Below, piece by piece: positions 1 through 64,000 of a stretch of DNA of 64,000 nt. This DNA comes from Octopus sinensis (Eukaryota): the NCBI RefSeq assembly GCF_006345805.1, contig NC_043013.1, positions 50,530,001 through 50,594,000 on the forward strand, read 5' to 3'. The notes beneath the pieces are model-generated. The model did not search any database and was not told the DNA's origin. It saw only the letters and a program-made list of their open reading frames with translations. The stretch's first letter is position 1. Every line of letters starts with the position of its first letter. A program made the position numbers and the translations under genes.

Positions 1-277
1 ATATATATATACACACGCACACACAGATACACACATGTAGGCTTCAGATCTCCTCAATTAGTATCAAATGGAAGCGTAGGAACGTATGTGTGTCTGTTTG
101 TGTGCTTGTGTGTGTATATATATATATGCGTGTATGAGTGCGTCTGTGCATGTGTGTATACTTATGTTTATTTATATTTATGTATGCATCTATGTCTGAT
201 TGTAACTATGTGTGTGAGTGAATAAATATGTGTATATGTTTGTGAATGCATATGTGTGTGTGTATGTATGTATGTAT

Positions 278-315
<38 letters not shown>

Positions 316-349
316 GCATATATATATATATATATGTATCTATATATGC

Positions 350-420
<71 letters not shown>

Positions 421-421
<1 letters not shown>

Positions 422-577
422 TTTATTAAAGCAGCAGAAAATTCAACAAAATCTGTTACTCTGAGTTTCTCGTTGCCGTTCATCAGACAGTTTTTGCTAG
501 CAAAAACTGTCTGATGAACGGCAACGAGAAACTCAGAGTAACAGATTTTGTTGAATTTTCTGCTGCTTAAAATAAAG
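421..577. repeat. Near-perfect fold-back palindrome (~78-bp arms, no spacer) in (TA)n, probably Penelope pLTR-derived
   Basis: Arms are reverse complements centred on GCT|AGC (498/499), with differences only near the outer end. (TA)n on both sides. Confidence 0.93.
501..550 (+). ncRNA. Minimal type I hammerhead ribozyme-like motif (mirror copy on minus strand at 447-496)
   Basis: Stem I CAAAAACTGT/ACAGATTTTG, core CTGATGA (511-517), stem II CG-GCAA-CG, GAAA (528-531), palindromic stem III ACTC-A-GAGT, cleavage triplet GTA ending at 540. Confidence 0.7.
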
Positions 578-609
<32 letters not shown>

Positions 610-1333
610 TATATATATAGTTATATATTATATATGTGTGTGTGTGTGTGTGGCTGTCTGTATGTAGGAGCAGGCGCGGCTGTGTGTTAAGAAAGATTGC
701 TTTCCAAAACACATGGTTCCGGGTTCAGTCCCACTGCGTGTCACTGTGGGCAAGTGTTTTCTACTATAGCCTTGGGCCGACAGAATCCTTGTGAGTGTAT
801 TTGCTAGACGGAAACTGAAAGAAGCCCGTCGTATATGTACATTTATATATATGTGTGTGCGTGCGTGTGTGTATCTGTACTGGACAACCGGTGTTGGTGT
901 CCTTTTGTCCCGTAACTTAGCGGTTCGACCAAAGAAACCGATAGAATAAGTACTAGGCTTAAAAAATAACGCCTGGTGGCAATTTGTTCGACTAAAACCC
1001 TTTAAGGCGGTGCTCCAGCATAGCCGCAGTCAAATGACTGAAACAAGTAAAACAGTAAAAGCATGTATGTATGTATGTGTGCGTGTGTGTGCGCACGTGT
1101 CCCTTTTGATACAAATTCGCCCGAGATTGCCCCAGGATGTATGGTACAAGCTTCCTGCATTAAAATGCTTCAATTAAAGCCATCCATCAAAATTTCATGT
1201 TGAATTATGTTCCAGACACCAACTTAATAATGACAAAGATATTTTCGCAAAATTCTTCAGAATTCTACAAAATTAATAGAAAAAAAAATGCAATTTCAAC
1301 AACATCCTTTTGCCTTTTGTTATTTCTAAGTGC

Positions 1334-1364
<31 letters not shown>

Positions 1365-1637
1365 TGTATGTATGTATGTATGTATGTATGTATGTATGTA
1401 TGTATGTATGTGTATGTATGTATTTGTGTGTGTCTGTGTTTGTCCCGCCACCCACCATTGTTTGACAACCGACGCTGGTGTGTTTAGGTCCCCGTAACCT
1501 AGCGGTTCGGGAAAACAGACTGATAGACTAAGTACCAGAGAATAAGTGCCGGGTGTCGATATGTTCGACTAAATGCCTTTAAGGCAGTGCTCCAGCATGG
1601 CCGCAGTCAAATGACTGAAACAGGCAAAACAATAAAG

Positions 1638-1679
<42 letters not shown>

Positions 1680-2569
1680 TAATAAATAAAATATATGCAT
1701 ACATACAAACATATATGTACGTACCGACATCTACATGTATATATACATGCATATATAAATATATATACGTACAGGACATCACAAGAAGACGAAAAAATGA
1801 ACAGAACGAAAACGGAAAAGACATTTTGTTACAACAGAAGGACAGAGACGTGGAACAAGACGAAACGAAAACGGGAAAAACAATTATGTGCAGTAGAAAA
1901 ACGAAGTACAAGACATGCTGCACAAGGAAAAATCCCCTTCATCAGTTGTCGCTAGCAGACACGTGTTTCGAAGACATACATACGTACATGTATGTATGTA
2001 TGTATGTATGTATTATTTTAGATGAGCCAACCTATTGCTATCCTGAGCTTCACAGCAATAAGCTGCCCCAACCAACATAAAATATCATTAATATCTGATC
2101 TGTACCATGTTATTGAGTACACTTTTTCCCGATAGTAAATACTAAACGGACACACACACACACACAGTGCATATACATGCTGTTCGTTACTGGTTATGGC
2201 CCAGTGGTCAGGGCAGCGGAATTGCAGTCGTAGGATCGCGATTTCGATTCCCAGAGGGCGTTGTGAGTGTTTATTGCACGAAGGCACCTAAAGTTCTACG
2301 AGGCTCTGGCAGGGAGTGGTGGCGAACCCTGCTGTACTCTTTCACCACAACTTTCTCTCACTCTTACTTCCTGTCCCTCTTGTACCTGTATTTCAAAGGG
2401 CCAGCCTTATAACACTCTGTGTCATGCTGAATCTCCCTGAGAGCTATGTTAAGGGTACATGTGTCTGTGGAGTGCTCAGCCACTTGCACGTTAATTTCAC
2501 GTGAGCAGGCTGTTCCGTTGATCGGATCAACTGGAACCCTCGTCGTCGTAACTGATGGAGTTCCACGAG

Positions 2570-3560
2570 TGGTTATGGTTTTTACAAAATAGAGAACGTT
2601 CATCTAAATGAATGAAGTAATATATCAAGTTGGAAAGAGTGTCCTATCACTTTTTTGGCATATTTTTGTAGTTATTTTTTTCAAAACTTACAGTAAAATA
2701 AGCATTAATTTTTACACTCTAATGTTTTTCTTTCTTTGCGTATTATTTTATACAATAGTGGTAAAATTTGTATCGATTTTAATTAAGTTTAAATCATGTC
2801 CATACAGTATGAATTTAAAAAGATCTCTTCAGTAATGAAATTGGTAAGAAATATTTGTTCTGTCTATGGAAATGAAGCTTCAAATATCCTAACATGCCAA
2901 CAATGGTTTTGGTCAGTTTTGGCCGGGAAATTTTTCTCTCACTGATTTTTCTTCGATCTGGACAACCAAATTTTGCCAATTCTTAGTTTCAGAAAATCGT
3001 ATTTGAGGAAATTCCAAAACAAACAGTGCGATAGAAAATAAAAACCCACTTCATTTGAAGTCCATCCTCAAACTAGAACTTTCCCTGATAAAAGTTATCT
3101 GTTTGGTGGGATATGAAAGCTGGCGTCTATCATAAAGAGTTAAACCACAACAAAACAGTTAATGTGGAGAAGTATTGTTGTCAATTAGAAGCATTGAAGA
3201 AAAATCGCTTCTCCTTGGTTTAATCGTAAAGGAACATTGCTTTTACACAATAATACAAGACCACGTATTGACCAAGTGTTTCAGAAAAAGATTATGGCAC
3301 TAAATACGGAAGTTGAGTCCTATATTTCTTATTCTCCTGGTTTTGCTCTATCAGACGACTATCTTTTCAGATCATTGCAACATTATTTAGAGAGATAACA
3401 GGTTATTAATTGTAAAGGGGTTTAAAATGGCATTGAATGCTTCATTCTTTTCGAAACCTGAACAATTTGACATCCGAATGATCAACAACTTGGCCACGCG
3501 TGGTCTGCTTATAAATTATTAAAAAAAATGCAACGTAACACCCATAACTTTTGGAAACAT
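2570..3560 (+). mobile_element. Decayed mariner transposon
   Basis: Frameshifted remnants of mariner transposase motifs: WWDMK..., TVNVEKYC, LHNNTRP (HDNARP) and YSPGFALSDDYLFRSLQ (YSPDLAPSDYHLFRSL). Boundaries approximate. Confidence 0.7.
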
Positions 3561-3610
3561 TGCTCCACGCTCAGAATTGTCGAAGCCATGGAATAAAATA
3601 ACCAAAACTA

Positions 3611-4120
3611 TCGTAAATCCTCGAGTATAGTCCGCCCTTGAGTATAATACGCAGGGGATTTTTAGGGGGCTGTACCTCTGAAAATCCTAAACCTTGTGTA
3701 TAATACGCACCCCTTCTCTAACTTGAGTCAAGTTATATAACGTCCTTGGTTTGTAAAAAATATATATACGGTAATGTCCTTTATTATTATTGTATATATA
3801 ACATAATGCAAACGTGTAGCTTTTTTGTGCATTTTGTTTGCAGAAAATAAAGAAATAACAGTAATAACGTTTAATAAATGTTGCTTACTGCAAGTTATGG
3901 ATGATTCTTTTATGACTTCATTGCTTTCAGGCTTAGCTTAAGGTATTTTCGCACCCGACATCACAAAATGCGTCTGAATAAACATTGCCGGACAGCAAAT
4001 AGAGACTCGGACATTGCTTAGAAAATATTTTTCATTTTTAACCTCGTATATAGTACGCACTAGGGATTTTGACCTTTAAATTTTGGGGAAAAAATGTGGA
4101 TTATACTCGAGGATTTACGG
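3611..4120. mobile_element. MITE of the Tc1/mariner-pogo type
   Basis: TIRs (T/C)CGTAAATCCTCGAGTATA(G/A)TCC at both ends, flanked by TA. Non-coding 510-bp body. Confidence 0.85.
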
Positions 4121-4492
4121 TACTCACATCAGTTGTTAGCTGTCAGGACACTACATCCTTCAAAACTTCCCTGCTTCCTGAAACTCACCAACACTACTCC
4201 TTATGTACCTATGCACAAATTCCTCTTTATGGCCCTTTTAATGTTCACTCTTTCGTCTTCAAATGCTTTATTCTATGCATGTACTCCGAGTTTGCAGTGC
4301 TACTTTTTTTCTACCTTATTTATGTTTGCTTTCTGTACCATCTTTTAACATATTCCAACGAGTTTTTGTGCGGCCGAGTACCGTATACAATAAGTGCATC
4401 ATCGTCATCGTCACTGCCGCAGTCGTCGTCAGCCTCCTCCTCCTTCTCCTAAAATACTACTACTACTAATAATAATAGTAATAATAATGATG

Positions 4493-4541
<49 letters not shown>

Positions 4542-4707
4542 TAATAATCCTTTCTATTATAAGCGCATGGCCTGGAGAGGGAGCCAGTCAATTAGATTGA
4601 CCCCAGCACGCAACCGGTCCTTTAGTTATTGACCTCGAAAGGATGAAAGGTAAAGTCGACCTCGCCGGAATTTGAACACAGGACGCGAAATACCGTCGTC
4701 GTTGTCA

Positions 4708-4748
<41 letters not shown>

Positions 4749-4749
4749 G

Positions 4750-5303
4750 AGTGAGAGAGCAGTTCATGCCATCAAAGTGACATTGGAGTAAAATATACGA
4801 AGCCCGGTATACCCATCATGACTACCCATCTGATAAGGGTACACCAAGCACATGCATCACAACCATATGTGCACAACATGGTGATCTCATATCAAGATTA
4901 ACAGCGCATGACCTTGCAGGTGGGGCCCAGTTAGAATTTTATTCAGGTTGAGTAGCCCATCCCGCTCAAAAGGTCAATGAATAAGGTTTGTTCAAGGATG
5001 TTGAACAACACACCCACGTTTCCAGTGGTGAATTATCCAAACCCCAAAGATTTCCTGCAAACACATGGCTGTGATGCTCCCTCACTACTTCTACTCGTGA
5101 TCAGAGATGAACATATCATCAGCCACTAAGGGACATGCTCAGCTGGTTAAGGTCAAACAACTGACAAGCAAATCTGTGGTATTGAGCAGAATATTTGCTG
5201 TAGCCCATCTTTTATACCAAGACAAAACAATGTACATGATAACACTTCCAATCAGTTAAGATCAGAAGCCATAAAAGCCACTGTCTGGTACTGCATCAGG
5301 GCA
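4750..5303. mobile_element. Non-coding retroposon fragment inserted in (TAA)n; further copies at 11764-12112 and 12133-12513
   Basis: Three copies share GAGTGAGAGAGCAG...ATCAAAGTGAC at one end and CCACTG(T/C)CTGGTACTGCATC(A/G)GGGCA at the other. All abut ATT repeats. Confidence 0.7.
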
Positions 5304-5332
5304 TTTATTATTATTATATTATTATTATTATA

Positions 5333-5390
<58 letters not shown>

Positions 5391-5682
5391 TTTGCTTTTG
5401 CTCTGGGTTTGTACAAATTGACTCCAAGTCTCATCCAGATTCCTCAAGAGACGAGTTAAAATTTCAAGTTGGTGTTATGACTAGGGTGCTATATTTTTGG
5501 TTTTTGCCCAGAGTATTGTTCTAGAGAATGTCTGTGAAAACAAGAAAATTAGAAGTTTGTTTTAAAAGTAATTTGATTATAAGAGATGATAGTGTGATCT
5601 TAAGATGACTGCAAAAGATGTTTGCTATTATGTACATTTAAAAGTACTTTTGGCAATGTTTATAGATTAAAATGTTTTAGGG

Positions 5683-5757
<75 letters not shown>

Positions 5758-5760
<3 letters not shown>

Positions 5761-6590
5761 AGGTCTTATTTTTATAACGTGCTTTCACTGCACTACCGAG
5801 TACAGCTCTGTGTGCCTTGGGTATGTGCTGTGGTTTGTTGTGATGCTCTTGTTTTCACTGTATTGAAAGTGTTTTGCGTAGGATGTGTGCAGTGCCCAGG
5901 AGTGCAATTTTCTGTATGTTGTATATATTTGTAAGTCCTGGTGTTTTTGTTATGTATTTGTCTGAATATTTTTTTATCATGCCTAATGCACCTACTATGA
6001 TAGGAATTGTTTCTCTTTTTAGACTCCACATTCGAGTTACCTCTATTTCCAGGTCTTTGTATTTTGAAAGTTTCTCCATTTCTTTTAGAGAAACATTGTT
6101 ATGTATTGATATTGATTCATCGATTAGTAAACATTTTTTTTCTTGATGATCTCTGATAATTATATCTGGCATTTAGCCTTAATTTCTCTATCTGAGTATA
6201 TTGGCATATCCCAGAGTATATTGACATATTGCTTTCTCATTTTCAGTGTTCTTTTCTGGTGTGTGCCTATACCATATATTGGCATAGCTTCCAGTGTATC
6301 CCAACTGTGTCGTGTCTGTGAATATATTCTTTCTTAGCCAGGACTGGGCAGCCAGAGACAATATGATTTTTGTTTCTTGTCCACCTCCACATATTCTGCA
6401 GTTACTTGTTATGTTTCTTTTCATTATATGTTTTTGGTAATTTCTGGTGGGGAGGCTTTGGTCCTGTGCTGCAATTAAAAATCCTTCAGTCTCTGTTTTG
6501 AGTCCTGAGCTTCTCAACCATTGTCTTTTTTGTTTAGTATAATCCAGTATTTGCCATGAAGCGGCTTTTCTTGCCATCGTTTTGTCATGA
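5758..6590 (-). mobile_element. R4/Dong-like non-LTR retrotransposon 3' fragment (REL endonuclease), disrupted
   Basis: ORFs 6188-6718 and 5855-6172 give ETEGFLIAAQDQSLPTRNY, CRIC zinc knuckle, PDIII..CLLID and KLSKYKDL..W...IPIIVGALG. The 3' end abuts (TAA)n. Confidence 0.85.
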
Positions 6591-7033
6591 TCCGTCGCTG
6601 TTCCGGTTTTAGTTTGGATTTCAGTTGTTTTAATTATCATTGCTGTTGTTGTTGTTGTTGTTGAGCAAGGCAGCGAACTGGCTGTAGACGAAATGCCAAG
6701 AAGTATTTCGTCTGGCACGTTCTGAGTTCAAATTCCGTCGAGGTCGACTTTTTCCTTTCATCCTTTAGGGGTCGATTAAATAAGTACCAGTTACGCACTG
6801 GCGTCGATATAATCGACTTAATCCGTTTGTCTGTCCTTGTTTGTCCTCTCTGTGTTTAGCCCCTTGTGGGTAGTAAAGAAATAGGTATTTCACCCTTCAC
6901 TACGTTCTGAGTTCAAATTCCATCGAGGCCGATTTTACGTATCATCCTTTCAGGGTCGATAAATTAAGTACCAGTTGTGTACTGGGGTCGATCTAAAATT
7001 CAGGCCTTGTGCTTATAATAGAAATTATTATTA

Positions 7034-7077
<44 letters not shown>

Positions 7078-7091
7078 TATTATTATTATTA

Positions 7092-7131
<40 letters not shown>

Positions 7132-7134
7132 GTT

Positions 7135-8286
7135 ATTTTCTTTTTTTTCTTCTTTCAAATTTGCTTCCATTTCTTGCCGAGTGTCTTCCCGACTCCTAGG
7201 GCAAAGAAACTCATAGTATACATTGGTAGGCCATTAAACTAAACTCACTAGTTCGTTCATTTAAAAAAAAATTTAAGTTAAATTAAAATACATGGGTAGT
7301 AATAGTTCTCACATCGACAATGCTCTTCTCAATACGTGCGATGTACCAGTTAAGACAATCTTTTGCACTTCTTGCAGGGATGGTAAGCCAGGGATCATTC
7401 TCATATAATTTTCGGTTCCCTTCTTGATCATTCCTAGTGCTCCTACGATCACTGGTATTGTAACCGCCTTGAGATGCCACATTTTCTCAATTTCAATGAG
7501 TAGGTCTTTATATTTTCTGAGCTTGTCAAACTCTTTCGCTGAGATATTATGATCACAGGGGATGCTCATGTCGATCAATAAGCAAACTCTATTGTTTTGG
7601 TCTTTCACAACAATATCTGGTTTATTGGCTTTGATGGTTCGGTCTGTATGTACTGGAAAGTCCCACAGAATCGTTACATTTTCTCCTTCAGTTACAGCCT
7701 CAGGGTGGTGATTATACCACTTGTCGGCAGTTTTGATATTGTAATGCCGACTTATTAGCCAGTGTAGATATTGGCCAACTCTGTCATGTCTTAATTTATA
7801 CTCCACTGGTGCTAAGACTTTACATCCAGAGATTAGGTGGTCCACTGTTTCAATCATGTCGTTGCAGAATCGGCATTTTGGGTCTGCTCCATTTTTCATC
7901 ACATTGGCCTGGTAGTTCCGGGTTAATAGGCTTTGATCTTGAGCAGCCAGGATGAAACCTTCGCTCTCTGCTTTTAGCCCTGAGCTCCGTAGCTACAGAT
8001 GGGTTTGCTTCTGGTCAACATCAGCTTGTTTGCTGCGGGTCACATATTTGCCGTGCAGAGGTTTCTCCTCCCACCTATCAGCCAATTGCTCGTGCGCTTT
8101 TTTCGTTGCCATCATTTTCACCTTCTTTGCAACAATAGTTGCCGTACTTCCCTCGGGTTGTTCAGTTTGGGTATCCTGCACGAGATCAATAGCAAATTTT
8201 TTGCTTTCCTTTATGATAGAATGAAGCTTCTTTCGTCCTCGTGATTTTCCACGAGCTTTAACATCCAGTCATTCGTTATTTCAAGA

Positions 8287-8288
<2 letters not shown>
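7135..8288 (-). mobile_element. R4/Dong-like non-LTR retrotransposon, 5'-truncated
   Basis: ORF 7309-7902 has CRFC..ETVDHLISGC, RHD, WDFPVHTD, KPDIVV, LLID and KY (CCHC plus PD-(D/E)xK REL domain). The upstream frame has KPLHG, then a stop. (TAA)n on both sides. Confidence 0.9.
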
Positions 8289-8337
<49 letters not shown>

Positions 8338-8366
8338 CATTATTATTATTATTATTATTATTATTG

Positions 8367-8858
8367 CCTATGCACAGCTTCTAATGCTGGAGATGTATTA
8401 CAGTGTCAGCTGTTCACCACCAGTGAACTAAGGTAACACCTCTTATTTTTCGAGCATCTTCCGGAGTATTCGAGCGGTTCAAAACAGTGCAGTTTTCTGC
8501 AAGTGCTCCACCCTTATTGCAGCCCCTATTTGTTCATCGTACTTCTTGAAATCTTTGCTCACTGTTCCCAAGGCTCCGACAATTATTGGCACTACTGCTA
8601 CCTTTTTCATCGACCACAACTGCTTAACTTCCCAAGCTAACTTGTCATATCTCTCGACTTTTCTTTCTTCCTTATCGCATATCTTGTTATCAGCTGGGCA
8701 TTCTATATCTATGATCCAGCATAATTTGTTTTCTTTCTCAATTAAGTCTATGTCCGGCTTCCTATTCTCTATCTCCTGGTCGCACTGAATCATGAAATCC
8801 CATAGGATCTTTGCATTTCTATTTTCAACAATGCCTTCAGATTTGTGGTCGTACCAAT
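8367..8858 (-). mobile_element. Third R4/Dong-like REL endonuclease fragment (different subfamily)
   Basis: ORF 8479-8793 has KPDIDL..CWIIDIECP and PIIVGALG. Bounded by ATT repeats. Confidence 0.85.
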
Positions 8859-9048
8859 TTATTATTATTATTATTACTATTATTGAGTAAGGCAGCGAGC
8901 TGCCAGAATTGTTAGCGCGCTGGACGAAATGCTTAGAGGTATTTCAACCGTCTCTACTTTCTAAGTTCAAATTCCACCGAGATCGACTTTGCCGTTTAGG
9001 GTCGATAAATTAAGTACTAGTGATCACTAAGGTCGATGTAATTGACTA

Positions 9049-11718
9049 TGTAGTGACGCTATACAGCGGCGCGCGCGCGCACCGTCCATTTTTGTTTCGC
9101 GCGTGCGGTGTTTGTGCCTTCACCAAGGCAGAGAGAAAGGGCCCTCTCGCGCATGCGCGAAGCACCGGAAGAAGGACCTTTTTGCCTACGTGGCAGTTAG
9201 CCGAGGCAAGGGGATCGTAGGACGTTGACCGCTAGCGTCCAACAGCAGTCAGTGACTTGAGACAAAGCGACCGAGGGCAACGGACGTATATTTTCTCGCT
9301 GTCCATTTTTGATAGCAGTCGGCCGAAGGCTTTAACCAAATTGTTGCAGACAACATCATCTTCCTCTTTCCGGACGCCATCTTTGACCAGTGTCGTTAGC
9401 ATTTGAACACTGTAAATTCTACAGCGATAAGTTCAGCTCTGACACATCTATACCAAAGGGATACCCAGATATACCACTTATTTGTTACTGTCATAAGAGA
9501 ATAAAGTAGATATATATTATTTACGTCTGCGTCTTGTTGTTTCTGACTGGTAGAATCTGGATTTAAAAGCAACGGATAGTGATTGCACCAACTTGCACCC
9601 CAAAAGTGCAAGAGGAGATATTCATTTTTCGTTACACTGGTGACCCCCGACGTGATTCTGGTCTCAAACCAGAGATCACTTAACAACAAAGAAATCCACT
9701 TTTTCTGCCAAGTCCGAACACGATAAACTCTACGCATTCATCTTTCGACGATTTGTTTTCCGGCCACCACAAACAGTTATAGAAGGAGCCTTTCTTATTT
9801 TACAGACATAATGACGGACGCCATCATATCATCGATGCCTTTTCTCTACCGTCATCACCATCGTCGTCTTAGAACTTCACGTCGTCGTTATCTTCGTCGC
9901 CATCAACACTAAGAACAATGTTGTCTCAAGTCCACACCACAGTCGCCTCCACCACCAGTCGCCTTCAACACCGTCGACACAACAAGATGTAAATAGCAAC
10001 TCGCGGAAGTTTAGCCCACTTGCTGTTTGTGCATGGCACACCAAGGAATTAACAGCCCAGCACTATCTGCGAGATTCTTCTGTTCCAGTTAACCTGTCAC
10101 AGCATTGAAGCCACAACCGTTACACGATATGTGTCCAATCGGCATCTGCATTTGTGATCTCAACATTCTGTTACAGAACGAACTGCTATTGTGCATCAGG
10201 CTGGTAAATTAACTCCATTGTCTGAAATAGCCCTGAGAGACATTTTTTCTATGCGCTGTATTTTTATTTTTGCTCGCATTCACCTTGTTGTATTTTTGTC
10301 GTACACACGTACACACACATAAATGCTATCTCTCACATACATACGTCACACATGCTTTTCTCGTTTGTTTTTCCATGCTAAATTTGCCTTTGTGGACACA
10401 CCTCATTTCTGTAGACCCTAGGGGTCACGTATACATAGAGAGGGTTGTTTGTCCATTATAACGCGCCAGCATGTCACACTTTTGTTCCTGCACGAACGAG
10501 GCATATTCATTGCTGTTTTTCGGTCTGGCAAGCCCTATTGCATTCATGCACCTTTGCTACGCACGTGTACTGCCTTGTTTTTGCAACACGTTTGCGTTAG
10601 CTTAGTTCTTTTCCCGACTCAAAGAACGTCGGATGTTCACATGCGCTGCGCCTATGTATAGGCGTAATTTTTTCCCTGTTAGACCCCTGTTGGTTACGTA
10701 ATTAACAGAGAAAATTATCTGTGTCGCGCATCACACCAGCATGCTTGCACTTTTGCCTTTTGTGTTACTAGCGATCTATCTGTCGATTCCATTTCCTCTC
10801 CTGCAGCAATTGATTTAACTGCTATTTCGCAGGATCAACCACCTTTAGAGAAGTTGGATTTTAACTTCGCCTAGGTTCATTAACTGTGAGTTTGCTTCCC
10901 TTTAGCGGAAGGCTCTATACTTTGTGACGTATCCACCTTCACGAATGCACTTTTGATTTTTGCTCATTTTGAGTATTTTTACTATTTTTTCCTTTTGGTA
11001 AATTTCTTGTGTATGATGTAAATTTTGCCATTTTTATTATATTGTGTGCTATTTGGTTATCTGGTATCCACCTTGAGTTTTATAGTCACTACAAGGAATT
11101 TTGTGTCGTGCTTCGCACTGGGGTGGAGCTCTGTAGTGACGCTATACAGCGGCGCGCGCGCGCACCGTCCATTTTTGTTTCGCGCGTGCGGTGTTTGTGC
11201 CTTCACCAAGGCAGAGAGAAAGGGCCCTCTCGCGCATGCGCGAAGCACCGGAAGAAGGACCTTTTTGCCTACGTGGCAGTTAGCCGAGGCAAGGGGATCG
11301 TAGGACGTTGACCACTAGCGTCCAGCAGCAGTCAGTGACTTGAGACAAAGCGACCGAGGGCAACGGACGTATATTTTCTCGCTGTCCATTTTTGATAGCA
11401 GTCGGCCGAAGGCTTTAACCAAATTGTTGCAGACAACATCATCTTCCTCTTTCCGGACGCCATCTTTGACCAGTGTCGTTAGCATTTGAACACTGTAAAT
11501 TCTACAGCGATAAGTTCAGCTCTGACACGTCTATACCAAAGGGATACCCAGATATACTACTTATTTGTTACTGTCATAAGAGAATAAAGTAGATATATAT
11601 TATTTACGTCTGCGTCTTGTTGTTTCTGACTGATAGAATCTGGATTTAAAAGCAACGGATAGTGATTGCTTCTCGCACCCCCAAAAGGTCCGGAGAAGAT
11701 CATCACATTTTCGTTACA
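9049..11718 (+). mobile_element. Non-autonomous LTR retrotransposon (Gypsy-like, TRIM/LARD-type)
   Basis: LTRs 9049-9636 and 11132-11718, both TG...CA and nearly identical. 4-bp TSD ACTA (9045-9048 and 11719-11722). PBS TGGTGACCCCCGACGTGAT (9638-9656) complementary to the tRNA-Trp 3' end. G-rich PPT-like tract just before the 3' LTR. The 1.5-kb interior has no long ORF. Inserted into a SINE. Confidence 0.93.
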
Positions 11719-12599
11719 ACTAGTTTCCCCTCCCTAAATTTCAGGCCTTTTATTATTATTATTGAGTGAGAGAGCAGTGCAGGCAATCAAAGTGACATTG
11801 GGTAAAATATACGAAGCCCAGTATACCCATCATGACTACCCGTCTGATAAGGGTACACCAAGCACAAGAGCGCAACACGGTCATCTCATATCAAGATTAT
11901 CAGCGCATGACCTTGCCGGTGGGGCCCAATTAGAATTTTATTCAGGTCGAGTAGACCATTCCACTTGGATCCTCTCAACGCCCACCGGGGGTCGGTAGCG
12001 CCCACTTTGAAAACTTGTTTTATACCAAGACAAAACAATGTACATTGATAACACTTCCAATCAGTTAAGACAATAAGCCACGAGAACCACTGCCTGGTAC
12101 TGCATCGGGGCATTTATTATTATTATTATTAAGTGAGAGAGCAGTGCATGCCATCAAAGTGACTCTGGGGTAAAATATATGAAGCCCTGAACAAGGATTG
12201 TTTAAGGATGTTGAACGAAACACCTATGTTTCCAAATGTGAATTATCCAAACCCCAAAGAATCCCTCTCAACACATGGCTATGATGCTCCCCCACTACGT
12301 CTGCTCATGATCAGAGATGCACATATCGTCAGCCACCAAGGGACATGCTTAACTGGTTAAGGTCAAACAACTGAGAAGCAAATCTGTGGTATTGAGCGGA
12401 ATATTTGCTGTAGTCCATCTTTTATACCAAGACAAAACAATATACATGATAACACTTCCAATCAGTTAAGATCAGAAGCCGTGAGAACCACTGCCTGGTA
12501 CTGCATCAGGGCATCAAATACATGAATGTAAATCATCCCTTATTATTGTTATTATTATTACTGCTACTACTACTAGTAGTAATAGTAATAATTGTAGTA

Positions 12600-12635
<36 letters not shown>

Positions 12636-13055
12636 TGTAATAGTAGTAGTAATAGTAGTAGTAATTGTAGTTGTAGTAGTAATATTATCATTGTTGTTGT
12701 TGTAATTTATAAGACACGAATGGATTTACATCAAAATATAGAGAAATGTGACTGAATATTCTAAATGATTTAGTCGAAAACACTTACGTAACTATTCTTT
12801 TCTACTCCAGACACAGGGCCCGAAATTTTGGGGGAGGAGGGCAGTCGATTAGATCGACTCCAGTATTAACTGGTACTTAATTTATCGACCTCGAAAGGAT
12901 GAACGGCAAAGTCGACTTCAGCGGAATTTGAACTCAGAACGTAAAAGCAGACGAAATACTGCTAAGCAATTCGCCCGACGTGCTCACGTTTCTGCCAGCT
13001 CGCCGCCTTTAAACTTTTAAATATTCTCACCATGTCACTTCTATTTTTATAATAG

Positions 13056-13434
13056 ACTAGCAGTATCGCCCGGCGTTGCTCGGGTTTGTAAGGGAAATAA
13101 CTATAAAGCATTTTTAGAGAGTTATAGCCAAAAAATAGCAAAAAAATGGAAAAAAAAATTATGGTAAATTTTTTTTGAGAGTTAAAAAGGTCGAGTTGCG
13201 TCCCCTAGACAGTCTGTGGTTTGTGTTTCTGATTCTCGACCCCATGTCGAATTTATCGATTTTTTTCAGAACTGGGGGAACTTTTCAAAATTTTCTCTGC
13301 GTTAGTTTTGAATTATGACATTGGGCTATGTGTGTGTTAAGTTTCATCAGAATCGGTTGAAAGCCGTGGTCAGGGTGAGGGTACAACCTGACAGACACAC
13401 AGACAGACAAACTGCCGTTTATATAGAGAGAGAT
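13056..13434 (+). mobile_element. Helentron-associated (HINE/DINE-1-like) non-autonomous element; related copy at 53212-53720
   Basis: Starts ACTAGCAG...GCCCGGCGTTGC(T/C)CGGG and ends GACAGACAAACTGCCGTTTATATA. The 3' ~200 bp is nearly identical between the two copies. A similar terminal pattern occurs at 55494-55910. Confidence 0.65.
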
Positions 13435-13654
13435 GTATAATATATTCTTAGTCTTAGGCCAGTCACGAACCCAAGGGCTCCTTAACCCGGAGCTTAACCA
13501 GGGTTTCATGACTTATAAGCGAATGAAAGTATAATACTGCATCTCAGTCTGAATGCGACACTAGACCGTCACAGAGTTAACCCGTAGCAATTACTGCTAT
13601 TCATTTTCAACTGAGCTGACTGGAGCAATGTAAAACGAAGTCGTTTGCTGAAGC

Positions 13655-13950
13655 CCGATCTAGAAATCGAAACCGTGACCTTACGATTGTCAGTTCAATG
13701 CCCTAATCTTTTACTCAAGGCAAGAATCTGCTGCTTCTTCTAGAAATCGAAATCGCGACCTTACGATCGTGTGTCTAATGCATTGGTCTCCTGCCAAAGC
13801 CTATAATTCGTCGCTCTGTTTAGGAATCGAAATCGCAATCTCACGATTGTGAATCCAATGCCATAGTCTTTTGCCAATAATGCATCGCCTCGTCTCGAAA
13901 TCGAAACAGCGACCTTACGATCACGTACTCAGCGCCCTAACCAGGCGGCC
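13655..13950 (-). repeat. Degenerate tandem array (about 4 x 78 bp) of tRNA-like SINE heads
   Basis: AATCGAAA..GC/GTGACCTTACGAT..T...AATGC recurs at about 13660, 13740, 13820 and 13895. Confidence 0.6.
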
Positions 13951-14626
13951 ACGCTGACATCTTCTCATCGTGTATCACAGTTTTGTTATTTTGCTGCTAT
14001 GTCTCTGTTCCAGTGAACAAAACATTGCAGTCCTACTTATCTCGTGACCGACGGTTTTAGTTACTAGGTTGCGGCCATGCTGGGGCACCGCCTTTAAGAG
14101 TTTAGATGTCATATCAACCACTGCCTGTAATTATTTTTTTTTACGATATGTGATTCTTTTATCGGTATCCAACCACTATGTTTTGGGACATAACAAACAA
14201 ATATAAATACAGGGACCTACGCATACATAATGGGCTTTCGTACAGTTTCCATATACTAAATCCATTCACAAGGAATTAGTCGATCTGAAGCCATAGTAGA
14301 TGACACTAGTTTAGATTTCCACGCAATGAAATCGAACCCGAAACCAAGTGGTTGTGAAACGAACTGCGTAACTACACAGCTTTACCTGTAACTGTTGCTA
14401 GAACGTTCTCCAGATATTCTTATAAAAGCAGGGTAAAAAGCCAAATTTACAAAAAAAAAAAAAAGTTGTTTCGATTTACGATAAATCGAATTATCAATAA
14501 AGATATTACTAAGAAAAAAAGTCACACAATGCTGTTTTAAAAAATGAAACGTCTTTTTTTCTATCTAAATAACATAAAAACCTTTTTTACTCTTTGAAAA
14601 AATTTAAATTTGTACCATCAGCTAAA

Positions 14627-14698
14627 AGGTCCTACCGAGATTCGAACTCGGATCGCTGGATTCAAAGTCCAGAGTGCTAACCATTACACCATAGGACC
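14627..14698 (-). tRNA. tRNA-Gln-TTG: tRNA-Gln, anticodon TTG
   Basis: Reverse complement GGTCCTATGGTGTAATGGTTAGCACTCTGGACTTTGAATCCAGCGATCCGAGTTCGAATCTCGGTAGGACCT. It is 72 nt with a complete cloverleaf (acceptor GGTCCTA/TAGGACC, anticodon loop CTTTGAA, T-loop GTTCGAATC) and runs into a T4 tract (Pol III terminator). Confidence 0.97.
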
Positions 14699-14966
14699 AG
14701 GGCTGTCCGCCATTGAGGCCAATATGCATTTTATTCTTTTATGTACACACAACCCCCACCCCCACGATTATACGACTTATGTAGGTATTTGTGGGTGTAT
14801 ATATATATACATATATTTATGCAAAGATGTGTGTACATCTGTATACGTATATACACATCTATTTGTCTATTTGCTTATCTGTCACTCTCTGTCTCTTACG
14901 CTTTCTCTATTTCTTACGCTTTCTCTCCCTCTCTCTCTCCATATATATATATATATATATATATAC

Positions 14967-15033
<67 letters not shown>

Positions 15034-15171
15034 GTGTGTGTGTGTGTGTGTGTATTTACATATGTCTATATCATATAATAACAGCCCTCCCTCGCACGCC
15101 AACCCAAACAGCTGATCGAGTTAGCGGTGAATTTAGAGTTACCTCCCCGTTATTTACATTTTTCGAGAGAA

Positions 15172-15275
15172 ATGGCGGCTACCCTCGACAACATCGTTGA
15201 TACGGACAGCGAGGACGAACTGCCCCCAGGATGGGAGGAAAGGGTCACCTTCGAAGGAAAAGTCTACTATGCCAA
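15172..15275 (+). CDS. WWOX: WW domain-containing oxidoreductase, coding exon 1
   Basis: Translates [34 protein letters not shown]+AA, matching the WWOX N-terminus (human [26 protein letters not shown]). Ends at a phase-2 donor AA|GTGAGT, the same position as human intron 1. Not in the ORF track. Confidence 0.96.
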
Positions 15276-15663
15276 GTGAGTGGACATTCTCTACTCTATC
15301 TTTCCTCACTTTATTCCACCCAATTCCGTTCTTCCTAGTAAAACAACTGTCCCATTCGGACGCCGTGTTCAGGCCGAGCCTTTGTTTATCATTTCCCAAA
15401 AGGGAGGATCAGGACTTGTTTTCGCTTTTGGTTGCTCGTTTACACTATTTTCTACTCAACGAGACACCTTAATGATATAATATGATGTAGCTGTGTCTAT
15501 TTGACTTGTAATCTCTGCGGTTGTCGACCACGGAATATAGACAGGGGTTTCGTTTTGATCATCTTACGTTGGGCATGTTCTACACACCTCGTACTATATA
15601 CCATACTGTATTATATATATATATTACACAATATTATACGATACGATACAACCACACGCTCAC

Positions 15664-15705
<42 letters not shown>

Positions 15706-16103
15706 ATGCTGTGTTTATGTAAATGTGTGCGTATGTATAAAAACCTACACGCATCTTTGCATTAACACAATATCACATACTACACATTGCTCTTTGCGGC
15801 ACAATACTGCGCCATGCGGCACTGTACTACGCCACGCTGCACTATACTGCATCACATTGCTCCATAATACATTACAGTTCACTATAATGCACCAGACTAT
15901 ACTACATAACACTGCACTATACTATATTATTCAGTTCCACACTATATTACACTATACTATACTATGCTGTGCTCTGCTACATTGCATTACACAGGACTAT
16001 ACGTTATAGTACTCATTGTACTATACTATGTCCCAATACTATGTAATTTACTATTCTACACTGTACTATGTCATAATGCAATATACTGTGGTACATTACA
16101 ATA

Positions 16104-16819
16104 CAGGATGGTCCGAAGGTCTTGTTACCCCCTACATATTGTTTATTATTGTCATTATTATTATTATTTTTTGTTTTAGCACAACCCCACCACATGTAAT
16201 GATTTGGGCCACCATATCGAGTAAGGACCTGATAGGACCCAATTTCTTCGAGCACTATTAACCAGCAATCTTACATGGCCCTGTTGAGGGAGTGGTTTAT
16301 TCCACAGGTCCAGAGGCTGAATGTTGACCTAAATGATTGTTAGTTCCAACAAGATGGTGCCCTACCCTCACTATGCTATCACTGTCCAAGAATACCTAAA
16401 GGAAGTTTTTTGGGATAGATGGACAGAGCGAGAATCGCAACAACTTCCAGCACCTATCGATAGGTCTCCCAGAAGTCCTGACCTCATGTCTTGCGTTAAA
16501 GCCCTGTGAGCTATTATCAAGGAGAGAGTTTCACATGAAAGGTACCAGGCTACCCATCATCAGTTGAAGGACGCCGTTCGGTGAGCCTTTGCATCAATCA
16601 CCAAAGCACAGCTTCAAAAAATATCAGAGAGGACATGTCACCACATCATTTTGTGCCACGAAAATGATGGTGTTCATAGAGATCTCCTCAATGTGTGACA
16701 GCATCAATGAAAGGGATTAAAGTAAATCCAGTTCATGCTTTGGATTAATGCTTTACTTGTTCTTCTGTTGTTCTCATGACTCTTTGGTAAAGGGGTAACA
16801 ACACTTTCAGATCACCCTG
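16104..16819 (+). mobile_element. Internally deleted Tc1-family DNA transposon
   Basis: TIRs CAGG(A/G)TG(G/A)TC(C/T)GAA(G/A)GT(C/G)TTGTTACCCC with TA flanks. Remnant motifs HVMIWATIS, QQDGA and RSPDL. Confidence 0.8.
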
Positions 16820-18259
16820 TACATCACATGTTGCGCATATTCAATTCTTTATTGCCCACAAGGGGCTAAACATAGAGAGGACAAACAAGGACAGACAAAC
16901 GGATTAATTCGATTACATCGACCCCAGTGCATAACTGGTACTTATTTAATCGCCCCCGAAAGGATGAAAGGCAAAGGCGACCTCGGCGGAATTTGAACTC
17001 AGAACATAGCGGCAGACGAAATACCTATTTCTTTGTTACCCACAAGGGGCTAAACACAGAGGGGACAAACAATGACAGACAAAGGGACTAAGTCGATTAC
17101 ATCGACCCCAGTGCGTAACTGGTACTTATTTAATCGCCCCCGAAAGGATGAAAGGCAAAGGCGACCTCGGCGGAATTTGAACTCAGAACGTAGCGGCAGA
17201 CGAAATACCGCTAAGCATTTCGCCCGGCGTGCTAACGTTTCTGCCAGCTCGCCACTCTACACTGCACTATATACTATACAGCACTTACTTTTTACCATAC
17301 TATACTGGCAACGAGGGTTCCAGATGATCTGATCAACAGAACAACCTGCTTGTGGATTATACATGCAAGTGGTTGAGCACTCCATAGATATGTCTACCCT
17401 TAATGTAGTTCCCAGGGAGATTTAGCATGACACAGACTGTGACAAGGCTGGCCCCTTTGAATAGCAGGTACTATTTGTTTTTGCCATCTGAGTGGACTGG
17501 AACAATGTGAAATAAATTGTCTAAAAGACACAATGCACCACTGGGAATTGGAACTCACGACTTTACAGTCATGAGCAGAATACCCTAACCATTAAGCCAC
17601 ACACCTTCACAAATTAATGTGCAAGTGGCTGAGTACTCCACAGACACATGGTATCACACAAAATGGGACAAGGCTGGCCCCATTGAATTACAGGTACAAC
17701 ACATTTTTGCTAGCTGAGTAGAATGGATGAATGAGAAATAAAGAGTCTTGCTCAAGGACAGTGCACCATTGAGAATCGAACTCACAATATTACGATTGTG
17801 AGCCAAATGCCCTAACCTCTAAGCCACATGCCTTCACACCTTACTGTAAGACACCACATTGTACGGAACTATAATAAATCATGAAATATGAGGTATAAAG
17901 CGAAGATACATGGCTCAATGGTTAGAGCGTTGGGCTTACAATCATGTGGCAGCGAGTTCAATTCCTGGACCGGGCTGTGTGTTGTGTTCTTCAGCAAGAC
18001 ACTTTTATTTCATGTTGCTCCAGTCCATTCAGCTGTAGGAATGAGTTGCGACATCACTGGTGCCAAGCTGTGTCAGCCTTTACCTTTCCTTTGGACAGCA
18101 TCAGTGGCATGGAGACGGGAGGCTGGTATGCATGGACGGCTGCTGGTCTTCCATAAACAACCTTCCCCGGACTTGTGCCTCAGAGGGTTACCTTCTACAT
18201 GAAATCCCATGGCCATTCATGACCAAAGGGAATCTTTACTTTTTTATGAGATATAAAGT

Positions 18260-18530
18260 ACATTAGTTACACTTGACGGGTATTTGTCCTCAACTTGTTT
18301 GTTATTAACACAAAGTTCTGGCTGATATATCCTCCAGCCTTCATCAGGTGTCTTGGGAAATTTCGAACCTGGGTTCTCATTCCTAAGATATTTTTTCAAT
18401 GTTATTATTGTTATTATTATTCAAGTCTCTGTTTGGAATCAAACTTGGGATCTTGGGGTTAGTAGCCCATGCTCTTAACCACTACATCATATGCCTGTGG
18501 GCAATTCTGGAGTGAATTTTAGGGCTTATA
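18260..18530 (-). mobile_element. SINE-like element with tRNA-like head and degenerate hammerhead; second copy at about 23965-24203
   Basis: Minus strand: GTAGTGGTTAAGAGCATGGGCTACTAACCCCAAG...GTTTGATTCC (A/B-box-like), then ACAC-CTGATGA-AGGCTG..CAGCC-AGAACTTT-GTGT. Confidence 0.6.
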
Positions 18531-19843
18531 AAGTAGTTTAGGGAATTAGAGACCAAACTAGGTTCATCAAAATGAAAGTAAAAATGAAACTATGTCTTTG
18601 CCAATTTGCAAACCAATATTTCCTTATCTGGAATAACTCCAGATCTGAAAACTGCTTTTGAATCGAAAGTACTCCATTCAAAGCTTGTCCATAGCAATTT
18701 CACTTTCCTTGCTCATTGTATCACTCGGTGAGGTAGAACTTGAGACAATATAATCATGAAGCAAACTTTTCTACTCTTGGAACCGTAGTATAAAGAGAAA
18801 ATTCTTTAAGTTGGTAAAAATTCTGCTATTTTGGACACTAGTCTTCCTTTAGCAAAAAGAAAACTAGGTGAATCAGAAATATTAAATTTCTAAATATCTA
18901 ATAGAGATATGTATGGTGGTGGGGCGATAGAGTGGTTGTATATTGTCAACTTAACGTGACAGTCCCATAAAGGGAATTACACCACTGCTATTTAGCCCTA
19001 GGAAGCATCAATGCTTCCTGTCGGCCTTGACACATTTCCTGTATCCTTATATATTTACGAAGGGGAGACAAACACCCCCAACAGCTAGGACTAGCAACCT
19101 GAAGACATGCATGTTTCTGGGTCTTGCCCATCATCAGTCTAGAGTAGCAAGGCCTGCTAGCTGAAGATATCTGTCTAGACTTCATAAATATATATATATA
19201 TATATATTTTCTTCCTTCAAGAATAGAAAACAAGAGGAAAAGGAAAGAGACAAAAAAATGGTAGTGCTGTGGTAGTTTTGCTACCAAACCTACCCTAACC
19301 CTGACCCTTTCTATGAGAGTAAACTGCTGAATGGGCTTACCAGTCAGTGCCAGAAGTACTCCACCTCACCTGCACCTTAATTTATGCCTTTTAACTCTCT
19401 CCCCAGCCTCTGTTGCCTCCTCCTCCTTCTTCTTCTTCTCCTTCTATACACCCTACACGTCTCTCCGTCTGTGACTGTCCCACTAAACCCTTGACAAACT
19501 GCTATCACCTTTCATATTTGCCTCACCTACACAAACCAAAGACACCAATCTGGCCCTAAATGTCTGCATCTCTCTCCCTCGCTGTGCCTCAAGCAGGATA
19601 GTCTTTCATTGTGGACAGCAAGTGTCTTTGCACACATCCCGAGAAACCCACCCACATCCAGAATCACTGGCCCCTTTTACTTTGTTCAGCTTATCCTTGT
19701 TCTCAATTCTTTTCCCTTTTTGGGATACATGTATGTATATGTATGTAAGTATGTATGTGTGTATGTTTGTAGTTCAAATTTACAGAAAGTGAAGGAACGG
19801 CGAGTAGGTGTATTAGTTTAACACTTAGGGAGAATGGAAAAGT

Positions 19844-19879
19844 CTTTGATGTTTCAAGCCTATGCTCTTCAACAGAAAG
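19844..19879 (-). ncRNA. Hammerhead-like motif with variant core CTGTTGA (decayed)
   Basis: CTTT-CTGTTGA-A-GAGC-ATAG-GCTT-GAAAC-ATC-AAAG. Same family as 36572-36608 and 36764-36799. Confidence 0.45.
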
Positions 19880-20319
19880 GATTGAGATGAAAAAAATGGA
19901 GAGAAAAAAAAATTTGTAGGTATTAATAGTTCAACATGTGTGTATGTATGTATGTGTGCATGTTTGTGTGTGTGTCTTCTGTGCCTTGACATTGTGTGAC
20001 TGTTGTAAATGAGTGTCACTGTTATATAAGTGGTGTCCTTCATGTCCAGTCTTCCATGAAAACATGTCTGGCCAAAAAGAAATATTACTTTACTTAGAAA
20101 CAGGTGAAGGTTGTTGACAGGAAGGGCATCCAACTGTAGAAAATATGCTGCACCAAATTCCGTCCAACCCATGTGGGCATAGAACAGCAGACATCAAAAC
20201 TATGATGATGAAGCTCTTTGGTGCCTAATCCCTACCCAAACAGGCACTTCCAAGAGCAGTTGCTATGGGTACCACACTTTGTGATGGGTACCACAGTTGC
20301 CATGGGTACCACTCACATT

Positions 20320-20656
20320 AATAACACCAGTTCTATCAAACTTCAGCTGCACGTTTACCATCATCATATACTTCATTGCATTTCTTTGGAAACGTCTACC
20401 TTGGTAAAATTGTCTATCATTTAGGTGATCACTTGATCACCCAGATCAAGAGATCAATAACAACACTCTTCAGTGCATGTCTGGCCTTTCCCGTGGTTCA
20501 CCATTCCAACCAGGCCCACCACCACACTGTCGACCACCTCTTGGTGTTCAGTGTTTCTGCTAACCATGGATCTGTATATTCTAAGAAACATAAAAAGTAC
20601 ATCATATTACTCCTCTTCACTTGGAGCACCTTCTTCCTCAGGCTTAAACAAACCTC
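20320..20656 (+). mobile_element. Penelope-like element GIY-YIG endonuclease remnant
   Basis: Across frames: NFSCTFTIIIY.I, YLGKIVYHLGDH, FPVVHHSN...HTVDHLLV and GLNKP. These are degenerate versions of the PLE motifs FTCTS.NVIY, YIGETGRRLGDR, PVARHFN and GLN. Confidence 0.7.
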
Positions 20657-20925
20657 TTGCTCTTCCTACTCCTCCTTTTGCTCTTCCTGCTCTTCCTACT
20701 CCTCCTTTTGCTCTTCAAACTTCCACTTTTGCTCTTCCTACTCCTCCTTTTGCTCTTCCTGCTCCCCCTTTTGCTCTTCCTGCTCCCCCTTTTGCTCTTC
20801 CTGCTCCCCCTTTTGCTCTTCCTGCTCCCCCTTTTGCTCTTCCTACTCCTCCTTTTGCTCTTCCTGCTCCCCCTTTTGCTCTTCCTACTCCTCCTTTTGC
20901 TCTTCCTGCTCCTCCTGTTGCTCTT
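20657..20925. repeat. 21-bp pyrimidine-rich minisatellite (about 13 units)
   Basis: Unit CTTTTGCTCTTCCT(G/A)CTCC(C/T)C. It generates the FALPAPP / FCSSCSP ORFs. Confidence 0.9.
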
Positions 20926-21555
20926 CTTTTTCTACCCTCCTTCTTCTTCTTCTTCCTCCTCCTCTTCCTCCCCATCCTCCTCCTTCTTCACCCCTCGATG
21001 ATTGTTTATCCTTTCCTGTACTTATGTTATCTCACAGACCTGATAAAAAGCTCCCCATCATTTGTGGTCACATGGATTTCAATATCTGCATATCCATTTG
21101 CCCACTTGACCTATTTCTGTAACCTAGTTCTTAACTTTTCATCTCCTTGGGTACTAGTTGTAACTGCAAGCTTCTCTATTTATAGCATTCCATTGGCCCC
21201 TGTCTTTCGAAAGCCATCCCTGCCTCCTTACCACCACTCCTTCCTTCTTTACTCCTCTCCTTTCTCTTTCTCATGGATATCCCCTTCTCACCCTTGCACA
21301 GTTAAACACTACCCCCTACTTCTTGTCTCTTTCCTCTTAGTTCTCCCTTCTTTTATGGAAGGTCTCACCTTTTCTCTTCCCCATACACTTTTGCAACCTC
21401 TACACACCCACACTCACAGTTCATCTACACCCCTCCTACCTATTCCCTTCTACTTACCTGAAACCTTGAGGGTCCACACAGATACCTTAACATCCCTCTC
21501 TTTTCTAATGTGAGTAGCCATGTAACTCCTCTGCAGTAAGAAATCTGTTGTAATC

Positions 21556-21966
21556 TGGCGAGATGGCAGAATCGTTAGCACGCCGGGCGAAATGCTTAGT
21601 GGTATTTCGTCTACCATTACGTTCTGAGTTCAAATTCCACCGAGGTTGACTTTGCCTTTCATCCTTTCGGGGTCCATTAAATAAGCACCAGTTACGCACT
21701 GGGGTCGATATAATTGACTTAATCCGTTTGTCTGTCCTTGTTTGTCCTCTCTGTGTTTAGCCCCTTGTGGGTTGTAAAGAGATAGGTATTTTGTCTGTCT
21801 TTACATTCTGAGTTCAAATTCTGCTGAGGTCGACTTTGTCTTCATCCTTTCGGGGGTCGATAAATTAAGTACCAGTTATGCACTGAGGTCGATGTAATCT
21901 ACTTAATCCCTTTGTCTGTCCTTGTTTGTCCCCTCTATGTTTAGCCCCTTGTGGGCAATAAAGAAA
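21556..21966 (+). mobile_element. tRNA-derived SINE with duplicated 3' module and 19-bp TSD
   Basis: TSD TAAGAAATCTGTTGTAATC at 21537-21555 and 21967-21985. Head GGCGAGATGGCAGAATCG...GAGTTCAAATTCC. The family recurs many times in the window. Confidence 0.85.
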
Positions 21967-22438
21967 TAAGAAATCTGTTGTAATCCGGGGCCCCTTCTCT
22001 CATACATTTACTCCTCATTTACCCTTCATCTGTTAGCATAAAACCATCTCCCTTGAGGCTCTCCTTTGGGGCTCATAGTATGGCAACCATACTGGTGCTG
22101 GTGTCACAAAAAAGAAGCACCCACTACACACTACACAATGGTTGGCATTAAGAAGGGCATCCAATCATGGAAACCATGTTGGAGTTGACAATGGAGCATG
22201 ATGCAGTCCTTGGGCCCATCTGATCCTGAAGATCTGCCAAACCCTGCCTGATTTTAAATGAGGATAATGATGATGTGTCTGAAATATCAGAATTTTCCAT
22301 TCACCATGGTATACTAACTTTCAATAATTTTAATATTAATACTAAAACACTGTTTAATTAGGCCCTCACACTGTAGTCCATACAACCAATGAGACGTACA
22401 GTGTAGTCACACACAATACCGCTGATGGTGCAAATATA

Positions 22439-23330
22439 TGAGGTGATATCAAAAGGTTCCTGGATTAGTTATGTTTCATAAAAAATAACTTATTTATCTA
22501 AGCTTTTAATGTCATCTCCTTTGAAATAGTCACCTTGCACAGCAATGCACCAGTCCTGGTGTTCCTGCCATTTTGGAAACTTATGGAATCTGGCCTGAAA
22601 GTTGTTTTCTGTAAGTGAGATGAGGACCTTCTGCAATTCACTCTCGATCTCAACAGCCGTGTTAAAATGGTGACCTTTGAGCTACATTTTTATCTTGGAG
22701 AAGAGATGGAAGTCCACAGGTGCTAAATTTGGCAAACAGGGTGGGTGTGGAAGTGATACCATGCTTTTGGCAAGAAACTCACAAGTGAGAGGAGTCCGGT
22801 GAAAAATCTAATTCTTCACACTCCACGGATCCAATCACTTTCACCAAGTGTCCTCCTTCAAATGCATCAAAATGTCACACAGAACTCTTGGTCGATGCTT
22901 TGAGCCTGGGGGACAAATTCTTGATGCACAATACCACATTTCTTGGGGTGACACATGTGGCAGCTCTTCCAGACTGCTCATCATCTTCCAGGGATGTTCT
23001 TTCACTTTTGAAGTGCCTGTTCCATTTGAAACATTGCATACGACCCATTGCCTCATCACCGTAAGCTTGCCAAAGGATGCTCAATGTCTCTGCAGCAGAC
23101 TTCCCAAGTTTAACCCAAATTTTCACGTTGGTTCTTTGTTCCTGTCCATGACAAGAATCACAGACTACAGCATACACAGGATCAGGAAATCAAAAATTTC
23201 TTAACCTGTGAAGTAAACGCAGGGATGTCACTTGGCATACTGCCTCACGAAGGTCACTGCTCACTCTCACTGTGCACGCAACTGTTGGTGCGCTACAGAA
23301 GTAATTGAGGTACGTTTTGATACCACCTCC
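22439..23330 (-). mobile_element. Decayed mariner element
   Basis: TIRs GAGGTG(A/G)TATCAAAA with TA flanks. ORF 22875-23177 has EQRTNVKIWVKLGKSAAETLSIL.QAYGDEAM...FKSERTSLEDDEQSGR (mariner HTH region). Confidence 0.85.
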
Positions 23331-24232
23331 TATATGTATGTGTGTGTGTAGATATGAATGTATGTATACCATGCACTTCCGTACCAGTTTCACTTACATA
23401 ACATTGGCCAGCCTCAAGATACAGAAGAAAGAAACTTGCTCAAGGTGCCACGAATTGAGATGGAACCCGAAATGATGTGGTTCTTCATATAAGAAAAGGC
23501 ATTTGATTGGCAGAGTCATTGGCGCACCGGAAAAATGCTTTGCAATATTTGTTCTGGCTCGTGTCAATCTTTATGTTCTGAGTTCAAACTCTGCTACGGT
23601 CGACTTTGCCTTTTGTCCATTCATGGTCGATAAAATAAGTACCAGTTGAACTCTGTAGTAGATATGATTAACTTAGCCACTCCCATGAAACTGCTGGCCT
23701 TGTGCCAAAATTTGAAATCAATATTTGTTCTGGCCCTTTATGTTCTGAGATCAAATCCCGCTATGGACAATTTTGCCTTTTATCTCTTCTGGATCAATAT
23801 GATAGAATAACAGTCAAATACTGGGGGTTGATGGTAGTACTGCTCATTCCTCCCTCCCCTCAAAATGTCTGGTCTTGTACCTTACTCTGAAACAGTTATT
23901 AGAACAAAAAGAATGGTGGTGAGCTGGTAGAATTGGTTTTGAGAAATTTTACTATTCTATATTTTGGGGATGAGGAATTATTTACGTTTTTTACATTGGA
24001 CAGATATGTGTCCTCACCTTGTTTATTGTCATCACAACATTTCAGCTGGTGTTCTCTCCAGCCTTCATCAGGTGTTCTGTTGGAATTTCGAACCCAACTC
24101 TTTATTTGACTAATGGGGAACACTGTTCTGATTCCTAACATGTGTTGCTAGTGTTATTTTTCTGTTAATATTATTTTTCAAGACCCTGACTGTGATTGAA
24201 CTTATATATATATATATATATATAGCGCTGGC

Positions 24233-24280
<48 letters not shown>

Positions 24281-27200
24281 GGCTCAGTGATTAAGGCATT
24301 CAGCTCACGATTGTGAGTTTAATTCCCAGTGACGCATTGTATCCTTCAGCGAGACTCTTTATATCACTTTGCTCCAGTCCAAGCAGCTGGCAAAAATGAG
24401 TAGCACCTGTAATTCATAAGGGGCCAGCCTTGTCACACTCTGTGTCACACTGAATCTCCCCGAGAATTACATTAAGGGTACACGTGTCTGTGGAGTGCTC
24501 AGCCACTTGCACGTTAATTTCACGAGCAAGCTGTTCCATTGATTGTATCAGCTGGGACCATCGTCATCATTACTGACGGAGTGCTGCTATTATTTTATTG
24601 TTTTACTTGTTTCAGTCATTTGACTGTGGCCATGCTGGAGCACCACCTTAATTATCTATAATTTGCTATGTATAGCAAATACAAATATCAAAATATGATA
24701 AAACACCCAGAAATACCCCAGTAACGTACCCAGTTAATATTATTAGACCAATGCCGAAGGAAAGAATAAAAGTTCTTCAGAGTAAAAGTTAGAATGCTTC
24801 GGATATAGTCCTTCGTTGAATACAAGAAGAACGTCCAGGAGAGAGTGGGACAGGAAGAACAAGAGAACGGAAGTTGCCGATGTATGTTCTGTAGAACTAC
24901 ATTCCACGAGACATTCATATCTGCTGTTATCTGTGACACCCACGACATGATTTAGGTATTGGTTTTTTTTTTTGTTCTTTGTGTTGCAGAACAATATTGA
25001 GTTTGTTTTTGTTGAGAGAAAAACCAATAGCTTTATTTCGAGTCGTTAAAAAGTCTGGATACATTCTTTGTTTGAGACGAAGTCTTTTGATATTTCCATT
25101 CGCACAATCCTTCCTCTGAGTTGTGTTCTATAGCATCGGATATTATGTCTTCATGTCTCACAGACATGAAATACTTTGAACACTTCTGCTTTTTGACAGA
25201 TTTCATATACATAAATGTATATGTGTGTGTGTGTTTGTGTGTGTGAGTATATGTGTATATATATGTATATATATGTAAATATATGCACTTGCATATACAT
25301 ATATATATATACTTAAGCATCTATGTATATATGTATACACATGTGTATATGTATGTATGTATAAATGTATATGTACATATATATGCAAACATACATAAGT
25401 ATTCAAATGTATATTTACATAAATATACACACATCATCGTTTAACAATGATGATGATGTTGACATATATATACCCAAACACACACACACACATATACACA
25501 TGCATGTCTGTGCACACATATATGTACAGTTATATATACATGTATATATATATAAATATGCAGATATATATATATATATGCATATACATGTGCATATTTA
25601 TATAACATATATATATACACGTATGCATATACATGCACATATATATATGCACATATATATATATCTATATATATATATATTCACACACACATATATATAT
25701 TCACACACACACATACACACACACACCCTCATATGTTCGCATACACACTCACAGCAGAGACAAAGAGCGACTCTCCTGCGTTAGACAACCACACAAAAGA
25801 CAACTTAAAAGGTTTTAAGCAATATTTCATCTCATTTACTTTGGAAAAATTTGAAGATTTTTTTCTCACATCTTTTCCTGAATAAATAAGAAACAACACC
25901 TCCATCACTTTGAATTTTTATTTTCATTGTTAATATCAATATATGCCTATGTTTATGCACGAATGTGTGTGTATGTGTATATATAAAAATATATAAATGT
26001 GTATGCACACACGCACACACACACTCATGCGTACAAATGCACACGTGTGTTTGCGTGGGTATATTTTATAGGGGCAGCTATGGGTGTGTGGTTAAGAAGT
26101 TTGCTTCCCAACCATGTAGTCTTTGGTTCAGTCCCACTGTGCAGCACCTTGGCCTGGTCTCTTCTATTTTAACCCCCAGGTCATCTAAAGCTTCATGAGT
26201 GGATTTAGCAGATGGAAACTAAAAGAAGCCCTACATAATACATATATGCATACACACACATGCATACATACATACATGCATACATACATACATACAGGCA
26301 TACATACATACATACATACATACATTTGAAGACCACAGATCCAATCCATCACTGGAACTGTAAAAATCTGTAAAACTTTCTGGAAGTTTAGCGTTTAAAT
26401 ATCTATGAGCATGTATAGGTATGAAACTACATGCATAAGAAATACATACATAAAGCAAAACATACAAATCTGCACATATACATATATACATAAGTACATA
26501 CATTCAAGCAAAAATACCCTGTTGTTGATATTGAAGTTCCAATGAAGGAGCCTTGAATCTAGGTTAGAAACCAGCTCTTTCTCTGTTAGCAAGAAATCTT
26601 GAAATAAGACTGAACAATGATATATATACATGTATGCATATATACATACATTCACATACATACATTAGGTGGCGAGCTGGTAGAAACGTTAGCACGCCGG
26701 GCGAAATTCGTAGCCGTATTTCGTCAGTCGTTGCGTTCCAAGTTCAAATTCCGCCATGGTCGACTTTGCCTTTCATCCTTTCGGGGTCGATAAATTAAAT
26801 ACCAGTTACACACTGGGGTCGATGTAATCGACTTAATCCCTTTGTCTGTCCCCTCTGTGTTTAGCCCCTTGTGGGTAGTAAAGAAATATATATACATACA
26901 TGCACATACTGTGTGTATATTTGTGTGAGTGTGTGTGTGTGTCCATTTGTTTTGACATAGTTGGAAACAAATGAAGGTTGGTGATAGGGAAGGCACCCTG
27001 CTGTAGAAAAAGCATCACAACAAATTACATCTGAAGCTTACAAACAGAAAAGTGATGTTGAATAATGATTTCGTGTGTCCCCACGTATGTATTTCACACT
27101 ATCATGCTAAGGGCCAGACTACCGGATATTCTTATCCACTGCTGGTCACAATGTGATTTGCAGCGTTTTAGCTTCTGAATGATGCCACCCAGCTGGCTAA

Positions 27201-27349
27201 GTTAGGCAGGCCAACATTCACCCCTGATCGAAAGGGTAATCCATCGCAAAGTTACCCATTCAGTGTTTTCCTCAAGAACAAACCACGATGCCCAGCGCAC
27301 CTAACCATTAGGCTACCCACCTTCACACATCTACACACACACACACTTG

Positions 27350-27448
27350 GATAAAAATCCAAGGCTGTGTAGATTTTAGAACATTTATAAATAGAAGATC
27401 TTCTATTTATAAATGTTCTAAAATCTACACACCCTTGGTTTTTTTATC
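27350..27448. repeat. Fold-back palindrome, ~49-bp arms, no spacer
   Basis: TGTGTAGATTTTAGAACATTTATAAATAGAAGA|TCTTCTATTTATAAATGTTCTAAAATCTACACA, centre 27398/27399. Confidence 0.9.
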
Positions 27449-27644
27449 TCATTACGGAAAACAAATTTTTAATATACACATGCTGATATATGACCTAAGC
27501 TGGACCCCTTATTCGCATAATTACCGAACCTGGAACTTAACTATGGTCTATTCATAGCACCTATTCAGCATTACCTAACACCTTTGGGTCTCACTGACCC
27601 CATTACGTCTCATAACCTATATATATATTATATATATATATATA

Positions 27645-27705
27645 CTGTAGATAAGTAAATTGAGTACCTTATTTACTGTGGTTAACCCCGACTCAACCCG
27701 GGACC

Positions 27706-27747
<42 letters not shown>

Positions 27748-27802
27748 ATAAGTAAATTGAGTACCTTATTTACTGTGGTTAACCCCGACTCAACCCGGGA
27801 CC

Positions 27803-27805
<3 letters not shown>
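27645..27805. repeat. Exact 64-bp direct duplication separated by (TA)n
   Basis: CTGTAGATAAG...CCCGGGACCTAC at 27645-27708 and 27742-27805. Confidence 0.9.
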
Positions 27806-27842
<37 letters not shown>

Positions 27843-29639
27843 TATATACATATACACACATACATACCTCATTCTGTGCATTGTATATTCTTTGGCTATC
27901 TTAGCCCAAGTCATTTATGAATGTTTAAAAGAACTCCTCCTCCAAAACAAATAAATATATAAAGTTGATAACAACAGCACCACTAACGATGACAAACAAC
28001 CACTTTCTGGAATTACAAGACTTCATAGAGATCTCTGAGTAGAAGAAATCTTGGAGGACTGAGAGCTAATTTCAATGTACACAAAACCCGAGAATCTGAT
28101 CTCAGTGATTCTGTCGCTTGTAATCTGTTGTTTTGTTGTCTCACATATAAAGAAGTAACAACAAGGAAATATTTGAAATATAATCATTTCAACAGTTTCC
28201 TTTTTGTTTTTCTTCTGCTGTTTTGGTATATAGTTACAGACCTTTCCATTCAGGGTTCAAATCTGGTTAAAGCCAAATTTTGCTTTTCACTTTTTGACGT
28301 TTGAATCACCCTTTAGCAGTTAGACTGGCCATAACCGGGCCTAAACAGTCTACCAGTCTTAGGTTCAAACTGGCCAGATCCAGCCTCTCACACCTAACCT
28401 ACAATGTCATTCTAGAAATATACAACCACATCAAAACCTTGTAACAATGAAATAATGCATGATTAATTGAAAATAACGAGTAAAGAAGCATTACATTTGA
28501 CAGAATAATCTGAATGCATTAAAATACCAGTAAGATATTAGGGTCAATGAAATTGACTAATGCCTGGTCCCTTATTTCAGGCTGAGCTGGCAGAATTGTC
28601 AAAGCTTTGAACAAAATGCTCAGTGGCAGTTTTTCTGATTCTTTTCATTCTGAGTTCAAATCCTGCCAAAGTTGATATTGTTTTTCATCTTTTTGGGGGT
28701 TGATAAAATTAAGTTTATAGGTGTAGGTGTGGCTGTGTGGTAAGAAGTTTGCTTCCCAACCACATGGTTCTGGGTTCAGTCCCATTCTGTGGCACCTTGG
28801 GCAAGTGTCTTCTGCTTTGCTATTGCTTCCCCGCTATATTATCCTCCAGTAATTATCGTAGTTGTTGTTCATCTCCCCTCCGTTGTCCCCCAGTTGTTGT
28901 ATAGTCATTCTTGTCCCCTCCTCAGCCACCCAATGGCTATCAATCTGGCAAAGTAACATTCTATACTGTCAATTCTATTTAGGTCCTGGCCATGATCAGT
29001 TTAACTTCTTCCATTCATTTAATACCAATAATATTTCACTTTCTCAGATACAACTGCAAATTCTTGTTTTTGTTTTTTTTTCCTGTTTCTGTACCCAGAA
29101 GTTTAGGGTTTCAAATTTCCTGTCCCCAAACCATTTCTCTCCCCCCCCCTGCTTCCCTGCAACTTTTCTTTTGTCTCTCTTTGGCATTTTCTGTCACTGT
29201 TTATTACACAGCATTATATTTCACCAAGATAAGAATCTGTGACAAAACGATGTTTCGGGGTTGGGGCCCATCCTACTGCATAATATTTTACTCCGCTCTG
29301 CTAACGATCACAGGGTGAGCAAACACCCTCTCTCTCTCTCTCTCTCTCACCCACCCACACACACACACATGTACATATGCACACACATACACATGCACAC
29401 ATTTGTGTACACATGTATACACATCAATTATTTCTTCCATTAGTTTGTGAAAGAAGCAGTGTAAGGCCTGTAGACCTCTGCATACTGATTAGATTGATGG
29501 GGTTATTGTGTAGTTTGAACATCTGCAAGAACCTCCCCCACCTCAAAAAACCCACCCACATGGTTGTATGTGCATTTCTGTGTGTATCTGTGTGCACATG
29601 GATGCATGTGTTTGAGTGTGTGTGTATGCGTGTGGGTTC

Positions 29640-29860
29640 CAGAAGGTTGCAGTTCTGGGAAGGAGTTGATTGAAGAAATATTTTGTGTGAAAAATCTGGG
29701 AGGGAAAACAGAGTAATGTTAACAAGAGACGAAGAGGTGGCATTGTTGTGCAGGCGTCTGGGTAGAGGGTGGATGAGGCTACCCTGTTTAGAAGAGGCAG
29801 AGAGGAACATCTACTGCTGCACCCAGGAGCCAATGGTTGTAGTGTGTTGGTAAATGTCTG
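29640..29860 (-). mobile_element. CR1/L2-type LINE 3' ORF2 remnant
   Basis: HTKYFFNQLLPRTATFWN resembles the CR1/L2 C-terminal SFFPRT...WNSLP motif. Confidence 0.5.
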
Positions 29861-30874
29861 TCAATCAGTCCAATGAATAAAATATTTTACATCATCATCA
29901 TCATCATCATTTAACGTCTGTTTTCCATGCTGGCATGGGTTAGACGGTTTAACAGGAGCTGGCAAGCCAGAGGAGGGCTCACTGCTCCAGGCTCCAATCA
30001 TTTGTTTTGGTATGGTTTCTATGGCTTGATGCCCTTTCTCATGCCAACTACTTTACAGAATGTAGTGGGTGCTCTTTATGTGGCGCCAGTATGGATGCTT
30101 TTCGACTGGTACCAACGCAGGTGCTTTTTATGTAGCACCAACACAGGTGCTTTTTTCGTGACACCAGCACAGGTGATTTTCATGTGGTACCAGCACTGGT
30201 GGTTTTTACATGACACCAACACAGGTGCTTTTTACATGACATGCCACAGGCGCTTTTTATGTGGCACCAGCACAGGTACTTATTATGTGGCACCAGTACA
30301 GGTGGTTCTTACATGGGTATAATCTGAGCAAACTGGATCTACATTAAAATGGTTGCTTGTGTAACTAATTTCCCAATCACCCCAGATATGTGAACGTGAC
30401 TCTAATGTGGGTCTCCTTTGACCCCTGCAAAGATCTAATGAGACATGATTAAAGTGATTAGGGCCGAGGTACTTTATTACCTCAAAAAGGGAGTCTAGTC
30501 TTTGAAATCCATCTTCATCATCATCAATCACCGTTTTTACATCCACTTTCCCATGCTTGCATGGGTCAGATAGTTCGTTGAGGCAAATTTTCTATGACGA
30601 GAATGCTCGGTAACAATTATCAAAAATGTGGGCCATATTACCAAGCCAAACTTGCTTGTAAATGAAGCTAAGATTTTAAACACACACACACACACAGAGG
30701 TACAGGCGTGACTGAGTGGTAAGATGTTTGCTTCTCAATGACATGGTTCTGGGTTCAGCCCCACTGCGTGGCACCTTGGGCAAGTGTCTTCTACTATAGC
30801 CGTGGGTCAACCAAACCCTTGTAAATAGATTTGGTTGACAAAAACTGAAAAAAAAGGCTGTTGTGTGTGTATAA

Positions 30875-30908
<34 letters not shown>

Positions 30909-32281
30909 GTGTGTGTGTGTGTGGGTTGTGGCGCTCCGTTGGTTATGATGACGAGGGTTCCAGTTGATCTGATCAACTGCTGATGAAATTAACATGTAAG
31001 TGGCTGAGCACTCCACAGACATGTGTACCCTTAATGTAGTTCTCGGGGAGATTCAGCGTGACAGAGGGTGTGACAAGGCTGGCCCCTTTGAAATACGGGT
31101 ACAACAGAAACAGGAAGAAAGAGTGAGAGAAAGTTGTGGTGAAAGAGTATAGCAGGGTTCGCCACCACCACCTGCCGGAGCCTCGTGGAGCTTTAGGTGC
31201 TTTCGCTCAATAAACACAATGCCTGGTCAGGGAATTGAAACTGCAATCCTGTGACCACAAGTTTGCTGCTCAAACCACTTGGCTATTGTGCCTCCACTAT
31301 ATATATACATATATATATATATATACACACACAGGTGAGCACATAAGCGCAAAACAAGGTGGAAAGAATAGTACTCAAATACCAAAGGTTGAGCAATATT
31401 CTGACAAATTAAATTTAAATGTTGAAGTGAATCTAACGGTTTTTGTGTGTTTCTTAAATGGCTTATAAACACCTTCCATGCTGCAATTGTATATTATATA
31501 TATCAGTGAAATCATAGTCATAGCTGATGCTGGTGTCACATAACTGGAACTTGTGCTGGTGGCACATAAAGAGCCCCCTTTGAGTGTTGTGCCTCTTGGA
31601 GGCAAAGTGGCTGAGTTTGTTTTGAGTATTGGGCCTCATGGAGGCAATGATCAAGACTTTTGGCATTATGTCGTGAAAGATACTGGTGTCACACATATGG
31701 CACATGAAAGCACCCATTACACTCTCAGAGTGGTAGGCGTTAGGGAGGTCATCCATCTGTAGAGAACCATGCGAAATCAGACCGGAGTCTGATGCAGCGT
31801 TCCAGTTTACTAGTCCTGGTCAAACTGTCCAACCCATGCCAGTATGGACAACGGACGTTAAATGCTGATGATATATATATATATATTTCTTTATTGCCCA
31901 CAAGGGGCTAAACATAGAGGGGACAAACGGATTAAGTCTATTACGTCGACCCCAGTGCGTAACTGATACTTTATTTATCGACCCCGAAAGGATGAAAGGC
32001 AAAGTCGACCTCGGCGCAATTTGAACTCAGAACGTAGCAACGAGTGAAATACCTATTTCTTTACTACCCACAAGGGGCTAAACACAGAGAGGATAAGCAA
32101 GGACAGACAAACGGATTAAGTCGATTGCATCGACCCCAGTGCGTAACTGATACTTTATTTATTGACCCCGAAAGGATGAAAGGCAAAGTCGACCTCGGCG
32201 GAATTTGAACTCAGAATGTAGCGGCAGACGAAACACGGCACGCATTTCGCCCGGTGTGCTAACGTTTCTGCCAGCTCGCCT

Positions 32282-32335
<54 letters not shown>

Positions 32336-32371
32336 ACATATACAGATATATATATATATTATATATATATA

Positions 32372-32464
<93 letters not shown>

Positions 32465-32867
32465 GTGTGTGTGCTTATATCACACCCACACACAGCCAAC
32501 TATAGAAAATAATTTGTATTAAGTAAGAATGTAAACAAAAGAATGCAAACCAACCTAAGAATAAAAGACATTACTAAGTCTTGGAGCTGTTTTTGTTTTG
32601 GTTTGTTAATGTTTATGAAGGTGGTAATGTCTCGCCTACAATGAGCAGGAACTTGAAATTCAGTGACTATTTTGAGCAAAATAAACAAATTTATTCAATA
32701 AAAGCGAAACAGAAATACAAGTTGCCATGGTATCCTTATTTTACAATAGACAGACAATTTCTAGTGTTTTCCATTAATTTGCCATATGGTGGCAGAGAGA
32801 GAATGAATGGGAATAGGGTTTTACAGAAAGTAACTAAAGAGATTTTACAAAGGAGAGAGAGAGAGAG

Positions 32868-32948
<81 letters not shown>

Positions 32949-33188
32949 GGGTGGGTGGGTGAGGGCATTAATAACAGCTGTTGTGAGCTTATCTTCTTCT
33001 TTGTTTATTTGTCATATCTTCTCTGATGTGAGAAATATTCCAACAGAGAACTGCTGCAAGACTGAAGAATAATTTAAGAATTAAGAATCTCTTTTTGGGA
33101 TTTTTGAATTTTACATTAATTTTCTCTCATTTTTTTTTTTAACCTCTAGCTTTCTTACCCTCCAGCTTTCAAAATCCATGTAATTGTA

Positions 33189-33234
<46 letters not shown>

Positions 33235-33390
33235 TAAGGTACAGGAGTGGCTGTGTGGTAAGAAGCTTGCTTCCCAACCACATGATTCCGGGTTCAGTCC
33301 CACTGCGTGGCACCTTGAACAAGTGTCTTCTACTATAGCGTCGGGCCAACCAAATCTTTGTGAGTGGATTTGGTAGACAGAAGCCTGTCG

Positions 33391-33440
<50 letters not shown>

Positions 33441-33657
33441 CATACATACATACATACATACATATACATACATATATACAATGGGCTTCTTTCAGTTTCC
33501 GTCTACCAAATCCACTCACAAAGCTTTGGTCAGCCTGAGGTGTAGTAGAAGGCACTTGCTCAAGGTGCCATGCAGTGCGACTGAACCCGGCACCATGTGG
33601 TTAGGAAGCAAGCTTCTTACCATATAGCCATACCTGAGCCTAAATACACACACACAC

Positions 33658-33902
33658 ACAGAGTGGTGAATAAATTGTTGTCTAAATTACGCAAAAATGA
33701 AAATAACACTGGCATCTCATTTTAACAGAGATATTTACCAAAATTGCATAAAAAGTAAATTTATTCAATAAAATCGCCATTGCCTTCAACCATAGCCTCT
33801 CGATGACTTCAGAATCTCCTGCAATTCTTTTGGATGGTCTCCTTGTTTAAGTTGGTGAATGCTGCCATAATCCTTGCCTTCAGTTTATCTTTGGTGTTAC
33901 AA
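33658..33902 (-). mobile_element. Tc1/mariner transposase C-terminal fragment
   Basis: Minus strand reads CNTKDKLKARIMAAFTNLNKETIQKNCRRF*SHREAMVEGNGDFIE*, typical of Tc1-like C-termini. Confidence 0.65.
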
Positions 33903-34549
33903 AGAGTTTTGTTTCAAATTTGGTAGATTGATGTAATTTTTCATGCTGAATCTGAATATGGGATTCTTTTCTTCCAGAAAAAAATTTAGTAACATGTTAC
34001 AGAGGTTCAGTGTTTGATAATATTTATCAAAAAGCAGGATTGGGAAGCTGGCATTTTCTGCATGATAGCTGTCTGTCACAAAACGGTTCTCATCAAAACT
34101 TGTGGTGATGGTTGAGATGGTGAAAGTGTGATGGTCATGTGAGTTCAGTGCCCTTGTCACATTGAAAACAGAGAAGACAAAAGCTTTGCTTGTCACTATG
34201 GAAACAAAACACCAATGTGAGATTTACAGTTATGTGTATAATGGTAACTTTTGGTTGGCTCAAATTACCCAAATATGCTAATTTTGAAAGCTATTAACCT
34301 TTTATTTATTAATTTATAGCAAAAATGAATTTCCTTTTCCTAATTAGCATACAAAACTAAATTAGTATACTAAATTTGAAAACAACTGGAACAAAATTGA
34401 AAAAAATTCAAACTGTGACAGAAACTGAAAAAATCCTGGTAAATTTTAACTATTATGAAAAGGACTGTTTTCAACAGAAATGGCTTTTGATGTACAGTAG
34501 TGGCCCTAACATTAAAACTCTTTTAGCCTGTAAAATTATGAATTTGTAG

Positions 34550-34900
34550 TTGATATATGCACCTGCAAGAACAAAGTTATATACTCATTTAACCACATTT
34601 GCAATGCCACAACAGTTGTATAAGAAGTGGGAGTCAGTCTACGAACAAGAATGAGGAAAATGAGACAAATTAAATGTATGCTGGAATGACAGAAGGAAGG
34701 TTTAAGAAAAGATACTATCTCCTTTCAAGATAAAGAGAAAAATATATCAATATTCTTATCAAAATATGTATGGCAACTCAGAGATAACTATATTAAGTGT
34801 ACAGGAAAGTGGAGAATGGCATGTTTGAGGAAGAAGCAGACTATAAATCAATGGACTAGTTGGTGGTTGTTGTGTACAGCAGAGAAATTACGGCAGGCCC
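34550..34900 (+). mobile_element. Penelope-like GIY-YIG endonuclease remnant (second lineage)
   Basis: Across frames: CTCKNK, ICNATTVV, MYAGMTEGRFKKRY, SF.DKEK...LSKYVWQLRD...KW and LCTAEKL. These match the PLE pattern CNCR..CPL..C / YIG.TE..FK.RY / LSK.IW.LK / LCL.EK. Confidence 0.75.
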
Positions 34901-35733
34901 ACCATAACTGGAAAATAATCATGTTATATTCATGATGACTAATCTATGCCTTCTATCTGCCAAGAACTGGTGATGGACTGAGAACGGAGACATGGAGTGG
35001 TGGTCTCAACATTCAGGAGTTTCTGCCAAAATTCACCTTTATATGGGGCTCAATGTGAAAGTTGAATCACGCAATGGCTTGACGCTGATTGGTCGGTTAA
35101 TTGGCTGATCATGTGAAACTACTGTGGCTTAGCAGTGATGTCTACTTGGCCATCCATTGATTCAGTTTTTGGTGTATTTTACCAAGGTCTTGGATTTTGA
35201 GTGTCCTCTTTTAACCATAATACTAACAATTAGGATCTTGCTCTTAATTTTATTTTCCATTCACCTAAGGACAAATAATATCTGTTTATTAATACTCATT
35301 TAGAGACTTGTATCAAAGAACTTTCATTTTCCCAATTAACACCTTTCCCTTTTTAATTATAATTAAAACTATCACATGCAGGAGACATAATCATTTTAGG
35401 AAAATTCCAAAGTTATCTGTTCCATATATTCCATGCTCAGGAAAGAAGATTCTCTCAATTTTGATACGGCAACATGAACAGCCAGTGTGTGAATTCTATG
35501 TGAAAATCCTCTAATTCTCATAGATTGACTAATATGATTGATGAATTTTGAATTTCAGAGATGAGACTGATGGCAATGAATTATTAATAACTCCATTTAT
35601 ACATACATTCACGCTAGCTATACATTTCCCCTGTTATTGCATGCTATATACACACACACAAATGCATATATACACACACACACGCACGCATATATATATA
35701 CACATACACACACATATATATACACACACACAC

Positions 35734-35764
<31 letters not shown>

Positions 35765-36144
35765 TATATTTATATATACACACACACTCATAGAAATGCA
35801 TGCAAATTCTTATCTGGTTTTGTTTTATGATATCCAAGAATAGGTTGCTTGGTGCATTGACTTATATTGCACCTGTTTTGTGAATGTATATACATACATA
35901 CATATATAATACACTTACATATACATACACATACATATATGTGTGTGTGTGCATGCTGATCTACCGTGTGTAGGCAAGCGTGTAAGCAATAACAAGACAC
36001 ACATGCATATATTGAAATACAATTAAATGTGTAAACAGTAAGACAATCCAGTGATAATAACTGTTTATCTGTACAGTCAGATGGATATCTCGGTCTTCTT
36101 GTCATTTGCCACTGATGCGTTTACCACAATACACATGTTTAACC

Positions 36145-36184
<40 letters not shown>

Positions 36185-36534
36185 ATGTGTTGCTTTTCAG
36201 TTTTCATATCAAATTCATGGCCAAACTTAAAACGAAGAAGACTTTGTGTGTGGGTGTGTGTGTGTGTGTGTGTGTGTGTGTATTTCTTTTTTTCTTTTTT
36301 TCTTTTATGAGTTTCAGTCATTTGACTGTGGCTATGCTGGGGCATCACCTTTAGTTGAAGAAATCAGTCTCAGGACTTATTCTTTGTAAGCCTAGTACTT
36401 CTTCTATCGGACCCTTTTGTCGAACTGCTAAGTTACTGGAATGTAAAGTAACCATCATAGGTTGTCAAGCGATGGTGGTGGGGACAAACACACCCACATA
36501 CACACACACACACACACACACCCATGATTGACCA

Positions 36535-36890
36535 CTAAATCCACAAGTTTTTTTTATTCTCTCTTGTGTTCCTTTCTGTTGAAGAGCTTAGGCTCAAAAT
36601 ATAAAAGACCTCACTTTCCTGAGTGTCAAACTAATACAGCTACTTGTTGTTTATACATCTGACTTTGTCTTTTTTTTTTTGTTTTTCTGTAAATTTCAAC
36701 TGTCGTTAGCCACTACACACATTTTTTTCTCTCCTTGTTTCTCTCCTTGTTTTTTCTGTGTCCCTTTCTGTAGAAGAGTGTAGGCTCGAAACGTAAAAGA
36801 CTTTTTTCTATTCCTGAGCATTATACTAATACATCTGTTTGTTTTGTACACCACCTGTCTTGTGCTTTGTTTTTTTCATAAACTCTCCCT
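36535..36890 (+). mobile_element. Tandem pair (192-bp period) of pLTR-like units, each with a hammerhead-like motif
   Basis: CTTT-CTGTTGA-AGAGCTTAGGCTC-AAAATATA-AAAG (36572-36608) and CTTT-CTGTAGA-AGAGTGTAGGCTC-GAAACGTA-AAAG (36764-36799), each followed by homologous TTCCTGAG...ACTAATACA. Ends at (TA)n. Confidence 0.6.
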
Positions 36891-38344
36891 ATATATATAT
36901 ATATATATAATATATATATATATATATAATATATATATCATCATCGTTTAGCGTCCGCTTTCCATGGTAGCATGGGTTGGACGGGTCAACTGGGGTCTGT
37001 GAAGCTGGAAGGCTTCGTCAGGCCCAGTCAGATCTGGCAGTGTTTCTACGGCTGGATGCCCTTCCTAACGCCAACCACTCCGCGAGTGTAGTGGGTGTTT
37101 TTTACGTGCCACCTGCACAGGTGCCAGACAGAGCTGGCGAATGGCCACGAACGGATGGTGCTTTTAACGTGCCACCGACACGGGGCCAGACAGAGCTGGC
37201 AACCGGCCACCAACGGACGGTGCTTTTACGTGTCACCGGCACGGGGCCAGGCGATGTTGGCAACGGACACGAACGGATGGTGCTTTTACGTGCCACCGAC
37301 ACGGTTGCCATATATATATATACATATATATACATATATATATATGACGGACTTCTTTCAGTTTCTGTCTACCAAATCCACTAACAAGGCTTTGTTTGAG
37401 CCGAGGCTATAGGTACCCTGCTATAGGTGCTCCAAGGTTCCACACAGTTGGACTGAACCTGGAACTATGTGGTTGGGAAGCAAGCTTCTTACCACACATC
37501 TAAGCACTCTGTCGGTTACAATGATGAGGGTTTCAGGTGGTCCGATCAGTGGAGCAGCCTGCTCTTGAAATTAACGTGCAAGTGGCTGAGCACTCCACAG
37601 ACACGTGTGCCCTTAATGTAGTTCTCAGGGAGATTCAGCGGGACAATGAATGTCACAAGGCTGACCCCTTTGAGACTCGGATACTACTCATTTTTGCCAG
37701 CTGAGTAGACAGGAGCAAAGTGAAATAAAGTGTCTTGCTCAAGGACACAACACATCGCCAGGAATCAAATCCATGACCTTATGACCCTCAGCTGAATACT
37801 CTAACCATTAAACTATTTATCTTCACAAATTAATGTGCAGGTGGCTGAGTACTCCACAGATATGCATACCCTTAAGGTTAGTTCTCATGGAGATTCAGCA
37901 TGACGCAGAATGTGACAAGGCTGGTCCCTTTCTAATTACAGGTATAACTCATTTTTGCCAGCTGAGAGGACTGGAACAATTTGAAATGAAGTGTCTTGCT
38001 CAAGAACACTACGTCCTGCTGGAAATTGAACTCACGACAGTGAACTGATTGCCCTAACCACTAAGCCACGCTCCTCCATCTTTGACAATATGATGAATAC
38101 CTTTAAACTATTATTCTTTTATTCTTCTACTTGTTTCAGTCATTTTGACTGTGGCCATGCTGGAGCAATGCCTTTAGTTGAACGAATTGACTGCAGGATT
38201 TATTCTTTGTAAGAATATTCTATCAGTGTTTATTCTATCGGTCTCTTTTGCTGAACCGCTAATTTACAGGGATGTAAACACACCAACATCGGTTGTCATG
38301 AAATGATGGGGGGGGCAAACACAAACATACAAACATACTCATGC

Positions 38345-38376
<32 letters not shown>

Positions 38377-38586
38377 TATATATATAGGGCTTCTTTTAGT
38401 TTCCGTCTACCAAATGTTCTGAATAGGTTTTGGTCGGCTGGAGGCTATAGTAGAAGACACTTGCCCAAGGTGCCACGCAATAGGACTAAACCCAGAACCA
38501 TGTGGTTGGTAAGCAAGCTACTAACCACACATCCACTCCTGCACCTATATGCGTACCTTTTCCTTCTTTGGTCACTAAACTCTGCT

Positions 38587-39035
38587 TGCAAAGACCTGTT
38601 GAGGCAAGTGAAATCAAAATCAAAATCAAATTCGATGACTGGCATCCGTGCTAGTAGGGTGCCAAGAGCACCATCCGAGCGTGATCGTTGCCAGAGCAGC
38701 CAACTGGCTTCCATGCTGGTGGCACGTAAAAGGGCACCATTCGAGCGTGATCGTTACCATCGTCACCTTACTGGCACCTGTGCCGGTGGCATGTGTAAAA
38801 AGATTCAAGCGAGGTCATTGCCAGTATCGCCTGACTGGCCCCCGTGCCCGTGGCACGTAAAAAGCACCCACTACACTCTCGGAGTTGTTGGTGTTAGGAA
38901 GGGCATCCAGCTGTAGAAACTCTGCCATATCAATATTGGAGCCTGGTGCAGCCATCTGGTTCGCCAGCCCTCTGTCAAAATCGTTCAACCCATGCTAGCA
39001 TGGAAAGCGGACGTTAAATGATGATGATGATGATG
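38587..39035 (+). mobile_element. Retroposon ending in (GAT)n; close copy at 43356-43858
   Basis: Shared TGTTGAGGCAA...AAATTCGATGACTGGCATC through AGGGCATCCAGCTGTAGAAAC...ACCCATGCTAGCATGGAAA..GGACGTTAAA and a (GAT)n tail. An RTE-related origin is inference. Confidence 0.7.
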
Positions 39036-39324
39036 GGCTTCTTTCAGTTTCTGTGTACCAAATCCCCCCATTAGATTTTGGTCAACCCGAGGCTATAGTA
39101 AAAGGCGCTTGCTCAAGGTGCCATGCAGTGGGACTGAACCTGGAACCATATGGCTGTTAAGCAAGCTACTTACCACACAACCACATAAAATTTCATTGGA
39201 ATTGTCAATGTGTGCATTATAAATCTCTATCTCTCTTTCTCTCCGTCAGCTGTGCTCTTTATCTTTCCAGGGGCAATAAACTACAATACCAGTAAAGTAC
39301 TGGGGTCAATGGTATAATCTCTGC

Positions 39325-39552
39325 GGCGAGCTGGCAGAAATGTTAGCACACCGGGGCAAAATGCTTAGCGGTATTTCGTCTGCGTTACGTTGTGAGTTCA
39401 AATTCCGCCGAGGTCGACTTTGCCTTTCATCCTTTCTGGGTCGATAAATTAAGTACCAGTTACACACTGGGGTTGATGTAATCGACTTAATACCTATGTC
39501 TGTCCTTGTTTATCCCCTCTGTGTTTAGCCCCTTGTGGGTAATAAAGAAATA
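39325..39552 (+). mobile_element. tRNA-derived SINE with 14-bp TSD
   Basis: TSD GGTATAATCTCTGC at 39311-39324 and 39553-39566. Confidence 0.85.
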
Positions 39553-39959
39553 GGTATAATCTCTGCCCCTCTCTTCGAAACTGCTGGCCTTGTACCTAAA
39601 TTAGAAACTGCTATTGTTCTCCATATAACACTAAGAATTTTTCATTTTACATAAATTTGATAAATGCTGAGAAACGTAAGAGAAGTCGCGTAACCGATCT
39701 CTGCATGCGGTTAATATTCAGTGTTGTTTTTGGATTTTTAGTTCATCTTGTTTTTGTTTTTATTTTTGTTTTCAATCAGCTTCTCTACGATGGAGTCTCA
39801 TAAAGAATGGTCTATTTATTAGCTGCTCAGTAATTTTTGAAGTATTAATAGAAACGGGGAATAAATACAGATTCTAAAGTCGTAGCCGTCTTTATTTGAT
39901 GTACGTTAAGGCTGAGGTGTGAAAACGTCCAGAGTTTATAGACGGGGAATAGATACTCT

Positions 39960-40442
39960 GCATGTGTGTGTGCATGTGTGTGTATGTGTGTGCATGTGTA
40001 TATGCATACACACATACAGAGATATATACACATATATATGTATTTATCTTTATATGTGTGTATGTATATATGTGCATATATATATGTATATATATATATG
40101 TCTGTGTATATATAAATATATGTATATATATATACAAGTATTTGTGTATATATATATATGAACGTATATATATATATATGTATGTGCATGTGTATATATA
40201 TATATATATATATATATGAATGTATGTATATATATATATATGTATGTGCATGTGGATATATATATATATATATATGAATGTATATATATATATATGTATG
40301 TGCATGTGGATATATATATATGCATGTATGTATGTATATATATGTTTGTATGTATATATATATATATGTATATATGTATGTATATATGCATGTACATATA
40401 TATATGTATATATGTAAATGTATATATGTATATACACATGCA

Positions 40443-40540
<98 letters not shown>

Positions 40541-40560
40541 CATATACACATGTACACAGA
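39960..40560. repeat. Compound (TA)n/(TG)n microsatellite, representative of dozens in the window
   Basis: Dinucleotide runs seen directly. Similar tracts at 230-420, 25210-25730, 32282-32470, 58940-59580 and 60380-60660. Confidence 0.95.
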
Positions 40561-41783
40561 GCAAACATGCACCTACAAACCATTGGCAGAGATCTCTTCA
40601 GCTCTCCTGTAGAGTTAAATACAAAAACATTATCTCGGAACGGTTCAGGAAGGCAGCAAATGTAATAGAATTTAGTTGCAGTTCAAATCAACTGGCATCA
40701 CATCACACCATTCCTTTCTAACCTGTTGCTGCCATTGATGTTGTTGCTGCTGTTGTTGTTGGTGTCTGCGTACATCATTCTAAGTGGATAGCATGTAAAT
40801 CACGATACCATAATTCGGGTTACTAATCTAATAACACTAAATCCAATATTTGAAGAAATCTTTCTATCAATCTCTAACACTGTCCTTCTCGAAGATGCTG
40901 GAAGAAGCAGGAGGAGGAGGAGGAGGAGTTGTGTGGAAGAAACAGAAAGAAAGAATTTTTGTTGTTGTTGTTGGTGGTTGTGGGTTATTTTTGCTTTGTT
41001 TTTTTTTTGTTTTTGTTTTCAGATTGTTAAAAAAAAAAAAGAAAAAAGTACCACCTGAAAGCTGTGGTTTGGCAATGTTGTTAAAGCGTTGGACAAAATG
41101 TCTTGTTTCAGTTCTGTGAATTTTGAGTTCAAGTCCAGCTGTGCTGTAACCTGAAAAAACAGTGATATTGTGATATTCCTACCAGGAGCTGCAACCAAAG
41201 ATATCATCATCATCATCATCATCCTTTTACTTGTTTCAGTCATTTGACTGTGTCCATGCTGGAATGACCACATCATAGAGTAGTGAGGACTCTCTGGTCT
41301 TATGGAATACAAAGCAACTCCTTTAGTGGTGGTACCATGATAAAATGCACCCAGTGCACTCTTCAAAGTAGTTGCTATATAAGGATAGACAACATAAGGT
41401 CATGGTGACCTTTTGGTCTTGTCAAGGACTTTATATACTCTCTAATGCTGGTGTCAATATAAAATGCTCCTAGAGCACTCTGTGCAGTGGTTGGAAAATT
41501 AACCCTTTCGATACCGACCCAGCTGAAACTGCTTCTGGCTCTGTAGTACAAATGTTTTGCTTTCATAAGTTTTGAATTAAGTCTTCCACCAAACTTTAGT
41601 CATGATTTATGCTCTTAACCCTAGCTTAATGAAAACTAAATTATTTTACTAAATTCTTTGTTATATTTAAAATTAATTGAAAGAAACAGAGCATCTCAAA
41701 ATAAATACGGTAATGAAAATGTTACTGCAGACAATGAAGGGCCAAAATGACTTTTTTGGTTTTGTCAAGGACCATAACTTCTT

Positions 41784-42014
41784 ATTTCTTTATTGCCCGC
41801 AAGGGGTTAAACATAGCGGGGACAAACAAGGACAGACAAAGGGATTAAGTCGATTACATCGACCCCAGTGCGTAACTGGTACTTAATTTATCGATCCTGA
41901 AAGGATGAAAGGCAAAGTCAACCTTGGCGGAATTTGAACTCAGAATATAACGGCAGATGAAATACTGCTGAGCATTTCGCCCTGCGTGCTAATGTTTCTG
42001 CCAGCTCGCAGCCT
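41784..42014 (-). mobile_element. tRNA-derived SINE with 19-bp TSD
   Basis: TSD TCAAGGACCATAACTTCTT at 41765-41783 and 42015-42033. Confidence 0.85.
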
Positions 42015-42036
42015 TCAAGGACCATAACTTCTTTAG

Positions 42037-42894
42037 TGCTGGTGGCATGATTAAATGCACCCAGTGGTTGTTAAAAGAACTGGAATACAGTGAAGAGGAC
42101 TTTTTCCCCTTTGTTGAGAAGATGACAAGCCCCTGTGTCATGCTGGTGCCATGATAAAATGCACCCAGTGGTTGTCAAAGGAACAGGAATATAGTGAAGA
42201 GGACTTTTTCCCCTTTGTTGAGAAGATGACAAGCCCCTGTGTCATGCTGGTGCCATGATAAAATGCATCCAGTGGTTGTCAAAGGAACAGGAATACAGTG
42301 AAGAGGCTTTTTCCCCTTTGTTGAGAAGAGACAAGCCCCTGTGGTCATGCTGGTGCCATGATTAAAAGCATCCAGTTGTGTCAAAGGAACAGGAATACAG
42401 TGAAGAGGACTTTTTCCCCTTTGTTGAGAGATGACAAGCCCCTGTGTCATGCTGGTGCCATGATAAAATGCACCAGTGGTTGTCAAAGGAACAGGAATAT
42501 AGTGAAGAGGACTTTTTCTTCCCCTTTGTTGAGAAGATGACAAGCCCCTGTTCATGCTGGTGCCATGATAAAATGCATCCTTGGTTGTCAAAAGGACACA
42601 GAATACAGTGAAGAGGACTTTTTCCCCTTTGTTGGAAGATGACAAGCCCCTGTGTCATGCTGGTGCCATGATAAAATGCATCCAGTGGTTGTCAAAGGAA
42701 CAGGAATATAGTGAAGAGGACTTTTTCCCCTTTGTTGAGAAGATGACAAGCCCCTGTGTCATGCTGGTGCCATGATAAAATGCATCCAGTGGTTGTCAAA
42801 GGAACAGGAATACAGTGAAGAGGACTTTTTCCCCTTTGTTGAGAAGATGACAAGCCCCTGTGTCATGCTGGTGCCATGATAAAATGCATCCAGT
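42037..42894. repeat. Tandem repeat, ~104-bp unit, about 8.3 copies
   Basis: TGCTGGTG starts at 42037, 42141, 42245, 42348, 42450, 42555, 42658, 42762 and 42866. Confidence 0.95.
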
Positions 42895-44893
42895 AAACTC
42901 TATAAAGATGTTGGTCATAAGAAGAGTCTGTAGTCACAGAAACCAAGTCAAAAATGAAACATCTAATTAAGGTGAGATCCTTTGACCGATCTGGGAGGGC
43001 AGTAACTCAGAATAAGAACCGACGAAACTTAACGATGTGTTTAACACCTGGAAGCATTGAATGAACATGCAGAAAGATGATGGCGATGATGATGATGTCA
43101 ATGGTGATTTTCCTGTGTTAGATATGGAGTAAGGTGCTTTACTGATGATGATAGACCTGTATAACATACTGGATTAACACATACAGCATAGCTTGAGGCT
43201 GCATTAGATTATAGTTCAGCCTCATTGCATGGTATCTTGAGCAAGATACTTGGCCAGAATGCTGTGCAGTGAATCTGAACTGAAGACCACACAGTTTGGA
43301 AGTAGATTACTTTAAACCCTTCGGTATTTAGATTATCCTGTCCAATGCAATGCTTACTGTTGAGGCAATCGAAATCGAAATCAAATTCGATGACTGGCAT
43401 CTGTGCTAGTGGAGCGCTAAGAGCACCGTCTGAGCGTGATCGTTGCCAGAGCAGCTAACTGGCTTCCATGCTGGGGGCACATAAAAAGCACCATTTGAGT
43501 GTAATCGTTACCAGCGTCGCCTTACTGGCACTTGTGCTGGTGGCATGTGAAAAAAACATTTGAGCAAAGTCGTTGCCAGTGCCTCTGGACTGGCTCCTGT
43601 GCAGGTGGCACATAAAAAGCACCATTTGAGCATGGCCGTTGCAAGTACCGCCTGACTGGCCCTCATGTCTGTGGCACACAAAAGCACCCACTACACTTTC
43701 GGAGTGGTTGGCATTAGAAAGGGCATCCAGCTGTAGAAACTCTGCCAGATCAGATTGGAGCCTGGTGCAGCCATCTGGTTCGCCAATCCTCAGTCAAATC
43801 GTCCAACCCATGCTAGCATGGAAAAGTGGACGTTAAACGATGATGATGATGATGATGATCTTGTAGCTATAAGATTTCAAATGATGTGATTGTTTGCTGT
43901 TGGAATGACATTGTAGGACAGGTGTGAGAGGCCTGATATGGCCAGTTTGGACATAAAACATTTAGAATATTTGAGCTGGATATGTCTGGTTTCAATTCTT
44001 AAAGGGTTAGCCAAACAGCCATGCTTGTGATTTTGTTCTAGATACACGGTGTGTGAATAAATGAGGGGATGGTCACAGCTGGAAATAACTAACCTTTTAG
44101 TATAGTTTTTTTGTTTGAAACATGCTGCCTTTGTTTCAGTTAATTTTGGAAATTATCAAGAATTTATTGAAATTAATTGCTTTTGTTTAAAAATAATGAA
44201 GAATTTAGCAAAACACCTTTTTTTTTTTTGTTTTTAACCTGGGTTTTTTAATGTTGGGTATTAATTTAGATCACTTGAACTATTTTACTGTCATATTTCT
44301 GTTGAAATGTGCTTCCTTTGTTTTAATTTTGAAAATGAAGAATTTATTAAAATACCTTTGTCATTATTTATTTTTTAGGAACTTAGGTTAGCTTGCTTAC
44401 CAGCCACATGGTTCTGGGTTCAGTCCCACTGCATGGCACCTTGGGCAAGTGTCTTCTACTATAGCCACGGGCCGACCAAAGCCTTGCGAGTGAATTTGGT
44501 TGAGAGAAACTGAAAGAAGCCCGTCGTATATATATATATATATATATATAGTAGAGGTGCAATGGCCCAGTGGTTAGGGCAGCGGATTCACGGTCGTAGG
44601 ATCGCGGTTTCGATTTCCAGACCGGGCGTTGTGAGAGTTTATTGAGCGAAAACACCTAAAGCTCTACCTAAAGCTGCGGGAATTTGGTGTTAAAGACCCA
44701 GAAATAGTGATAAGGTGGGTTGGTATAAAAAGAGTTAATGTGGCTTTGTGGTAAGTAGCTTGCTTACCAACCACATGGTACTGGGTTCAGTCCCACTGTG
44801 TGGCATCTTGGGCAAATTTTTTTCTACTATAGCCTTGGGCCGACCAAAGCCTTGTGAGTGGATTTGATAGACAGAAACTGAAAAAAGCCCATC

Positions 44894-44934
<41 letters not shown>

Positions 44935-45759
44935 TATGTTTGCGTGTCTGTGTTTGTCCCCCCAACATCGCTTGACAACTGATGCTGGTGTGTTTATGTC
45001 CCCATAACTTAGCAGTTTGGCAAAAAAACCCGATAGAATAAGTACTAGGCTTACAAAGAATAATTCCTGGGGTCGATTTGCTCGACTAAAGGCGGTGCTC
45101 CAGCATGGCCACAGTCAAATGACTGTAACAAGTAAAATAGAGTAAAAAGAAATAAGGCTGTAACTTCAAGTCCTACCTGGGAATTAATTAAACAACAGCC
45201 CTGTCTGCTACTGTCTGGAAGCTTGTGGATCAGCAGCAGAGGAACAACTATGCTTTAGGTGACTGTCACACCCCAAAAGGGTCCAGACTACTATGTAGGG
45301 TCTTGCTGTTCGGACGAGGTAGTTGTGTGGAAGGGCTGTTCTCATTGCTATCTTCTGCTTAGTGATCACCTATGTGGGTATGTGCCTCTTCACTCTACAA
45401 AATCGGTGAGTGTTTGATGTACTGCCGGCACCACCTCATCCATCCGCATGTGTTGAGTGTGGTTGTCTGTCTGTGTGTCCGTGTGTGTGTCCCTGTGTCC
45501 GTGTATGTGTGTGTCCGTGTGTATGTGTGTGTATGTGTGTGTGTGTCTGTGTGTGTATCCCCGTGTGTGTCCGTCCATGTGTGTGTCCTTGTCCATGTGT
45601 CTGTGTATCTGTGTGTCCATCTGTGTGTGCATGTGTGTTCGTGAGTGTGTCCCCATGTCTGTATGTGTGTGTGTCCATGTATGTGTGCGCGCGTGTGTGT
45701 GTGTGTCCCTATCTGCGTGTGTGTGTTTCCATGTCCGTGTGTGTGTGTGTCCCTGTCTG

Positions 45760-45791
<32 letters not shown>

Positions 45792-46982
45792 CAATGTGCC
45801 AATCGATTGCTGCTGCTGCTGTCTCCGGCAAAGTCAGGCTGAATGAGTTGAAAGGTCCATGGGTCAATGGTGCATTCCGCCACCGAATTGAAGCTTCACC
45901 ATGGCCGCAGACCGAAAGAGCACTGGCGGTGGGTCAGTCACTTCGTCCACACAGATTGAATACGCTTGTGTGAGGCACCAAGAGATTCCTCTTGACCACA
46001 GGGTGAGGGCACGGAGCGAAGTACAGGCAAACAACAAATGCTTAAAGAAAATAATTAACAGTATGTAGGCGTAGGAGTGGCTGCAGCTGTGTGGTAAGTA
46101 GCTTGCTTACAAACCACATAGTTCTGGGTTCAGTCCCACTGCGTGGCATCTTGGGCAAGCCCCGGGCCGACCAATGCCTTGTGAGTGGATTTGGTAGACG
46201 GAAACTGAAAGAAGCCTGTCGTATATATGTATATATATATATGTGTGTGTGTGTTTGTCCCCTAGCATTGCTTGACAACCGATGCTGGTGTGTTTACGTC
46301 CCCGTTACTTAGCAGTTCGGCAAAAGAGACCGATAGAATAAGTACTAGGCTTACAAAGAATAAGTTCCGGGGTCGATTTGCTCGACTAAAGGCGGTGCTC
46401 CAGCATGGCCGCAGTCAGATGACTGAAAACAAGTAAAAGAGTATTGTTTTAAATGATAAATAGTAATTACTATCAGTTGATAATAAAGAACCATTTATAC
46501 TTCATGTGATTTATTGTTTCTGTATGTATGTAAGAATGTGTGAGATGTTAGGGACATAATGCATGTTCATTCATTTTGGTTTCAAGAAAATCTGTTGATG
46601 AATTTCTAAGTGCTATCAAGTAAATTATTCTTAATCATGTATATTTAACGACCTGTCTGTGTTAAGGTCTTACCTCCGCATACCTCCCATATATAAAGCT
46701 ATACAGAATATTGACATGCGGTTGTTCTGATGTACACATATGTGCATACATGTGTACATGTGTGTATATATATATATATAATATATATATATATATACAA
46801 ATATAAGAGAGGGTCCACTAAGTGGATGCTCTTGCGCTAAAAATAGATCCGCAATGGTCTCAACCACCAAGAATTGTTCCCAAGGAGAATTAGCACAACT
46901 GTATCTCAGTTTTTATGCGCTGAACCACTTGGTGTTAAATTGATGTTATTAAATTAATATTCAATTTTTTCACCCTTATTTT

Positions 46983-47032
<50 letters not shown>

Positions 47033-47222
47033 GTGTGTGTGTGTGTGTATGTATGTATATATATATGAATATGTTTTTATATATATGTGTGTATATATAT
47101 ATATATATACACACACACACAGATACAAATGTATATACATTTGTGTATCTCCATATATATAAATATGCAAGAATATATCCATTTTTCTTTATACAATCTA
47201 TATGTATGTATGTGTGTGTGTG

Positions 47223-47271
<49 letters not shown>

Positions 47272-47277
<6 letters not shown>

Positions 47278-47499
47278 TAGAATGCAATACAATGATTTCT
47301 GTTCAATCTTCGTTCAACTCCATTTCTTCAATTCACTAATAATATTAAAATTCAATTATCCGCACCAACGCACGGTTGCAATACCATAGGGTTGTACCTC
47401 CAACCGTGCTGTCTTCTGCTGTGATTTTTGCTACCAAGGTATCGGTTAAACTTTTGATTAATCTGCAACAAGATTATTCATCTTTCTATTTCACAAAAA

Positions 47500-47500
<1 letters not shown>
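47272..47500 (+). mobile_element. Solo truncated copy of the 54-kb palindromic element, in (TA)n
   Basis: Aligns by eye with 54349-54575 (GTGTAGAATGCAAT...CAAGATTATTCATCTTTCTATTT). Confidence 0.88.
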
Positions 47501-47544
<44 letters not shown>

Positions 47545-48706
47545 ACACCTTTGGCGTTAGGAAGGGCCTCCAGCTGTAGAAACTCTTCCAGATCAGAGTC
47601 CACCCATGCTACTATGGAAAGCGGACGTTAAACGATGATGATGATGATATATATATATACATGTGAATGTATTAAAGAAAACCGTTGCAACCAACTAACT
47701 ATGATATAATATTGAATATTCTTTGTGGTAGTCAAGTTTAGACTCATTTGCATTTTCTTCTCTTGAATTGAAAGTCATTTGGTTTTCAAATTCCATCCAT
47801 CTGTTAACTTGTCATATCACTCCTTAAAACCTATAAATCTCCCTTAATTGAATTCTTCAATAGACTCTACTAAACTGCCTGGCATTGGTAATTCAAAACT
47901 GAGTACTAAGGTAATTCTGATTTAAAAGATCAAGAATTGAGATATTGTTTAAAAAAATGGACATATTCTGCATAAAACTAACCAGGAGCAATTAATGGGA
48001 ACCTTTCTTATATCATCACACCTAAATATTCTGATTGTTTTATGTTCAAACTGACCAGATTCAGCTTCTCACACCTACCCTGCAATGTCAATCTAAAAAT
48101 AAGAAAAAAAAAGTGTGAAGGGTAAAGACCCCCTTTGGTCATGAATAACCCTGGGATTCACCTTGGAAGTTCCTCTCTGAGGCACAAGTCTGGGTAGAGT
48201 TGATTATGGAAGATCAGCAGTTGCCCATGCATACCAGCCTCCAATCTCCATGCCACTGATGTTATCCAAAGGGAAAGGCAAAGGCTGATAAAGATTGGGA
48301 CCAATGATGTCGCAACTCGTTTCTACAGCTGAGTGAACTGGAGTGATGTGAAATAAAGTGTCTTGCTCAAGAACACAACACACAGCTCGGTCAGGGAATT
48401 GAACTCACTACTTCATGATTATGTGTCCGACGCTCTAACTACTTTCACTTCTAAAAATAGATATTCACATTAATGAAATCGTAAAGCAGCATGATACTGT
48501 ATGATTAAATCCAAACCAATTTAAGGAAATAAATATTATGTTTGGCAGAGTAATCTGAATGTTTAAGGGTTAATGCCCAGGTTAATGCCCAGGTCCGGGT
48601 TCAGTCCCACTGCATGGCACCTTGGGCAGGTGTCTTCTACTATAGCCTTGGCCCGACCAAAGCCTTGTAAGTGGATTTGGTGGACAGAAGCTGAAGGAGG
48701 TCCGTC

Positions 48707-48760
<54 letters not shown>

Positions 48761-48880
48761 CTAATATTCTAATATTCTATGTTCTATATTTTAGTAATTA
48801 CTGGTATTTTTATATATGTAAAGCATAATATGTTATACATGTATGTATATTGTTATAATTGTTATTTAAAAAAATAAATA

Positions 48881-50164
48881 TTTGGTTGTCAAGAAAGTTC
48901 TTGTGGAATTTTAAATTTTGGTTTTAAATGATGTGTTTTCAAATTAATTTTTGTTAAATTATTTTGACTTCATGTATCATTTTAAAGCCCGGTTTTTGCT
49001 CTATCTAATTGTGTTACTCTATTCAATTTTAGATAATTAGGCCATTTTTTCCGGAACATTGAATACAACATGTACAAAAAGCAAATTCACACAATTTTCT
49101 TATTCCAGTTCAAGCTAGGCCGAAAAGCTGCTGATACAGCTCATGATATCAATGATGCTTTTGGCTCAGGAACCACTAATGAATGTACAGCACAATGGTG
49201 GTTCAAGAAATTTTGTAGCGGTGACAAGAATCTTGAAGATGATAAGCATAGTGGTCAGCCATCGTATGTTGACAACGATCAACTAAGAGCCTTAGTGGAA
49301 GCCAATCCACACACAACTGTTTGAGAGCTTGCTTCTGAATTAGATATAATGTATATGACAATTTCCAACCACTTGAAAGAGATTGGAAAAACAAAAATAC
49401 TTGAGAAATGGGTGCCGCACGAATTGAATAACAACCCCCAAAAAACGCTGTTTTGAAGTGTCGTTTTCTCTTCTTTTACACAACAAGAATGACCCATTTC
49501 TCGACTGGATCATGACTTGCGATGAAAAGTGGATTCTTTATGACAACCGGCGATGCTCAGCTCAGTGGTTGGACACCAACGAAGCTCCACGGTACTTCTC
49601 GAAGCCAAAGTTGCACCAAAAGAAAGTCATGGTGACTGTTTGGTGGCCTGTGGCTGGTCTCATGCATCACTGCTTTTTGGATTCAGGTGAAACCATTTCA
49701 GTGGAGAAGTACTTTCAGCAAATGAATGAAATGCCTAAGAAACTCCGATAACAGCCAGCATTGGTCAATAGAAAAGGACCAATTCTTCTCCACGACAATG
49801 CTTGGCTGCATGTCACACAACTGACCCTGCAGAAGTTGAACATATTGGGCTATGAAACTCTGCCTCATCCACCATACTCACCGGACTTCTTGCCTACCGA
49901 CTACCACTTTTTCAAGCATCTCAACAACTTCCTGCATGAGAAATGCTTCAAAAACCAAGATGATGCCAAACACGCCTTCAACAATTTCATCGCTACCAGA
50001 ACGCATGATTTTTATGCTACTGGCATAAACAAACTTGTTTTGCTTTGGCAGAAGTGTGTTGATTCTGATGGTGTTTATTTCGATTACTAGAGTTTTGCTT
50101 GAGCTGAGGTATGTGCATCTGAATTTAAAGGTTAAAAACTGCAAGAACTTTCTTGACAACCTAT
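48881..50164 (+). mobile_element. Full-length but disabled mariner (D,D34D; Hsmar1/cecropia-like)
   Basis: TIRs GGTTGTCAAGAAAGTTCTTG with TA flanks, about 1.28 kb. Transposase 49070-50090 is broken by stops and a frameshift. Motifs WVPHEL, TCDEKW, HDNA and YSPDFLPTD, with 34 residues between the last two Asp. Confidence 0.93.
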
Positions 50165-51466
50165 TAAATAGGCATAATATAATGTCTAAAAGTTGATGAA
50201 TACCACCTCTTGATCCCCTCCATTTTCTTATTGCTGTATATATATATGTGTGTGTGTGTGTTTGTGTGTGTATTTGTGTCTGTGTTTGTCTCCCCACCAT
50301 CGCTTGACAACCAATGTTGGTGTGTTTACGTCCCCCGTAACTTAGTGGTTTGGCTAAAGAGACTGATAGAACAGATACTAGGCTTACAAAGAATAAGTCC
50401 TGGGGTTGATTTACTTGACTAAAGGCGGTGCTCCAGCATGGCCTCAGTCAAATGACTGAAACAAATAAAAGAATAAAAAGTTCTTCCATACATGCATATG
50501 TATATATGTACAGGGCTCTTTTGAGCTTCCATAGTGCATAAGTGACTGAGATCACAACACTCCCTATACCCCTGGATGGGATGCCAGCCTTCCCAGTTAG
50601 TGCTGCAAATCATTTACAGTCAAGTGAACTGAAGCAGCATGATATGAAGTGTTTGCTTAGGAGCACAATGCACTGCCTAGTCTGGAGATTGAAACCGTGA
50701 TCTTAAGATCATGAGTGCAACTGCTTAACCATCACTCAAATTTGTAAATCCTCTGAAGAGGATAGCAGTAAGTGATTGTTCTCTATATTGTTTCAGTCAA
50801 TCAATCTGTGATCGATTGTTTAATTAAGACTGAACTGCAGTTTAAATCCTTCCAGTACATATCTGAAAGAATTGTAAGTCTAAATAAATGTAAAAGATAC
50901 ATTATCTCGTTGTATTTTCTTTATCATCATCATCATCGTCGTTTAATGTCCATTTTCCATGCTAGCATGGGTTGGACGGTTCGACCGGGGTCTGGGAAGC
51001 CATGGAGGCTGCACCAGGCTCCAGTCTGATCTGGCAGTGTTTCTACAGCTGGATGCCCTTCCTAACGACCAACCACTCCGTGAATGTAGTGGATGCTTTT
51101 TACATGCCATCGACACAGGGGCCAGAGATGGCTGGCAAATGGCCATGATCTGTTGGTGCTTTTTACTTGTCACTGACACGGATGCCAGTCAGGCGGCGTT
51201 GGCATCTGCCACATTCGGACGGTGCTTGTTATTTCTATTTGATTTTTATTTTGATGTTGATGTACTTGACTCAATAGGTCTCCTTGAGAACAGCGGGTCA
51301 CTCTACGATCCAAGGTTGGCACAGCAGGCCATCCTGCGAGCCATGAACTCACTTCATTTGTTGGGTCTTCAGTCACAGCATATCTCAGGGGTTTCGGTCT
51401 TCATCATTTCCTCTCTGAGGCCCAATATAATAATAATAGTTATATATATATATATATATTTATAAA

Positions 51467-51617
51467 ATATGTGTGTATAAAAATTATAGGTGAAGGGAAA
51501 AGCCACTAAGTGGTTTACCAACATGCTAGAAATAGGAGTTAAATTATTCTGTTTCTAGCATGTTGGAAAACCACTTAGTGGCTTTTCTCTTCATTTATAA
51601 TTTTTATACACACATAT
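51467..51617. repeat. Inverted repeat, ~70-bp arms, ~9-nt loop
   Basis: AAAAGCCACTAAGTGGTTTACCAACATGCTAGAAA versus TTTCTAGCATGTTGGAAAACCACTTAGTGGCTTTT. Confidence 0.88.
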
Positions 51618-52651
51618 AATATAATATTTGCAGTCTACAGACATTTTTACTCACGTTGTGTGCACACATACACAGACGTACACACTGCTCCCACCTGCAT
51701 ATGCACATACACCTGCACACACATACACACACAGCTGTGCACACACATGTACTCACACATACGCACACAAATGTGTACACACATGCACACATGCTTATAT
51801 ACATGCTTGCACAGAAACAACAGGCTTCCACACAGTTTCCATCTCCCAAATTCACTCACAAGGCATTGCTTGCACTGGGTCTATTGTAGAAGACGCTTGC
51901 CTAAGCTGCCGTCCAGTGAGACTGAACTCCAAACCTCCATGATTACAAAGCCAGCTTCTTAACCACACAGCCAAGCTTGTGCTAGATTGGATAAAATCAA
52001 TTTTGGTTTTCTAAATAAAGCCAGCTTGAATCTAAGCAGATTTCTGATGACATTAAAGCAGCACTAACTGAACCTCGATTTCTTGGATCAGTGCTCCAGT
52101 TGCACTAATCTTACTTTTATTCCATTATGCTGACCTAAGACAAAACACTTTAATGTACAGCTCACATTTGAATGGCAAAAAAGAATCTGTCGAGGGTGAG
52201 TTAGCTGTTATATCGAGGTTGCTGTGCTGTGCTTGCTGGTTGCTTTGTGATTTCATTGAACAGTTGATCCCTGATCCTTGCTTGATCCAGCAACTTGACA
52301 GTGAAATCATTTGACAGTTTGAAGTTCCTCTGCAAAGGTCAGGCTTACAATGAACAGCGTGCATGTTTATTTACCATTCTTCATTTGGTCTTAGTTCTGA
52401 AACTGCAACGGAAGGTCAGCTTATTCAGTTAATTTCATTTTTGTTTGACATTTGTTGACCTATCACTATATATTTCACCTTACTATTGACTTTCCATTAT
52501 ATATATATATATATATATAATTATAGAAAGTGTATTCTTAATTCTTAAATTTTAGAATATTATTAATTTCTAATTAATTCTGATATTCTCTCTGTGCATT
52601 TTCAACTTCAGTTCTTCTATTCCTCCACTTGTTTAGATTAATCACACACAC

Positions 52652-53101
52652 AAAAAATTAGCGTATATTTATACACAAAGAGGCAAGCCATAACAGGTTG
52701 TCTAACATACTAGAAAGAACAGGCAAAACGTCCAAAACCGCAGTTAAGAGCAATTTCAAAAGGAATGAAAAATAAAAACATTTATCATGTTTTACAGCCG
52801 CACTTCAGGTTTTGAACCTTAATTAGCAAACAAAATAATTAGCAAGGCAAAGTTCTCATCAGCAGATATGCCAAAACATTAACATATAAATTAGAGACAA
52901 AATAACACATGTCTCATCCTTATATATTATAATTTTCTAAATCCACCATGCAAGCACAGTTTCAATTGATAGCAAATAAAAATTGTGATGAACCTTCAGA
53001 AATTGCTAAAATCATTTCTTAAATTTATGACTGTTCTTTCTAGTATGTTAGGCAACCTGTTAAAGGCTTGCCTCTTTGTGTATAAATGTACACTAATTTT
53101 T
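52652..53101. mobile_element. MITE-like element, ~71-bp inverted arms around ~310 bp
   Basis: Arms 52652-52722 and 53031-53101 (TTTATACACAAAGAGGCAAGCC..AACAGGTTG.CTAACATACTAGAAAGAACAG). Confidence 0.8.
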
Positions 53102-53171
53102 ATATGAAAAATATGTCTATTTTTCTTTGTAGACATGCTAGGCACTGGTAGAAAACATTTCTTTAATTTTC

Positions 53172-53213
<42 letters not shown>

Positions 53214-53973
53214 TAGCAGCATAGCCCGGCGTTGCCCGGGTATGTAAGAGCCCCTGGTAGGCAACGACTAATCCCAATCTAGTGCTTTCCCTCTATGGAA
53301 CGAAGGCGCATGTGTAGGTTGCAATGTCTTCTCTTCACTCCCAAATAACTATCAAACAGCTATCGATAATTCAACCCAACCAATTCCTACCAGGAAGAAA
53401 TTACATTCGAGACTTTACTCCCAACACTGCCACTTCTGCTAATAGCTGCTGCAGCCGCAAGTTATTCGAATCCTTTTTTTGTTTAAACTAACAGAAAATG
53501 TGTTGCATATAAAAAGCTTAGATTCTCAACCCATGTCAAATTTATCGATTTTTTTCAGAACTGGGGGAACTTTTCAAAATTTTCGCTGCGTTAGTTTTGA
53601 ATTATGACATTGGGCTATGTGTGTGTCAAGTTTCTTCAGAATCGGTTGAAAGTCGTGGTCAGGGTGAGGGTACAACCTGACAGACACACAGACAGACAAA
53701 CTGCCGTTTATATATAGATATATATATATATATAGTTGTGGCTGTGTGGTAAAAAGCCTGCTTCCCAATCACATGGTTTGGGGTTCACTCCTAGTACATG
53801 GCACCTGGGGCAGGTGTCTTCTACTATTGCCTCAGGTTGACCAAAGCTTTGTGAGTGGATTTGGTAGATGGAAACTGAAAGAATCCCATCGTATATATAT
53901 ATATCTCTATCTATATATCTATCTATCCATCCATCCTTCCATCCCTACGACGGGCTTGATTCAGTTATATATA

Positions 53974-54575
53974 TAGTATTATTAGTGAATTGAAGAAATG
54001 GAGTTGAACGAAGATTGAACAGAATTCCTTTTATTGCATTCTACACATGTTTCAAAAACCACAATTTTCCAAATTCTGATTAAATAAGGATCCCATATTG
54101 TGGCTTTCTCTTCAGGAAAAAAATAGGAATTCCGTTGGCAGAACAAAACAGAACAGAGGCGCAGCAAAGCAATTTGAACGAGGCGGCTCTTAAAGAGCCG
54201 CCTCTTAAAGAGCCGCCTCGTTCAAATTGCTTTGCTGCGCCTCTGTTCTGTTTTGTTCTGCCAACGGAATTCCTATTTTTTTCCCGAAGAGAAAGCCACA
54301 ATATGGGATCCTTATTTAATCAGAATTTGGAAAATTGTGTTTTTGAAACATGTGTAGAATGCAATAAAAGGAATTCTGTTCAATCTTCGTTCAACTCCTT
54401 TCTTCAATTCACTAATAATACTAAAATTCAATTATCCGCACCAACGCACGGTTGTAACACCAAAAGGTTTTATCTCCAACCGTGCTTTCTTCTGCCGTGA
54501 TTTTTGCTACCAAGGTATCGGTTAAACTTTTGATTAATCTGCAACAAGATTATTCATCTTTCTATTTTACCAAAC
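53974..54575. mobile_element. Asymmetric fold-back element (~218-bp arms plus 152-bp tail), Penelope pLTR-like
   Basis: 53974-54191 is the reverse complement of about 54207-54423. A 15-nt tandem duplication TTAAAGAGCCGCCTC lies at the apex. TA repeats on both sides. Confidence 0.9.
54018..54136 (-). ncRNA. Type I hammerhead ribozyme-like fold with long stem II and extended stem I
   Basis: Core CTGAAGA (54115-54109), 12-bp stem II GAAAGCCACAAT/ATTGTGGTTTTT, GAAA (54053-54050), stem III ACATGTGT, GTA triplet, and distal stem I AACGGAATTCCT/AGGAATTCTGTT. Confidence 0.72.
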
Positions 54576-55266
54576 TATATATATATATATATATATATAT
54601 CTGTGCATGTGCTTGTCCCTGCCATCACCACCTGACAACTGGTGTTGGTGTGTTTACATCCTTTAACCTTAGCGTTTCAGCAAAGAGACCGATAGAATAA
54701 GTACTAGGCTTCAAAAATGTATTCTTGGGGGTCGATCGTTCAACAAAAACGCTTCAAGGCAGTGCTCCAGCATGGCTGCAGTCAAATGACTGAAACAAGT
54801 AAAAGAATATGAAGAAGGATAAATATATATACACCCCCTCCCCCACTTATTTATGTGTGTATGCATATCCTTTGTATTTGTTTCAGTCATTTGATTGTGG
54901 CCATGCTGGAGCACTGCATTTAGTCAAACAAATCGACCCCAGGACTTATTCTTTGTAAGCCTAGTACTTATTCTATCGGTGTCTTGTGGCAAACTGCTAA
55001 GTTATGAGGATGTAAACACACCAGCATTGGTTGTCAATCGATGGTGGGGGAAATTCACAGATACACAAACATACATGTATATACATACATACATACATAA
55101 TACAAAATGGGACAAGAATGCAAAGCATCCGGACAACTAAGTGATACAAAAAGGGACATTAAAACATCCAGATAGACGATACAAAAAGACAAGGACAGGT
55201 CATTCGAAGCTTTTTATCCTCAGTCAAGAACCAGATCATCCTCGCCTTTTGGCTGATTATATATAT

Positions 55267-55317
<51 letters not shown>

Positions 55318-56715
55318 CACACACGGGCTTCTTTCAGTTCCGTCTACCAAATCCACTCACAAGGCTCTGGTCGACCTGAAGCTATAGTAGAAGACACTTG
55401 CCCAACGTGACATGCAGTGGGACTGAACCCGGAACCATGTGGTTAGGAAGCAATCTTCTTACCATGCAGCCACTCCTGCATCTATATGTATAGACTAGCT
55501 GGCCCCGTGCCATCAAAAAATTATAGCTAATTGTAGTATTTTATATATAAATATGGATGGTAAATCAAATTAATACACTTGTCAATGTTATCTAGTGGTT
55601 GTCTTTTGAGATGTGACGCCGATCATCGTTTGTTCACATATACAAACATTCACATAGATCCCTTGTACACGCACACACGTACGCACATATACTCACACAG
55701 AGCTGAAACGCTGTTTGATTTCTCTTTCCAGCATTGAATGTTTACCATCCCACTTCCATTGCATACACACACACAAACAACATTCACATACCTCCCTTTT
55801 ACATACACACGCAGAGTTGAAACGCTCCCACTACCAGTTTGCCATCACCCCTTCCTTCATTATTCATATGTTGTGATGGAGAAAAACACAAAAGTATTAT
55901 TATAATAGATTATTGTTATTAATGTGGTGAACTGACAGAATCATTAGCACAGTGGTTTAGCTGAACATATTGAGCCCAGTGTTTATTCTATCGGTCTCTT
56001 TTGCCAAACTGCTAAGTTATAGGGATGTAAACAAACCAACACCAGTTGTCAAGAGTGGCTGGAGGACAAACAGACACAAAGGCACCATCTTGCAGAGCGG
56101 AAGTGTTTAGGCTGAAAGGATGAAAGGCAGTGTTGACCTCGGCAGAATTTGAACTCAGAACATAGCGGCAGACAAAATACCACAAAGCATTTCGCCCGGC
56201 ATCCTAACGTTTCTGCCAGCTCGCCGTCTTTTTTACATTTCTATTTACCAAAGCCACTAACAAGGCCTTGGCTGGGCTAAGTCTTTAGCAGACAATACTC
56301 ACCTCACCCACATTGCCATGCCGTGGGATCGAACACAGAACCTTGTGGTCAGGGAACAAGCTTCTTACCACACAATCATGTCTTCGCTTATACACATGTA
56401 TTTGAATCAGGAGCAAAACAGGGTGGGTGGCTGGGGGTTGTCGAAGTGGGTATAGATGTATCAGATGACCGGATTGTCAAGCTGCATGTTTATATGTCGT
56501 GACCAGCCGTCCCCTGTGCCACGACACTTGCTCTCAGTTTCCCTCCTCTCCCTACACCTCGTCCTCCTGTTGCTGCTGTAGAACAGATAGCAATCTCTGA
56601 GAGAAATTCGCTACACAATACAGACCATTGTTTAGTGTCGGGCGAAAAGAACAAGAGGAGGGCCGCCTAGAGTAGAGGTGGCTTTGTTGTCTGTCATCCA
56701 CTTATTAAGACAACA

Positions 56716-56756
<41 letters not shown>

Positions 56757-57377
56757 GTTGTTGTTGTTGTCTGTGGAATGGAGCTAACTAGCTTCATCAG
56801 CTACTGTTCATCATGGAATGGTTTATGTTCTTCATGGAACTGAATAAATCATTAGAAAATAAACTGAAGCCGGGAGATTCTTTTTTTTTTTTGTTTTTCT
56901 TTTTCTTCTTAGATATGATGGTGGAATGGGGTGGGGAAGGGGTGAAGCCGAGGAAAAAAACACAAAAATAATTATAAATAAAGTAAAAGATGAAAGTGAA
57001 ATAAGCATCAAGTTTCTCAAGAACTAAACGGATATATATATGTGTGTGTATGTATATGCGTGTACATATATGTGTACATATATGTGTGTGAATATACTTA
57101 TATATATAGGCATAGGCGTGTGTGGCAAGTAGTTTGTTTACCAGCCACATGGTTCCAGGTTCAGTCCCACTGTGAGGCAACTTGGGCAAGTGTCTTCTAC
57201 TATAGCCTTGGATTGACCGAAGCCTTGTGAGTGGATTTGGAAGATGGAAACTGAAAGAAGCCCATCTAATTTAATATAGTATAATATAATATAATATATT
57301 TATACTATAAAATTGGATTTAATCCTAAATCTCATTTTTCCCTGTAAGTTTGGATTTATTCCCTAATATTATTATTA

Positions 57378-57423
<46 letters not shown>

Positions 57424-59219
57424 CTGTGTTTGTCCTGCCGCTATCACTTGACAACTGATGCTGGTGTGTTTATGTCCCTGTAACTTAGCTGTTCGGCGAA
57501 AGAGACCGATATAATAAGTACTAAGCTTACAAAGAATAAGATGTGGGGTCGATTTGTTCGACTAAAGGCAGTGCTCCAGCATGGCTGCAGTCAAATGACT
57601 GAAACAAGTAAAAAAAATAAAAGAATATGTATATATATATATAAAGAATAAGTCCCGGGGTCGATTTACTCGACTAAAAGGCGGTGCTCCAGCATGGCCG
57701 CAGTGAAATGACTAAAACAAGTAAAAGAGTAAATATATATATATATATATATATATCTTTTTATCTTTTACTTTTTTCAGTCATTGGACTGTGGCCATGC
57801 TGGGGCACTGCTTTGACAGGTTTTAATTGAGCAAATCAACTCCAGGACTTATTTTTCTAAAGCCTCATACTTACTTATTCTATCAGTCATTTTTGCTGAA
57901 CCACTAAGTTACGGGGATTTAAGCAAATCAACTCTGGTTGTCAAGAAGTGGTAGGGACAAACACAAAACAACACACAATGCACACACACGCATGCACACA
58001 TACATATGATGGGCTTCTTTCAGTTTCTGTTTACCAAATCCACTCACAAGGCTCTGGTCAGCCCGAGGCTATAGTAGAAGACATTTGCCCAAGGTACCAC
58101 TCTGTGGGATTGAACCCAGAACCATGTGGTTGGGAAGCAAGCTTCTTTCCACTGTTATTGTCTATAAGTAGATGTATTTGTGTATATATTTGTATATCTG
58201 CATAAATGTGTATATATACACATTATATGTATATATATGTGCCGGTGGCACGTAAAAAGCACCATCCGTTCGTGGCCGTTGCCAGCCTCACCTGGCACCT
58301 GTGCCGGTGGCATGTAAAAAGCACCCACTACACTCACGGAGTGGTTGGCATTAGGAAGAGCATCCAGCTGTAGAAACATGGCCAGATCTGACTGGGCCTG
58401 GTGCAGCCTTCTGGCTTCCCAGAACCCTGGTCGAACCGTTCACCCCATGCTAGCATGGAAAGCGGACGCTAAACGATGATGATTCATATATGTATATATA
58501 CATATATGTATATATACATATATGTAAATATACATATATGTATATGTATATATATACATATAAGAATAAGCCCTGGGGGGTCGATTTGCTCGACTAAAGG
58601 CGGTGCTCCAGCATGGCCGCAGTCAAATGACCGAAACAAGTAAAAGAGTAAAAAAGAGTATAACTATATTTGTACACACACACACACAAACATATATTTA
58701 CATTCCTATGATCTAAACACCAAAGTAGATTTTTGCATGTGAAGACTTTATTTTGGCATTTTTAAGGAAATGAGTGAAAAATACATCATTTTTGAAATTT
58801 TCGAAAAATTTTTTTAAATTTTATATTTGCACATTTATTTATTTTTTTTTTGTTTAGGGAGGAAAGGTCTTCAAAATGAAGATAAACAGTTGCGGATTAA
58901 TAGTGGTGCACTCTTAATTCCTTAAGATTAATCACAAACTATGTGTGTGTGTGTGTGTATGTACACACACTCACACACACACATAGATATGCATACATGT
59001 ATACATATAAGTACACACACACACATGTACATATATATGCATATATACACCGATGTATATTGACATATATACATGCATACACACACACACACACACATAC
59101 ATACATATATGTATACATAAGTACACATACATTTATATATATATACATTTATATATATATACTACATTTATATATATATATACATACATTTATACATTTA
59201 TATTATATACATACATTTA

Positions 59220-59259
<40 letters not shown>

Positions 59260-59549
59260 CATTTATATATATTTATATATATATACATACATTTATATAT
59301 ATATATATATGTAGTCATACAAATATATTTCACTCATATATACAAATACATACACACAAACACGTATGTCTGTGTGCATGTGTATATATGTATATATCTA
59401 TCTACACATACACATACATACACAGATGTATATGTACACCCACAGATGTCAGGCATGTATGTATGTGTATGTAATATATATATATATACATATTCATTGA
59501 TTTGTGTGTGAGTACATATATACATGCCAACAAATGTGTGCATATATGC

Positions 59550-59582
<33 letters not shown>

Positions 59583-61452
59583 GAGAGAGAGAGAGAAACA
59601 GGGTATCAACTGAAATAAACTCGGTGAAATTAAAGCTTGTTATTGACCGAATCATAGAGAAAGAGAGGAAGGAAGGAAGAATAAAAATAAAGAAAGAAGT
59701 GAAAAGTGACTTCAAGGGAGCAGGTGGGGGTGGAAAAGGTGCAGCCGCGGGGTGGGGTGGTTATACAAAGCAAAAACATAACAAAAACACCCCGAAAAAT
59801 CCCACCCCTAAAATAAGGAAGTTTCTGCTATCTCTGTTGAAATGAAGAATTATAAGTTTGGGATTTTTTTATCTGAACACACGAGTCAGGGAGGGGTGGG
59901 AAGACCCTCTTTTTATGGTGACATAAGAGTTGGGGGTCAACCAAGGGCTGATCCCTTTCTATAAACTAAATTGTCACTTGATAATTATGTGGGATGGGGG
60001 TGCAGGAGGTGAGGAAGGCCTTAATATATATATTTTTTTTGGTTTTTTAGGGTGTTTTTTAATTTCTTTTGTTTTATGTACTATCTTTGTCTGTCATTCT
60101 GTCAGTCTGTAGAGGTGATTTAAGGGTGAAGTGAGGTGGATTTAGGGGCGCATGAGAGACTGAGGAACTTTCCCTTGTTCATGTTGAGTTCTCATGCAAT
60201 GCTTTGCTGCAATGTTTAGGGTTCTTTTTTTTTTTGCTGTTTTTATTGTTTTTTGCTGTTTTTTTAATGTTTTTTTGCCTTTGTTTTTGTTATTGACGTA
60301 ACAATGAGGTTTGTTCAGAAGTTAGTATTTACATGTAAACAGACAGCCAGATAAATATTCATTAGAAAACTTCATGCCCAATATGTGTGTGTGTACGTGT
60401 ATGCACACCAATGTTTGTATGTATGTATGTGTGTGTGTGTGTATATGTGTGTATGTATGTGTGTGTGTATGTATGTGTGTGTATGTGTATGTGTGCGTGT
60501 ATGCATGCGTGTATGTATGTGAGTATGTATGTGTGTGTATGTATGTATGTATGTGTGCATATATGTATGTGTATGTATGTATATGTATGTATGTATCTGT
60601 ATATACATATGTATATGCACATGTACATAAAAATGTGTTTGTATGAATATATATATATATGTAGGTACAGGTGTGGCTATGTGGTAAGAAGCTTGCTTCC
60701 CAACCACATGATTCCAGTTCAATCCCATTGCACAGCACCTTGGGCAAGTGTCTTCTATTATAGCCTCGGGACAACCAAAGCCTTGTCAGTGGATTTAGTA
60801 AACGATGGGCTTCTTTCAGTTTCTATATATATAATGTATGTATTTGTATGTCTGTGTTTGTCCTGCTACTGTCGCTTGGCAACTGATGTTTACATGCCCG
60901 TAACTGAGCGGTTTGGCAAAAGGGGCCGATAGAATAAGTGCTAGGCTCACAAAGAAAAAGTCCCTGGGTCGATTTGTTTGACTACAGGTGGTGCTCCAGC
61001 ATGGCCGCAGTCAAATGACTGAAACAAGTGAAAGAATAAAAGAACATACACACACACACACTGACATGTGTGTGTGTGTGTGTATATTTAAGTATATATG
61101 TATCCACATGTACACAGACATGCAGACAGATGTGTGGTATATACAAATGTTTATTTCTGTGTAATTATATATTTCCAGGCTCTCTCTCTTTCACACACAC
61201 ACACACACACACGTTTACATACATATACATACAAATGCCCACACACATTCTATTAAATACATGCTTAGTCTTCGTCATTCATATACATGTGTATGTGTGT
61301 GCGCACACACACACACACACTCACAGAATCAGACAAGCAATTTATAGGCTGTCATACATGTTGTTCAATCTGAAGAGAACTTCTTTCAGGAAGCCAGACA
61401 ATTTCCTTATCTAATTCCTCCTCCTCTTCTGCCTCCTCTTCTCTTCCCCCAG

Positions 61453-61517
61453 CCATGCAACTAAATCTACTCAGTGGACACACCCCGTCAGTGGTAAAAA
61501 GAAAATTGTAAAAGGAG
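61453..61517 (+). CDS. WWOX: WWOX coding exon 2 (end of WW1 plus NLS-like segment)
   Basis: Polypyrimidine tract then CCAG| acceptor. The 65-nt exon reads (N)HATKSTQWTHPVSGKKKIVKG(D), versus human [23 protein letters not shown]. Donor GAG|GTCAGT. Phase is compatible with exon 1 and length equals human exon 2. Confidence 0.95.
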
Positions 61518-62419
61518 GTCAGTATAGAATTTTTTTCGTTTTCTTTTCTTTTTTTTTTTTCAATGCACAAAATATCTTTAAACTTTGTTATAAAATGTAC
61601 TTTGCCTTCTCGTAAACTTCCCATGGCTCTCAGCAACTGCCCCAGGTTTATTTTGTTTGCTTTGTTTTTTTTTTAACTGGTTTGTCACCCACCCGACTGA
61701 CTCATACCCATCACTCACAAACAAGTACGATCTGGTTGCAGGTACCCTGATTTCCTAATTATTGTCGGAAGCGGAAAGACCCACACTCCGCAGCGGAAGG
61801 GTTCAGGCTGCTTTCCTTGGTGTAGAGGATTGGTCTGCAAGAGTCCTGTACTGGTGCCACACGAAAAGCACTCATGCTGGTGCCATGTGACAGCGCTTGA
61901 GTGGTGCCACCTTAAAGGCACCCAACAAACACCATAAAGTGGTTAGCATTAGGAAGGGCATCCGGATGTAGAAACCAAACCATATCAGACTGGGACCCAG
62001 TGCAGCTCTCTGGCTTGCCAGCTCTGGTCAAATTGTCCAGCTCATGCTAGCATGGACAATGGACATTAAATGATGATGATGAAGCAGACAGAGACAACCT
62101 CTTGCTCTTTCCACCCAATGGCATTTAAGGTATGGATAGGAATAAGGGTAGAATAAAAGATCCTTGCTGAGTCATATAGATTCAGAGGGCCAGTTTTGCT
62201 GGTTTCTGTGGTGCATCTATTCCCCCTGGACAGGACACCGGTTCATCACAAGGTTACTAATTTTGGCCATTTGAGTGAATGGGAGCAACATGAAATGAAG
62301 TGCATTGCCTGATCCAGGAATTGAAACCACAATCTTACGATCATGAGTCCAACACCCTAACCACTAAGCTACCTGCACAGGTACATTGGACAGTTGTTCA
62401 AGATCCTCACAAATGAAGG

Positions 62420-62915
62420 GGCTCAATTCTTATCTACGTATTTTGTGGCTGGCTGGCAATAAATAAATTCTATAGATCCCCATACATTTGATTTGCTCGG
62501 GGACATCATGGGTCTAGGGTCCCAGTTCTGATCTATGTAGGATGTAGCTTCCTGTCAATAAATACTATAGGGCCGAGTGAATTGATTTTTCTCGGAGCTA
62601 CACAAATCTAGGGGTTTCTACAAGTCTAGGGTAACCAATTCTTAACTGTGTATGTTGCGGCTTGCTCTCAATAAATAAATACTACAGGGCCCAGTGAATT
62701 GACTTTCCTGGGGACTGCACAAGTTTAGAGGACCCAATTCTAATCTATGTATGCTCTGGCTTGCTATCAATAAATGAATTCATACAATAGGGCCTGCTGC
62801 ATTAATTTGCCCAGGGGCCTCATAGGTCTAGAAGGACCAGTTCTCATCTATGTATGCTGTGGCTTGCTGTCAGTAAATATATAATATAGGGTCCAGTTCA
62901 TTGATGTGCCCTGGA
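62420..62915. repeat. Degenerate tandem repeat, ~100-bp unit, about 5 copies
   Basis: CA(A/G)TTCT.ATCTATGTATG.TG.GGCTTGCT.TCAATAAAT..ATAGGGCC...ATTGA recurs. Confidence 0.75.
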
Positions 62916-63403
62916 CACCTCTATTGCTGCTTAGACTGTCCTGCTTCCATCCTTGTTCCAGTGGACACAAGATAAAGGGCCTCGCTTAAGGACCCAACTT
63001 GCTGCCTGGTCTAGGAATCGAACTCATGACCTTATTGTTAGTATTGAGTTGTCCCCTTTGATATAAGAATTCTAGGGTCTGCAAGACAAATATGTTGTGT
63101 GTACCAGTAATACACAAATGGTCTTAAACGTGTGCTGACTGCTGTAAATAATTACAACGATGAACGTAACAGCATTAAATACTGGGCTTATGTGATAATT
63201 AATTTTATAATGATTTCTCTTAATTGGCACTCTGTTGGTTATGATGACAAGGGTACTAATTGATCTAATCAATGGAACAGCCTGCTTATAAAATTAGCAT
63301 GTAAGTGGCTGAGCACTCCACAGACATGTATTTCCTTAACCTAGTTCTCAGAGAGGTTCATTGTGGTGCAATGTGACAAGATTGCCCCTTTGAAATACAG
63401 GTA

Positions 63404-63607
63404 GAGTAATCCCTTGACTATCATGGAAGTTATGGTCCAAATGCCCCTTTGATAGGTGAAAATTCGCAAAGTAGAAACAGTACTGTATATTTTAAAAAAT
63501 TATTTTTATAATTTGTATATATTTAATTCATTATAAATGCGAAACAACACCACGGAGGAATGGTCGTAAGCTTAAAGAATAAACCACAATATGGCGAGGG
63601 ATCACTG
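63404..63607. mobile_element. Tigger/pogo-type MITE
   Basis: TIR-like ends GAGTAATCCCTTGACTAT and ATGGCGAGGGATCACTG, flanked by TA. Confidence 0.6.
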
Positions 63608-64000
63608 TACTCCACATTTTTTGCTGGAACAACGTGAAATGAGGGCTAATGGCAAAGGGAGATAATCACCTTGTGTTTACCTTTACAGTGAGGCATTTTT
63701 CTCCTCTATATTTTGAAGAGGTCTTGGGCCAGCAGTATTTGGGGTCTGAAGATACACCGTTAGGCTAACCCCTTATGAGCAAGAAACCAAGGCTAACCCC
63801 ATAAACTGGCCTCCCCCATTATAATATGTATGTATGTATATATGCATATTAGTAATTACCTCCTTAATGAATTCCTTATGGTAGTTTTATGTAGAGTATC
63901 TATCTACAATACCTGAAAGGTTAGCAGGGAATTAATGAACTGGCCCTGTTGTCTACCTTACAGCTTACGAGTGCACCCAAAAGACTTTTGTAAGTCAATA

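What the first reader, a model, noticed from the sequence alone, without database searches (positions are those of the whole stretch)
421..54575. At least four independent hammerhead-bearing small element families plus two Penelope endonuclease relics in one window
Seen: hammerhead-like motifs at 447-550 (family A), 18308-18351 and 24032-24075 (B), 19844-19879, 36572-36608 and 36764-36799 (C), and 54018-54380 (D). The best-preserved or reconstructed copies have a self-complementary stem III (ACUCAGAGU, AACGUU, ACGU, ACACGUGU). Most lie in or next to simple repeats. GIY-YIG remnants lie at 20320 and 34550. Established: the PLE-hammerhead association is known in metazoans. Inference: this genome hosts a dense, diverse set of PLE-mobilised, microsatellite-associated ribozyme retroelements that standard annotation would call unknown repeats.
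Basis: partly seen in the sequence, partly recalled or inferred. Interest (0 to 1): 0.75.

Follow-up and report, generated by a model that had tools for sequence, protein, structure and literature searches.

The report
Penelope retrotransposon ends carrying hammerheads

Summary
The motifs are real, but A-D are not independent small elements. Each is the hammerhead-bearing terminal repeat (pLTR) of a coding Penelope-like element (PLE): A Hydra clade, D Hydra-like, C Neptune-type, B Penelope/Poseidon-type. The window copies are 5'-truncated; A and D are head-to-head palindromes, and the PLE tail sits on one arm in 32 of 36 A pairs. Copy ends do not pile up at A's cleavage site, and about 98% of C matches carry A6U, so cleavage is likely dispensable.

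Two extras stand out. B's pLTR starts with a tRNA-derived head where 25 of 30 head-bearing arms begin, and its 754-codon majority ORF has no TTTT run, so it is possibly Pol III-transcribed. A fifth family E (18872-19199) is a 360-nt head-to-tail unit with no linked PLE ORF found and PLE-type ends (retrozyme-like), targeted at one site by an L1/Tx1-type LINE. Both GIY-YIG relics are weak but supported.

The scan noted B-type, E-type and LINE-targeting cases before, in this genome and others. Cleavage and Pol III transcription are untested.

The parts
421..578 (.). Family A: head-to-head palindrome of the 3' end (pLTR) of a young Hydra-clade PLE, inserted in (TA)n; this copy lacks the 72-nt tail
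   Evidence: folds as one hairpin, -124.4 kcal/mol
501..550 (+). Family A hammerhead (helix I 9 of 10 pairs, CUGAUGA, 2-bp stem II with an A.A closing mismatch, GAAA, palindromic stem III, predicted GUA site at 540); mirror copy at 449-498 on the minus strand
   Evidence: sequence
18246..18495 (-). Family B copy 1: tRNA-like head (18422-18495), short (AAT)n, degraded hammerhead, partial tail; pLTR of a Penelope/Poseidon-type PLE
18872..19199 (-).
19803..19909 (-). Family C copy (A6U core), truncated pLTR of a Neptune-type PLE
20327..20657 (+). Old single-copy GIY-YIG relic resembling the family C endonuclease, frameshifted
   Evidence: z 8.3; not supported by the profile test
23946..24094 (-). 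Family B copy 2: 5'-truncated, hammerhead core intact, with tail
31340..31402 (-). Fragment of the family A tail
34540..34890 (+). Old single-copy GIY-YIG relic resembling the family A (Hydra-type) endonuclease, with frameshifts and stops
   Evidence: marginal; z 6.3
36522..36701 (+). Family C copy, degraded (A6U, G12 lost)
36703..36904 (+). Family C copy (A6U core), ends in (TA)n
47272..47493 (+). Family D 3' piece starting at stem III, with tail, in (TA)n
53974..54575 (.). Family D: palindrome 53974-54423 plus one-sided tail 54424-54575, in (TA)n; pLTR of a second, Hydra-like PLE
14627..14698 (-). tRNA gene (anticodon UUG, Gln); used only as the comparator for the family B head
   Evidence: (70.7 bits)

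Best explanation
Motifs A-D are the hammerhead-bearing terminal repeats of four different protein-coding Penelope-like retrotransposons, left as short 5'-truncated and often back-to-back insertions that were likely made by reverse transcription starting just downstream of the hammerhead on RNA that the ribozyme likely had not cut. Shown: each repeat is continuous with its own coding sequence in other copies; inverted A pairs carry the tail on one arm only; 5' ends crowd at the start of helix I in A and at the tRNA-like head in B. Inferred, from the in vitro work on the anole PLE: the element's protein nicks AT-rich DNA and starts cDNA at one of two internal sites (with or without tail); priming on the 5' copy of that site runs off the RNA's 5' end after 100-350 nt and gives the mini-copies; a second priming or a fold-back gives the inverted arm. 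In B the RNA 5' end is likely set by a type 2 Pol III promoter (A and B boxes) in the head. Family E is likely a non-autonomous, retrozyme-type passenger of the same machinery.
For: A: the core lies downstream of a 723-codon open RT-GIY-YIG frame in L079 and of ORF pieces in 7 more of the 20 loci fetched, with the Hydra motifs RWK, DKT, CxCx5C, CxxC and CxH. D: ORFs 40% identical to A's over the RT lie upstream in L268, L269, L270, L271 and L278. C: 4 of 30 loci share more than 880 nt upstream, and L231 and L257 reach a GIY-YIG, with a CX4CxxC linker in L257. B: the head follows an RT-EN ORF in 27 of 29 loci chosen by ORF similarity, and L336 is pLTR-ORF-head. Tail on exactly one arm in 32 of 36 inverted A pairs, on both in 0. 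The window's exact junction occurs at only 108 places among 7,518 arms, and junctions vary. A 5' ends: 29 of 84 arms at -7..+5 of helix I, 5.1% per nt against about 1% on either side; 4 of 84 at the cleavage site +/-2, the background rate. B: 25 of 30 head-anchored arms start at -22..+11 of the head, 4.3% per nt against 0.19% upstream. C: 11,864 U6 matches against 208 A6 matches. Literature: inverted 5'-truncated copy, one-sided tail and (TA)n bias (PMC8557442); internal initiation, tail, and hammerhead mutants that still insert (PMC11167929).
Against: No RNA start or end could be shown. The only raw-read runs came from another listed organism, gave equal depth in both directions and had no start or end pile-ups. 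Both 5'-end hot spots overlap short self-complementary words (CTAG in A; a GCCC-AC-GGGC hairpin in B), so template switching could produce them without any promoter. The B sample was anchored on the head, so it excludes arms ending further downstream. Samples are the first places on contig C1, or best hits, not random draws. The B head is not called as a tRNA by ARAGORN (0 of 13 loci) or Rfam. The T-run test is moderate: P 0.045 and 0.0055 for two codon nulls, 0.02 for a mononucleotide shuffle, 0.12 for a dinucleotide shuffle, and an A-rich LINE ORF also had only 2 runs in 529 codons. C showed no inverted partner in 30 of 30 loci. Pfam does not recognise the A ORF, so clade names rest on motifs, not on a tree.
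Confidence: 0.85

Rival explanations
1. A-D are independent non-autonomous ribozyme retroelements (retrozymes or SINEs) that merely borrow PLE enzymes.
For: Most copies are short. B short copies look like a tRNA-headed SINE: the body follows the head on the same strand in 28 of 30 head loci. Family E is such an element. A Pol III head could let short B copies propagate on their own.
Against: Each of A-D is continuous with its own coding sequence, and 5' ends are spread along the element. No tandem unit-length arrays were seen, except a short triple A repeat in L167 and an A doublet in L089.
Confidence: 0.1
2. The pLTR reading holds, but the 5'-end hot spots are template-switch or fold-back sites at small palindromes, and B's tRNA-like head is a captured, non-functional relic; all four are ordinary Pol II elements.
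For: Both hot spots contain self-complementary words, and many junctions are fold-backs. A's hot spot also reads like a 3' splice site (pyrimidines-TAG), as described at helix I of Drosophila virilis Penelope (PMC4209133). The T-run result is only moderate.
Against: B arms with no inverted partner flagged also start at the head (for example L280, L284, L287, L300). The best-matching stretches with a real tRNA are the A- and B-box regions. The ORF has 0 TTTT runs against 17 in A and 10-14 in D.
Confidence: 0.45
3. The A and D palindromes are MITE-like DNA elements that move as fixed hairpin units into TA sites.
For: Perfect inverted repeats flanked by (TA)n; the 40 best-scoring copies of each are full palindromes.
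Against: That uniformity comes from the query. Junctions vary, arms run from under 30 nt to kilobases into the ORF, the tail is one-sided, and both arms share subfamily variants: D arm-arm identity 0.995 against 0.934 median between copies, 18 pairs.
Confidence: 0.02

Closest known systems
Hydra-clade PLEs (Craig et al. 2021, PMC8557442; sections 11 and 12 and passages read)
   Same: A has RWK, DKT, the CxCx5C linker, CxxC and CxH, a C-terminal GIY-YIG, a hammerhead, (TA)n targets, an inverted 5' copy and a one-sided tail. D has DKT, CxxC and CxH.
   Different: Tails are longer here (72 nt in A, about 150 in D, against 30-40 nt described). D lacks a recognisable CxCx5C linker and has a long low-complexity insert. 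A's commonest young form has an A.A mismatch at the 10.1-11.1 position.
Penelope/Poseidon PLE PAc of Anolis (Frangieh et al. 2024, PMC11167929; parts 1-2 of 4 read)
   Same: B has DKG and GxNF motifs, no zinc linker found, an ORF frame that runs through the hammerhead, a tail of about 35 nt and AT-rich non-repeat targets.
   Different: B's pLTR begins with a tRNA-derived head and (AAT)n, and its ORF lacks TTTT. No such promoter appears in the parts read.
Neptune-clade PLEs with minimal hammerheads (Cervera and de la Pena 2014, PMC4209133; parts 1-2 of 4 read)
   Same: C has the CX4CxxC linker, (TA)n ends, a bulged base between 9 and 10.1, G10.1-C11.1 and a palindromic ACGU stem III. The paper also reports dual motifs on opposite strands 100-700 bp apart.
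   Different: About 98% of C matches have U at the conserved core position A6. I found no paper with this variant, but Lunse et al. on PLE hammerhead variants could not be read.
Metazoan non-LTR retrozymes (PMC7229834, passages; bioRxiv 10.64898/2026.07.22.740005, parts 1-3 of 5)
   Same: E is a 360-nt non-coding head-to-tail unit with a type I hammerhead (6-bp helix I, 10-nt palindromic stem III predicted to pair as a dimer) and a long self-paired rod.
   Different: E is dispersed; none of 30 junction loci holds two hammerheads in tandem. It shows PLE insertion hallmarks (two 3' end points, 5' inversions) that the parts read do not describe. Circular RNA is untested.
Schistosoma SINE-like hammerhead retroposons (review PMC6765202, passages)
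   Same: Pol III promoter followed by a hammerhead.
   Different: Those are described as non-coding tandem repeats; B's head and hammerhead are the terminal repeat of a coding element.
Target-specific L1/Tx1-type LINEs such as Tx1L (recalled; only a citation seen in PMC8869645)
   Same: APE endonuclease, RT, zf-RVT and a CCHC ORF1; one fixed site with a roughly 20-nt duplication.
   Different: The target is a hammerhead repeat (E), just upstream of helix I; clade assignment was not tested with a tree.

Membership tests
EN+ Penelope-like element (A-D) | Single ORF with PLE-type RT and C-terminal GIY-YIG upstream of the repeat | tested here: met
   A; D; B; for C only the 3' part with GIY-YIG was seen (PF01541 E 0.004, below cut-off)
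EN+ Penelope-like element (A-D) | Type I hammerhead motif in the pLTR, sense to the ORF | tested here: met
   C carries A6U
EN+ Penelope-like element (A-D) | 5' truncation, adjacent inverted copy, one-sided tail | tested here: met
   A 32 of 36 pairs; D; B; C is truncated but had no inversion in 30 of 30 loci
EN+ Penelope-like element (A-D) | Partial-tandem pLTR-ORF-pLTR copy | tested here: inconclusive
   seen for B (L336) and possibly D (L271, two same-strand repeats around the ORF); not seen for A or C in the loci fetched
Hydra clade (A, D) | RWK, DKT, CxCx5C linker, CxxC/CxH in the endonuclease, (TA)n target | tested here: met
   A all met; D lacks the RWK match and the linker (definition)
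Hydra, Neptune or Poseidon clade | Placement in an RT phylogeny | not tested
Active hammerhead ribozyme | Invariant core C3, G5, A6, G8, A9, G12, A13, A14 and an NUH site | tested here: met
   family forms of A, B, D and E; several window copies are damaged
Active hammerhead ribozyme (family C) | A6 in the core | tested here: not met
   11,864 U6 against 208 A6 matches
Active hammerhead ribozyme | Self-cleavage | not testable with these tools
   no cleavage-end data; laid runs uninformative
tRNA-derived SINE (B) | tRNA-derived head with A and B boxes | tested here: met
   aligns to the window tRNA with scores 54-73 against a shuffle mean of 34; reached by 0 of 2,000 shuffles for 4 of 5 heads and 1 of 2,000 for the fifth; not called by ARAGORN or Rfam
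tRNA-derived SINE (B) | Non-coding element separate from its autonomous partner | tested here: not met
   the head follows the ORF in 27 of 29 ORF loci
Non-LTR retrozyme (E) | Non-coding 170-400 nt unit joined head to tail with a type I hammerhead | tested here: met
   360-nt unit; exact junction at 51 places; PLE ORF pieces near L346 and L365 lie beside, not upstream in frame with, the unit
Non-LTR retrozyme (E) | Tandem dimers or multimers with two or more hammerheads | tested here: not met
   0 of 30 junction loci, longest about 1.5 units; no 360-nt spacing among 49 exact cores
Non-LTR retrozyme (E) | Circular RNA | not testable with these tools
   no suitable RNA run
Non-LTR retrozyme (A-D) | No ORF; unit joined head to tail | tested here: not met

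The most novel reading that the evidence does not exclude
Family B is a protein-coding retrotransposon transcribed end to end by RNA polymerase III. A captured tRNA supplies the promoter inside its terminal repeat, the 2.3-kb RT-endonuclease ORF has been purged of TTTT terminators, and the uncapped RNA is translated cap-independently, while the same promoter sheds thousands of SINE-like copies of the tip. In the same window, E records a circular or tandem retrozyme RNA being inserted by Penelope enzymes and parasitised by a site-specific LINE.
Probability: 0.3. Interest if true: 0.8.

Novelty: new variant of a known kind. Interest (0 to 1): 0.48.

Why it matters
The core result is ordinary: thousands of scattered hammerheads in this genome are truncation products of PLEs, so motif counts overstate the number of ribozyme elements. 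Three things make open questions testable. First, the insertion anatomy is a genome-scale read-out of the PLE mechanism shown in vitro for one element, and a family with about 12,000 matches bearing A6U suggests cleavage is dispensable. Second, a coding retroelement driven by a tRNA-type promoter would blur the SINE/LINE divide and require cap-independent translation. Third, E gives direct sequence evidence for the proposal that animal retrozymes use PLE enzymes.

Tried and rejected
Fixed-palindrome (MITE-like) unit for A and D: rejected; it was an effect of the best-hit query (against 19, 24, 25, 30, 32).

A and D as Neptune, and C as Poseidon: my working labels in the notebook, corrected by motif tests.

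Arm homogenisation by gene conversion: not supported; arm-arm identity is about equal to the best other copy (D 0.995 vs 0.990, B 0.934 vs 0.940, A 0.986 vs 0.986).

E as the pLTR of an autonomous PLE: the ORFs that follow unit position 87 belong to a LINE.

RNA evidence: no RNA holder on record was listed. Three raw runs of another listed organism and one contig set gave equal depth both ways and no start or end pile-up for B, and barely covered E's hammerhead; this is not evidence either way.

Protein searches for the relics: nothing for 34690-34932; one hit for 20325-20600, a perfect tandem-repeat sequence that looks like an adapter artefact (my recall), rejected.

Other CUGANGA..GAAA strings (1243, 13292, 16529, 19161, 22226, 36959, 53581, 63746) were not followed up; they did not pass the descriptor.

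Literature searches with no relevant hit: hammerhead+Penelope+octopus, SINE+Penelope+tRNA-derived+hammerhead (39), Penelope/SINE/partner/Pol III (48), pLTR+polymerase III+tRNA (63, one review), Tx1+Penelope (88), A6U (89). Lunse et al. is not held. No supplements were read; those of PMC8557442, PMC4209133 and PMC13282606, and Repbase or Dfam entries, may already list these families.


Full report
Setting. The window is G000:C17:50530001-50594000 of a 2.72-Gb animal genome. That it is an octopus is my recall from its repeats, and one earlier AI note says so; no call of mine names it.

Observation. All listed motifs are present. A strict type I descriptor finds 4 in the window against a mean of 0.07 in 100 shuffles. 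Rfam shows no hammerhead among the 150 of 366 matches listed. A (421-578) and D (53974-54423) are head-to-head palindromes. RNA from either strand of A would form one -124 kcal/mol hairpin, against -8 for the lone hammerhead segment, so such insertions are predicted to sequester their ribozymes. Most other window copies are damaged (see observation check).

Family A. The palindrome query gave 529 candidates, and the 40 scored were full palindromes; 16 of 18 loci carry a 72-nt tail on one side, in (TA)n. This uniformity came from the query. The core has 1,949 matches with other upstream sequence, a downstream anchor has 7,518, and the window's exact junction has 108. In 8 of 20 longer loci the upstream DNA encodes RT and/or GIY-YIG, with a 723-codon open frame in L079. 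Its RWK, DKT, CxCx5C, CxxC and CxH motifs match the Hydra clade definition. The tail lies on exactly one arm in 32 of 36 inverted pairs and never on both. Of 84 arms mapped from the first 100 anchor places on C1, 29 begin at -7..+5 of helix I (5.1% per nt, against 0.93% downstream and 0.98% upstream), and 4 begin within 2 nt of the predicted cleavage site, which is the background rate.

Family D. There were 1,413 candidates and 649 anchor matches. Arms vary from under 30 nt to kilobases. L268, L269, L270, L271 and L278 link the repeat to a second ORF, 40% identical to A's over the RT, with DKT, CxxC and CxH but no linker match. The core is kept across subfamilies while position 7 and the stems vary. 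Arms of one insertion share subfamily variants (0.995 median identity against 0.934 between copies, 18 pairs) but are no closer than the best other copy (0.990), so there is no sign of conversion.

Family C. There are 11,864 matches with CUGU(U/A)GA and 208 with A6. The register is supported by the variable position 7, the bulged A, G10.1-C11.1 and the 4-bp stem II. Four of 30 loci share more than 880 nt upstream; L231 and L257 reach a GIY-YIG, preceded in L257 by a CX4CxxC linker, which is the Neptune type. No inverted partner was found in 30 of 30 loci.

Family B. The hammerhead pattern has 3,161 matches and the head pattern 1,096. The unit is a 75-nt tRNA-like head, (AAT)n, body with hammerhead, and a tail of about 35 nt, often as inverted pairs. 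The head aligns to the window's tRNA far above shuffles, best in the A- and B-box regions, but is too degenerate for ARAGORN or Rfam. I first read it as a SINE. DKG and GxNF motifs with no zinc linker found point to Penelope/Poseidon. Twenty-five of 30 head-anchored arms start at -22..+11 of the head, 4.3% per nt against 0.19% upstream. The column-majority ORF of 19 copies is open for 754 codons with no TTTT run, against 17 in A and 10-14 in D. Expected counts are 2.6 (P 0.045) and 4.7 (P 0.0055) under two codon nulls, 3.9 (P 0.02) under a mononucleotide shuffle and 2.0 (P 0.12) under a dinucleotide shuffle; an A-rich LINE ORF had 2 in 529 codons (that script stopped before the other controls). 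Pol III transcription is therefore plausible, not shown.

Window 18872-19199 (minus) belongs to a 360-nt unit: 2,890 candidates including relatives, and 49 exact cores. Two copies of its hammerhead co-fold, by minimum free energy, into the dimeric form with helices I, II and III. The unit's end is joined to its own start at 51 dispersed places. In 30 such loci the copies run 19-193 nt past the junction but never reach a second hammerhead; uninterrupted copies end mostly at about 300-306 or 361, and inverted arms are common. That is a non-coding, retrozyme-like unit with PLE insertion hallmarks, but without the tandem arrays that define the class. A larger related family exists (2,778 candidates). 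Eight of the 30 junction loci break at unit position 82-87. Of 8 fetched, 7 resume at position 68-70 after 1.65-5.5 kb of an APE-RT-zf-RVT LINE or its ORF1-only derivative. Of 13 genomic copies of that LINE's 3' end, 11 are followed by E by eye and 8 by a strict pattern.

Relics. Both GIY-YIG remnants are single-copy at DNA level and have no Pfam hit. A frameshift-aware alignment supports them (z 8.3 and 6.3 against 25 shuffles; the 34.5-kb relic also scores z 5.5 against the C endonuclease), while profile tests were marginal or negative. Neither lies next to a hammerhead of its own family.

Mechanism. Shown: continuity with coding sequence, truncation, inversion, one-sided tails, 5'-end hot spots, no excess at A's cleavage site. 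Taken from PMC11167929: AT-rich nicking on both strands, two internal RT start sites that define the tail, and insertion that does not need hammerhead cleavage. Inferred: mini-copies are run-off cDNAs from the 5' copy of the start site to the RNA's 5' end; the two arms come from the two start sites; the hot spots mark RNA 5' ends. The main rival for the last step is template switching at small palindromes.

Comparison and novelty. Minimal hammerheads in pLTRs, most as scattered truncated copies and some as opposite-strand pairs, are published (PMC4209133), as are the inverted copy, tail and (TA)n bias (PMC8557442) and the retrozyme-PLE link. I found no paper on a tRNA-headed pLTR of a coding PLE, on A6U, or on a LINE targeting a hammerhead repeat; subscription papers, supplements and repeat databases were not visible. 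The scan's own unchecked notes describe the B-type head several times in this genome and once in another, and an E-like repeat with a targeting LINE in this and other genomes.

Verdict. Observation partly confirmed; interpretation partly supported. The bulk is a known kind, B is a variant of it, and E is a likely retrozyme.

Noticed in passing
L470-L477 (for example L474:785-6238, L476); target matches window family E: An L1/Tx1-type LINE of 4.4-5.5 kb, and a 1.65-kb ORF1-only derivative, insert at one site of family E just upstream of hammerhead helix I, co-oriented, with a roughly 20-nt duplication; 11 of 13 LINE 3' ends are followed by E.
   Followed up: yes
L441-L469: A larger relative of E (2,778 candidates) with its own hammerhead and a tail-to-head junction in several copies.
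   Followed up: partly
window 501 and family A loci: The A 5'-end hot spot sits at a pyrimidine-rich TAG that reads like a 3' splice site directly before helix I, as described for D. virilis Penelope; no spliced copy was seen among 84 arms.
   Followed up: partly
family A loci L099-L168: Subfamilies differ in the core and stem II (U4C, position 7, and an A-U, A.G or A.A closing pair); the most uniform young form has the A.A mismatch.
   Followed up: no
window 421-578 and 53974-54423: Thousands of such perfect inverted pairs would give long dsRNA hairpins when read through, potential substrates for ADAR or Dicer (inference only).
   Followed up: no
window 14627-14698: tRNA gene, anticodon UUG, on the minus strand, 70.7 bits.
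   Followed up: yes
window 5855-6727, 7309-8268, 8479-8943: Three fragments that look like 3' parts of LINE ORFs, each next to (ATT)n tracts (identification recalled).
   Followed up: no
window 16350-16700, 22875-23189, 49037-50090: Fragments resembling Tc1/mariner transposases (identification recalled).
   Followed up: no
window 42037-42894: 104-bp minisatellite, 8.3 copies, 93% matches.
   Followed up: no
window 16845-17209, 21601-21955, 31922-32289 and 768-858 with relatives: Abundant dispersed SINE-like repeats, one family with a 184-bp internal tandem duplication.
   Followed up: no
L167 (G000:C1:37863200-37863565) and L089: Short same-strand repeats of the family A end, 172-173 nt apart (three copies, separated by (TA)n) and 299 nt apart.
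   Followed up: no
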